The position numbers were made by a program, and so were the translations under genes. A stretch of DNA of 64,000 nucleotides. Source: Amoebophrya sp. A120 (taxonomy: Eukaryota > Protista > Dinoflagellata). Under the pieces are notes generated by a model, which had not been told where the DNA came from, made no database searches, and saw only the letters and a program-made list of their open reading frames with translations. Numbering within the stretch: position 1 is the stretch's first letter; every line of letters starts with the position of its first letter. The stretch lies in assembly GCA_905178155.1 (NCBI GenBank), contig CAJINV010000019.1:1224913-1288912 (forward strand). Reading direction: 5' to 3'. Positions 1 to 64,000 of this stretch are shown piece after piece.

Positions 1-38
1 CATCACAAGTTCCCAGTGCAAATAATTTGCACTTGATA
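1..38. mobile_element. Right end of a TIR introner (family A-like), truncated by the window edge
   Basis: Ends ...ATTTGCACTTGATA; open frame resumes downstream. Confidence 0.55.
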
Positions 39-43
39 GCAGC

Positions 44-2981
44 CGAGCGTGCACGAAACCATGTGGGAAAAGCAGGTTGAGTATCGTAAGGAAAAAATCC
101 TCCCTCCCCATTCAAAAAGGGCATACTTCTGAAAAGTTGTGATGCTGATTTGTGACCACAAATCGTCTCTGTATTGCAAGAAAGGAAACCCAGAGACTCT
201 GCCGCATTTTGCAGGCGGTTTGTGATGCTGCTAGACCTACAGGGGGGATCTCTGTCATGCCAAGTGCCTACGTCAGAACATCCCCGCCCAGGCTTTGCAT
301 CTGCCTGCGTTTCTCTACTGCAAGACACAGCTGATTTGTGTACACAGATCCCGCATCACAGATTTCGACTTCGATATGGCGAGGGGGGATTTTTCATTTT
401 GATATTGAGTATCGCAACGCGTCAAAGAGCTCGGGGGTGGGATCCGGAAACGAGAATGGTTGTTCATCATCTTCCGCGTCGTCCTCTTCGGCCAGGAGGG
501 GAGGTGGAGGTGCAACGGGAACAAATCAAAGAAATGCAAGTCAGAAAAACATCAACGCGGCTTTTTTGTACAACAACAATAGTCGGGGCAATTCGAAAAA
601 CAGCGGTCCTCTCGGCATGATCCCGTCCAAAACCAGCTCCGCTGGCACAGCGCGCACGACGTACAGCAGGTCTCACAGCAGCGTGGTTCTCGCGCCGTCA
701 TTCTCCCCCAACGCGGGGCGGACCAAGGACGTCGCGGTGGAGCGGGAGATCGGGAGTCTGTTTCATCCAGCGCCGAGGGCTCCATCAGCGGAGCAGGAGG
801 AGCAGGGTCTCGTCGTCGCTCCAGCTAATAAACTGGCACGACCTGCTTTGAAGACAGCAGAAGGCAAAAATAAGACCACGGCCGAAGTAGCGGCGTCCGC
901 GGGTCGTGTCCCTCCAGAACGGAAGACTCTTCCGCAGAGAAAAGCGAAGCAACAGGCGAAGTTGAAACAGGAAACTTTGTTGCCGCCGGAAGATGAGGAA
1001 GAAGATTCAGATTCAGATTTCGACGCAGAAGAACCAGCGGAGCGAGACGACTCTGAAGACAGTAGCAGCGAGGGGAATGAGGAAAATAGCAGTAGCGAAG
1101 AAGATGACAGCAGCAGTAACAACAGCCAAAGCAGCGAGAAGGAGGAGGTCGGGGAAAGACGGCCGCAAGGAGAAGGAGCAGGAAGTAGTAGTAGACAAAT
1201 AATAAAACAAGAGCCAAAAAATCCAGTGCTTGTCCCAGAGCAGGCCGGGCTGACGGAAGGGCAAAAGTTAAAACTTCCGATCGGCAGTGCGGTTAGTAGC
1301 AAGAATAATGAGCCGAACACGAAGAAAACCGGGTCCTCTCGTGGTCCACCAGATATGAAGAATCTACTCTTAGGTCCCCGGGTACCGATAGAACCCGGGC
1401 GCACGATGTCCATTGCAACGCTGCTGCGGGCGAAAACCTTTTTCAGGAAAAGGAAGAGCACTGGAAGTAGTGTCTTGTCGAGCCGAAGGCGGAGGGAAAC
1501 GAATGAGAAAGGGAACAATTGTAAAGAGGGATCAAATATTAAACAAGCGCGTGATGAAGTACAAGATGACATCAAGGCGAGGACCACCGACAAACCAGAA
1601 GCAAAGATGATGACATCCTCAAACGCAAAACCGGCCACAGCATCGCGAAACCAACCGACGACCAGTCGGAGTCTTGAACAAAACCCAGCGGGCGGGGGTA
1701 AGAAATCTTCCACGTCTTTGCTGCTACTGCAACCCCCAGGAACTTCTACTGTTGTAGCTGGTGGCGGTCCAAATGCAAATGCTACCGGTAAGAGTCAGAC
1801 TTCATCATCCCTCCCCACCATCCATTATGAGCTGCGTTGGCCGAAACTTTTGGGAATCGAGGACCAGTTTCTGGATGACACGGCGATACCACACGCGGAA
1901 GTTATAAACACGATGACGAGTGACGAGCAAATTTCTTCAGCTTCATCCGGGATGGAAAACAACAACAGTAGTAGTTTTGGTAATTTGAATTTCGTTTTCG
2001 GACCAAGAAATTTCTTCCAGCCAGGAACAGTGGGTACAGGTGCGAATTATAATCCAAGCGGCAGCACCAGCAGCAGCAGAGCTTTTCCCCCCTTCGCAGA
2101 TCCGTTCGTAAACCCATTTGGAGGTGGACAGCAACGTAAAAACCAGCAGCCTAATTATGATAAACACCAATGCGACTCGTTTGTGTTCTTCGCAACGAAT
2201 AACTCCAGCGACAACAAAAATTTGAACGCACCAGCATCAACGTCTTCCTGGATAAACGCAGACCATCAAACCCCGCGAGCAAACATGATGACAAATAACC
2301 AGGATCCTCCAGATGCGAACGCGTCCTCGCGTCTCGTTATCGAACAGGACCGGAACAAGAACTTTATTATTACCCAGGGCGAATACCGAAACCAAATCGT
2401 CTCCGATCCGACCATATGGATCGCAAATATGTCTGGGTCTGGAAGAATGCAAGTTTGTCATGCTTGTCTGGCATGACTCGAGAATCTGTGTTGCATAGGC
2501 ACGAAAAGGCGCTGTTACCTGTCACGCAAAAACGCAATTTGCCATGCGGAATACGTAACACACGGCGGCCAAAAAAATTGTCATGCGTCGCTGCGTATTC
2601 AAGTGCGTCTATCATTTCTTTTTAGCATGATAGAAAGTTTCCAGACCCAGACATATTTGCATTTCATAGACCACCAAGCGCCAGCTCTACGTGTGGGGCG
2701 AGTTCCTCTCTCTGTTCTACCAAGCCGACCCCGTGCTAGTCTCCACGGTGTTGCACAAGCATTCTTTCCCCTACTTGCCGGAACAAACCCGAAAGGACGC
2801 CTGCTGGGCGCGGCGCAAGTGGCTGCTGTTCCTGGCGGAGGCCAGTGAGTGGCCGGGCTTCAAGAAGAACGTCACCTCGAATGCGTGCGTCTATCTGAAG
2901 GAACGACAGAACAGTTTACTGGATGTTTTGATCCGGAAAATGCCCGAAGAAATACTCACACAAGTGGTGCGGTTTTTATGA
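44..2981 (+). CDS. Hypothetical low-complexity (Ser/Asn/Glu-rich) protein, 5'-partial, with an F-box-like motif at the extreme C-terminus; exons 44-81, 410-2414, 2674-2981
   Basis: Removing elements 82-404 and 2415-2668, each with one 5-bp TSD, joins ...ETMWEKQVE|YRNASKSS...SDPT|TKRQLYVWGEF...KMPEEILTQVVRFL* in one frame (links ORFs 338..2476 and 2691..2981). Confidence 0.8.
82..404. mobile_element. TIR introner, family B
   Basis: TATCGTAAGGAAAAAATCCTCCC...GGGGGATTTTTCATTTTGATA; perfect TSD TTGAG. Confidence 0.92.
2415..2668. mobile_element. TIR introner, family A
   Basis: TATGGATCGCAAATATGTCTGGGTCTGGAA...TTCCAGACCCAGACATATTTGCATTTCATA; perfect TSD GACCA. Confidence 0.95.
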
Positions 2982-3657
2982 GATGCCGAGTCATTTTGCT
3001 AGTGCGGCCGGTCTTCTTGCGAATGATATAATCACAATAGAAAATGCAGTGAAGCAATAGAGAATTTATTCTTGAAGTGTTTTTTTGCTATGCTACAAGG
3101 TACCCCTGTCTACCTAAAACGAACGTGTATTCTTCTGTTCGGCGACGCGTTTTGTGCTTGATATAATGAAGACGTGAGTTTATTATGTGCAACATACTGA
3201 CGACAAGAAGCAAAAATGTACTTCACATCTACGATCATTGTCACGCTGCAGGAACAGCGCGAGCGGTTTTGGCATCGGCGTCTTCTAGTGGGTGCGAATT
3301 GTTCTGTTCGAGAATTGTGGCTTTTGAGTAACAGACAACTGCGTTGCCCGGCCGGTTTCGAGCGAATATGCTTCTTCAGAGAAATAATGTGCAGCTGGGG
3401 TAATAAACATGACTGAGAGATGAAAGACGGGGCTCTTGGTTCCAGCAGCCGGCGCCCGGAGAGGAAAACGCGGGAGAGAAAATGCGCACCATGTCAAAGA
3501 CTGGAAGACACTGTAAATATGCTACATTCAGTTCACTTCGAATAGTACGTGGAGATTAGCGCGCTCTCAATTTGTAGAATAGTGCCCACAGAAGAAATTG
3601 ATCGCATCAAACAATATTAAAAGCACAAAGCACGCACACGAAAACCTACAACTCATC

Positions 3658-4173
3658 ATGCCTCCCGCCGGCGAATCAGAATGGATGGGACACGGGCAGC
3701 CCCAGGTGGAGCTGCGGCGGTCCTACATCAAATTGCCCCGCGGCCGGGTTCACGCGGTGCCGAATAACAACTTGCACTACGACCCGAGCACCGGGGAGCC
3801 GCAGGTCGGCATCGCGTTTGTCCGCGGGAAGGATTCCCATTTGGTGGGTGCGGGCACGGTGCCCTTTCTGCGCACGGAGGAAACTACCCGGCCCGGAGCG
3901 AACCAGACGCTCGGGCCCAGCGGTCGATTTGTCGGCTCAAAATTGTACCAGAACGAATGGGTGTTTACCCCGGGGGAGGAGCAGGTCTTTTGCAGCGACG
4001 TGCTGGAAAAGGCAGGGTACGACGAACACGGACACGCCATCTATTACGACCGACCGCGGCGGGAACTGAAGGCGAAGCTTGCCGCCGACCGGATCGAAGA
4101 CGGAAGGAGGGAGCTGCTGGCGAGTATGGGTTTGGGACTTGGTCTGGCTGGGTCACGACGTTTGATAGAGTAA
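3658..4173 (+). CDS. Hypothetical protein (may continue into downstream exons through the GTAAG at ~4170)
   Basis: GC-rich open frame from ATG 3658 (MPPAGESEWMGHG...); no recognised domain. Confidence 0.6.
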   Translation: MPPAGESEWMGHGQPQVELRRSYIKLPRGRVHAVPNNNLHYDPSTGEPQVGIAFVRGKDSHLVGAGTVPFLRTEETTRPGANQTLGPSGRFVGSKLYQNEWVFTPGEEQVFCSDVLEKAGYDEHGHAIYYDRPRRELKAKLAADRIEDGRRELLASMGLGLGLAGSRRLIE

Positions 4174-4335
4174 GACGTGTGTTGGATAGGTAAGCATGAC
4201 AGGTGCATTTTGTGATGCTGATTTGCAATGAGAACTTGCAGTCAGCTGCAGTAGAGAGCAGGGCCTGGTTCACGATTTTCCCGTGCATAGCAGGAGAACA
4301 AGCGGAGCACCAAGCGGTGGAGAATGCGGCAATTC

Positions 4336-4546
4336 TATCGCAAGAAAAAAGTGTTACAGTTACACATTGTGTTGCAAGACCGGCAACACAGACAACCTCT
4401 CTCATGCAGGAAATGCTTGGGAGCCTCGTTTCCTTCCTGTTTTCCCTTATGATCTTCGCATTACAAGTTTTCTCTGCCAGACAGAGAAAATTTGTGATGC
4501 AGAAACTCCAACAAATGTGTAACTGTAACACTTTTTTCTCGTGATA
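4336..4546. mobile_element. TIR element, family D (211 bp)
   Basis: TATCGCAAGAAAAAAGTGTTACAGTTACACATT...AATGTGTAACTGTAACACTTTTTTCTCGTGATA; perfect TSD AATTC; reverse-orientation homologue of 53263-53473. Host exon not resolved. Confidence 0.93.
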
Positions 4547-4921
4547 AATTCAGAAGCCGTATTTATTTTCGATATTAAGTAACCTCCAACCTGGTGCTCG
4601 TGTCTCTTTCTTTTTGCGATTGCTTGCTGAGAAAACGAAAAGTTGCTCCGTCACACGGCATAAAATCGGCATGACACAATGAAACACTACTCCACAGGCA
4701 CTACTACGATAGCTACAGTGGTTACGCAGCTTGAAAACCAGCAGCTCGAAGAGCGGTCTTTCTTCTTGGCGGATGGCACACCAGGCATGAAACAAAATCT
4801 TCTCTCTTTTTGTTTTGATGTATGCAAGTGTTGCATGAACTAGCAAGAATAGGACAAGCCTTCATCTTTGACGCAATTTATTCGTGCATCTTCGTTGCAA
4901 AAATCTCTTCCGGCGGCATGA

Positions 4922-5776
4922 AGAAAGCTGAGAAGTGTCGACGACGCCGCGCCGAAAAGAAAGCCGGTCTCTTTTCTCCACCATACTTCGGCCACACTAG
5001 TGCAGCGCAATGGGAAGTACGTCGCGGCAGCGGAGCAACCGATGGCCTGGGACTCCATCTTTGATGACCTGTTTGATTTCGATAACTTCAGAATCCGCTG
5101 GCCCTATGACGACCCAGACCGGAATAAGTTGCTGCACCAAGACGTTTACGACTGGTATTTGAATAAGTAGGTTGAGTTTATTTCTTCGTTCTGAACAAGA
5201 TCTGCAAGCCGTGAGTTCAGCATGAGAAGCTATGGTTCTGTCGCTGCTGTTCTGCATGAGAAGTGTTGGAGCGCTGCGGTGTCAACATGGCTTTATCTCA
5301 CCTGTTCAGCATTACAGAATCAACAGCAATCCATTCGAAAAATAAATCAGGTATGACCGCGCTAATCCATATCTGGAGCGCGACGAGGACGTGATGATTA
5401 CGGAAACTTTACGACAAAGAGAAAATCTGTACATGTAAAGTCATATATTAGCATTAGAAACTGCCTTTCTCATGCTAGATCATGCATGACAGACTTTTTC
5501 TTTTTCCCCCTCATACCCGGCATCCGCGTACGTGGAAGAGAAGCCGACGCTTGACCCGGGCGGTTTATGGAAATGAGAAAAGCCTTTTTTCTACGGCGAT
5601 CTTTTGTCATGCGGGTCTTGCATTATAGACTGAGTGTACTTGTCATGCTGATATCACTAGCCACAGCTTGGTGTAAAAACTTTGATGCAGCAAAAGATCA
5701 ATGCCTTTTCAATCTTTTTCCATACCCGTTTTTCGCTGCCCTGGATGACGTGCTGGAGTCTCTGAAGCCCTACTAA
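4922..5776 (+). CDS. 3' part of a hypothetical protein; exons ~4922-5154, 5351-5409, 5521-5565, 5730-5776
   Basis: GT-AG intron 5155-5350 plus two eroded TIR introns give a continuous frame ...LHQDVYDW|YDRANPYLERDEDVMITET|SSAYVEEKPTLDPGG|FFAALDDVLESLKPY*. 5' end not resolved. Confidence 0.5.
5410..5515. mobile_element. Eroded TIR intron
   Basis: TACGACAAAGAGAAAATCTG...CAGACTTTTTCTTTTTCCCCCTCATA; no TSD match; element+5 nt restores the frame. Confidence 0.4.
5566..5724. mobile_element. Eroded TIR intron
   Basis: TATGGAAATGAGAAAAG...CTTTTCAATCTTTTTCCATA; flanks CGGTT/CCCGT; element+5 nt restores the frame. Confidence 0.6.
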
Positions 5777-6430
5777 GGAGTTACCGGAACAGAATTTGTC
5801 ATGCAAAATGGTGTTACGGAGCATAATTCTTACTTTTGATGGCACTAGTGCTAGCGACGTTTCAAAGAAGATGGCAGACAAAAGACACAGATTCCACCAC
5901 AACTTCGGATCGTTTAAGTCAAGAACTCGACCACTAGAAAATACTTTTACAACTGTACAAAGCAGGGTCCAACATCTTCTTTTCTCGAATCTGCACAGCA
6001 AATTAACAGGCTTGTTTCCCACAAACAGTCAATCTGGGAGCTTCGCGTTGTCACGATGCTTTGGTCGTCGTGATAAAGAAGGCACACATGATTCACGCGA
6101 ACCCTTCGTGTGGTCGTGAAGAGTTCATTTCCCAGGATACGGGGAGAATATTTGCATCTGTTAAGTACGCCTTTCAGACCTCCCGCATCTTGGTAGCGTG
6201 ATGGTTTAGTTGAGGACTAGTTCAGATACGATCTAGCGCTCAGAAAGACAGGATATTCGCCTCGTCTGCTTCTACCAGATGTATCCATAATATCCACCGT
6301 CCGCTGCGGTAATCACCACTACACCTGTAAGCATCAGGCGTTCTTGAGAGGAGCGGCGAAATTTTTTGCGAGGTAAAGCGAGGCGGTGCACCAGATTCTA
6401 AGTTCAGTTCGTGTAAGGTAGAAGTACAAG

Positions 6431-9400
6431 ATGTCGTATGAACGCGCAAAAACAATATCTTGCAATACATAGGGGATGAACCCTTGTTGTGCATTGGACA
6501 GAGCATGCGATAATGGCATTTTTCATGTGACGCGATCATTTTTGCATCTGAATGGTTCTTGCAGCAGATCGTGCCTCTTTCGTCAGAAAATCTTGAAAAA
6601 ATTATCCCGTTTAATTGCAAGAGAACTTTTCAGCACTTCTGTCCATACCGCAGAATCGTCCTACCAGCACTACGGCGACCGGGCGTTTTATGGATAGAAA
6701 AAGCTGCAAGCACAGCGAGTTTGTCGTGCGGAACCTGCGTAACTGATCCGCGTTGTGATGCAGAAATAGGATGAACCATTCGCCTCATCGATGCACGGTA
6801 TGATTTGTTCGCATGACAAATCTGGCACAGCTGCTCTTTCTAGATCTCCATACCCCAGCCCACAGGTCCTCCGGCCCCGGCGCTGCGATAGCGGGAACGA
6901 GCACGAACGAAGCATTTCGGATGCGGAAATCGATATCGCAGTCAGCAAAGACCATACAGAACAGGATACAATTATGGAAATGTGAAGCGAAGTTTTTTTT
7001 GAGGAAACTGACTTGTATTCCTTAGTAGCAGAGAAGTTGTCTTCACAGAGAGACAACAACTTCTAGTTGCAGGTTTATGCACCCACGAAATATAGTACTG
7101 CTATTTGTCAGAGTACTTGATCAAACTTCACGTTTTTTTCTCTCCATATTCGTACTTCAAGGTAAGTCAAAATCCAAGAGTCAAATTTGCTGGTCCCACA
7201 GTTTTGAATTTGATGTCGCGATTCACTGTGTTGCATTCACATAATCCTGCTCGCATGACCACAGATGTGGTGCTGGTGTGGTCACCAGCTGTGTATTACT
7301 TCAAAAAATGCAACGTACTATCACACTGAATAAAACAGCGAGAAGAAGACAAGATCTGGAAGGGGCTGGAGGAAGTGAGACGGCAAGCGGCAATATCAAA
7401 AGGAAAAATCCCCCCTCCCCATATCGAAAACGAAATTTGTGATGCTGTATTTGAGTACACAAATCGACTTGTAATGCTAGAAGGCCAAGAGACGCAGCTC
7501 TGGCCTTGTTTGCAGGCAATTTGTCATGCTGTTTCCCACTTCCAGCTGCTCCCTGTCATGCTGAAGATGCAAGGCTTTCCCACGCCAACCAGCACTACAG
7601 TCCGCATCTTTTCCATTCTAGCATGACAAAGCTGATTTGTGACTACATATCTGCATCACAAATTTCTAGTTTGAGTATGGGGTGGGGGGATTTTTCACTT
7701 TGATAGGCAAAGATAGAAGATGGTCGAGGGCGGATGCTGGAAAAGAAGCTCGCGGATAAAACGGTACAAAGTAGTTGCTTTGTCATGCAGAAGACGCATG
7801 GCAAATTTATTTGACATGCGTACTTACGACCACACTGGTAGAAGTGCGTGCTGTAGAGCCTAACTGGTCTAAGAGTGACATAGAAACTAAATGTCAAAAA
7901 ATCCACCAGCTCACCCAGCGGCGCGCGCAGGACTATTACGAGCGTAAGATGCAAGTTACTTCTATGCGGGCTTATGGAAAATGAAATCTGTCGTTTCTGC
8001 AAATGCGGTAATTCGGTTCTTGCAAATGACACACAGAGACTTCCCTTGAACAAAGTTGTGCATCAAGTGTTTTATCATGCTGGCCCTCGAGTTCTTGTAG
8101 AAGGAGGAAGTTAGAAGTAGTAACAAAATTATACCTGCGAAGACCGTCACATCACCCATTTCCCTCCCATACCCCAAACCTGGAGCACGGCAAAGCCAAC
8201 ACGCGGGCAGAGCTCAACTCGCTCCGCGCAAGTCAGGGCCGGATGCGGAAGCAAGAAGCCCAAGATATCAAATGCAAAAATGTCTGGGTCTGGAAGAGTC
8301 ATGCTGTTTTTACATGACACAGAAGGTCTGGCATGGACGCTCCAGCATCACAGGTGTTGAGAAGCTTCCGCGGTGCCGAATCCGCATGACAAATCCCCTA
8401 TTTTGGTGACAGAAAGCGGGCAGCTTTTGCTGCCTATGCATGGGAGATTTTTCTGTGTTCTGAAATGCGCATCACAAGTTTGTATTGTTGCAGACCCAGA
8501 CATATTTGCAATCCATACAAGACGCCTACCGACAAAAACAGGCGGCGGACCAGGCGAGAAAATTGGCCAACGCCGAGCGGGTGCTCGCGCAGCAGCGAGA
8601 GCAGCTGGAGGCAAAACTGCGGATCAATCAAGAGCGGGTACAGTAGAAGAAGGAAGTCTTTGATGATGATACATAGTGCCATCAAAGTTGTTTTGCATGG
8701 CAGATTTCGATTTCCATTCCTCGAAAACAAAGAGAATTCATCGTAGTGTAGTTGTACAACCACTGCGCATGACAGAAGCAACTACTCATGCAAGCGCTAC
8801 ATCAGAAGCAGCTCGTTCGAAAAACGACGAAAATATAAACAGGCGGACAGAATATCGCGGGTAAAACAAGACCAAGAGGCCGCGAGGAGAAAGCAGGAAA
8901 CGGAGTGTGAAATGATGCATACGAAAGTTGAACAAATGCTCGTCGATCGACTTTTTTTCTGCTTTCAGTTTTGTTGGATCTTGCACATTGGTTCGTTCGT
9001 ATATCTGTTACGCGCGGCGATGTGTATCTATGTGGTACGTTTCGACTTTCGAGTAGATCGGAAGATCGCATGACAAACTGAAGGAAAAGTCAGACATCGA
9101 GGGCGTTGTTGCACTTGCATATCCCACGCCCAAATACCGCAACTGGAGGAGGAGGAGATGCGCTGCCTGCAGAGATTGCAGAACAGCAGTAGAAATCATA
9201 TACATCAATTCACGATTTCGATTTGATACTGTTCGTCTCATTCTCGCATGACAGATTTCAACTTGTATGCTTCGACGCAATGAAAATCCTTTCTCTATAA
9301 TTCAACAGGAATCGTCACCCAATCCGTGCTTTCGGAGCTGGAGGGCAGCCTTGGCGCGCGCAACCCCGTGACCAATCTGCTGCGCGCGAAGGCGTTACGG

Positions 9401-9940
9401 ACCCAATCTGTGTTGGACGAGTCGCAGTTCGATTTAAACGCAGTGGCGGAGGAGGAAGAACATGAACACCACATCGAACAATCCGAGGCTGTTCCCCAGG
9501 AACAAGAGGTCGAAGGACAGCACTACCACTATCGTAAGCAAAAATCCCCCCTCCCCATATCGAAAGTGCAGCCAAAGAAAATTTGCAATGCTGATGTGTG
9601 ACCACGAATCGTCTCTGTCTTGCGAGAAGGCAACCCCACAGGCTACGCCGGATCATGCAGGCGGTTGGTGATGCTGCTCGGCTTACAGCATGGACATTCG
9701 TCACGCTCGGCGCGTACGTCAAAACTTCTCAGCTCAGGGCTTCCACACGCCTGCAGTCCGCTCCTGCGAGACAAATCCGATCTGTGTACGGAAGTCCAGC
9801 GTCAGAAACTTTGTTTCGATATGGGGACGGAGATTTTTGCTTTTGATAACCACATAGATAGCGACCAACTTCCTGCTGCGGCGATCCCAGGCGCCGCGGC
9901 CGCAGCCATGCCGCACCAGTTTCGGCCGGATCCGCGATAG
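6431..9940 (+). CDS. Coiled-coil hypothetical protein, ~13 exons (8 TIR-element introns, 4 GT-AG introns)
   Basis: Manual splice: MS|ESSYQHYGDRAF|AHRSS...IQNRIQ|YFK|REEDKIWKGLEEVRRQAA|KIEDG...|...QLEEEEMRCLQRLQNS|RIVTQSVLSELEG...QHYH|IDSDQ...PDPR*. The acceptor near 8795-8806 is uncertain. Confidence 0.75.
6437..6647. mobile_element. Eroded TIR intron directly after codons Met-Ser
   Basis: TATGAAC...TCTTGCAA / TTGCAAGA...GTCCATA; flanks TGTCG/CCGCA; frame restored. Confidence 0.6.
6689..6852. mobile_element. Eroded TIR intron
   Basis: TATGGATAGAAAAAGCTGC / GCTGCTCTTTCTAGATCTCCATA; flanks CGTTT/CCCCA; frame restored. Confidence 0.7.
6973..7148. mobile_element. Eroded TIR intron
   Basis: TATGGAAATGTGAAGCGAAGTTT / AAACTTCACGTTTTTTTCTCTCCATA; flanks ACAAT/TTCGT; followed by an 8-nt exon and GTAAGT. 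Confidence 0.7.
7394..7705. mobile_element. TIR introner, family B
   Basis: TATCAAAAGGAAAAATCCCCCCTCCCCATA...TATGGGGTGGGGGGATTTTTCACTTTGATA; perfect TSD GGCAA. Confidence 0.95.
7973..8171. mobile_element. Eroded TIR intron
   Basis: TATGGAAAATG / CATTTCCCTCCCATA; flanks GGGCT/CCCCA; frame restored (MRA|NLEHG). Confidence 0.55.
8266..8517. mobile_element. TIR introner, family A (252 bp)
   Basis: TATCAAATGCAAAAATGTCTGGGTCTGG...CAGACCCAGACATATTTGCAATCCATA; perfect TSD CAAGA; reverse-complement homologue of 63426-63677. Confidence 0.95.
8920..9121. mobile_element. Eroded TIR intron
   Basis: TACGAAAGTTGAACAA...TCGAT / ATCGAGGGCGTTGTTGCACTTGCATA; flanks ATGCA/TCCCA; frame restored (MMH|AQIPQLEEEE). 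Confidence 0.65.
9530..9848. mobile_element. TIR introner, family B
   Basis: TATCGTAAGCAAAAATCCCCCCTCCCCATATCGAAA...TTTCGATATGGGGACGGAGATTTTTGCTTTTGATA; perfect TSD ACCAC; internally similar to 82-404. Confidence 0.95.
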
Positions 9941-11159
9941 TGCTGGTCGGCGGAATTTTCTAGCTCCGACGTCGTCGGGAGGAAAAAATTGGTTGCCGGG
10001 TGTGTGATTCTGATTTTCCTGCGCAGCATAATGCTTCTCCTCGAATTATGGAGAGCCAGTTTGCACGATGATGATCACGAAAAGCTGCAAAATAATTATA
10101 CGCACTTCCTGCTTCTATCAGAGAGAGTGACGTGTGTCACGATTTTTGCGATTGAGAGGACTCTTGAATTCGAATTGACAAAAAAACTTTTTGTAGAATT
10201 CTCGGCTTCTTGAGCGGCCTTTATTTGGAGTTTGCGGTGTTCGCGCATCGTTTCATTAGGGATAGACGAAGCATAGAGACGAGTTCTGCGAGGAAGAGTC
10301 CTTGGCGTGCGAGAAAGAGAAAGAATCAGTACACGACGAGGGGCGATGAAAAGGTTTCACTGTTGTATCCGCAGCTTTATTATCGCGTCGTGCGTTTTTT
10401 CGAGAATGGAAGGCTACCGTGTTAGTAGACGACTAGTTGTACATTTTAGATTCATCTATTCGTTGCGAGTGGTTGCAGCTGGTTTAAAGAGGCTGGAGAA
10501 CGTGTGGATTCGCTCGTTCGCGTAGTTCTTTCTGCCTAGGTTTTCAAGTACCAGCGTCGTCGTGCGTACGTAAAGATGGAACTACGAACAATGCAGCGCC
10601 CTCTCTCATGCGTTCCTATATATTGATGCATTCGCATCCAATTCCTGACAAACGAACTGAATTCAACGTGTAGCAAAGCCTAAATAGAAAAGGACCTTGT
10701 ACTTCTTTTGTCTTTATCGTTGGGCGATAGTTCGTATTAACATCCTAAACCTTCTCTCGTTGTCACGACGTGGCTTGTTCTTCAGCCTACGAATTCATGT
10801 TAACAAGTATCCGATCTGTATATGCGAAAGTAGAAAACAAGTAAAAGTGTTTTTTCATTGGGCGAGAACTAAGTACTACCACGATAAAAATCGTTCCTGA
10901 AGCTCGCAAAAATAAAGACAAAAACCATGAAATCTGATTCGTCTTCCGCCTCCAGGAGGCGCTGAGCAGCGGCTGGACTGTCGCATCAGCAGCTGGTAGA
11001 ATTGGAAAGAATACAGCAACCGGTGGAAGACTTCTTCTACGGATGCTAAACCTGCCGCCGCACAAATAGTAAAACGGCAAGAAAGACGAGGACCGCACAG
11101 CGGAGGTAGAAGTCGACGACAGGTACTGGAACGAGTTGACCACAGATTTCAGCAAAAAA

Positions 11160-12153
11160 ATGACGGAGGGCGGCTACCTGATTTACACGGAGGACAGCCT
11201 GGGCACGCTGTTTCTGAAGTGGAGCAAGGAGCCAGTCGAAAACGCATTAGCCTTTTTCGAGGCCGGCAAACCAATACCGGCGTTCAAATTCACCACGAAC
11301 CAGTATGGAATGGGAGATTTTTACTTGCGTGTAAGTTGGTTCTGAGGCGGATAGAAGGATTGTCAACGTTGTTTTGCATCAAAACTTTTTTGCATTTTCG
11401 TTTTGTTTCGAAGGAAATTCACGAACAAGAGTAATAATTATGTGCATCAGACATTTACATTTTTTTTGTCCTGCAAAACTGGAACCGATATAATGAATCA
11501 CACAAAATCTTCCGACATCGATAACCAAGGCCGGTTTCAGCTGATGAAGGGCTGTCAGGACAAGCAGAAATTTTTCGAGGGCTGGGGCGCGTTTCTAAAG
11601 GAAGCGCTTTGCCGGTAGAAGGTCGCGTTTGTAATGTATCTTCAAATTTATAATATGGTGACTGACAACTAATCGCAGTTGTCATGCGTGGTCGACGTGA
11701 TGAACTGATGTCACAGCAAAACGCCAAAAAACACAATAATTATCAGGTTCAACGCGACCAGCCTTGCGGTTTACGCAAAACAAAACGCGCGCGAAGACGT
11801 GCAGGTGGTCTTTCTCGAGCGCGGAACCTCCGCGGTGCAGCGAATAGAGCCCAACGGAAAGTGGAGCGGTGACATCACGAGTTTGTTCGCTTTCGCCGTG
11901 GTGCCGGTGGATAACGAGACCTACAACTGCGGCACTCTGGACCAGAATCTATTCGTGTCAAAAGGTATAAAGATGTTCTAGTTCGAATTTTGTATTGCTC
12001 CTGGACTTGAATTATGACAAATAAAGGTAAAACGGGTTTATTCGAAATTTGTAATGCTTCCTAGAATACTAGTACACATATGTCAACGCCGGTAATGCAA
12101 AATCACCTATCTAACCAGCGAAAATCGAGGGCTGCGGGTACTCGCTGAACTGA
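11160..12153 (+). CDS. Immune-mapped protein (IMP1/IMP2)-like protein, ~160 aa; exons 11160-11303, 11529-11614, 11747-11964, 12119-12153 (possible alternative last exon 12493-12707)
   Basis: Spliced product GGYLIYTEDSLGTLFLKWSKEPVENALAFFEAGKPIPAFKFTTNQGRFQLMKG...FFEGWGAFLKEA resembles the IMP N-terminal domain of apicomplexans, recognised from memory and not searched. Exons sum to 483 nt. Two GT-AG introns and one TIR intron. Confidence 0.75.
11304..11523. mobile_element. Eroded TIR intron in the IMP-like gene
   Basis: TATGGAATGGGAGATTTT / AAAATCTTCCGACATCGATA; TSD ACCAG/ACCAA; gives KFTTNQ|GRFQL. Confidence 0.8.
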
Positions 12154-14586
12154 GAGCAAAGCCGCGTTTTGTCTGTTTGTGATGCATAGCGTCACCATCA
12201 CAGCGCAGGCTTCCGGTGCATGCTATGCATGACAAATACGAGCTGTTCCTGTAGTTGCTCTTCGTCGTTGCCTCGCGCTTGCTCCAGCCCAGTTCGTGGT
12301 CTCGCATTTTGTTCCTTCGGCTAGTTAGGAGGTAAAGCATTACAAATTTCGCGAACACCACTCGTCATTCGGATTCTTCTTGTTTGATGCGTGATTTTTT
12401 TCAGCCTGAGAGCCCGTTTTGACACTTCTTTGTCATGCAGAAATCCGAGACGGAATCGAGAAACCAAAATATAAAACGACTTTATCAATCAGGTCAGAAG
12501 GCGGGCGCCGCCTTTCCCATAGAAGGGGGTGGCGGAGCCAGCGGCCGAGCCACGGTTGCGGTGCCAAGCCTTATGCTGGGAGAAAAGTTGAAGCAAGGCA
12601 AAGGCAAAGTTCGCAAAAATGGACTTGTCATGATGGTTACGAACAGTCATCGTGCCTTTAGATGTAGGCGGAAAACTACATACTCATCTCTCATGTTTTG
12701 TATGTAATCACATTAGCATGGCATTGGCAAGTCGCAATTTACGAAGCCTTTGACTTGGTTGCTCAACTTTCTCACGGGATACAACTGATGAACGAATCCC
12801 CTACAAATCGCGGCCACCCAGCAAGGCACACAGTAGCATAGGGAAAGAAGAGGAGGCTTTTGGCTTTTTTGTTGAAAGTTGTGCAATATGCAGTTCCACT
12901 AGACAGTTCACTTGTACAGTACCCCTACCCGCAAAATTCTATAAAGTGTACCTTTGCCTCAACACTCCTAAAACTGTAAAACAAATTCAAAATCTCCACC
13001 ACTATCTCCTGCCAACTTCATCCCAACTTCCTAGAGAATAAATGGAAAAAACACGTCACTTGAAAGATCTATCCCGCTGCTCTCCTTCCGATGATAAATA
13101 ACGACCCGCGCGGGGGACTACCTCGGGCACTAGGCGAAGATGCGCTTGTATGATATATAATGCCGCCCCTGATACTTACTACATACCTTGTCTTGATGTG
13201 TTTTTTTGGAACGAGAAACAAACGCAGCATGACGACGCAGGTGGGGATGGGCTAATATGCGAGAAGAGCCCGGAGCTACTTTGCTGTTGTTTCCTGCATA
13301 GTATATCGGTCGGCCTCCCCTCTACTGCTACTTTCTCCTATTAAAATTTCGGTACAATATTTTCCGCAACTTCTTCTATCTGCAGAAAATGTCATGTTGC
13401 AGCCCACCACAACGAACTCGATGTTTCCGATACCTTTCTGTTGTTACAACAGGAGTACATAGTCGAACCGTTGAACAATCGAAGATGCGCCCGCGCACAA
13501 CTAGGTAAATGCCGCTACAAGGATGAAAAACCAAAAAACTGCCGACGCGAAAAAGACTTTGATGCCACAGGTTTGCTGCCGCTTCCTTGTGTAAAAACCC
13601 TAGCAAGATGAAAAAGTCTTCTTCGACAAGTCCTGTTGTTTGGCTGTTGTTTCAGTGCTCGACTGCTGAGATTGTTCCAAACACCACCACCGCCGGATCG
13701 AATTATTTCGCACGAACAAAACTCGGTTTGGAAGTGTCGCTTGATTGACACAGTAAGCTGTTTCATATGCTCCAGTCACTTCGCGGCGGGAGTTGTGATA
13801 GATTACAGTACAGAATCGGTCATCGCAAGCCTCTTGCGAGGCTCGCGCATTCGTCCGCTTGCACGCACGAAAGAAAGCAGATACTACCAGTATACAGCGT
13901 CATTAACATTGCATTTTTCGGTCGGTGTCGATTTCGATATCGGTAAGGAAAGCGCTTTTCTTTCTTGTGTCTGGCCCCAATCGGTTTTCGTTTCGCATGC
14001 CTCGGTCTCTCTAGTAAAAATCGTGCAAGAATAAAAATGAAGACAGTGCCAGCATTACCATTAGGCAGTATCGGTATAATCTGTTTCGCCTGCCGTATTC
14101 GACATTCCGCTCGTCATCGTCCAACACCTTCGACTTCGTGCAATATTCTCGTGCAAGAACTCATCAATTCTTTCCAACGATTGCACTAGCGACCTTCACT
14201 TCGCTTCCGACTTTTATCTTCAACCGATGACTGATTTCTTTCGTCCACGTGTAATCGACAGGATGAAATGTCAAAGCCCCAACTTCTATTTCATCAAACT
14301 TGGATAAAAGATGTTTCCCTTTTATTTTTTACCTGCAAATTATGATGACGAAGCGAACTTTGATTATCAAGCCAAATTCGGAGGAGCCTACTTACTTACT
14401 TCCTGGAGGAGAGTAGCACAAAAATCATCATGAGCTTTCATGCGATCACGACCTTGTAGTTGTAAGTGACACTAGTACAACTTCTTCCAGGGAAGAAGTA
14501 GCGTTTTATTGTTCCTCTCACAGCTTCTACCTTCTCTTCTGACGCCATTTTTCACTACAATACTCAGTGTACCTTATATTGCAGTT

Positions 14587-16418
14587 ATGCGCGGTGCAGA
14601 CGCCGTTTGGTCCTCTCCCTCGTCGCACAGCAGCAGCGGGGGAAGTGAGAAAATTGCGCGAGGAGGACAAAAAACTGCTGGAGCCACACTCTTTCCACTT
14701 CTCAGGAGGTCCTCGAACTTTCATTTTCACTACACAGCGGCGTGGTGTGTCTGTGTGGTCCTCGCCGGACACGAACTGTTCGCGAACCTCGCAGGGAACA
14801 ACAATTTTTTGCACAACTACGACCAGGAGGAATGTCCCCATTCTTCCGGGGCGGCGGGGTTCATACAACTTCTCGGCGTCCGGGGGATGCAGGTGGAAAA
14901 ATCTTTCCCCCACTTGAAGAGAAGGAACTATCAAATGCAAAAATGTCTGGGTCTGGAAGAGTGCAAGGTTTGTGATGCAGTTTTTCCATGACCCATGAGG
15001 CCTGGAATGCAGCACTTAGCATGAGAAACGCTGTGAGGTGTCTATCATGCCTATCCTGCATGAGAAACTCCCTCCAAACTGGTCAAGAGTGGACATCTTT
15101 TGGCACTCATGCAACACAGATTTCTGCATGATTCAGATTTAGCATGACAAGTTGCAATCTTCCAGACCCAGACACTTTTACAATCCATAGGAACATGGCT
15201 GGCACCACGTTTGAGGAGTACTACACCAGTGTGACAGAATATCGCAAGATGAAAAAACTGCTTCACTGTGAACTTGTGATGCATGGAACGATGGAGTAAA
15301 AACAGAAGTATTCTGTCTTGCTGTTCATCTACACATGCAAGACATTTTTGGATTTTCAACCGAGCCGTGTTGAAAAATTAAAATACCCTTTAGGAAGTGG
15401 AACGCACGGCATCAAGTTTTCTTTGTGGTCCGGTGTGAAGATGATACAAAAGACGTTCAAACAATAAATCGTTTACTATCGTGAAGCGCTACTTTTTTCG
15501 TACGATACAAGCCAGCCCTCGGGCCCGACGCAGACCCTGCCGAAGCAGGTCAAAAAGCCCCGGCGAAGGATGCCGCCCGAGCCTCTGTTTCCAGCGGAGC
15601 CCCCTCCCAAGCCGGCAACCGCCGAAATGGAAACGCAAACGGACCCACAGGACATGGGCCTGATCTACGACCCAGAAACCGACCAGTATTTGACCCCGGA
15701 GCAGCTGCGTGGCCGTGAAGAAGCCCTACATATGCAAGGAGAGGCAGCGATGACGCCCGCGTTAGCAAACTTCAATTTCACCGCAGGTCGTTGATGTTCT
15801 TGTGGCTATAGGGGAGAGATGTTCTTGTGAGCTCAGGGTGGACCTCCACCACGGCGACACCGTTGCATGGAAAAAAGCTGACTTGCATTTATTGTGCAGA
15901 TGTACCTCTACCTCCGCATTTACCATAACTTTTGAACAGGGGAGGGTCCTAAACAATTGGAGACTGTTGAAAGCAATAGGTTCGACGACGACGTCTTCAT
16001 CGATACGACCACTGTATTGATATTCGATGGGGAGCAGGAGGCTACTCCTGGCATAAAGAAATCATATCCAGGAAATATAGAAAATTTCACGGCTAACGCC
16101 CGAGCATCATGGTTGCATTGCATACAACGCCTGGCGGGTTTGGACCCCAACAGTTTTGTCGACCCGAATCTATTGCTTGACCCGAGTCTAGTACAGCCAC
16201 AATTTGACCAGTTTGGGAATCCGATTTTTCCCCCGCCGCCAGGACCAGAACCGATTGTCAGCCCTATACCGGGACAAAACGAATATGGGCATTCCGGGCT
16301 CGAGCGGCACGACGACGAGGACGCTCTTAATGGAGGTGGTCCACAACCACGACCGGTGCTATCACACGTAAAAACGCCCCCTCGAAGAGGACCCTTCCCC
16401 AGAGTAGTTGCCATGTAA
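14587..16418 (+). CDS. Hypothetical Pro-rich protein, ~379 aa; exons 14587-14928, 15195-15239, 15513-15786, 15940-16418
   Basis: Two TIR introns plus GT-AG intron 15787-15939 join ORFs 14509, 15570 and 15957 in frame (1140 nt). Start codon uncertain. Confidence 0.7.
14929..15189. mobile_element. TIR introner, family A
   Basis: Family A TIRs; perfect TSD GGAAC; reverse-orientation homologue of 62834-63098 and 51610-51866. Confidence 0.95.
15240..15507. mobile_element. Eroded TIR intron
   Basis: TATCGCAAGATGAAAAAACTGCTTCAC / GTGAAGCGCTACTTTTTTCGTACGATA; flanks CAGAA/CAAGC; frame restored. Confidence 0.75.
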
Positions 16419-19400
16419 TTAATCCCGCATCTGCAGGAGCGGAGACTAGTAGGTGCGTCGTCTGATGCACCTGCTTTTTCGCAACTACGGGACGAGAGAC
16501 GTTTAAGTGTTTCTAGGAACAATTGCGTTTCTTGTTGGGAAGATGAAAATGTCCTGAGCGTCAACTTTTCACAGAGATGCTTTCAGCAAGCAGGATCATG
16601 ATCATAAGAGACTTTTATTCTCATTGCTGCGGGGGCAAAAACTGCAAGTAACTTGGATCCTTAATCCCCGCCATTATGCTGTAGCACACACTGAATAGAC
16701 TTGTCATGATGCATGTTGACGTCCCCCAAAAAGAAACTTCGGCGTTTTTCTCTCGCGGAAGACGTTGTATAATTTCGTAACTGGGGAGCAAGAAGGGGAG
16801 GTTTTTACAAAGGATACCAGGACCCGAATGACCCGAATGATCCTCTCCGACTCCGACCGCAACCACCGCCGCGGCAGCCTCCCGGCGAAGCCACGGTGAC
16901 TTTATTCAAATCACACTTCGTGTATCCCACCGAAAATTGGTGCATTTAGCGTACGTAGTACTTTAGTTGTCAACAAATTTGTTCTTGCATGTAAACATGC
17001 GAAAATGTATTTCCGCAGAGACTACAGAAATCTTGACGTTGTGTCGCCCGTAATCATTCAAAGCAGATGATCATACATGATACAACTTGGTACAACAATG
17101 CTAGAAGCTGCAATTTTCTAGTCGACATCGCGCATGATGGAAGGATCGAGCCACTGGCGGTGCGGGGCGGCTCCCCCTTTGGCGGGTTTCGCGGCAAGGG
17201 CGGAGGGAAGGGCAGCGGGGGGGCGCGACGGCAGACGCGAGCAGCGCCGATCGGCGGACGAGGTCCGGGGGCAGGGAGGGGCGGAGCGCCACGTGGTTTG
17301 TCGTGAGGTGGGTCGTAAGGCCTGTTGCAAAATGAAATTAGTTTTCAAAAGGGAAATAAAGATGCTGTGAAGCTCAGGATCACCGATCTGTGATCTATGG
17401 ATGTCGCGATAAGGCCGATTCGACGGCCTTCTCACAGGGACTGAGTAACTCCTCTGGCTTTGATAATTCTATCGTTTGCTCGCATCAAGAACTGCAACAC
17501 TTGTTTAGAATTTGAATTTCATCTATTTTCCGCAAGAATTTCTATAGCCTCACTATTTTTATTTGACAGTACATTTCATAATCTTAATCTTACCTATTCC
17601 GACCATAATACATGAAGAGCATTATTATACGCAACAATGAAAAAAACACCGACTCGGAGGAATACTAGAGGATGTCGCAACATTCGCCGACTGCGACACA
17701 AGAATACGCGTCGCATGATCAGCTTGTGCAAACGTGAAGTAGATCATTGCCGTGCAGAAGTCCTTTTCAACCTTTATCCATTTCAATATCTTTCTTCCGA
17801 TTATTCTCTCGTACCAGTATTTATTTTGTGTACACTACAGCTTTCGACGGTTTAATATCTTATCTACCAGTTTGTTTATTCTCAGTTTGCTTCTTAACCA
17901 CTGTACCGTAAAATATCGAAATTAGCAGAATATTGTCCTCTGAAGATGAGGTTTGTTCGCGAGGAAGAAGGTGAGCAAAGAACGTGAGCAACCTGATCTT
18001 CCATTTTTGGTCTCTTCTTTCTCGAAAAGCCCCCGCGGTTGGAAGTTGCCGCCGGTGCTGCTGCTACTGCTGCGACCGCTTTTCATCAAGGGAGATAATC
18101 CCACTTGATACTGTGCACCCGCTGTTTTACGACCATCGTAATATTAGAAGCTTTTGAAGTTGTGAAATTTTGCCTCGGTCAACCGCTTGACGACGCAAAA
18201 AATCCAGATCGGTTCGTGTTGTGTATTGAAAATAAGTGATTCTTTTATCGTCGGTTTCTTTCATTCTGGTGCTCAAAACTTACTATTGTGAGAAGACAAA
18301 ATCGCAGTTTCCGGTTCGTGCAGTGCACAGAATAAATCCGTACCTCGTAGACAATTTTCGGTCGGTCGTGCGTGTGGTCCGCTTAAAACTTGCGTGCCGA
18401 GGAAAGAAGACAAAAAGAAGTCGGTATAAAAGTAGGACCCTGAAGAGCTGGCGTGTCTCGTACTTTTCTCCACTGTACTATAATACAGGTGCTTACTACC
18501 GCCTCGTTGTGCAGCTTTATTTTAATACCGATAAGCAGACTTGTGTCTGGGATTTGATTATTTTAATACCGATCGGTCAGTGAGCGTAAGTAAGTGGTGC
18601 TTGTTGCCCCTTTCGTTCTGTACGTGTGAATTCTGTTGTTCTAGAAGAAGTGTATTACAAATTTTCGTTCTCCACACTCAAAATCGTGCATACTAGTACA
18701 ACATCGTGCATCAAGATGAACTTGTCGTACTCGTTCGGAAGGTACAAACATCATCGTGCTTCTAGAATTGCCGTGCAAGTTCGGTCGTACTAACAAGGAA
18801 ACCTCAGGAGCAGTTGTTGTTTCCGAGTTCGACGTGTAGGGGGCAGTTTATTTTAGGCTCCGATATCGAATTCACCTACCGTGTCTACACGTGAGAATCT
18901 TTCTTTGCTGAAACTACAGATCCCCTTCAGACGAGTTACTTATGCGTGGTGAAAACTCGTTCCCCAACGAGGTCGAAGCATGTAGTAGTTTCGCTTGGGT
19001 TTCTTGTTCTTTTTCGTACACTACTTGTTGTAAATTTTTCATCATTCTCTCCATGTTCCGTGAAAATCTAAAGCATTCCCCGTAATTTGTTGTTTATCAA
19101 AATCATTTCTTTTTTACCTTGTGTGTTTCCGCTGTCTACTGCTTTCTGCTTGTCGAGTTTTCTCCAAAATTTGCAGCAAGGAGCGGAGTTCTTGAACGCG
19201 GAGAGAGGAGTTCCTGAATCACACAACTCCGTCGGAAAAAACTCGTCGAACTACAACTCGCGGGGTGTCCGGGCAACTGTGTGGAAGAAGCAGTCGCGAA
19301 TTCGTTTTCGTTTCAGCGAAGGTGGTGAGAGCAGCTCTTGTGTTCTTCAGTTGACGCGACGCGGACCACTCCGGTTGTATTCGATTCTACGAGAGTGCAC

Positions 19401-19670
19401 ACGACCTCCGATCTACCAATCCACCGCACTTGTCATGCAAAATACCACTACATTCACAGATTCATTGTCGTGGTGTGCATGAACAAAATTATAATACTTC
19501 CTGGAAAAGCACTGGCACACTCGTCAACGCGTTTCTTTGTCATGCGGAGGCTGCAAGGTTGCCGTTCATCCCTCTTATTGCCGTTGTAGATGCAAACATG
19601 CAAATGAGGCGGAGGGCGGGTGGTCGGGGTTGTCCACTTTGATGCCAAAGAACCTGACTGAACGGGGAAG

Positions 19671-22600
19671 ATGACGAAGGGCGCGACGTTCGTGGTGGCG
19701 GCGACGGTGGGTGGTTTTCTTCCCGGGGTGGAAGGCAGTGGGATTGACGGCGTTCCATTCGACCCGAAAAAACCATTCACGGTTCAGTTTTGTGACGAGC
19801 ACGGCAAGACCGCGGGCACTGTTGCGACCCGCACGCAGGACGGAGCAGTTGTCTGGGTGACGGAAACGGGAATGAAATCGGGTAAGTACACGGAATTGAA
19901 TTTTCAATTCGAAGAAGGCTCCTTCCGATGGGACGAAGACACGGAGAAACAGGAAGTGGAACAGCATGGCCACACCTACCGTGTCCAAGACGAACCGCCC
20001 CGGGGTTGTGGTAAAATTTCTGTGGCGGGTCAACGTGGGTGCCTCGGGACCAATGCGGCCGACAAGAATAAACTGATCCTAGGGCAAGAATGCGGAGACG
20101 ACCAGAAGAGCATCCGGTGGTGCCTTTCTTCGAGTAACCTCGACTGGAATACTGGGACTGACGACAAGGGTGAATATTTTGTGCATGATAAAGCTTATCG
20201 TACCGGAAAATACTGGCATATCAGTCATGTTTGTCACGCGTTTGGCACGTCGCAACTATTTCTTCCTGGGATATAGTTAAGAGTATGCAATTTTCGCTCC
20301 CATGTGCGTCGCGAGCAGGTTTGCGGTACTGTTTACGCAAGACAAACGTGCCATACAGTTTTCCGGATGATAAATTGCCTTTCAGCATCGCGGAAAGCAA
20401 CCACTTAGCAAGTACGCTTTGGACAGGTTGGATACCGACCTGGTGGTCGGAATATGATTACGTAACATCGGAAGCAAGCAGGAAGGGACATAAAAGCGTG
20501 TTTCTGAAGCAAGATGGAGGTGAAATAAATGTCGCCCGGCTGCAGCCTCCACAATCCGGGTCCTCTGCTGCACCGGAACAGGCGGTACTTGTGATTCTAC
20601 TGAAGTATATGCAAGTCGTTTCCTCGACCTCGTTGTCGTTTCCCGACTGGGAATGTCTGCTGGATGCTTTATTGTTTTCTGGGGATTTCGATTTATTATT
20701 ATTTATGATAAGTTGTAGGTTACACACCTTCCTCTTTTTGGGGCGTGATCTGATACCAGGTGTGCCGCGACTTAGAAATTGCTGTAGATAGTAGAGCAAA
20801 ATGTTTTATTTCCGTACTCACTAGGGAAACTAAGAACACTCATGGCGACGAGAGCAGTTGAATTTTGAATTTGATCATGTCTTTACAGCTGCACGGTGAA
20901 GAAGAACCAGGCCACGAAGCCGAGGATGTGGGAACCGGCGAAGCAGGGCACGCGCTTGCGGGTGGGAACATTTTCCAGGACGACCTCCACGAGGAGGTAC
21001 ATTTTTCTTTTTAGTTTCGATCGCTCGGTGATTTATGAGCTGTAAAAGCACTACACCATGCTGTCTTGAAGACCAAGATCGCGGTAGGGGAAAATCACAC
21101 TGCTAGCGCTTCTTTCTTTTCGGCCTTCATCGCAGCCTCGTGGCGGAAACACAGTCGTGGACTTCTGCGCAACGAGATCTTGTCCTACAAGCCGCGAGAC
21201 CTCCGCTGCCGCTGCGCGGAATGGCTTGCGCTCAGCTGTACTCTCTACGGCTGCCGCCTGCACACTTACACCACAGAAAGTCGACAACAGAGCAGAGGGC
21301 TACGACGCTTTTTTTTGCGACATAGTAAAGGCGCAGCACCATAGCAGGATCGACCGCTTAGGCGAAATGCAGCCCCAGCCTGCAGTCGTGGTGCTTTCCT
21401 GGCGACAATATTTTGTAGCCTCTTGTCGACCACGAAATTTGAATTTCGATGGCCTGTTCTGGGGAATGTAAGCTTGAATTTTGGCACTGCACCTATAACA
21501 GGACAACGTTGCCGCCGCTTTCGAGGAGCTAGTCGACGAGAACGGAGAACCTGCTTGGCTACTGGCGCCCCAAGATGTTGCTGATGTTATCCTTACCAAA
21601 ACATTCCTCGTTTTCTTCATGACGTGTATTTGTTGTGCTTGTGCATCTGTAAAGGCAGCAATTTGCGTATCTCGTGGCATGTTGTAGGCAAGTCGGAAGA
21701 TAGGTCCGGGCATGTATATACAAGATCAACAAAGCGCCGTCAGAGGATGGACGACTGTGCCTCCAGAGGCAAGACTTGTGATGGCGGCCCGCAGGATGCC
21801 GATGCGTGCTCGAGCGGCAAATTATACACAGATGAAACAGGCGGGGAATGTCTTCGGTGCAATATTCATTTGGTCCGACGAAGGGGGCAGTGGTGTGTTT
21901 ATTCAATCAAAGCTCAAACTGGGCTAAAAAAAATTTGGCATGGATGCTGGCGACCGCGTAGCCTAAGCATTGCATGGAGGCAGTCGTTCATCAAAATTGC
22001 GCACATAGCAATTCTCTCCCAAGGGATTTGGTGCAACAAGCTGGAAGCAGCGTTTTGCGTGCTGCTTGTCGTCTTGCAAGTTTTCAGACCGGACGCGTCC
22101 ACGGGCGGCAGTGGGTTTGCACTTGCTGCCGGCCGCTGGAACGGAGCGTCGGGCTCGCTACCCTTGTTAATTCCGCGACGGTGTTATTTTCACTTGCCCA
22201 AAAACTTTGCTTGAATACTGCCTTTAGCTGATGTGAATCCGGAGGAGACACACACCAAGTACTGGGCTTTTCTTGCGGAAGAAGGGTTTCGGGCGTGCAG
22301 GGGAAGGGTTTGTCCTTGTCGTGTACTATCGCTTGTTGAAAAACACGACTCGGGTGGAGTGCCGTCGTGGAACTTCGTTTGGGTCAGCCCTAGCGGATCC
22401 GCCAGTGCTGCACCAGACGAGAAGTGGTGGGTGGATAGGTCTATCCTCGAAAGCGACGAACCAGCTTGCGAACCACAGACACCGCGAGTGAACCTCTGTA
22501 AAGTCGAGTTGGGGCAGCCGGCAGCTGACGTATTTTCTATTTGATTTGGAATCTACTCTGTTGAAGAAACAAAGGCCGGCTCTGCTGTTACCACCCACTG

Positions 22601-25600
22601 AGTTTTTAGGTCCAGAATTTTCGCTTTTATCCAGAGCGTGTTGAAGTGAAAGACCCCTGCCTCAAACTCCGATTGAATAGAGGCAAAGCAAAGTAGAAGT
22701 CCGATGGATCTCAGTGGCTGTGACGCTAGTGCTGGCCCCCCGTATCGAATGGAAATGGGATATGTAATCGCATAGGGTCCGCCTGCGGAGCAGGCACTTG
22801 TGCTCTGACGGTCGTATCAGGAATCAAAATCATTTGCAGTGATCTCCAGCTTGCAACTTGAGAGTCCCGCCCGCCACTGTGTTGGGATCTTTTGAGTTTC
22901 GCTTTTCTTTGCTCCGCACTGCACTCACCAACGTATTTAAGAGGTACATTCAAATCTCTCCAGGTACAAGGAGATGTGCGCGACGAGGGCGGGCTTGAGA
23001 GAGAAGCAGCAGCGGGAGCAGCAGCAGCACCCGAAGCCGCAGAAGTTCCCGAAGCAGAAGCAGAAGCAGATGAAACCGAACGGGCAGCAGAAGCCGAAGC
23101 CGAAGCCGCAGCGGCATCACCCGAAGCCGAAGCAGCACCACCACCACCACCCGACTCCGGCCAGGTAGTATTTTTGTTTCGCGCCCTTTTCCTCACCGCA
23201 TACTTCGACGCGGAGCCTTTCCACCTGTTTCTCGTCGATGAACAACACGACGTAGAAGTAGATGGAACAGCGATAACATACCTGAGTTTGACCTCGTGGT
23301 TGACGATCAAGATGAGAGGAATTTGTCTTGCATAAAACCCGAGAGTAACTCTGACATTCTCGGACGTCATTGATGTTTGATTGCAAGCATGATAGTAGAT
23401 GCAAAAACTAAAACACGTGTCTATCAGGTTGCCGCCGAAGAAATATTGCAAGGAATTCAAAGGGGAGAAGCTTTTACCATGACGTTCACGACCGGGTCGA
23501 GCGGGGACAAGATCGTTCACCGGGTCGGCGGAGGCTGGTCGCCGTGGATCAGTGCGCTAACGCCCGACGAGGTTTCTTTGGTACCCGAGGGAACTGGAGC
23601 GTCGAACCAGTTCCGTCTGGTGGAGCCGTTGCCTAGCGGTACTGGATCGCTGTGTGGCAAGCTGGAAGCGATTGGAGCTGCGCCGGGCTCCGGTAAACAC
23701 TTCGTTACCTGTCCTACATTTGGCACGTCAAACGGGTTTAAAGTACAGCTCACAGGACAATCGAGGCTCGCCTCGGTCGTGTGTTTCGAATTCCAAGAGG
23801 GCCACGGTTGGAGGGTGACGAAAAGCGACGGGGGAAGGCGGCGCATGGTCGTGCAGGGACGTGTTCCTGCAGGTGCAAAACAAATACGCGAAGTAAGTTA
23901 TGCCGCGCCGTTTTTTTTCGCGCTGTCGAGTAGTGTGCTAGCGTGCTGACTGCGTTCTGTATTAATCAAACACATGAGGCAGTGCGCATTTGGAAACGCG
24001 GCTAGTTGATGCCATGTGCATCGAGCGAGCCTAGCCCTTTCATGCATGGTCGTACTGATTTACAGAGCAAAACCAAAAGCAGCTTCCGCCAGGGGATTCC
24101 ACACAAAGACACAATCAGAGAAGTTTGCATTGGTATTTGTGTCGTGAGCAGATTAGGTGTGCAGCACAAGAAAGACGGGGGGATGAAAGGCGGTGGTAGT
24201 CTTAGACTTGATACGAGAGCCAGAATGTGCTATGGACAGACAACAAGAAAGTGCCCACGGACGAGGCGCACGTGGTACGAAAAGAATTGTCCCTACCTCT
24301 ACCCCACAGCCCGCCCTAGCGACGGCTCTCTTAAGTATTGCTACCCCAGAGGTGCTGGCGGCATCCCCACGAAATGAAATGCGGACATTTTTTGCATGAA
24401 TTGATTTGGATTCTCTTGGTGATGAGTACCGGTTGGAGAAGATTTGCGGGCCGACGCCGCAATCTGTCACTTGCTTTGTCATGTTGACCAAAAACAACCT
24501 TCTTTCTTTGCTCCTGATGTATTCTCGACAGGCACCGTTGGCACGGTGATGTCGTGGCATAAGTAGTGAATACGAGTTGCGTTATTTGTGGAGAACGGAA
24601 GAGGACAAGCACAAGCAATCCGGTTGCTGAGCTGGCTCCTTTTCCCGCAGGAGACCGGCTTTGTCTCCGTCCGAGCCTTCCAGCACTGTCGGCCACCTAC
24701 CGAAGCAGCGTTTTGTTCCCAGTTGAGATGAGATGTTCTGCGGGAACTTATGTTCTGTTTATGTGCCTGCGAAGGGGGGTGTTTTGCTGGTAGAGGTAGA
24801 GATTGCCTTTCCATAGACGCAAATCGATCTTCTGGTGAATGCAGAACATGACGATGACCCGGAGGCAGCTCAGGTACTACCTATACAAAAAGAGGTAGAG
24901 TCAACAGGCGGCTTTTTAGTGCATTTCGTTTTTTGTAATCGTAATCGCCGTACTAGTGTACCAAACTACGACATTGACTCCAACTCGGGGATGTCAACCC
25001 GTCTCTTGACGTCAACAACAGGCTCGTTCCGATTACGACTACTACCACCCTCACGGTAAAGATCCCCTCGAAACGGATGATGAGCACTATCGCATGTATG
25101 ACCAAGGCACCGTCAACGAGGATCAGAACCAGGGCTCTCCGCGCGAGGTACAGTTCCTTCACTGCTTTAATCTTTGCGATACTTCACCAACATCGTTCAG
25201 CTGGACACTCATGTGTGCAGCCGGCCGACGTTGCAACAATCAAAGTGGTTTCAGCCACCATTTCGCGCCCAAATAGTAGATTCGTTCTGTCGTGCAGCAG
25301 TGAATCCCAGGGGCCCGCACGAGGTCAATCTTCGATAGTTCTTTCTTCTTTCCGATATAACCGCAACGCGCAGTCGAAGAAGTTGGACCCTTTGTTGCCG
25401 TGCGGTGGTAAGAAGTCGGCAGCTGTTCGTCGTCCACTTTTTAGACACACGGATAAAGGCTCTGGACCTTTTGTCCGTTTCGCGACGAATGGCGAACGTG
25501 CGCGCACAAACGCGCAAACCGACGAAAAAAAGCTAATTCGACTATTACAGGTCGGAGTAAAAAGTCATGTCTGAGTCAAATGCGCGTTGCGTATGCGTTG

Positions 25601-28600
25601 GCTTGGTCGTGCGTCAACTTTTCCTCAACCCATTTTTCAGGAGTCTGCTGGCCAGGACGAGAAGTTGGGGCCTTATGATGAAGTTGAGGCAGCGAAAGGA
25701 GCTGGAGTCGAACAAGAAAGGCTAGAGGAATGGCTAGGGACGGTAGTGCATCGCTTTTTATTTGTTTTGCGACTCCTATAGGTTTGGCTGGAGGACGTGG
25801 CTAATCTATGTCATCCTAATTTTTAATATCGGATATGAGCCAGCACCAGGTCGTTGTCCTTCAAAAGGTGAAAATAAAAGAGGTCCGCACGACCATGAAC
25901 AAAGACAACGATAGAAGTCGTCCGCCAACTGACTAAAAGACAACGTGGTGGACGAACAAGCAAGAGTTGATCATTTATGATTGAAGATGATGAAGAACAT
26001 CATCGGCATCATGATCCGCTTCCTCTTCCTAGCATTCGCGACCGAAACATCAGATTCAAATGCGCCGAACCGGGATTGTGCTTTATGTGTAGTAGGCCAC
26101 AGGAACTGCCTGTCCATGGTGTGTACTCCTCGAGCCGGAAGGCGGGATACAGTTCAGCGGCAATGGGTAATCGAAAACCTCCCAATAAGCGTATCGTGAT
26201 TGTATCCAAATTACACCAACAGCCTTCATCTCCGGCGGAAGAAATACCGGGCCAAGTTGTCTTCGATGAGAAACAGCCGTTTGTTCTGAAGTGGGCGAAT
26301 CCACTAACCAAGAAAGGCGCCGAAGACGTCGTCGCACACGTGACAGGGGGAAGCAAGATGCAGAAAGCGGAGGCACTTCAGACCCTAACCGCGGACAAGA
26401 TGAATCAAGTAGAGCAAAAGGTCATGGAGCTGCAATTTTTTGAACCTCAGGCTGTGCAAGACGGCAAAGGGGTCACAGAAATTTGCGGAAAAATGTACGT
26501 GGTGTCCGGCTTTGAGCCCTGGACGAGCAAGTGCATTCAAAAGGGCGGGCTCGCGCAGCCAACAAAGCTTTTTCCTTGGAGATCCTGTTCAGGTTCCACC
26601 GGAATAGCCAGGGGCGTGGCGCAGAAGTTTTGTCTTTTCGAACAGTCGGCGGCTGCAGACGACGGGAAGGGGGCGAGGCTATGCATTTCGAAACTTGTCT
26701 GGGTTAGAGGAAGGGCGTCATTGTATATGTGCGCCGTCTTTGTAGTTGACTTTCGCCGGGAAGCAAACTGAGATCTATGCATGAGAGCACGAGAGACATC
26801 AATGATCGCTGCAGCGCAAGGCGTTTTTGTACGCAAGTGCGCCACGCACTGTGATGGATATGGGTTTGGCACATAGGCCTCGTCCGTGTTCGAAGATGAA
26901 TCAATGGTGCTGCTGACACAAATTCGGAATCAATGGCGCTGCTGACACAACTTCAGTGATACAGATTCTGGACTCAGCACTTTTCCCGACCCAGACGCAT
27001 TTGCAGTCGATAGCACTTTCGGATTCATGCGTTTGGCAAGCCCGCCGAGCTGCTGACAACGCGCCAAGATTTCGGACGAGGATATTCAAACAACTATCTG
27101 CACTTGGATCCCCAAGTCCAGCTTAACGCGCCGAAGGACCTGATCCTAGTGCAAGGAAACCAGCGGGTGAAAGCGCTTAGCGAGGTGAAGGGTCCGTCCA
27201 CTACCGCCGCCTTCGCAAGCGGAGGAACGACTGCGGGCACAGTACTGCTAGCTATTTTCATTTTCCGACGTTTACAACCCTACACGTTAATGTTAAACGA
27301 TAAAAAGTCACCCGAACCGGCGATTTTTCTTGCTCTACTAGCGACGCGCCTGACATTGTATCGTAATAGAGTGCATATATACTTTTGTACAGAATTATCA
27401 GAAACAACACGGCAGCTCTAGTTTTTACAGAGAACGAGCTGTGCAGATCTGGTTGATATTATCAATCTCCTGCAAAGACATAAATAGACCGGTGCTGTTG
27501 TTCTTTGATGGGGAGATGGGATTTCGAATGGAGTTTTCTTCACAATCACAGGCCGTTCTTCATGAGGAAGCAGGAAGCGGCGCTTGGGCCAGAAGCGAAA
27601 AAAACGCACCAAAGCCGAGCCTGGTGGATCCGGAAGTGCGCATCGCTGATCCTGAGGTACTAGGTGTTAACCGTTGATTTGTATGTAGTGAGGCCGCGAG
27701 CGCTGGCGCTCTAATCTGGCGGCTTTTTAATTGCCAGACAGACAGCAAAGCGACCACAGCCTGACAAAAAGTGTTGCAGTTTGTTACACAAATTAGAAGG
27801 ATTCGAGAAGGGCATCACAAGCAACTTTTGTCATGCAAGCCGTGCTGAGTAAGAGTAGCGGTAGCCTAGTTTTCGTGCGTGTGGTCCTTAATCCTTTGGA
27901 ATCTCCACATTAGAAGGAAGTTCGATTTGTCATGCCGAGCAAGTTTGTGTTGCTGAAGTCTTCTCGAAGGGGGCAACTGTAACGCTTTTGTTCTTGCGCA
28001 TTTTGCGGCTTGAGGCTTTTTTCTCCATAGTCTTTCTCAATGCCGCACCAAATCCAAAACTCTTCAATCCCCACATTAGCTTTATCTGGGAAGCGCAATG
28101 CGTCTGAATCTGCAGCTTCGCAGTAATACGCCATGAACTTAATACTACTCTTCGAGGCTGAGCTGCAGCTATTGTCTGTGGCCGTCCTTTATCCTTTCCT
28201 TTCCCCATCTGATTCCGAAAAAACGCACAGCAACTGCACACTGGTCTCGGCGAGTGAGCGTCTACTTTATCGATGGCGGCTTGTGGTGAAAGCCGTACTG
28301 AAGTAGAAGTTGAAAAATACAAATTTACCAGGTGCTCCCCTTGTTGAAACATCTCCGGGCCGGAGAGGTTTTCACGATCAAAATTGCAAACGAGAAGGAA
28401 CCGCAGAAACCCTATACCGTGTACCGCGTTGATGACGAGGACGCCACCGCTGTCTTTGGTGCGCCGAAGCCTCCTCACTCGCTCGGTGCGGCAAAAGAAC
28501 CTCTCCAGGAGCGGTTGGAGCTTTCGGGCGAAGATGAAACTCTGCGTGTGTCTCCGAACTTCAAACTGGTGAACGTGGCAACTCAGCATAAGAACAATTT

Positions 28601-31600
28601 CGAGGCCTGTGGCGATCTGCAGGCCTTGGGAGACGTCGGAGATCAGGCGGCTGCAGAGCAGTTGTTTGTCTACCGTGCAAGTATGGGCTACGCTACAAAA
28701 CCGGGCTTTCAAGCGAAGCTTGTAAACCAAGAAAAAATCGGTGGGTTGCCTTGGGTGTGTCTGAAACTGAATGCTCAGCAGCAGGAGGGCAGCATGTCGT
28801 GGGAACTGAAACTGGACGGGAAAAGTATGATCCTTGGGGGCTCGTTATGCAAAGGTTAGTCGTGCCTTCGACCTAGCATGATGTTTCCGCACCCATGATA
28901 TTTTTTAACGCCAGGTCCCTCCTCGATAAAAAGCCTACGGCAGGGGCACAGTCGACATTATGGTGTTTCGGCGAGTTAAGTATCCTGCTACCGTGCCTGC
29001 GTCACGTATGGCGTAGATCAACCTGACAGGGCTGCGCCTGTAACTTGTGACTGGACCGCACTAATAGACCCGTTTCGCCGCGACGAGTGCCCGGTGATGT
29101 GCCCTTTTTTTCATTACTGTGGCTATGCTGTCGACGCTTATCTTCCAATTTTGTTGGCATGATAATTATTACTCTGCCGGGATCTTCTCTTCGTGTCCAT
29201 CATTGTACACCGACTCTTAATGCGGAAACATCTGCGTGGTTGGCCGCAGTTTTGGTCTCCATTCGCCATTATTTTTACGGTCGGCCGCGATGTTTCGGTG
29301 CAGGACGTGCGGTGGTCAGATCAACTAAACCTCGTGCGGCCCATTGTACGAAAGGGGGGAACCACGCCTCTAGTAGAGTCCTCCCGCGACGGAAAAAGCA
29401 CTGCATGGCCCTCCGGACAAGCCGGAAGCTTTACGAAAGGGACAAAGCTTCAGATTTGATGTTTTTGATGATGATCAAGTAGAATGCTCATCTTCACGAT
29501 GCCCCCCCCAGATGGGGCTTCATGAGCAAAGATTTTTTACATGTGCCATTTCCACTCTTCGTGATGATAGTCCAATTTTCGAATGACGTCAGGACGCATG
29601 ATGGGCGGCGCGTGGCTATCATTGCAATTCCATCGGAATAATGAAGCCGTGCCAGCTGCGATGTTTTATGCGCTACTTTTGACGAAATTCGAATTCGTCA
29701 GGTACTCAGCTTGATAAAAAGAACGAGAATTAATACGAGTCAAACAAGGCTTCGACTTAACAACGTTTTTCCGTATTGCTTTAAGAGCCGTGCCTCCTCG
29801 CTCCAACATCGGGGCTTCTCTTCACGATGATCACCAGTCAAAAAGTTGCACAGAACTATTTTGTTCTGCCAGAAAAACAGTAGGGAAAGCAACAGTAGAG
29901 GACACGTCGTGCATAGACATTTTCATATTTTGATGCAACTTGCCGTGGGCTGGGGGAGTACTAGAGGTCGAGGTTTGGTCCTTTCGATACGCGCAAATTG
30001 ATCTGGTGCAGCCGCAGGCAATGCTGGGAAGCGAAATTGCGACTGGGGGTGGGCCCCCTGCTGCAGAGGTGGGGCTTGTCGACCCTGCAGTCAAAGATCC
30101 GCTGGACGATCTGGAGCGAAAAGTACGGCAGGGCGCATACTCCTTCCGAATTGTTTTCGCACAAGGGAGCGCTGCCAGTGAAGAAGGAGCGTTCAAAACC
30201 GCGATTTTTACCTCACCCGACTACGTCTCGATGCTTGCGTACGACGAAACATCAGAACGCCCTGCGAGAAAGAAATTGGCATCGGACCATCGGGACTTTT
30301 CTTTGGTTGACCACATCCGTTCCGGTCCTACGCCTGGCTCTCCTCTATGTGGGAAGGTGAAGGCCACCGAACCCAAAGATTCTGGAAAGTGCTTGGGGTG
30401 GCAGCGGAAAGGGCCTGGACTGTCTGAGGTTGACTGTCGGACTCTTGGATTGGTCTTCTGCTTCCATGCAAAGCCGCGGGCGTCGGACGATGCCTCTCAA
30501 CCCCGTTTCACCATTACGCACACGGCCAGCAAGACGGAATCGTTCAAATTAGCGGTACGGAGGTGGAAAAAAAACAAGAAAACCCATATCGTGGATTGAT
30601 AAATTGCCGTTCCTCTTTTTGAATGTCTCACAAAGCCTGGTCATGGGATATGTTTTAGGACCTGGCGAGTTCAAAGAGAAAGATGCCATTGTAGCAGCTC
30701 TCCTCTGCCACTGCATTTTTGTCATGAAAAGGTAGAACGGCTTGGAACAGTGCATTAGGTAGAAGCCAACATGCCGGCAGTGGGGGGAAAATAACAAGGA
30801 TTACAATATCATAACCACGGAAGATGGGTTCAGAAGTTTTCATTTTGATACGAATTGCCGGAAGGTGAATCCCCGTACGTGCACCTGTTTTATGAAGAAC
30901 AAAGGTATCTTTTCCCATCGGATAATATTGGACAGACCAGTCCGTGTCCGACCCGTCTTGCTTGAAAAATAGCTTGTAGACATGCATCCGCAGTAGAAAC
31001 TTCCAGGGGCGCCTGCCCCTGTGCAGTGACATGAGCCCCTCTTGTGTGTTGCCGCAAGGAGCATGCGCAGCGTCCCCTTTTAGCTGTGCGCGCAAAGTAC
31101 GCGTTTTGTGCTTGTACGTACACATCGGTTTTTGTATGGGACGTGGCACGACGGTGGGCGGAGGTCCGATATTGAGTGGTGGGAAAAGAAGGCTTCACGT
31201 CAATACGCAACCTGACGGGGAAATCACAAAGAGCCACGCAACCGAAGTCTTGTTGCCCGCGACGGTACAGTTTAGATGCGTTGCTTATTCCTTATTTGGC
31301 AACCCAATTGACCGACATTCAGCTATCTCTCCACGACACGAAAACAGATGAGAGCTGTTGCCCGCATCACATGTATCACGAAGTGAAAACGCGGCACTGC
31401 GGGGCTTGCTTACTTAAATTTAACTTCGGCCCCTTCGGTGGGGGCCTTTTTTGGTAATGACAAATATTAATCGTCCCCGGGGGCTCCCTGCGGCTGCGAG
31501 ATAGCTGCTTTTAGTTTGCGTCTTGCGAGACAAGAGAGGCCGGGTGTCGTGGGCTGCCCTCTAGGCCGCGCAGTTTGCCGTTCTCTTGCTAGAACTGGTG

Positions 31601-34600
31601 CCGCTTGCCCGCTTCTTGCAAAAAATTCACCGATGTCAGGAGAAGTGTGTTATCCTTTCGGCAGCAAAAGAGGCGTCGGAGGTCAGCCGGATGCCTCGCC
31701 GGCCGCATTGTGGCATGCAAGTGCGCTGCGAGAGGGAATTTACGTTCTCCGAAGGAAATTGGGCAAGCCAGCGTGACCGTGTGTGCCGAATACCCCTACT
31801 TGGTCGCTTAGTGTGTTAAGTACTTACAACCAACAACAGGGCGAGGTTTTGCGTCAGGCGGAAGAGAAGCTCAAAGAGGCAGCAGAGGCAAAAGCGGCAG
31901 CTGCAACTCCCCAACTCCCACAGGTACTGAAAGAAGTTTACGAAAAGTGATCTGTTTTGTTGTTTTATTCCGTATTCTTTCCATTCTAAATTTGAACTGC
32001 GTTGTCGTCGTCCAACACTTCGAATGAATCCATACCAACCTGGTGCGCCGGAGCGATCACGTCATCCAGGGAACTAGATGTCGTACTTGCTCCTCTGGGG
32101 GTCAAAAAGACATGCTCACGACGGCCTTCTCTGACTATGATTCATCTTGACTTGTCTCTCGTTTTCGTCTTCATGGCAAAACGACAAACAAGTGGAAAAG
32201 AAAATCTGTCAGTGTCACATCCATCACGAAGTGCAACGTGATGAAGGCGAATTCAATTTTTCATATGCTCAACGAGACGGAAGCGGGACGCTGCTTTGCC
32301 CGCTTGTTTTTACAAATTCGAATTTTATTTCGGGGACAGTTGAGTGGGACTGGGACTTGTCATTGTTTGCCTCTGGGAGAAGCTTGTCCGGATTATCAAA
32401 TTTCCTACTTGAGAATCCAAGTCTCCGCTTATTTCGGCCTTATTTCACCCTAGAAGTACGAGGCGCCCGTCGCGGACGACCTGGCGAAGTGGAGCCTTTT
32501 CATCTCGGTCCGGATACATATTTTTACCGAGCAGACGGAGGAGACCGCGGACATTTCGTCGTCCGGGTCGTGCGCCGTTGTTTGCTTTTTTAACTGCTGG
32601 CGGAGGCCACTCGCAAACAAAGCAGTTAACAGAACGACAGCCAGTTGTATTTCCCGTAACTAGAGAAGCCGCGTAAACGCAAAAGAGGCATTACGACACT
32701 CGGTCGCAAAGCAAAACTCGCTCAGCAAGACAATCTATCGTACTTACAACAGCCGCAACCGGTACAGCCGGCGCAACCGGAACAGCCGGAAGAAGAAGAA
32801 GAAGAAGAAGATGATGAATACAACTACGATTTGTTTCCCAGTGATAATCAGGCCCGAAGCCAAGGGGGCTGGGCACGGGTGCCTGGCTCCCCGTCCTTGC
32901 GGAATTATTACTCAGAGGTAAATAATCATGTTGCGTGTTTTTTGTTTCACAGCGCGGCAGCTTTTTTTATTTCAACTTCACCCATCCGATCTTCACAAGC
33001 AGCATGGTCTCAGAACTTCTTCTGCGTACCATTGCAATCAGCAAAGACTTTCCGACTTTTTACGGTCACTCCTGCGGCTGCCGGTAGTTGTACGTTAGCG
33101 GCTGGTATTAACGAGACTGCGGCACCAGGATTTGTACTTGGTGGCTCATGTTGGCTGCCAAGGGCGCCGCGCTCTCCCCCTCAGAGCTTTTTTCCACGTC
33201 AGAGCTTGATGTGCCGCGCAGAAGGCGCGTGCGTAGAAGCCGCAACCGCGACAGGGCTTCCTTGTTCACGAGATTTGCTGTCGGGTTTCCGGTACAAAAA
33301 AGGGGAAAGCCAGGACCAGAACTGGGCCTCGATCATGGCAGGCCGGCCAAAAAATGCAGGAAACGCGGCATCGCATTTAGCATGCGTCGCGTCGTTGTAA
33401 GTACTGGAACTCGTCACACCCACAGCTACACTACTTATTACAACAGGAGCCGTTTGATCGGAAAGACAAAGAGGAAGACGAAAACCGCGGAGGGGATCAG
33501 GAAGACGAAGGACCGCTGAACGAGGAAGCAGGGGAGCATCGTTATGAACGCGGGGGTTTTGATCCGGAGGTACTCTTACTTTTGATGAATTTGCCATCCT
33601 CAAATACACTTCTTGAATACCTTTTTGCGCATGTGAGACAACTTGCTTGACGAGGATACACCGGAGCGCAGTTGGAGTTAGTGGAAACTCACACTGTTTT
33701 TTGTGCAGACCACATGCTTTTGCCAGGCTTGACATATCAGTTAGAATGTTTTTCCGCACGAGAGCCAATAAGAAGTGCACAGCGAATAGCTACACGTTGT
33801 AGTACGGGCCGAAAAATACTGCTAAACTTAATTCGTTTTATTTCGATCTGCTGGCTCGCTTTGGTTTCGCCACAACGTGCGCGGCATACGAGGCGTTTAT
33901 GGAGGAACCGAAGCCGAGACGACACTGGCTGGGTTCGGATCTTCGTGATGCTAGTTGGTTTTTTTTTTACATCAACGAACACCACTGGGCCGGCTCAGGA
34001 ACCAGAAATTTCGTCAGCCGAAACTGTATCCACCGCCCGCAGTGGGATATATTCGATGCGCCTAACGCGCAGGCCGAAAGAGAAAGTGTCTAAGTATGCG
34101 AACCAAGACTGTCGCCTTTTTTACCTGTGCGTGAACTGTCCTGTAAGTACGCGGCGATGTAAATGTCCTATAAATAATTTTTCAGGGCAATACCGGTGCC
34201 TCTCAGGACGACGGTGCTTGGAGGTCGGACGCTGGTAGCGAGTTTGACCCAGACGACTTGCCCGACGACCTGCAGGTACAACTAAGTAGTGGCTGCTACG
34301 AGTCTTTGCTTTTTTCCAAGTAGATGTAAATCGACATTGCCCTGCGGTTGATGTTGATGACGGTCGAGCGTTTCACCACGGCTTGTGCCACAGCAGAGGA
34401 CACATAGGTGCAGAAGCCGGGGCCAGGATGAGACTGGCTGTGGTCGTCCTTTACATATTCATTTTTAGCTACGCTTCTGTCCACCGCAGTCCGATCCTAC
34501 TTGCGCTGACGGATTATCTACTCTAGCCCAGCTGATTTCTTTTCTAACTATCGAAGAACGAAGAAGCCACCGCCTTTTTTGTTTCAGTTTGAAAAAGAAG

Positions 34601-37600
34601 CAGAGTATTTGCCAGCCGCAATGCCCATGCCCTACTATACCCAGCGTCCCTAGCCGACTGAGTAGAGATAAAGTATGTACGTTATACGAATCAGGACGAC
34701 GACGGGCGGGAAGGCTACTACGATGACCTGCACAGCGCCGCTGGCGACGGCGGAAGTCCAGGGGAAGGCCTGCTTGGCGCCGAGAGGCTCGAGGAATTGA
34801 GGGAAGGCGACGCGCTCCCCCGTGGTAACAACCACCGCACGGAGAACATGGTAGCACGAGCAATTCCAATTCCTTCGACTACCACTTTTTTGAAATAAAC
34901 AATGCGACTTTATTACTAACATGGATCATTATTTGATGGTGGTGGAGCAGTTGTTCACCTTATTTTGCGCCGCGCAAGAGCCTTGTTTGCAGAGGCCGCA
35001 GCTGCCAAGATGACGCATTTTCAAGCGTGTGACCGACATATAGTGGTTTTTATTTATTTCGAGGAGGGGAGTTAGCATGTGTGTCAGTGAGTCTTGCTCA
35101 CGCACCAGTGTGTATTTTTACCAGGGCGTCAGACCTCGCAACGGAGAATTCTAGTTTTACTAACGTCAACCTTTGGTAGTATTTTTGCCACCGAAGAATC
35201 CAAGACCAAGTAGAGCTGCTCCTGCTGGCATGACGAACAAGATCGGCGAATTTCAATGCCGCTGCCTGAATGTATAGAAGGAACACCCGACATCCCCGTG
35301 AAAAGCGAAGACGTCAGGCATTGCTTCATTTTTGGCCATTCGCCGCCTACAACGGCTTACGCAGTAGACTTCTATATCGAGTATGTCAAGCTTGATTAAG
35401 TTTTGAAAAAAATCTCGGGGTATTACAGAACGCGAGGGAGCCGCGGCAGAAGGACATTACCATGAGCGACGAGGCACTGGCGAAGCGTGAAGAACGCATC
35501 AAGAAGATGAGGTCCGCGTCCGCAGACGACGCAGAAGACGGGGAAGCCTGGCTTCGGGCCAATGTTCTTGGCGTCGACTTGTTCGGTGAAGGCCCGGTAC
35601 CACTATCAGCTATGTTGTTGTACAGGCTTTTCTCATATCCTCCTGTGAAGCTTTTATACATCGATCTGGCGAAAAATCGGCGCAGTTTAGGGCAAGAAAT
35701 AATTGGAAAAACGCTGTAGCGTGGTAGAAATTGGGCGTGGAAAAGGATACATGCAGTTGAGGCCTGTCCTAATTCTCCACTTCTCTACAACCTGAGACAG
35801 AAGCAGAGCTTGAGCTGTGCAACGCGATTATTGTCAAAGCACGTTCTCGTTGTGCATTTGAAGGACAGTGTAAATGAGTGCTAGTTCGCGAGCCTCAAGA
35901 AGCTTCGGGTTGTATTGGCGACGTGTATTTGTTTGCCGAATTGAAATGACTCGAGGCTGCGCGTTTAGGGGTCGCACGATGAAGCCGAGTTTTGATATGT
36001 GAAAGTACTTCCGTCTTCTTTGTATGTGTTCGCACGGACTGCCATGGCAGCGCGACTACCATACGACAGTGCGAAAATTGTCTTTGGCATGGTGTTGTGC
36101 AGTGCAAAGAGGTCTGCAGCAGTCTGTCACGGGAGATTCAGAATCTTTGACTTTCTAACAGGAAGCAGAAGAGGCCGAGAGGAAGACTTTCGGAGACCCT
36201 CCGCCGCCAAAAACTGGACAGCAGGTACAACGAAGTTTCATTTAAAACTGTGCATTCCTTCGCAATATTTTGCTTTCGTGATGGAACACTTAAACAAAAC
36301 TGCGCACGGCCCGTTGTTATCTGTGTCTCTTCGAATGCTCCTTCATTGGCTGGGACCTGGCGAATCCGCCAGATGGCTGGCTTTGCTCAATTCCCGTAAT
36401 TGTCCCTTATTTTCTTTCGAAATCAACTGTGGGCAGCCAGAGCACCATTCGTTCCGGGCCCACAACTTGTGCGGACTCAACTTTAATATTCATGTACTTT
36501 GCTGGTTGCAATAATTCTGCAGGTCGTCCCTGACGGCGAGCAGGTTGAAATCGGGGCTGACTTAGAGATGTTCCTGGAAGCTTGGGAGCTTACTCAAGAT
36601 CGTGCAGTTTTTCGTTTGAAATTCCAAGCCGACGACACCCAACCGGACGAGACGGGCAACGCCCGGTTCGTTGTGCGACTAAATGAGGCCAGCGAAAACT
36701 TATCCCTCGAGAGCCAGAAGATCAGCGTTTTGGCCAAGACGGAACAGGAGATTGGGGATAAACAAAGTGAACTTGATTACGAATGGCTTTGGTGGTTTTA
36801 TTTTACTCCCCAACTGACCCCACACTCGTGCGTGCAGATCGCAACCAGTCCTGCCATCACGCAAAACGCGAAAGAGGTCATGAGTTGTCTACAGTGGCCG
36901 CCCGAGACAGGAGCAGAGGCCTTCACGGTGGTGGACTGCGTATCGGGAAAATCATTGCAAGCGTTCTGTGTGGAAAAGCCAAGGTGGGACAAGGACGCGT
37001 TTTATTTTTTTCGCAAAATAACCGAGGAGGAGGACCTCGAAAAGGATTCTAGCCTCCTTTCCGTGAATGCCGACAACGGGCAGCTCTTGTCAGAGATCCC
37101 GGCACACGGGGCTGATGGTATACTGCGGATGTACATCGACAAGCAAAAGCAACACAATCCGCCCAAACCGCAGCAAGCTGTTCGAAAAGCAAAGGAGAGC
37201 GAGATCCAAAAAGAAGCGTGGGGCGCCCTGCTCAGCGGAAACGATGGCGACGAAGAATCTCCAGAGTCCGTGGGGGGCGAGTCCAGTTTTGATGATTCCA
37301 AGGTCAAGGGAATGCTGCAGCTGTATTCGGTGCGGAAAAAGGATGAAGAGGAAGACGAGGACGGCACCACGCAAGCTTCGCAGTCACCTGTACTTGCAGT
37401 GACTGTCGACAATGGAGGCGGTCCTGAAGCCAATCTCCGGGTCCTCCCGGTCATACCAGCCACTGGAAGCTACTACGAGTGGCAGTTCAAAACACTGATC
37501 AAATTCAATGAAAAGTTCAGGGGCCACGAGATTCCGTGTGGAACAATGCAGCTGTCACAGCATTCTCTGACAGCAGGACAACAGCTGTGCCTGCAGCAGG

Positions 37601-40125
37601 ACACGGGCTCGGGTGGGAACCTAGTTCTCAAGCAGTGTAACACTGTGGGGAGGTTGGTGTGTTTGAATGTGGTGAGTCCGGGCGAAGCTGAATCAACTCG
37701 CAAGCCCGGGCGAATGCGAGTCGAGCTTTTTTTCGGGGACACGGTGACGCTCATGGAGCTGCACAATCAGAAAGCGCAGATGTCTAGTCCTGTTCTTGTT
37801 AAAATGGACGATCTTCTGCGGCAAGAGGATTCGACGCCAACCAGGTATGACGTGGAAGTGGTCGGCGAGGAAGGAATCGAGAGAAGAAAAATGGTGGAGA
37901 CACTGGATGCCATTGTCGCTGACCCGGACCACAAGGCCAAACTCAACCGTTGTCTGGGAATGGATGCGCCTGAGCCTTCGACAGACGGCGGCAGTTTTTT
38001 GGAGGCCAATTATCGTTTGCGCGACCCCCACGCGCAACCGCAATCACCCGAACGACGCACGGGAGATGTCGAGGACTGCATTTCTGACATCGAGTCGGCC
38101 GGAGATCAAGGTGGCTCTCTGATGTATCAGTATGCAAAGCGGATGGCCAGGGATTCACTTGGACAAAGTCTTGACACCGAAATCAGGAACATGCTTGACA
38201 GTGCGAGGTCACCGGCTTCGAAGTTGGCGATCTGTTCGATGGCCTTTGAGAAGAGTGCCACTCAGTCTGACCTTCAGCTGCGCGACCGCTGTCTAGCGTC
38301 CGCTCAAGGATTTGAGGAGATTGCTGCGAACGTGGCCTCTGGTGAGGCTCCCCCTGCGGAAATGATGCGAACAAAGGGTTTCCGACAGCTCTTTCAAAAC
38401 GCGAAGACGCTTTCGCGAATCACGCAGCGGAAGAACACGAGAGGGAAGCCTGATGAAAAAGCATTTCGTATGCGCTTCGTTTACAAGGAGAGCGACGAGC
38501 TGCGCGTTGTTAGCGCGGTTTTGGTCCACCGGGAGGGCGGAGGCGCAGAAAGCGTGATCCTACGGAGGGTCGATGGGACCCCGGAGGATATCCAGACCTG
38601 GTTTCTTATTGCGGACGATGCGCTCAGTGCAGGCGGGGACGATGGGACTGAAAATAAGATTCGCGCAAGTGAGTGTGGGAAGATTCTTCCGAGCTTTCGC
38701 AGGGAAGGCGAGGCCTGGAAGTGCCTGGCGGCAGCTGGCAGCGACCGTTTGCAAATGATCGACACTGGGGACGGCACTGTGATCGGCTATGGCGTGAAAG
38801 AGAAATGTCCAGAGTGGTGTTTTGAGGCGACGCCCTCCGGGATTGCGGTTTACCTGCAGTCGCCGCAAGAGCATTCGAAAAAGTTTCTCACGTGCCGGGT
38901 GTCGGACCCAAATGCTATACGTGCCAAACTGGGGCCCCCAGCACTAGTCCCCAATGTAGAGGAACAGGGCCGCCACGCGGTGCTTCAGATAGAAGGCTTC
39001 ACTGATTTGGCGGAGCTTAACCCGGACCTGGCAGAGGAGTACTCGAAGAAGTGGAAAAAGGTCAAAAATTCGCGGCAAGAAGACAACGCGGTGTTTGCGT
39101 TGCAATACGGGAATGCCAGGTTCGGGGCCGTCGCAAACGAAGGAGCGCGGGCGAAATCGGAGTGGATGGGTGCTGAGCAGGATGCCGCGGAGCATTACTG
39201 GATCTTTATTGTCGCTAATCCTGACCTTTCTGTGAACGCCGACACGGCGTGTGGATATTTGATGAGTGAGCACTTAGTAAATGCCGACACCGGTAGGCAG
39301 GACATATGTCTCGCCCAAAATTTTCAGGAGCTCACCGTCTGTTCGCCCGAGGGGAATACCATCTGCCTGAAGCGCATGACACGGAAATTGGGGGGCGAGG
39401 CCCATGTCCTGGAGTTGAAGCTTTTTGTCTCGGAAGGGCAGGACGATGAAGATGCGGGGGAGAGTACACCCGAATGGTTGCGGATCCCGTACGGGGAGGA
39501 GGACAACGCCGACAGGGACGCGGGCCTTCTGGTAGAAAGCCCGACGACGACCTTGTTAGAGTACGAAGCCGCCCAGGTGAAGGTACTTGACCCCGGTCAA
39601 GATGAGAACCGGGAGGCCAAGGTGACGCGGTTGCTGAATCTGGCTGAGCACCGACAGCAACAGCAACAAGGCGAAGAAGGGGCCGCGCGCAATCGCTATC
39701 AGACGCCCCACGCCGCGGACACAGCTCTCAGATTTGGGTCGGCGTTTGGCACAAATGCCGACCTGTCTCCTCAGCGACGGCGCCCGGATGTTGATCCGGA
39801 GCCCGACTGGCCTGAGCCAGAAGATGTGGACGCGGACGAGGAAACTATCCGCGAGTGCATCTTCGATCCGGTAGGCTATTTTTTTGAGAATCGCCACTAC
39901 TACCCTTATTCCGATCATGGGGTCACGAGATGGCGAGAAACGCTCTCGCAGCAGGACGCCCGCGATGTTACCGGTCGGCGCGAAGTTACCTTGCGCCAGC
40001 AGTGTGGCGGGTGTAAGATCGTGGAGGGGCCGACGCAGTATGCAGGAGTGACGACTGTTTGGGTTCACCGCCTTGGTAGGCTCTACCGCGCAGATTGGAA
40101 TGATTATCCCACAGAAAAGAGCTAA
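19671..40125 (+). CDS. Putative giant multi-exon secreted/surface protein (or tandem paralogue array) with at least 9 Cys-patterned repeat domains; long GT-AG introns
   Basis: Hydrophobic N-terminus MTKGATFVVAATVGGFLPGVEG. AG/GT-bounded + strand exons include 19671-20169, 22964-23164, 23428-23892, 26223-26702, 28332-28854, 30067-30554 and 36523-40125. Phases are compatible where checked (23164/23428, 28854/30067). Full exon chain not resolved. Confidence 0.5.
22991..23152 (+). repeat. Coding low-complexity repeat (GAAGCA/GAAGCC units; Ala/Glu/Pro-rich linker)
   Basis: Encodes EAAAGAAAAPEAAEVPEAEAEA...PPPPP within exon 22964-23164. Confidence 0.7.
23428..23892 (+). CDS. Exon encoding one Cys-patterned repeat domain
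   Basis: CAG|...|GTAAGT, 155 codons; GEAFTMTF...SLCGKL...VVCFEF. Confidence 0.7.
26223..26702 (+). CDS. Exon encoding one Cys-patterned repeat domain
   Basis: CAG|...|GTTAG, 160 codons; KQPFVLKW...EICGKM...KCIQ...SC...KFCLF. Confidence 0.65.
26851..27012. mobile_element. Decayed family A relic inside a long GT-AG intron
   Basis: Right TIR TTCCCGACCCAGACGCATTTGCAGTCGATA; left end degraded (ATATGGGTTTGG); GCACT on both sides; internal 29-bp tandem duplication 26898-26955. Confidence 0.6.
28332..28854 (+). CDS. Exon encoding one Cys-patterned repeat domain
   Basis: CAG|...|GTTAGT; GEVFTIKI...EACGDL...WVCLKL. Confidence 0.65.
30067..30554 (+). CDS. Exon encoding one Cys-patterned repeat domain
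   Basis: CAG|...|GTACG; YSFRIVF...PLCGKV...KCLGW...VDC...VFCFH. Confidence 0.65.
36523..40125 (+). CDS. Large terminal exon (~1200 aa) with four Cys-patterned repeat domains
   Basis: ORF 36499..40125; acceptor CTGCAG at 36522; motifs HSCVQI..SCL..DC..FCV, IPCGTM..LCL..QC..VCL, SECGKI..KCL..KC..WCF, TACGYL..ICL..VC..ICL. Confidence 0.85.
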   Translation, partial: VVPDGEQVEIGADLEMFLEAWELTQDRAVFRLKFQADDTQPDETGNARFVVRLNEASENLSLESQKISVLAKTEQEIGDKQSELDYEWLWWFYFTPQLTPHSCVQIATSPAITQNAKEVMSCLQWPPETGAEAFTVVDCVSGKSLQAFCVEKPRWDKDAFYFFRKITEEEDLEKDSSLLSVNADNGQLLSEIPAHGADGILRMYIDKQKQHNPPKPQQAVRKAKESEIQKEAWGALLSGNDGDEESPESVGGESSFDDSKVKGMLQLYSVRKKDEEEDEDGTTQASQSPVLAVTVDNGGGPEANLRVLPVIPATGSYYEWQFKTLIKFNEKFRGHEIPCGTMQLSQHSLTAGQQLCLQQDTGSGGNLVLKQCNTVGRLVCLNVVSPGEAESTRKPGRMRVELFFGDTVTLMELHNQKAQMSSPVLVKMDDLLRQEDSTPTRYDVEVVGEEGIERRKMVETLDAIVADPDHKAKLNRCLGMDAPEPSTDGGSFLEANYRLRDPHAQPQSPERRTGDVEDCISDIESAGDQGGSLMYQYAKRMARDSLGQSLDTEIRNMLDSARSPASKLAICSMAFEKSATQSDLQLRDRCLASAQGFEEIAANVASGEAPPAEMMRTKGFRQLFQNAKTLSRITQRKNTRGKPDEKAFRMRFVYKESDELRVVSAVLVHREGGGAESVILRRVDGTPEDIQTWFLIADDALSAGGDDGTENKIRASECGKILPSFRREGEAWKCLAAAGSDRLQMIDTGDGTVIGYGVKEKCPEWCFEATPSGIAVYLQSPQEHSKKFLTCRVSDPNAIRAKLGPPALVPNVEEQGRHAVLQIEGFTDLAELNPDLAEEYSKKWKKVKNSRQEDNAVFALQYGNARFGAVANEGARAKSEWMGAEQDAAEHYWIFIVANPDLSVNADTACGYLMSEHLVNADTGRQDICLAQNFQELTVCSPEGNTICLKRMTRKLGGEAHVLELKLFVSEGQDDEDAGESTPEWLRIPYGEEDNADRDAGLLVESPTTTLLEYEAAQVKVLDPGQDENREAKVTRLLNLAEHRQQQQQGEEGAARNRYQTPHAADTALRFGSAFGTNADLSPQRRRPDVDPEPDWPEPEDVDADEETIRECIFDPVGYFFENRHYYPYSDHGVTRWRETLSQQDARDVTGRREVTLRQQCGGCKIVEGPTQYAGVTTVWVHRLGRLYRADWNDYPTEKS

Positions 40126-42305
40126 CATGTCGAATTCGATTCGGAGAGCAATTTTTTGTCAGCGGCAGAAAATTTCTCGCCAAAAAGTGCTATGCCCGGC
40201 GCCATAGGGTCGAACTTGAGGGAATTTTTTGCAAAAGTGAGCACACTTCTTGCGTGACTCAAGCAGCATGCTATGAGCTTCCCATGACAGGAGAGTTTCC
40301 GCTTGATTTATTTTTGCATTATATGGAAACAAGTTGATCTGGATATGCATATGCTAGCTTGTGTCTGTACGATAATCGCGAAGAGCAGTTTGAAGTTACT
40401 GAAAAACTGCCTGACGTCGACGGCGGGGGGATGGCGACCCTAGTGCTGGACCCTACGGAAGACCAGCAGCTGGCCACGATTTTCGAGTCGGGACGCAGCA
40501 TCACAACTCATTGCAGCACTGACTCTTACGCAGAACACCGTGCCCGCGAAGTGTAGTCGCGAGTTGCCCACGATGATGTAGAGTGAACGCTCCTGCTGCC
40601 GGGCAAAGCGGCAGACACTGGGTACCACTACCTCTGACCACTGAGCTCTCCCGAAACTGTGCAAGCTTGTGCGTGTGTGTTTGTACACTGACGCGCACGC
40701 CGCGAGACGAGTGCGCCCATTCACGATTTGTGATATTTCTTCTTCATCTTCGCATTTTAACTTTTCGCTTTTTTTATTTATTTTATGAACTTTTCAATTC
40801 TGGAGGAAAAAAAATTCGTCTACAGGTAGTTGGCAGGCGTTTACTAAACTTACTCAAAGCTTCACCTATTTTTTTTTGCGAAAATTTCAGTAAATCTAAA
40901 TTCGTTGCTCTCAGGGCGCCATACTTTTCGATTTTTGAGGCTATGCCGAAACCTCTCGAGCCATTTTTATACTGCAACTGTTTTTTTTTTCCGTCTGTGC
41001 GAACCTTTGCCACAGTTTTCGATGAGTCGCTTTTTTTTTTAATCTCAGGTCGCATTTCCAAGAATGTTTTCTTTTTCCTTCACGGTATTCCGATTATTTT
41101 TTCAAAAGATTGATCTTTATGTTTATCTGCTCAAAAGAAAAGCCCGCACAGAAGCGTAGTCAAGGCCATCATAAGTTTAACTAATTGACAAGTAGAATTT
41201 ATCACGTTCATTGTCTAGTATGGGATATTTTTTTGCCACGAGCACGACCAAGAAAGGATCGTGGCACTACGAAGCAGCTTTTTACTGATTTTATTCCATG
41301 CCTATTTCTCATCTGTTTCCATTTTTTGACAGTTTCCTCTTTTGATTTTTTATTTTTTCGTGATGCGCATCGGCACGCAAGAACATTGTGAACTACTATC
41401 CAAGTGCAAATTATATCTGTTGGACAAATGCTAATAGTAAAAGTAATATCAAGGCCGGCAGGCTGGTAGTTGCGCACGCATTCGAAACAAGCAGGGGTAG
41501 GAGTACAGTTGCAACCAGAAACGAAAGCGTGCAGCCGATTCGATCTTGAAACAGCTTTTTTCAGGAGCGCTAGTAGCAAGAGTGGCCTGGCTTTTCTATT
41601 TTGCCGTTCCGTGGGCAACACTCTCTGCAGTTGCCTTTTCTTCGTGGTATTGATTTGTTTATTTCGTTATTGTTCATAGGTTGGCCGCCAGGTGGAGGTG
41701 CAGTCAGATACATACAAAGCGGCCTCTCTCGTCGGTCTTGCTACTCTATGTCGCTCGTTTTTTCGTGTTGTTTTTTTCGCAGCGTCCGCGTATGCCCGAC
41801 ACGCTCTCAATCGTCCCACTGTGTCTTTACTCGTTCGCATTTTTTGTCGTGGTTTTTTCTACTTGCCCGCAGAAATCGTTTAGTGGAAATTTCACCAGGT
41901 GGAAGGCATGTTCATGTCGCAGCAACGAAGGAAAGTCCTTTTTTTTGTGAAACCACGTGCAGGCTGCTGATAGCGCCCTTTTGTTTCGTTCTTAGACAAG
42001 AGGGAGCCTTTTTTAACTTCGTTCCCATATTATCCCACACAGAAACTACAGGTAGATTACTTTGTTTAGAATTATCAGCGTCTACTTGCGCCACTCTGTT
42101 TCCTCCACTGTAGCAGCAGCAGTACCCCTGCGCAGCAGTAGTTTTCCATACCACTACTCGAGTAAGAAAAAAAAACACGAAACTGCAACACTAGAAGTAC
42201 CAGCTTTGCTTTCACCAAAAAATTGTCCTCCTCGTATTGAAACTACAAAGCACAACACCGGTTGGAGCCTAGATAGATCGGTTGCGTTCAACTTCAAGCG
42301 CAAAG

Positions 42306-45300
42306 ATGGACGAGGCCAGCAAGCTTTCCCCGGGGAAGACGGAGTCCACCGCGGTGCCCTCTCCCTCGACGAAGGGCGGCTCCCCCGAAAAGGCTTCGGA
42401 AGAAGAAGTGCGGGCAAGGCTGTTCAAGGTACAAAGAGTTTTTTTTTTATCCCAGTAGCATGCTTGCCAAATAACAAAGAAATAAGGTTGTTGATCAATT
42501 GTCGCTTCTAAGTAAACTGATGACTCGTCAATCGTGGATTCTCTGCATCGTTGGATATTAATTAAGAATTTTAGACTTGATCATGAAAAAAACACCAGGG
42601 CCTCGGACGCGACCTCCTTTTGTCGATCAAAGAAGGCTATCGAATGCAAATATTTTCGTTTTGGTTTTGGGTCTGCCAGAAACCCGTAAAAGTAGTAATT
42701 TGAATAAAAGTTAACCCACTTGCACGACCCCCGCACGACACGCTGCAGGTTTTTTTTTTGTAGCCGATATTATACGATGCAGCTCCACTCCTGCGCGGTC
42801 ACTAGGCATGAATAGATTTTATCGGAGCCGGGGTTGTCATCTCAAAGCCCAGCTGCTGAACACTACATATTGATCTCGTCTCGACCCAGAAGATCGACGT
42901 GTATTTGCAATCCATAAGGGCGACATGCACAAGGCGCAAGGGCTATCCTGAGTAAAAACGTACCCACACCATAGTCAAGATGGGGAATCGGCTAGACAAA
43001 TCCACAAGTTTTGGCTGTTTTGCATGACAAATTTGGATTCGTAGTGTAGTGCTGTTTGAGCTAGCTCAGCAGCATCACAGATCTAGCATACCATGCTGAT
43101 TGGAGCATGACAAATTGCAAAACACGACTAGAAAATGCTTCTCATGGGGCTCCGCATGAGAAACGTTTTCAGGATGCAGATTTGCATGACAACTCTGGTG
43201 TGGGTACGTTTTTACTCAGGATAAGGGCTGATCATGGGCGGTGTGGAACTGGATGCCCGGGAGCCGGTGACCGGGCGTATCAAATGCAAAAATGTCTGGG
43301 TCTGGGAGGATGGAACTTGTGATGCTGTCTGTAGATTCCAAAAAAGTCTGTATTGCATGACCAGCAAAAGGAGTCCACATTGTCCTACGCGGAGAGGGCA
43401 TCTCTCATGCGGAATACGCACCAGAAAGCCCTCTCAAAATCAGTGATGCTAGGCCATGCATTACAGGCATGATGCGTCATGCAAAATATGCATCACAAAC
43501 CTCGCACTCTTCCAGACCCCGACATATTTGCATTTGATAGAGCGCACCGCTTTGCATCTCGCCGTGCAGATATCAGGGGAAAAACAAGTTTTGTTTCAGT
43601 GCAACAACGTGACTGATCGACATCAAAGCGCCGTCTACATCAAAACCCATAGAAGAAGCAGATCCGCGGCCATTTTTTCTGTCAGAATCTTCACGTTTAA
43701 CAAACACAAACTTCTAGGGTAGAATATGTGCTGTCGTGCTTTCTATGATCTGCGAGAAAGCACAGAATTAAAGTTGTAAGGTCTTGCACTGAGTAGAACA
43801 TGCTTGTTTTTCTGTCGATACCAAAAGACCGCCATGGGGGTCGTGAAGCTGCTCGTGCAACACAAGATTGACGTGAACGCGGTGGACCGCATCGGTGAGG
43901 TCACAGCCCTGCACGTCGCTGCGCACCGCTATGCCAAAGAAAAAAGCTAGCCTAGCAGTATGATCGTTTGATTTGGGAAGCAAAACAAAGCGATATAGGC
44001 CGTGTGAAATTTTTAAACTCTGTCATGGGCCGCGAGCTGTCTAGGGCATTGCAGTGTTCTTGGAACTGGGCAGGAGAAAATGACACAAGCTTTTTTTTGC
44101 AGCAAGTGCAAGTGATGTTTTCGCATGACAAATTCGACATGTGCAGTCGGCTATGCATGACAAATTCGAGATGCTAGCTTCAATTTTCTGTTGGATAATT
44201 AAGGGCAGATGGTGATGCTGAAGCACTTGCTGGCCGCGAAGGCGAATTTGAACCTGGTCGGCGTGGAGGGCGACACTCCGTTGTCGCGGGCGGTATGACA
44301 GTGCACAACTCCCCCGCGTTCCCATTTGTCATGCAGAATACCAAATCCACGCTTTCCCTCCTGTCACTATGATGCATGACAAGTTCTGCTAGCCCAAATA
44401 GCACTACAATCCAGCTCAAATTTGTCATGCAAAACCAGCATTCTTGCTGATGCTTGTATAACCGTTCATGCTATAGAAATGAGGGGGAGGGGTAGTTGTG
44501 CACTGTCATAGGCGGCTACGCAGGGCCACTTAAAGGTGCTCGACTCGCTTATCTCTAATGGGGCCATCTGCGACCTGAAGCAGCGGCAAAGCATCAACGA
44601 GTGGCAGCAGGCCGAGATCGAGATGAAGCAGCTGGCCCTCCAGCAAAGCACGACGGCCTCGGGGTCGCAGCGCGGGCGGAGCCCCATATGATGGTGAACA
44701 ACTCGCTCCCACTTGTTCTTCCCTTGACTTGAATAAACGCATAATGTCTACTTGCAGCAACAGAAGCAACGCCATCGCCAAAAAACAAGTATAGCTTCTG
44801 CATGACATTCACAATATCGAACGAATTCTGACAGTGATTCATTAATCACAGTTCAATATTCGGGAGGTTCATCCTGGTCCGAAATTTGTTTATGTCGGCA
44901 GTGTTTATTTCTGCAGGCGAGAAACCGGATTTGGTACTTCTGTTGCATTTACATTTGAGCGGAAATTGAAATTGTAGTAGGGCAAGATGTTTACTGTCAT
45001 ACTCCACGCGCAGTATGCAGGGCCATGGCGACCGCGCTTTCCAACCCGCAGTTCGGGACCGCCGGGAGCCGGTGTCTGCGCTAGTGAATATGGATTGCAA
45101 AAATATCTGGGTCTGGAAACTTGTGATGCTAAAATGTGGATGATGGAAACACACCCGAATGCAACCCAGCATGACAACTTTCCAAGACGCTTTCCCATAG
45201 GCAATCCGCATGAGGAACTGCGTTTTTGCATGTACAAAAGAGGCTCCGACTTTTGTTGGTTATGCAATACAGATTTTCTAGGTATGGAAAGCTAGCATTA

Positions 45301-46445
45301 CAAGTTCCACCCTTCCAGACCCAGACATTTTTGCAATCCATAGTGAAGGCCGTGAAGCGAAACTGCGGCATTCCGGTGGTTAAAACGCTGCTAGAGATAT
45401 CCAACGAGAAAAAACTGTGTTCGTGCCACTTGCTTGATACAATGGACGAAAAGCATGACAAATTCACTCTGCGTGACAGACTTGAAGACGTGTCATGCCT
45501 TGCCAGCACGTGCATTTGAAAAGGAAACAAACACTCAGCTCGGAAAAATCAATAGGTGCGCAAGTACCTAATCACCTGAGAACGGCCCTGGCCTCGCATG
45601 AGAACAAATCTAACTGTCTTGCATGGGGTCGTGCAACTACTTACACGACGAGCTTACACTAAACAGAGTTTTTTCCCCTGGACAGGACATCGGGTGCGAC
45701 TCCAATCGGACGGATGAAAAGATGAACCGACCACTCCACGTTGCGGCCCACTACGGAAACGCGAACACGTGCCGGCTCTTGCTCCATGCGAAGGCTGCGG
45801 TGAACGTCGGTAACCACCTGGGCCGCACGCCCCTGCACTTCGCGGCGCGTTCTGGCCACGCCCGAATCTTCCGCATGTTGCTCGACTACAAGGCCGAAAT
45901 TAACGCCGAGGACCGCTTTGGGCAGACGCCACTCACCCTGTGCTGCGACACGATGATGTATCCACAGTAATTTTCAATTTGCATCACTACACTGTGACAA
46001 ATTTTTGCACTTTTGCATAAAGAGAAAGTTCACCTCCTGCCAGCACTACTCAAGTACTTTCATCCTACAACTCAGCACTTAACATTTAGAAGCACTGCAG
46101 GGTTTTGATGAAGATGTTATGTTCATCTTTCGGAAGCAGAAGTTCTAGTACATGCACCGTGCACTGACTTGTCCTTGTGTGGTAAATTTGTACTTGCATA
46201 AGACGCAGAAGCTGGTGAAGGACAACGGTGGTACCCCCGGATACTCCGACGAACACAACGATGTTTCGCCACCGGTTTCGCCCGCGCGGTCCCTGTCCCC
46301 CGCACGGAGCCCGAGCCCGGACACCGCGCCGCGATTCAACCCGGCCGGCGCCAGTGCCGGCAGCCAACCCGGCTCCCCCGCCACAAAACGGTCCCAGGCC
46401 AACAAGTTGCAGGGCTCCCCGGCCTTCTTCCAAGAGCGACACTAG
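42306..46445 (+). CDS. Ankyrin-repeat protein, ~421 aa, 12 exons (1 GT-AG intron, 10 TIR-element introns)
   Basis: Exons 42306-42428, 42599-42637, 42922-42943, 43229-43277, 43545-43570, 43826-43929, 44203-44293, 44516-44686, 45007-45088, 45348-45397, 45690-45958, 46206-46445 (1266 nt). Ankyrin motifs GRTALHLAV, TALHVAAHRG, GDTPLSRAATQGH, RPLHVAAHYG, GRTPLHFAARSGH; several are rebuilt across junctions. Confidence 0.9.
42638..42916. mobile_element. TIR introner, A-related
   Basis: TATCGAATGCAAATA / TATTTGCAATCCATA; TSD AAGGC/AGGGC. Confidence 0.85.
42944..43223. mobile_element. TIR introner, family C
   Basis: TATCCTGAGTAAAAACGTACCCACACCA / TGGTGTGGGTACGTTTTTACTCAGGATA (perfect 28-bp TIR); perfect TSD AGGGC. 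Confidence 0.96.
43278..43539. mobile_element. TIR introner, family A
   Basis: Family A TIRs; TSD GGGCG/GAGCG; splits ankyrin motif TGR|TALHLA. Confidence 0.93.
43571..43820. mobile_element. Eroded TIR intron
   Basis: TATCAGGGGAAAAACAAG / CTTGTTTTTCTGTCGATA; flanks GCAGA/CCAAA; gives LAVQ|KTAMGVVKLL. Confidence 0.85.
43930..44197. mobile_element. Eroded TIR intron
   Basis: TATGCCAAAGAAAAAAGCTAGC / GCTAGCTTCAATTTTCTGTTGGATA; flanks ACCGC/ATTAA; gives AAHR|GQMVMLKHLL. Confidence 0.8.
44294..44510. mobile_element. TIR introner, family F
   Basis: TATGACAGTGCACAACT / AGTTGTGCACTGTCATA (perfect 17-bp TIR); perfect TSD GGCGG. Confidence 0.93.
44687..45001. mobile_element. TIR introner, family F-like
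   Basis: TATGATGGTGAACA / TGTTTACTGTCATA; TSD CCCCA/CTCCA; frame restored. Confidence 0.8.
45089..45342. mobile_element. TIR introner, family A
   Basis: Family A TIRs; perfect TSD GTGAA. Confidence 0.95.
45398..45684. mobile_element. Eroded TIR intron
   Basis: TATCCAACGAGAAAAAACTGTGTT / AACAGAGTTTTTTCCCCTGGACA; flanks AGAGA/GGACA; gives TLLE|IGCDSN. Confidence 0.8.
45959..46200. mobile_element. Strongly eroded TIR intron
   Basis: TATCCACAGTA / TACTTGCATA; flanks TGATG/AGACG; gives CDTMM|QKLVKDNGG. Confidence 0.6.
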
Positions 46446-47790
46446 TGGCGAAGGGTTGTCGACATATGATAAAAAGGGAAAAGTTTTTGTTTGGGTAGAA
46501 CGATCAGCATGTATACGCAAAACATGAAACAAATCCTAAGCTGCCAAGTGTATCCAACATTCGCATATAGCATATCCTGTTTTAACAACTATTCACTCAC
46601 TTACAATTTCTTGTAACATCGGGACCACATGTGCATAAAAACATGCGGCACAGACCCAGTCGAAAGTTAGCAAAAGCATATCCTGTTTTCAACTCACTCT
46701 TCTTACAAATTCTAATCAGCAACCATGGGCATATCCTGCAATCAAATCTACAGTAAAAACTTCTAAAACACTCAGCAAAAAGAAGCTATTTCTATTTTAG
46801 AGTTTTATACATAATAGCATCGCTGGATACTGCTTTTGCAGTGGCAGCAGCCTATTTTTCTACCCTGTGGAGGTTCCGCTCGCTGAAATTTGAGTCGGGA
46901 CAAAAAATCTACCCTCTAAAAACAATCAAGCAAAAATCCGGTTCTGGCGCTCTGTTCACAGTAATAAACCACTGTGATAGAAGAAGATGACAACAAAACC
47001 GCGTTTCTTTTGTAGCCCACTCCAGCCGCGATACCCTCGCGACGGAGGGGGCGATTCATTTTTGGGAAAACATGAAAACATAAACAGCATATAACATCGC
47101 AATTTTATCACGACCCTGCTTTGGGAACATGAAAACATACTGGCAACAAAATTTTTCCCGGCGCTACCTTACAGACGGTGGCAGAGTTGTGGTGCCGCTT
47201 TTTCTTTTCGTTTAGTTCGTGTTTCGGCTTGAGGGATACCTAGGATCGATTAAAGTCGAGACATCACTTACCAGAAACAGAATCAACTTGAACTTGCATT
47301 TTTTTCGTAAAAGCCTTTTCCGCGATCTTTTCCATGGTGATCAACATCATGATTTTTCGTGGCTTTTCGGATCCTCATGTGCATCACGTGATCGTACAAC
47401 TCGGTAGAATTTTCCTCAGAGGTGTCGTCGCAGATCGGTACTGGCAAAGATACATCTCTCGCTCACAAGCGATCTTAGAGAAATTTTTGCGACGTTGAAT
47501 GGTTTTGACAAGTTGTTTGCAGAAGTGCAAGTAGCATCATTTTGGAGTTCTTGGCAGTAAGCAGTTCTCTCGTAGCATCGTTTAGAGTGGCTCTGCAGAT
47601 CTTTGTTTTTCGTACACAACATCTCTATTCGGATGGCGGAATTTTACAGACGGAAATCTTGCTAGTGCTGTGGTATAGCCAGGTTTTTGAGTGAGTACCG
47701 TTTTCTATGATGTCGTCGTTGGTTATGGTAGCGTCCGTTAGATACGATTAGCTCTAGAACAACAGCAGGAACAGCAACAAATTGCCCCAG

Positions 47791-50700
47791 ATGAGGCACC
47801 AGCACGACCACAAGAAAAGGTTCACTTACGTCAGACTTCTTCACCTCCCAGAGACCAAGCTCGCGATGCCCTGCCGCCTCATGCACCGGAACGTCCCGAC
47901 TTTCCGGAAAGAAGTGAGAAAGGTACTGCTAGTACCGCAGAAAAAATTTCATTTCTCGACCCGCGTCCTCGTTTTCCTTTCCGCCCTGAGCCTCTTGCTT
48001 TTTGTTTTTTCAGCCCGCGGACAAGAGGTTAACAAAGCAAGTGCAAGAGATGAACCTGCAAAAGCTGGAACTGCTGGGGTCCGCGAACTACTTGTGTCAG
48101 ACGCTCATCAACGACCACCTGAGCACGCTTCTAGCGGCCGCGCACTCTCCACCACCTTCGCAGAAAACGAGGTACATTTTAAGTATCAAGCGGCTGATAG
48201 TGTGGGGGAAGTTTATCCTGAGTAAAAACGTACCCACACCAGAGTCAGGATGGGGATTTTGCAACACAAACCTAGGAGTTTTGTGAGTCACGCATGACAA
48301 GTTGCACTCTGCAGTGTAGTGCAGGTTAGCAAGTGCAGCCGCGTCACAGATTCATCTGCTCATCCTGTTCACAGCATCACAAATTCCAAAACACGATTGA
48401 AAATGGCTCTCATGCGGATGCGCATTACAAGTCTTCCTGTCTTTGCAAATCTGCATTACAACTCTGGCGTGGCTACGTTTTTCCTCAGGATAAAGTTTAT
48501 TGGTGCCTCAGCTGCGGGATGTACCGGATCACTGGTGCGAAGAAGCACAGAAGTGATAGTACGGAGAGGGAGAACAAAGTTTACGGAAAAACAAACACAA
48601 AAACCGCGGTTTCCGTCGTGCTGCATGCAAAGGAGAGGAAAATTTTTACCATGTTCCACGCGGAACGGGCCTCTGAAGGCGTTGGAGACCAACATCACGA
48701 GGACAACGTCTTCGGGAAAGCCGAAGACCGCGCGTCCGTACGCCAGTGCCTGTGGTACCCCTTTCCCGGCGGGGGTGCGGCGGGGGAACGAGGTGAACAG
48801 GAGAAGGATGAGTTTGTTTCTTCGTCATCAGCATCACAAACAGTGCTTGGCGCGGAAAAGAAAGCGCTGAGAGAGATCCAACAGAACCTTGTGAGAGCTT
48901 GGGATAAAGAAAGCAAGGACAAAGCTGGAGCTGCTTCCGGTACTAGTAGTGCATCAGACGTCGTCGACTTCGAAGCAGATGAGCCTAGAAATTCCCTCGT
49001 CCTTCCCTGGGTGCGCGGGAAGGAAATTCGAATAGAAACAACACGACCGCCGGATAGTGGGGAGGAAGCGCCGTCATATTTCTCCTTCGCCAACTCCGCT
49101 GCATTGACGCAACCGCAAGGAAGTAGAAATCAGAGGAACAAAGAGCTTCTGACCACGAAGAAAATCACGATTTTGAAGCGAACCAAGAGAACGAATTCAT
49201 CTGCAGCAGGAGACAACAGCTCACGTACTACAGGGTCCTCTACTACACCAGCAGCTCCAGCTGCAGGAGATCAACATGATAATAAGCTTACAGAGTCCTC
49301 TACTTCTACTCCGCCTTCCTTCTACACTGCGACGGAGTACCAATCCGTTTTCGACGAGAACGAGAACTACTCGCCGCCCTTCCTGCCAAAACTCGATCCC
49401 CGGAACATTTTTGACAGTGACTGCGAGCGGTACTCGGAGCTTTTGCACGGGGAAATCCTGGCGCATTTCGGCTTGAGTGGATTGGGCAGCGACAGGTCAC
49501 TCGCACTGCTGGACTTGGTGGCCGCTTTTGATAGTGCAGCTGGTGATGTCCTCGACGGCCGTGGTGGTGGTGGGTCAACACCATCTTCTGCCAGTGAAAA
49601 GGTAAATATCTTCCAGCCAGAAGTACTGGCAGCGGCTGGGCTGGCGCTGCCGGGCGAACTGGCCGTCGTGCTGCAGGATCCGGATATCAAATGTAAAAAT
49701 GTCTGGGTCTGGAAGATTGCCAGGTTTGTCATGCATATTCTGAATGACCCTGACCCATGATGTCTGTGATGCATGCCCTAGCGTCACAGATTTTTAGAGG
49801 ACTTTGCGATGCCTCTACCGCATGAGAGAAGCCCTCCCCGTGTAGCACAAACTGGAGTCCTTTTGCTAGGCATGCAATAGAGATTTTTTTGGAATCGAAA
49901 GACAGCGTCACAGGTTACCACCTTCCAGACCCAGACATTTTCACATTTGATACCAAAAATGCCGGCACAATTTCTCCCATTAAATTTCGCCGCGGGTCAG
50001 AACTTCAGCATGCGCTTCGATTACGAATCAGAAGAGATTCTGCTCGGGACGATGAACCGAAAAGGGGATAATTATTTACCGGATGTCGCCAATCATCCAG
50101 TTCCAGCGGGAGGATTTGATGAAAACGTAGTTCTTGAGAAGAAAGTATCCAAGGGCGAATTGCTGGCGGTCAACAAGTACAGCGTTCCGCGGTCTTCAAG
50201 AACGACGCCGCCTTCGGATTCTCACGACGGAACAGAAGAAGTCAAGGGCTCGCCACAACAACTTTTCCGGCGCGTGAAGCTGAACGTCCAGTATTCCCCC
50301 ATCAAGACTCTGACACTACTACTCACGGAAGAGGGCGAGGTTTTCACGAACCTTGCGACGAAATTGGACGACATCGACCCGGTGTCCGGGAAAAACGCCG
50401 GCCAGACGGACAATGTTTGCGCGGAGACGAGTAGTAGAACTACGGATGAATATGATCAACAGTATGATGGCAGCATCAATCAAGGAGCTTTGTCGGACGA
50501 CGAGGACGACGAGGAAAGCAGTCTTTTCTTCCACCATGCAATTGCTGGAGCCGCAGGGTTATATCCTATGGGGCAAGGCGGGACCGGTGCAGCTGCTCTA
50601 TCTCTTGAAAACCAGCAGAGCCTATGGAAGTTTTGGGGCACGCAAACCGTGGACGACCTGGAGTGCGTCGGGTTTGAAGCCCATCTCTCCCGGAAGAGAA

Positions 50701-53700
50701 AACTGATTCTGTTTTTCGAGAAAGATGTCCTTGTCCAGATTGAGGTGCGGATTAGTGGGTCTACAGGACCACAAACGGGAGCAGGAGCGGCGGATGGAAG
50801 GGCCAAGATTTTGAGAACGCGGGTCAAGAATTTTAGGATTTCAACATCACTACCTGCTTTTGCAGAAAACCGAGATGAACAAGCGCCAAAAAGAACTCCT
50901 GTGCAATTTTCTTCATCCTTCCAGCTTCCCGAGTCCGAGTTTCAGCCGAAAGAAGAGTGGGGCTGCCGCAACTTCGAGCAGGAGGAGCGGGTTTTCAAGT
51001 CCCAAAACCTCCCTATGGAACTGTCAGGATTGAAATTGACAAAGTTGAAAAATTTGTGATGCATAAAACCGATACCAGTGGGAAGCCCAATTTCTAAGCG
51101 GTGCATGACAAATTTCGACGTCATCGAATTCCAGCTTCTCATGCTGTTTGGCGAAAGAAGGTATCCTTTGTCATTCTACTTTAGCAGCTCTATCCCAAAC
51201 CCGAAACAGGCTCACAGTCGACCTCTCTTGCAATCCCTGCAAGAGAGTCACTTCGTGCCTTGCATTTCATGCATCACAGATTAATATTTCAACTTTGTCG
51301 ATTTCAATCTTGACACACCCATACTCCCCCTGCCCGCGGAGCACTCCTACCAAAGTGTGATACTGGCGAAGAGTGCACGGCTGAAATCTTTAGCGTTCCA
51401 GGACTTGGAGAAAGCCGTGGGGGACGGCGGGGGAAGAAGAGGTGGAAGCGACGATCCGAGTAGAAATGATGGCGATCCACCCGACCATGCGAGGAGGACA
51501 GCATCATCATCGTCGTCTGACTCTCTCCTTGCAGGAGCCTTCAACTTCGAAAAGGCGCTTTTTGCGCTGCCCGGAGAGGTCGAGAAACTGACGAGGGTCC
51601 CGCTACCGCTATGAATTGCAAATATGTAGTCTGGGTCTGGTAACTTGTCATGGTAAATCTGAAGCATACAAAAATCTGTGTTGCATGAGTGCCAAAAGCT
51701 GTCCACTTTCGACCAAGTTCTGAGGCAGTTTCTCGCGCAGGATAGGCATGGTGGAGACCTCGCAGAGTCTGTCATGCTAAGTCCCGCATTCCAGACCTCA
51801 GCGGTCATGGAAAACCTGCATGACAAGTTGACACTCTTCCAGACCCAGACATATTTGCATTTGATAACCGCCCCAATTGAACGAGATCCAGCACCTCGAA
51901 TTTGACTACTCCGCGATAACGCACTCGCAAAAGGCACTGTCCCCCCGGTTCGTGAAATCGCACGGGCATTTCTTCATGAACGTGCCGAACGGGCTATCAC
52001 AATGAAAAACGCCCCCACCCCCGAACTTGGGAGCATTTGTATTGCAAACCTTTCCAACAGAAACACTCGCCCTCTTGCATCTAGCAGCATCACAGATTTC
52101 CAATCGTGAATAGCGAAAGTTTGTATTGCAACAGATCCCAGCAAGAGTGGCGCTTGTCATGCAAGCAATGCTATATACGCTTACGCTTACGCCTAGACTC
52201 TGCATCACAAAGATTCATATTCCTTTCATGCGTGACAAAAAGTTTTCATTCGGAAACTTCGCATCAAAAATTATTGCAACTTTGGGGGTGGGGGCATTTT
52301 TCACGGTAATACGGGCAGATGGCGTTAACTGCGAAGTCGGACACGGTTTTGTCGGAAAAACTTGGCTATCCTGTGCAAAAGTATCGTAGTCGTACTAATT
52401 GCAAATATGCATGACAAATCTCCTTCCTAAGGTAAAACAGCACTACAAATTCCACTTTTCTTATTGCTAAAATTAGTGATGCAATTTATACTAGTACGAT
52501 ACTTTTGCAATGCATATTGGCAAAGTCGACGCAACCTTCCTTGTCACAAACTACACCAACACCGGGCAACAGGAAATCGTGTCGAATGTCGCTTGGTCTT
52601 CAGGAGCTGCAGATGGAAGTAGAAGCAGTAGCACCAGCACAGCAGGAGCTTCACCTTCAACTACAAAGACCAAAACCGCGGAGTGTGTCGTGGAAAGTTT
52701 ACCCAGCCCGAGCTCTGCGGACATCGCGGATTTACGGCGGCAGGCGTCGTTTCGGGAGACGTTTGTCAAGGCCGTTGCACTGGTCGATCCCGCAAATGGT
52801 GCGGTCCGCGAGTGCAATTTGTTCTCTTTACAGATTGGGAAGGGGAGGATTCTGCACCTGTTTGTCGATGAGAAGGATCCGACAATTGTACGGAAAATCA
52901 TGCTGTTCCGCGGGCGACACCCCGACCAAGCGTTTTCCACGGTGGTTTTCCGGAATTGGAGAGTAGCTAGGCGGGAAAATGATGAAAGTGCAAATGCGCC
53001 CTCCGAGGAACTGCATAACGTGAAGTTTCTCCACCCGTCCCCGAGTTGGCACTGCCACAAGGTGGATACGAGTCAAGTAGGAGGAGAAGTAGAAGGCAGT
53101 GGGAGTGGCCCGGTGGAACTGGCATCAACATCCGAAGAAAATAAGCTTTCTCGCGAAGTAGATGATCACATCAAGATCCCACTGCACCACCGGTCCAGCG
53201 CTTTCAAAGACAGTCTGTTCGCGTTTTCCGGTGCTCTGGGGCAGTACCACTTGCTCGCGATTTATCACAGGAAAAAAGTGTTACAGTTACACATTTGTTG
53301 GAGTTTCTGCATCACAAAGTTGCTCGACATGGCAAAGAAAACCTGTGATGCGCAGACTATAAAGGAAAACACGTATGAAGTGAGGTTGGCAAGCATCTCC
53401 TGCATGACAGAGGTTGTCTGTCTTGCTTGTCTCCCATCAGAGTGTGTAACTGTAACACTTTTTTCTCACGATACGATTCCGCTTTTGTCCTTACCGGGGG
53501 AGCTGGATCTGCTCGTGAACAAAGACCGGGCGTTTGGACTCGACGCTGTGCGGGACTTATCCTTCTTCCATTTCGAATTTGCGGCGAGGAAGTACGATGG
53601 AGGAGGAGCGTCCTCGTTCGGAGCAGGATCTGGCGCCTCTTCCACCGCTTTATTTTCCAGAGAACCAGAACCACCAGGCAGAGGCATTGGTTCGCTCTTT

Positions 53701-56173
53701 CCGCTCTACCGCGGCCGACTGGCGGTGAATTTCGCGCGGAGGCTGTTCTACTTGACCGCACACAGCCGAGGTGCTGGTGGCTCAACGGCGGAAACGGCTT
53801 TGAGGCTTACAGTGGACGGCAGATACAACAGTAAATCCAAGGGAGTTTTCGTCGAGTTCAATGCCGCTGCGAAAAAACCGGGGAGAGCGTCAAGCTCGCC
53901 CTCGGCAGGCATACAAAACGGTGGAGAAGTCACCGAAAACGAGAACAACTACTGCTTTTCCTACGCATTAGAGGCAGACGGAGAACAAGATGGCACTTTT
54001 TCGGGCACAAAGCTCCTGCGCGAAATCGAAAAGAACGACAATAATTTTCTTCATTTCGTCGAATCCAGAACCATTCTCCTCAATGCGCGGGAAACGGAAT
54101 GCTACGTCTGGGCTTTAAATCTCGACAGAAAATCCAATAGTCTCCTCCTCTACATCTCCATCGAGGACGGGGACGTGGTGCAGGTTGAACATCCCAACAG
54201 CCGTATCCTGAGCAAAAACGTCCCCAGTTGCTAAATCTGCAACACAAATCCCCAGGAATTGGGAGTTGTGCATGACAAGTTTCCATCTGCAGTGTATGGC
54301 AAGGGAAGCAGCATGAGAAAGCCATTGATTTTGTCATCCTGTTTACGGCATTACAGATGCCAAAGCACGACTGGAAATGCCCTTCATGGGGATGCGCGTT
54401 ACAAATGTTCTTGTCATCGCACATTTGCATGACAAGTGGGAACGTTTTTGCAAAGGATAAGCCGTCAAGCGTTCGAAGTTTTTGATTTCGATCGGCACCC
54501 GGGGAAATTCGAGTTCAAAACGCCCTCGGTGGAGACCTGCCCGCCCGCGAAGGAAGACCGATTTCACTTGTTTGAGTCGCCCTTGGAGCTCGGCGCGCGG
54601 AGCAGCGACGAGGAGACAAGTGGGTCTTCTGGAATGATGTCGTCGTCGTCGACATCGTCGTTGTCCACCTCATCGTCTTCTGGACTGCAGACCCCTATTC
54701 TCGGCCCGGCGCTCTCCGCGTTGGAGCGAAGCGGCGTGAAAAACAGCGCACCACCAGTGAGTTTAATCGCGGCGCCGCTGGAATGGCCGAAGTTGGCGGA
54801 GCACTTTAGGAACCTGTGTGGTCCTCGTGGTCCTCGAGGAAGTGGCACATCAGAAACGAGCGACGATGAGGTGGGTACGACCGCGGAAGTAGGTGGAAAA
54901 AGCGACCCGTGCAGAGCAAACCGGGTGACAAGAAACGTAGCAACCTCCAAAACGGTGGTGACAGCGCCATCGCAGGAGGACCAAGCTGCGCATGAGCAAA
55001 CTGCTCAGCAACTACAACAGCAGACCGCTCAATCTGTGCAGCCAAATGCAGCTGCAGCCACCACAACAGCAAATGAAGAGTTAGTGGACGACAGTCCAGC
55101 CACTCTAAATGCCATCTCTACGTCAACCGAGGCCACCAGTGCGAGCGCCCGGGCGGTCGCGAACGCGCTGGATGGGCCGCCAGGATATGCATTGCAAATA
55201 TGTCTGGGTCTGGAAAGTTCCGATGCTAATGCCCGAATGATACGCAACCTGTATTAGGAGGCCGTGCATGTTCTTGACAAGTTTCTGAGCGGCTATGTCT
55301 TGCGTGAACCGCATGACAAGTGGCCTTTTTGCGTGACAAACAAGTGGCACTGTAGCGCGCCAAGCATGACAGACTTTTCTGTCTTGTCGGCCAAGCATGA
55401 CAGACTTGCATTCTTCCAGACATCCAGGGATATTTGCACTGGATACAGGAGACCATACTACAACCGCTCCATCCGACGATTTCCGTGGTCCGTTGTCCCA
55501 CTTGCTCTTCAATTCCGCTTTTCAATTCGATTTCACCAGTGTCTTCTCTCCCCAGTACGCCCAACACGAGCACAAAACCCAACTGACCAGCTTCGACGAA
55601 AACAGGAACCAAAAACCGGCAAAAAGCCACGGCACGGTTGTGGTTGATTACCAAAATAGACGGTTGTTCATCGACAGTTACGCCGACCATTTAGGGTCCG
55701 CGGGGACGGGGTACAACAGTAATGTGCAAACCCAGTTGCTATTGCAGGAAAACGGAAAACAATCGTTCACCTTTCTGAAGACCAGAAAGGGGGAGAAGTG
55801 TGTGGAGTTCGATTTGGAGAGAAATACTTTGAGTAAAGAAGCCAATATCGAAAACGGGTTTGGCCTTACGCATATGCGGGAGGATAAGAAGACGCAGACC
55901 TACCCGCATCTGCGCAAGTTCAACGTGCGGGACATCGTCGCCTATGCTGACGTAGAGTTGACCAGGTTGACGCACATGGAGATACCAAGACGAGGGGTGA
56001 ATGTGGATATCCGGAACTGGAGGAAGATTCCATCGAGTGGCGGGAGTGCTGACAATTTTCTCAGCCTGATCAAGCCAAAGCTGGCTTTTGACCCGGATAA
56101 TCAAAGTTGTGAAAAGTCGCCAACGGTGTTGACGCGGGCGCATTGGACCTTGGCGGATGTGTTTCTCGCATGA
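47791..56173 (+). CDS. Large (~2009 aa) probably secreted/membrane protein with four ependymin/LolA-fold-like repeats; 10 exons, all 9 introns are TIR elements
   Basis: Exons 47791-48213, 48498-49684, 49958-51013, 51329-51609, 51872-51994, 52317-52366, 52522-53262, 53479-54203, 54465-55185, 55451-56173 (6030 nt, one open frame). Hydrophobic segment VLVFLSALSLLLFVFSA near the N-terminus. The domain call is an inference. Confidence 0.8.
48214..48492. mobile_element. TIR introner, family C
   Basis: TATCCTGAGTAAAAACGTACCCAC / GTGGCTACGTTTTTCCTCAGGATA; perfect TSD AAGTT; homologous to 42944-43223. Confidence 0.95.
49685..49952. mobile_element. TIR introner, family A
   Basis: Family A TIRs; TSD CCGGA/CCAAA; frame restored. 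Confidence 0.92.
51014..51323. mobile_element. TIR introner, family G (~37-bp TIR)
   Basis: TATGGAACTGTCAGGATTGAAATTGACAAAGTTGAAA / TTTCAACTTTGTCGATTTCAATCTTGACACACCCATA; perfect TSD CTCCC. Confidence 0.93.
51610..51866. mobile_element. TIR introner, family A
   Basis: Family A TIRs; perfect TSD ACCGC; close to 62834-63098, same orientation. Confidence 0.95.
51995..52311. mobile_element. TIR introner, B-related
   Basis: TATCACAATGAAAAACGCCCCCACCCCC / GGGGGTGGGGGCATTTTTCACGGTAATA; perfect TSD CGGGC. Confidence 0.92.
52367..52516. mobile_element. Short TIR introner (150 bp), C-related
   Basis: TATCCTGTGCAAAAGTATCGTA / TACGATACTTTTGCAATGCATA; perfect TSD TTGGC. Confidence 0.92.
53263..53473. 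mobile_element. TIR introner, family D (211 bp; in frame, stop-free)
   Basis: TATCACAGGAAAAAAGTGTTACAGTTACACA / TGTGTAACTGTAACACTTTTTTCTCACGATA; perfect TSD CGATT. Confidence 0.93.
54204..54459. mobile_element. TIR introner, family C
   Basis: TATCCTGAGCAAAAACGTCCCCA / TGGGAACGTTTTTGCAAAGGATA; perfect TSD AGCCG. Confidence 0.93.
55186..55445. mobile_element. TIR introner, family A
   Basis: Family A left TIR; right TIR partly altered (TTCCAGACATCCAGGGATATTTGCACTGGATA); perfect TSD CAGGA. Confidence 0.93.
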
Positions 56174-56990
56174 TAGAGAACTACTACTGCAAGAAATAGA
56201 AAATATCTATTCCTTCGGGCAAAAAGTTTGGTGTATTGGAATCGGGAAAAATGAAACAACAGCACCTTCGCAGAAGATCTAGTGCAATTTTAGTGCTCCT
56301 CGCACACGGGCCCGGACTCGATCCCGCCTGGGTAAGAATGGCGCGAGTTGTGTGAAAAGATAGATTTGGTGGCTTGTTGATTTTTTTTGCGTTGGTGTTC
56401 TGGAAAAAGGAAAAATGCTCAATATTTTTGGGCTGCCGTGAAGATATCCACTGTAGATCCATTGTCGATCTTTTCACATCCTAAAACCCTTGGTTTACAA
56501 ACTAAGTTGCATACTCATAAACAGAAGTTCAAATAACTTTTGGGGGATCATGCGGTTTGCCAGCAGACGCCGTGTTTTCGCGACTACCACCTCTAGAGGC
56601 TTTTGCTTTCTCTCAAAGCTCCTGGCGTTGATTTTTGCGCGAGATACAGAAAATCTGTGACTAATTCCGAAGGCGGAACTCTGTTACGCTGTGCTCAAGA
56701 ACTTTCCCCCGAGCCCAAAGTCGGCAATTATTTTCACCATGTTCGTCTGGCATTCGGGTGCACTTGTTTGCACAGGGTGACGCATGCGTCAGGTGTATAA
56801 ATGCGGGCGGTACTACGTTGGCTTAAAAATAACAGGACCACATTTAGTACAGGAGTCACATTCGTCTGTTTTGCGCACAGAAATTCAATATCAACATCCT
56901 ATTGACATCAGCAGTAGAAAAAAAAAATTCAAACGACTACATAAACTTCACGCCACACTCGACCGACCAAAAATCAAGACAAAAGTCAAC

Positions 56991-59900
56991 ATGTCTCTCT
57001 TCCATTCCGTCGCTGTGCTCCTCCCGGAGGAGGTGCAGGACTTAGTTTGGGACTTTCTCCTCCCGACGGAAAAGCTCTACTACCCGCCAAAGACCATCAA
57101 GAATTACGTGGACGAGCACATGTACCAGATGCCGCCGAACCAGGTGCAGCAGTTGCTGCACAAACAAAAGCACTTTCCCCACCGACTGCAGGAACACGAG
57201 CGGCAGTTTCTGCAGCAGCGCGCGATGCAGCAATTTCAGCAGGACGAGATGGACAAGGCGTACGCAAAGGACCCGTGGAATTTGTCCGGTGGCAGCATGA
57301 TGGACTTCGATATCGGCTCCATGATGGACGCGCGCGACATGCAAAAATCGCTGCAGAAACTCCGCAGACAAGACTGGCGGTTTTTGGAGGAGGAAGGGAG
57401 TGGGAAGAAGATCACGGCGAATGATCATGCTGAAAACGACAAGAAGAAAACGCTCTCGTCGTCTATTGTTCCGCCCTTTCCGCCGAGGAAAAAATCGCTG
57501 GTGAAAAAGCAGTACCAGTACGAATTGCACCGGGTGGTTTTCGTCTCCCAGATGCAGAGGGCGGCGGGGCTGGACGCGGTCAGAATCAAGTTGGACGGGG
57601 TGAAGGCGAGCAACTTGCTGCAGGCGAACGAGCTGGAGATGGTGATGGTATCCAAAGGAAAAATCCCCCCACCCCATATCGAAATGGAAATCTGTGATGC
57701 GGGATTTGTGTACACAAATCGGCTTTGTATTGCAGGAAGGTATCGCGGCCAGATCCCCAGGCTATGCAGGGGCGTATCGGTCTAGTTGTTCAGCATGGCA
57801 AACGGCTCCGCTTTAGGCCCAACAGCATGACAAATCGCCTCCATAATGGGGGCGAAGCTTTTGCCCTTGTCTTCTTGCAAGACGCATGACATTTGTGACC
57901 TCAGCGTGTTGGGGGTGAGGGACCCCCAACGAGGCCTACGGATATCAGGTGGAATTAAGGCTCAAATCAGCAATGCAAATCTTCGGGAACTTTGCTTTTC
58001 AATATGGGGAGGGGGGATTTTTCACTTTGATAGATGGAGGGCACAGGTTTGAAAGAACCTCCTCAACCTTTTCTGACTCCAAACGACAAGAAGAAGCTCC
58101 AGGAAATCGCGAGAGACGTGAAAAAAAATCTCAAAGAGAGCGAAAAGGAGAAAGAGCGGCAGGCCCGGGAGCAGAAAGAGGACTGGGCAGAGATGCTGAT
58201 GCCCAATGCGGCCTTTTCCGGTCGTGGTAGTCACGAAGATGATGTTGACAATGCAGATGAACAAGAAGACTACCGCCCGGACACCAAATTCCCAGCGGAC
58301 ATGCTGCTGGAGTCTCTTCTATCCATCCGGCCATCCGGGTTCGGGGAAACGGACGACTTTTGCGCGGAACTCCTGCGGAGGGAAGGTTTTGCCTGCTCAC
58401 CAGAGGCGGTGGCGTTTTTTGACTACACAAAATATGTACAGCCAGCGCGAGTATTTGTTCACGAAGACCAAAAAACAGCACCGACTTGTAGCAGAAATCG
58501 GAATTTTTATCCAAAGAAGCAGACCGAGGTAGAGAACGAGCCGAAGACTCTGGTGTTGAAAGCGCGGATGCTTCTCGCTCAGAAAATTTCCAAAAAGTGC
58601 ATGGATGTCTTCTACCTGTGGCAGCATCAGCGCATGAAGGGCGGGGATCCGGACGACGGCTACCGCGTGGCGTGCGAGTTTGCGTTATCAAATGCAAATA
58701 TGTCTGGGTCTGGAAGATTCCGAGATTTGTGATGCAGTTTATCCAAGCTCCACCAAGTCTGCAATGCAGGGTCTAGCATCACAGGATCTGCAGCCCCTTG
58801 GTGATGCCTGTTCGACATGACAAATGCCATCTCAGCATGGCCAGAAATGGGCACCTTTTGCAAGTCGCGCAACACAGATTTTTGTACGATCCGCAACATG
58901 CATCACAAGTTCGAATCCTTCCAGACCCAGACATATTTGCAATGCATATGCGTGGGAGTGCTACAACTCGTTCGGGGTGACGGAGAAGCTGGAACAGGGG
59001 TTCGATGTGGTCGAGGTTGAGAAGAATGCGACAGTGGAACATCAAGGGAATCAGGCCGCGTACCGGCTGGTTTTCGACGTACACAAAGGAGCTCATCGTG
59101 CCAGTTCTCCTGGTGCCGACGTCGAAAACGCAGCAGATGTGCCGGCGAAGCAGAAGGCTGCACTATCAGAAACCGCGGTCAACACCACCAGTGCCGTGGC
59201 CAGTCCGTCGGATCATGTCAGTCCGGTTGATGAGGCTGTACAGCCCGCGGGAGGTGGGAATAAACGGGAAAGCGCGAAGACGGAACGAGATGAAGAAACT
59301 CCTGAGAAGAAAAAGGAATCTTCGTGCGGAAAATCTAAATCAGCGGCTCCAGATTGTGTTGGTGTAACAAGTTTCATTTATCCGGTCGCGCACTGCGTCA
59401 CTTGTGGTGCAGGCGGAACAGTTCCAGGGCGAGTTGTGAAGAACGAGACTTCTGCCGAAATAAACCTCTCCAGCAACAGAACGACACACAACCTGATTTC
59501 CCCTCTGATGCACTTCACGTGCCCGCCGTGCGGGAAGAAGTACGCCGTTTGCGACCAGATTTGTCAGAAGAAGTTTTGGAAGCTGCACAAGCAGAACCAC
59601 GACAAAGTGCAGCAGTTGTACTGTAGCAGCTGCGGGAAAGAGAAAGATGACCCATCGGAAGAGTTGAAGAAGTTTTCCTGTCAGGACGAGGATTTTTACG
59701 TGAAGGCCCCGCAGGGATTGGGCCAAAAATCCTTCACGTTCTACGCCTGCAACAAGAGCTGCCAGAAAAGTTTGTGGAAAAAGCACAAAGAGAGCGGGTA
59801 CAAGGCTCTAGTCGGGTTTTCTGCAGGGAAAAAGAAAGACCAAACGAAGATGAATAACGGGCTTTTCGCACCGAACAGCAGATCGGCAAGTACTTCTGAT

Positions 59901-64000: not shown

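Follow-up and report, generated by a model that had tools for sequence, protein, structure and literature searches.

Introners of Amoebophrya sp. A120 are cut at one fixed offset from their terminal repeats

Genes and introners of the window

The window, a stretch of 64,000 nucleotides of the Amoebophrya sp. A120 contig CAJINV010000019.1 (positions 1,224,913 to 1,288,912), carries a gene for a coiled-coil protein (gene B), the gene of the public protein P0125 and an ankyrin-repeat gene, all interrupted by repeat-bounded elements (Table 1). These elements, bounded by TAT…ATA and flanked by 5-nt duplications, are the A120 introners of Farhat et al. 2021 (PMC7789003), described in the text of that paper as an inverted repeat of TAT, 7 nt and AAA with 3-5-nt direct repeats at the borders and splicing without GT-AG. 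About 65% of A120 introns are reported there as non-canonical, with no splice signature and with unknown borders. The introner borders are termed variable or unknown, and the S23 legend sets the repeats 1-5 nt from the splice sites. The elements themselves are already published; the question here is the position at which they are spliced.

Perfect 5-nt duplications, within the published 3-5-nt border signature, are found in 22 copies (young copies) and are decayed in the others (old copies). The 44 ends of the young copies all begin with TAT and have A at positions 11-13 in 40, 42 and 42 ends. The window elements thereby show the introner signature of TAT, seven looser bases and at least three A, the TAT profile being partly preset since TA[TC] was a criterion of the element search. 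A blind profile scan returned 54 pairs, three shuffles returned 12-20 pairs scoring up to 26.6, and low scorers were left unused; the scan mispaired or missed several genuine old copies. Composition counts comprise 19 old copies, among them 49685, which is without junction evidence. A protein search from 56781-57620 gave no match.

The original prediction had named 11 old copies (5566, 6437, 6689, 6973, 7973, 8920, 15240, 43571, 43930, 45398, 45959) and proposed that removal runs from the first base of the left repeat to 5 nt beyond the right repeat (0/+5) even after the duplication has decayed. At these sites and at 43278 the element opens with TAT or TAC and closes with ATA (ACA at 45398), and a decayed 5-nt duplication follows. 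All are real introns with the length of the element plus 5, as seen from spliced contigs or from the exact rebuilding of public proteins. The predicted ends and removable length were thus right. Excision without GT-AG, as published for A120 introners, is evident from contig joints and from P0001 and P0026.

Gene B has an exon sum of 891 nt, equal to X4 record 7, and its product equals P0001 from residue 3. Only 2 of 540 intron combinations fit the 891-nt length, and one of the two reads through to the last exon. P0001 itself leaves 6437 unspliced. All 369 residues of P0125 are rebuilt only by a uniform −1/+4 cut, i.e. 1 base before the left repeat and 4 bases after the right one, and the same protein revealed the introns 15731 and 16923. 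At 16360, chosen beforehand as discriminating, P0125 has Asp, as predicted by −1/+4 or −2/+3, and not His. The ankyrin model is identical to P0026 (421 aa) only under 0/+5 or −1/+4. Exons 9311-9529 and 45692-45955 match the Amoebophrya sp. A120 proteins P0001 and P0026, respectively, at 100%.

Table 1. Genes and introns of the window, with the splice offsets that contig joints or public proteins permit
Feature	Position	Strand	Evidence and permitted offset
Gene B, 328 aa coiled-coil protein, 8 introner and 4 GT-AG introns	6431..9940	+	X4 record 7, P0001
P0125 gene, 369 aa, 5 introner introns, end approximate	14587..17400	+	P0125
Ankyrin-repeat gene, 421 aa, 10 introner introns and GT-AG intron 42429-42598	42306..46445	+	P0026
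GT-AG intron of introner shape, G-TAT…ATA-GCAG	4124..4293	+	joint 4123>4294; −1/+4 register equals canonical ends
Old introner 4723, T-TAC…ATA-CTTC	4722..4989	+	exact −1/+4; joint 4721>4990, no slide, X1 and X4
Old introner 5410	5409..5519	+	exact −1/+4; joint 5408>5520, no slide, X1 and X4
Introner 5566	5565..5728	+	−1/+4, 0/+5, +1/+6 give identical product; joint 5564>5729, slide 2
Introner 6437	6436..6651	+	−1/+4 or −2/+3; 0/+5 excluded indirectly
Introner 6689	6688..6856	+	only −1/+4 yields Leu (not Phe) of P0001
Introner 6973	6972..7152	+	−1/+4 or 0/+5; between-letters at joint 6972>7337
Introner 7973	7972..8175	+	protein permits 0/+5, −1/+4, −2/+3
Introner 8920, TAC left end	8919..9125	+	protein permits +1/+6 to −2/+3
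Old introner 11304	11303..11527	+	0/+5 excluded, −1/+4 allowed; joint 11297>11523, slide 5
Old introner 12572	12571..12785	+	−2/+3, −1/+4 or 0/+5; joint 12569>12785, slide 2
Introner 15240	15239..15511	+	exact −1/+4; joint 15238>15512, no slide, X1; Asp in P0125
Old introner 15731	15730..16128	+	0/+5 excluded; P0125 rebuilt only by −1/+4 to −3/+2
Introner 16360	16359..16820	+	0/+5 excluded; P0125 rebuilt only by −1/+4 or −2/+3
Old introner 16923, right end ACA	16922..17131	+	0/+5 or −1/+4; P0125
Introner 42638, ankyrin gene	42637..42920	+	offsets not told apart by P0026
Introner 43278	43277..43543	+	leftward slides of at least 4 excluded; P0026
Introner 43571	43570..43824	+	offsets not told apart at protein level; P0026
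Introner 43930	43929..44201	+	0/+5 or −1/+4, each giving Arg; stop from −3/+2 onwards
Introner 44687	44686..45005	+	0/+5 to −3/+2 permitted
Introner 45398, right end ACA	45397..45688	+	−2/+3 and beyond excluded
Introner 45959	45958..46204	+	0/+5 or −1/+4

A fixed splice position outlasts the duplication

A120 introners are cut at one fixed offset, −1/+4, and this position outlasts the decay of the duplication. Among 21 elements with mismatched duplications, read from spliced contigs or public proteins, −1/+4 is allowed at 21/21, 0/+5 at 13, −2/+3 at 11 and any other offset at no more than 6. The tested genes all lie on the plus strand, and the tally is that of one window rather than a genome-wide count. 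The contig joints at 4723, 5410 and 15240 have no slide and fall exactly at −1/+4, the joint at 11304 rules out 0/+5 and permits −1/+4, and those at 5566, 6973 and 12572 permit both. Were the offset random among six, a common offset at the 8 contig-supported sites would arise with P=2.4e-4. Elements 4723, 11304 and 12572 were absent from the original prediction and were taken from the contig joints.

At eight elements 0/+5 is excluded (4723, 5410, 6437, 6689, 11304, 15240, 15731, 16360), in the case of 6437 indirectly: one X4 piece stops at 6434 and one X1 contig at 6435, where 0/+5 would predict 6436. The 0/+5 rule is compatible with the other 13 sites and also rebuilds the ankyrin protein. 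As a general rule it is nevertheless refuted, and we give it, like scattered junctions, almost no credence; rare minority junctions of this type are possible, since contigs drop rare variants and such junctions stay hidden. What stands of the prediction is a fixed position at every tested mismatched element, and what falls is its offset. The fifth base of the duplication, which separates 0/+5 from −1/+4, differs at only 5 of the 11 named sites; three of the 11 exclude 0/+5 (15240, 6689, 6437), eight fit both offsets and none excludes −1/+4. The left copy had been taken as exonic and the right copy as intronic; under −1/+4 the fifth base belongs to the intron in the left copy and to the exon in the right copy. 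Even 5410, the prediction's own start position, is cut at exactly −1/+4. It was correctly seen that the right copy, if kept at 43930, creates an in-frame stop, that the left copy at 43278 gives the ankyrin Gly and that the left copy at 6437 overlaps the ATG, each of which excludes only slides of at least 3-4 nt.

Reading frame was rejected as evidence for the offset. Gene A encodes 309 aa under all eight offsets and gene B 328 aa under seven of eight, because every slide within the duplication keeps the intron length; the caution that frame is blind to small slides was well placed. RNA editing after a 0/+5 cut was rejected too, as it would need several different base changes, each equal to the genomic right copy.

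Junctions were mapped in four runs on positions 1-16000. X1 and X4 are contigs that were labelled RNA by guess only; 15 of 39 joints and 16 of 753 pieces were examined, so that counts from joints are lower bounds. Two of the 15, 2453>8497 and 4419>8374, connect repeat copies and were dropped. The raw-read runs X9 and X10 gave no junctions, with coverage of 2 and 1 of 30 bins by repeat matches only. Junctions at 6689, 7973, 8920 and the 42-46 kb sites are resolved at protein level, and the public proteins may share RNA data with the contigs, the annotation being transcript-based; they represent extra sites, not independent samples. The guessed RNA label of X1 and X4, which have no DNA-run control, leaves some room for joined forms that are element-free DNA alleles or assembly artefacts instead of spliced RNA. 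This is extremely improbable, as the same contigs skip GT-AG introns (4123>4294, 5153>5350, 11613>11746, 11962>12491) and three public proteins match the spliced models.

Published intron classes point the same way. Introns should begin N-T under −1/+4 and TA under 0/+5. Among the nine predominant A120 classes listed in Table S4 of PMC7789003, the first two bases are GT, CT, AT or TT and never TA, which fits −1/+4, even though these classes make up only 20% of introns and may partly mirror aligner choices. The nine A25 classes of the same table begin TT and the A25 repeat begins TTA; therefore T+2/A+3 recurs in A25. A statement of a fixed offset for Amoebophrya was not found in the text, tables and supplement text of PMC7789003, nor in a literature search that included PMC12130899, PMC12621601, PMC12005148, PMC11453091 and bioRxiv 10.1101/2022.06.08.495308, the figures and most subscription papers lying outside its scope. 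A fixed −1/+4 code for A120 introners appears to be unreported; Fig. 3 and Figs S19-S25 of PMC7789003 may bear on its novelty.

Terminal motifs, stem and the GT-AG register

Under −1/+4 the intron reads N-TAY…AYA-NNNN, with TA at +2/+3 and A at −5. Its terminal bases are free: 27 different end pairs occur among 41 elements. The GT(GC)-AG termini of U2-type introns are absent (GT-AG in 0/41), and the U+2 and purine +3 of a U2-type donor are present in all elements as TA. It had been predicted that neither the direct repeat nor terminal dinucleotides determine the splice sites. This holds, one offset fitting all 21 tested elements with mismatched duplications. All 21 tested old copies retain T+2, A+3, A−7 and A−5.

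It had also been predicted that geometry alone sets the sites. With the offset corrected, a stem with a 1-nt 5′ and a 4-nt 3′ overhang would be measured irrespective of sequence. Predicted end-to-end pairing lends this some support: old copies reach −12.1 kcal/mol, as compared to −6.7 for shuffled and −7.9 for cross-paired ends (young copies −22.5, canonical introns −4.9), and U+2 could pair with A−5 in each of the 21 old copies tested. However, the terminal pair is broken with no compensatory change in 5/21 (TAC/ATA at 4723, 5410 and 8920; TAT/ACA at 16923 and 45398), while TA and A-Y-A never vary. Moreover, the predicted terminal pair probability is 0.0 in 4723, 5410 and 6437 and does not exceed 0.07 in 15731 or 16923, all of them cut in register; such low values are weak evidence, because folding also predicts no terminal pairs in some young copies (52367). 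The overhang itself drifts to C. Where the two copies of the duplication disagree at positions 1-4, the right one has C in 21 cases and the left one in 5 (hand tally; P=0.0025). C at −3 is found in 9/19 old versus 2/22 young copies (P=0.012) and invariantly in canonical introns. These composition tests are uncorrected, and 8 of the 19 old copies belong to two neighbouring genes. Several old copies are cut exactly despite little predicted stem; the splice sites are therefore likely set by sequence and not by geometry alone, and we regard measurement of pure geometry as improbable.

GT-AG introns of the same genes read G-TA…A-N-C-A-G, and the corrected introner register falls on the same positions. 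Ten such introns were compared: joints placed four of them and between-letters two, length and frame together with P0001 three, and P0026 one. All ten start with GTA, and A occupies −5 in nine of them (P=0.0045 against a local A content of 0.45, the position being picked post hoc). The internal introner motif GCATGAC/GTCATGC occurs in GT-AG introns at 4.5 per kb versus 0.23 in the rest of the window. GT-AG introns may descend from introners, in which case TA and A−5 would be inherited and not independent.

Splicing mechanism and known systems

We favour, with moderate confidence, removal at −1/+4 by the resident U2-type spliceosome, which would read U+2/A+3 together with A−5 and tolerate any terminal bases. 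This role of the spliceosome is what we infer; the fixed offset and its independence from the duplication and from terminal dinucleotides are observed. The TA of the element would take the place of +2/+3 in a G-TA donor. The 3′ end would be marked by the final A of ATA, which lies 4 nt ahead of the cut and may act as a branch point merged with the acceptor. In young copies the ends would be joined by the terminal stem, which would become dispensable with age. The 5-nt target is rebuilt from four left-copy bases and one right-copy base, so that the mRNA is unaffected by a new insertion irrespective of the target sequence. The A120 spliceosome is near-complete, with no U1 snRNA detected according to the text of PMC7789003. 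In PMC8283771, +3 is reported to contact U6 and an effective distance of 4 nt from the branch A to the pair of intron termini is proposed. Yarrowia was considered as a possible precedent for a fixed branch distance, but a literature search gave no paper on it. By eye, the 3′ ends gave no good match to the standard U2 branch consensus.

Several points weigh against the spliceosome. According to PMC8283771, pairing between the first and last intron bases is central to step 2 and accepts only G-G or A-C; in A120 introners the terminal G-G pair is absent. U6 pairing would face competition from a stem spanning +2…+6, and old copies are still predicted to pair their ends better than shuffles do.

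Alternatively, a dedicated non-spliceosomal, or a second, divergent, machinery would apply the same −1/+4 rule by reading short terminal motifs at fixed spacers, as in Euglena. We consider this unlikely, albeit a serious alternative. It is in keeping with the free terminal bases, with paired motifs at fixed spacers of 1 and 4 nt and with the Euglena precedent N3-CDG…CHG-N5-6, for which knock-ins revealed dependence on spacer length (PMC12501133). Circular excision products in Euglena, as reviewed in PMC11282704, also speak for it, as does, weakly, a purine as first exon base in 14/19 old versus 9/22 young copies, reminiscent of a Euglena preference. But the register equals that of GT-AG introns, with 4124-4293 as an intermediate, the A25 repeat differs and yet yields T+2/A+3 again, and the same repeat layout occurs in 15% of canonical A120 introns (PMC7789003). 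The original prediction had suggested a structure-measuring endonuclease or ligase; the shared register points to the spliceosome at least as much.

Carrying the spliceosomal explanation further is tentative, and we hold the following to be possible, though short of probable. A U1-less A120 spliceosome would have dropped both terminal Gs and the acceptor AG. Introns would be defined by U+2/A+3 and by a branch A at a constant 4 nt from the 3′ cut, signals that would all come from the inverted repeat of a transposon. Insertions with 5-nt duplications would be instant introns, old copies would evolve into GT-AG introns without a change of register, and A25 would have reached U+2/A+3 with a different element.

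If the single rule N-TAY…AYA-NNNN holds, it provides a code for the non-canonical introns of A120, by which annotation could be fixed. It would also explain how target-indifferent transposons turn into harmless introns at tens of thousands of places. A fixed code makes the splicing mechanism testable with regard to a branch at A−5, lariat versus circle and motif versus stem. If the spliceosome does prove indifferent to a terminal G-G pair, the accepted requirements of the second step would need revision.

In relation to known systems, Farhat et al. (PMC7789003) described the same elements in the same organism, for which a single offset, −1/+4, here fits 21/21. The nonconventional introns of Euglena (PMC12501133; PMC11170887) likewise carry paired motifs near both ends at fixed distances from the cut, and they too have unconstrained terminal bases, borders blurred by direct repeats and a likely MITE origin; the predicted resemblance to euglenid offset-stem introns holds in kind as to the fixed spacers. 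Their motif is CDG…CHG with spacers of 3 and 5-6 nt (CDG at +4..+6, CHG ending 5-6 nt before the exon), whereas A120 has TAY at +2..+4 and AYA at −7..−5, with terminal pairing strong in young copies and weak or absent in several old ones. The Euglena motif lies outside the G-TA donor register and that of A120 within it, and excision as circles is reported for Euglena. Introns of Fritillaria borealis (PMC11282704, PMC13326754) are also derived from terminal inverted repeats and target duplications and are non-GT-AG, and they use an adapted U2 spliceosome; there, the preferred ends are AG-AC and AG-AT and U1 is conserved, while in A120 terminal dinucleotides are free except for T+2 and no U1 snRNA was found. 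Introners with terminal inverted repeats that co-opt splice sites of the duplication (PMC9860276) are similarly cut inside the duplication, with the mRNA restored, but they carry or recruit GY/AG sites, whereas the A120 elements need no particular target sequence.

Distribution and junction bases of introners

A profile scan of the window revealed dense clusters of introners, the transposon-derived introns of A120, at 2-17 kb and 42-64 kb, whereas recognisable copies are few in the 25-kb stretch 17400-42000. The young introner at 53263-53473 (211 + 5 = 216 nt) sits within a stop-free frame (52495-54231), so that, if retained, it would contribute 72 extra residues and leave the reading frame intact. 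If transcribed, the candidate old element listed in the table would tell splice offsets apart.

Among old introners (4.7-46 kb), whose target duplication has decayed, T occupies intron position +1 in 7/19 and A is the first exon base in 10/19, as compared to 3/22 and 5/22, respectively, in young introners. Old introners may have drifted towards favoured junction bases.

Coordinates of candidate elements, micro-exons and motif-bearing introns
Feature	Position	Size	Remarks
Candidate old element	61152-61796	645 nt	Duplication fully mismatched; AT-rich surroundings
Open frame	36487-40122	1212 codons	Within introner-poor 17400-42000
Micro-exon	4552-4558	about 8 nt under −1/+4 cutting	Introner on one side, GT-AG intron on the other; contig bases between aligned pieces
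Micro-exon	7153-7161	about 9 nt under −1/+4 cutting	Introner on one side, GT-AG intron on the other; contig bases between aligned pieces
Intron with motif (example)	4559-4697
Intron with motif (example)	7162-7338
Intron with motif (example)	8638-8842
Intron with motif (example)	9189-9308

Start and transcript span of gene B

In the interval 6431-6651, the public A120 protein matching gene B (P0001) begins within the 6437 introner, which gives it 59 additional N-terminal residues. The contigs, however, indicate splicing of this introner, and an ATG is present at 6431; the P0001 start is likely an annotation error. A single 2847-nt contig of the X4 set, RNA by guess, spans 3554-10186 and covers gene A, the gap 5778-6430 and gene B. 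The two genes may have overlapping or read-through transcripts, neither of which a contig can show.

A motif common to introners and GT-AG introns

Counted in both orientations across the window, GCATGAC/GTCATGC has a density of 6.3 per kb in young introners. Old introners carry 3.0 and GT-AG introns 4.5 per kb, compared with 0.23 per kb in the remainder of the window and a single occurrence in 6119 exon bases. GCATGA[CG] or its reverse is present in nine of ten GT-AG introns. The main text of the paper describing A120 introners (Farhat et al. 2021, PMC7789003) does not contain the string GCATG. Either the GT-AG introns derive from introners, or the shared motif is a general intron mark.

What the first reader, a model, noticed from the sequence alone, without database searches (positions are those of the whole stretch)
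42306..46445. Ankyrin gene with ten consecutive element introns and 22-50-nt micro-exons
Seen: about 2.7 kb of elements from several families and of different ages (perfect to fully eroded TSDs) within 3.6 kb, leaving exons of 22, 49, 26 and 50 nt, yet the 1266-nt frame is intact. Related A-type TIRs occur three times, so mispairing between elements could skip exons. Inference: pairing must be local or co-transcriptional. This is a compact test locus and an age series.
Basis: partly seen in the sequence, partly recalled or inferred. Interest (0 to 1): 0.7.

Follow-up and report, generated by a model that had tools for sequence, protein, structure and literature searches.

The report
Transposon introns cut at fixed offsets
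This is an already annotated, expressed ankyrin gene of the marine parasite Amoebophrya whose ten transposon-derived introns belong to a published class; the new detail is that every checked junction fits one rule (cut one base before the element and four bases after it), which likely constrains a splicing mechanism that is still unknown.

Summary
Observation confirmed. The window is Amoebophrya sp. A120; the 421-aa ankyrin protein is already annotated and identical to my model. One GT-AG intron is followed by ten TAT...ATA terminal-inverted-repeat elements of the introner class published in 2021. One 2178-nt transcript contig matches the fully spliced model exactly (8 of 10 element joints listed, 2 by length). 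A close relative lacks the four youngest-looking elements, keeps the six eroded ones and has two of its own, so the age series and 5-bp duplication are shown directly. Ten in a row is not exceptional: a published A120 gene has 16 introners and a neighbouring gene has a 9-nt exon. No skipping between same-family elements was seen, although equilibrium folding favours the E3-E8 duplex; contigs cannot exclude rare isoforms. What I did not find in print: all 20 element joints listed fit intron = N+TAT...ATA+NNNN (4 fit nothing else), whereas the 2021 paper calls the site variable. Weakly paired elements splice in the same register, and five GT-AG introns share +2T, +3A and -5A, pointing to an altered spliceosome (inferred, about 55%). 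Known system, useful new rule.

The parts
42049..47100 (+). Extent of the spliced transcript contig (2178 nt), including UTRs
   Evidence: table 8; length predicted exactly
42306..46445 (+). Ankyrin-repeat gene, 12 coding exons: 42306-42428, 42599-42636, 42921-42942, 43228-43276, 43544-43569, 43825-43928, 44202-44292, 44515-44685, 45006-45087, 45347-45396, 45689-45957, 46205-46445; 421 aa
   Evidence: identical to P0010 = GSA120T00016283001
42429..42598 (+). Intron 1, canonical GT-AG, also present in the relative
42637..42920 (+).
42943..43227 (+).
43277..43543 (+). E3 intron (element 43278-43539), young, absent in relative; same family as E8, opposite orientation
43570..43824 (+). E4 intron (element 43571-43820), eroded, shared
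43929..44201 (+). E5 intron (element 43930-44197), TSD 1 of 5, shared; its joint fixes the register uniquely
44293..44514 (+). E6 intron (element 44294-44510), perfect TSD, absent in relative
44566..44570 (+). Empty site: the relative carries a 171-nt element here with a 5-bp duplication
44637..44641 (+). Empty site: the relative carries a 279-nt E2-family element here with a 5-bp duplication
44686..45005 (+). E7 intron (element 44687-45001), shared
45088..45346 (+). E8 intron (element 45089-45342), perfect TSD, absent in relative
45397..45688 (+). E9 intron (element 45398-45684, 3' end ACA instead of ATA), eroded, shared
45958..46204 (+). E10 intron (element 45959-46200), weakest TIR (9 of 20), shared

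Best explanation
Ten small inverted-repeat elements sit in this expressed ankyrin gene, polymorphic ones between 5-bp duplications, and each listed one is removed from the mRNA together with exactly five flanking bases at a junction that fits a cut one base before the opening TAT and four bases after the closing ATA; the cutter is likely an altered, U1-lacking spliceosome that reads the element ends. Shown: gene model, splicing, 5-bp duplication, gains after the split from a relative, register, independence from element orientation. Inferred: a DNA transposase acting in trans made the insertions; because element plus five bases is always removed, any new insertion is silent in the protein; the ends are read intron by intron (short motif, helped by a co-transcriptional hairpin while the element is young), so the E3-E8 duplex rarely matters; the register puts T,A at +2,+3 and A at -5, as in the organism's GT-AG introns, so the same machine probably handles both. 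The confidence given is for the spliceosome step; the gene/introner identity is about 0.97 and the fixed register about 0.85.
For: Splicing: 2178-nt contig, 9 joints of this gene listed, exact length match. Register: 20 of 20 element joints listed (8, 12) remove element+5 and fit offset 1/4; the other five registers fit 5, 5, 8, 10 and 13 of 20; 4 joints fit only 1/4; probability 3e-8 if registers were uniform. All 9 predominant A120 non-canonical motifs in Table S4 of PMC7789003 have T second. The relative's protein is best conserved with 4 or 5 left-copy bases kept (2 differences against 6-10). Orientation: E3 and E8 are opposite, both fit. Motif rather than hairpin alone: E5, E10 terminal pair probability 0.0; terminal positions of six shared introns differ at 5 of 198 against 97 of 1398 inside (Fisher p=0.013). 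Shared geometry: 5 of 5 RNA-supported GT-AG introns start GTA and have A at -5. A120 has nearly all spliceosomal proteins and U2, U4, U5, U6 but no detected U1 (PMC7789003 section 10).
Against: No lariat, branch point or splicing intermediate was observed. First and last intron bases are free, which a standard spliceosome does not tolerate (recalled). A branch A at -5 or -7 would be closer to the acceptor than the fixed -8 reported for Entamoeba invadens (10.1101/2022.06.08.495308). The -5 A rests on five canonical introns with A-rich ends, so it is weak. Only 4 of 20 joints exclude every other register; 13 of 20 also allow offset 0/5. Element ends of eroded introns were located knowing the joint (16 of 20 have both exact triplets at one cut, 3 have a one-letter variant, 1 compound joint was resolved by hand). 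All RNA contigs come from one study (X3-X6); no transposase was looked for.
Confidence: 0.55

Rival explanations
1. A non-spliceosomal endonuclease plus ligase measures from the base of the terminal stem (1 nt on one side, 4 nt on the other) and releases the intron as a linear or circular RNA, as proposed for euglenid nonconventional introns.
For: Fixed offsets from a helix end, free terminal bases and orientation independence suit a structure-measuring nuclease. Euglenid introns pair at fixed offsets and are released as full-length circles, not lariats (review PMC11282704 section 6).
Against: E5 and E10 have no predicted terminal stem yet keep the register; +2T, +3A and -5A coincide with the organism's GT-AG introns. 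No such enzyme was sought here.
Confidence: 0.3
2. Hairpin pairing alone defines intron ends, so same-family elements mispair and give regular exon skipping or circles: E3 left with E8 right would drop 474 nt in frame, and E3 right with E8 left would circularise exons 5-9.
For: E3+E8 cofold is -235.6 against -216.1 kcal/mol apart; the unconstrained MFE has 152 E3-E8 pairs and no cognate E3 or E8 terminal pairs, whereas a 500-nt span limit restores them. Several non-cognate end pairs are as strong as or stronger than cognate ones. The skip is in frame.
Against: The one contig across the gene is fully spliced; no joint from 43276 to 45347 or back from 45087 to 43544 among 15 of 20 rows listed. 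A published A120 gene carries one family five times, so the situation is common and tolerated. As a rare by-product it is not excluded.
Confidence: 0.1
3. The cut position floats within the duplication, as the 2021 paper states, and the apparent register is a small-sample effect.
For: PMC7789003 Fig. [quoted passage not shown] S23 legend gives 1-5 nt; automated calls in PMC12130899 supplement differ by family, TSD 2-5.
Against: 20 of 20 fit one offset and 4 fit only it; perfect duplications make aligners slide, which explains published variability (5 of 20 joints fit all six registers).
Confidence: 0.05

Closest known systems
Amoebophrya A120 introner elements / non-canonical introns (Farhat et al. 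2021, PMC7789003; sections 10, 11, 12, 16 and supplement passages read)
   Same: Same organism and annotated gene; inverted repeats starting TAT, seven looser bases, then an A run; 3-5-nt direct repeats; about 240 nt; non GT-AG ends; multi-copy families.
   Different: The paper calls the splice position variable or unknown and sees no dinucleotide signature; here 20 of 20 joints fit one offset and the duplication is 5 bp at empty sites. Its figures could not be seen and may show part of this.
A120 introner families in Gozashti et al. 2025 (PMC12130899; passages, 21 of 58 A120 family rows, and the example-gene table read)
   Same: TIR DNA elements creating many introns per gene; 16 introners listed in one A120 gene.
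   Different: Splice-site recruitment and TSD length were called family by family and disagree (TSD 2-5); no common register in the rows seen.
Euglenid nonconventional introns and diplonemid noncanonical introns (PMC11282704 section 6; PMC12621601 passages)
   Same: Non GT-AG ends brought together by terminal pairing at an offset from the splice sites; TSD-like repeats; likely MITE origin; mechanism open.
   Different: Euglenid pairing is at +4..+6 with -8..-6 and ends prefer pyrimidine|purine; here +2 pairs with -5 and end bases are free. Circular release is reported for euglenids, untested here.
Fritillaria borealis MITE-derived non-canonical introns (via review PMC11282704 section 6)
   Same: TIR/TSD elements removed by an adapted spliceosome.
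   Different: Fritillaria keeps preferred ends (AG-AC, AG-AT); these do not.
IS3EU/GingerRoot DNA transposons (PMC10045372 passages)
   Same: TA..TA termini.
   Different: Usually 6-bp TSD; here 5 bp. No transposase examined, so only a lead.

Membership tests
Amoebophrya A120 introner element | Lies in the A120 genome | tested here: met
   Encoded protein identical to the A120 record P0010
Amoebophrya A120 introner element | Removed from RNA with non GT-AG ends | tested here: met
   8 of 10 joints listed, 2 by length; none GT-AG in the common register
Amoebophrya A120 introner element | Terminal inverted repeat starting TAT, 7 looser bases, A run | tested here: met
   All ten start TAT; 9-20 of 20 terminal bases complementary; column counts
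Amoebophrya A120 introner element | 3-5-nt direct repeat at the borders | tested here: met
   5 bp; single copy at empty sites; eroded to 1-4 of 5 in seven elements
Amoebophrya A120 introner element | Repeated family in the genome | tested here: inconclusive
   E2, E3, E8 have relatives among 29 elements compared in the window; the other seven showed no 60-nt match; no whole genome held
Non-autonomous TIR DNA transposon (MITE) | Presence/absence polymorphism with fixed-length duplication | tested here: met
   6 polymorphic sites between window and L002/L003, all differing by element+5
Non-autonomous TIR DNA transposon (MITE) | Cognate transposase in the genome | not testable with these tools
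IS3EU/GingerRoot | TA..TA termini | tested here: met
IS3EU/GingerRoot | 6-bp TSD (usual) | tested here: not met
   5 bp in 21 of 21 young elements (set chosen with a score that rewards 5-bp matches), 6 bp in 0 of 21; empty sites agree
U2-type spliceosomal intron | GT(GC)-AG ends | tested here: not met
   First and last bases take several values in 22 introns
U2-type spliceosomal intron | Lariat through a branch adenosine | not testable with these tools
   No raw reads on this gene
Euglenid-type nonconventional intron | Pairing at +4..+6 / -8..-6 and release as full-length circle | tested here: not met
   Pairing starts at +2 / -5; circle not testable

The most novel reading that the evidence does not exclude
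Amoebophrya A120 has one universal splicing rule for its tens of thousands of 'signature-less' introns: a U1-less spliceosome has been retuned to read transposon ends (N-TAT as a donor with a free first base; ATA-NNNN as an acceptor measured four bases from a conserved, possibly branching, adenosine). That geometry removes exactly one 5-bp duplication, making any insertion in either orientation silent and licensing continuing intron gain between close strains.
Probability: 0.4. Interest if true: 0.8.

Novelty: already known. Interest (0 to 1): 0.5.

Why it matters
How Amoebophrya removes more than 60% of its introns without GT-AG ends or U1 has been open since 2021. A single offset rule turns an apparently signature-free class into a defined substrate: it allows correct annotation, names the bases to mutate (+2T, +3A, -7A, -5A, the stem) and predicts where a branch point or a circle junction should map. 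This gene is a handy test locus because it holds young and old elements, an opposed same-family pair, and a natural allele lacking four elements. The gene itself and its intron count are ordinary for this genome.

Tried and rejected
No whole genome is held, so no genome-wide tally or transposase search. No listed run is on record as RNA among indexed holders; X3-X6 are treated as RNA because their contigs join exons of four genes. Raw RNA reads X9-X11 covered only repeat parts of E2, E3 and E8 with foreign flanks and no exon: no information on skipping or circles. Joints 43304-45117, 43373-45305 and 43501-45313 join element interiors at related positions and are read as other family copies, not as skipping. 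Pseudogene or retrocopy: rejected (25 synonymous against 2 non-synonymous codon differences to the relative; AT5.2 ortholog 72% identical and collinear). Variable TSD length: rejected. A rule-based model of the upstream gene 6652-10126 stayed open to about 8637 and then needed a one-base shift; left unresolved, and its predicted introns were left out of the counts. One search had a coordinate bug for the relative's intron 1; the CDS comparison was redone (its intron-divergence and empty-site parts did not depend on the bug). Earlier-findings look-ups returned nothing. Literature searches for a stated register; none found; the preprint of Roy et al. 2023 does not mention Amoebophrya; figures and subscription papers were not visible.

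Full report
What is there. Reading 41000-48000 and repeat searches show a run of 217-315-nt segments that start TAT and end ATA with complementary ends. A scan that used only the inverted repeats listed 29 pairs in the window, 13 of them with a perfect 5-nt flanking direct repeat. Removing one GT-AG intron (42429-42598) and ten such elements with five extra bases each gives 12 exons of 123/38/22/49/26/104/91/171/82/50/269/241 nt, a 1266-nt open frame and a 421-aa protein; element introns total 2704 nt in 3568 nt. Two of four exons tested hit ankyrin families in Pfam.

Identity. A search with exon 11 returned a 421-aa protein named for Amoebophrya sp. A120, 100% identical, gene GSA120T00016283001; it equals my model at every residue. 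Orthologs include AT5.2 at 72% identity, collinear across the junctions. Farhat et al. 2021 (PMC7789003; sections 10, 11, 12, 16 and supplement passages read; figures not visible) describe exactly this class: over 60% non-canonical introns, A120 inverted repeats beginning TAT and ending in an A run, 3-5-nt direct repeats, mean 240 nt, no U1 snRNA detected. Gozashti et al. 2025 (PMC12130899) mention tens of introns in single A120 genes and list 16 introners in one gene, one family five times. So the gene, the intron class and the density are known.

Expression. Run X3 holds one 2178-nt contig from 42049 to 47100 with no mismatches in its listed pieces; 9 of its joints are among the 15 of 20 rows listed. 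The joints of E1 and E2 are not listed, but the model length is 2178 nt exactly. Three raw RNA runs had no reads on exons.

Age series. A metagenome scan gave L002/L003, identical over their 3322-nt overlap and so one observation. This allele encodes a 421-aa protein with 2 amino-acid and 25 synonymous codon differences. It lacks E2, E3, E6 and E8, each site showing a single 5-bp copy, keeps E1, E4, E5, E7, E9 and E10, and has two private elements with perfect 5-bp duplications at sites empty in the window, one of the E2 family. The four missing elements are the four with the best inverted repeats (1 in 210 by chance). TSD match follows TIR match (Spearman 0.88 for the ten; 0.72 for 22 introns). 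A distant ortholog, L001, shows one break near residue 117 only. Insertion with 5-bp duplication and continuing gain are therefore shown, not just inferred.

The register. Where the two 5-nt copies differ, the mRNA tells which copy each base came from. I added 12 element joints from three upstream genes (15 of 23 rows listed, runs X3-X6, one study). All 20 element joints remove element+5 and fit a cut one base before TAT and four bases after ATA: 16 have both exact triplets at one cut, 3 have a one-letter variant, 1 is a compound joint around a 9-nt exon that I resolved by hand. The six possible registers fit 5, 5, 8, 10, 20 and 13 of 20; four joints (after 5408, 6687, 15238, 43928) fit only this one; the chance under uniform registers is 3e-8. 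Independent hints: all 9 predominant A120 non-canonical motifs in the paper's Table S4 have T as second base, and the relative's protein is best conserved when 4 or 5 left bases are kept. [quoted passage not shown] Searches found no statement of a fixed offset; unseen figures (Fig. 3, S19-S25) may show part of it.

What is read. E3 and E8 are one family in opposite orientation, 69% identical over 226 nt, and both fit the rule, so internal strand-specific signals are unlikely. In 22 introns +2 T, +3 A, -7 A and -5 A are invariant and +5 and -8 are always C or G, while +1 and -4..-1 are free (partly by construction, as ends were defined on these triplets). E5 and E10 have no predicted terminal pairing in local context yet keep the register, and terminal positions of the six shared introns differ between alleles less than interiors (5 of 198 against 97 of 1398, p=0.013). 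Five of five RNA-supported GT-AG introns start GTA and have A at -5, as does the relative's intron 1; their ends are A-rich, so this is a lead only. I infer that an altered U1-less spliceosome reads the element ends (0.55); a stem-measuring nuclease-ligase, as suggested for euglenid introns, is the main rival (0.3). No step of the chemistry was observed.

Mispairing. The skip would be in frame (474 nt). Yet the only contig across the gene is fully spliced and no skip or back-splice row is listed. This fits local, probably co-transcriptional, definition of each intron, but does not prove that pairing is what must be local, and contigs cannot exclude rare isoforms.

Verdict. Real, expressed, already annotated, and a member of a published class; neither ten elements nor 22-nt exons are exceptional here (a 9-nt exon lies at 7153-7161). 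The value lies in the fixed 1/4 register and the natural empty-site allele, which make an open mechanism directly testable. Interest 0.5.

Noticed in passing
window 7153-7161: 9-nt micro-exon between an element intron (6972-7152) and a GT-AG intron (7162-7338), seen as six letters between two sides of a joint in all four runs.
   Followed up: yes
window 8638-9125: Predicted second 9-10-nt exon near 8843-8851; the frame is restored only if the preceding GT-starting intron ends one base before its AG, i.e. in element register. No RNA joint listed.
   Followed up: partly
window 5155-5350, 7162-7338, 11615-11746, 11965-12492, 42429-42598: All five RNA-supported GT-AG introns begin GTA, lack a pyrimidine tract and end A-N-C-A-G (A at -5).
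   Followed up: partly
window 43021-45464: A 13-nt internal motif (GCATGACAAATT-like) occurs 8 times on one strand and also reversed, across different element families; possibly a shared transposase or splicing-factor site.
   Followed up: no
window 42944-43050 (X10 and X11): Hundreds of raw RNA reads match part of E2 at 95-99% with foreign flanks: other family copies retained in abundant RNA or present as DNA.
   Followed up: no
window 5409-18533: Many eroded element introns (111-462 nt); the first base after ATA is C in several, perhaps drift towards a preferred acceptor context.
   Followed up: partly
window 20000-42000: Few recognisable elements (1 of 38 candidates) compared with both flanks.
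   Followed up: no
window 46570-46748: Three 20-nt direct repeats in the 3' UTR, also present in L002.
   Followed up: no
L001 5001-6514: Distant AT-rich ortholog with what looks like one GT-AG intron near residue 117 and none of the element positions.
   Followed up: partly
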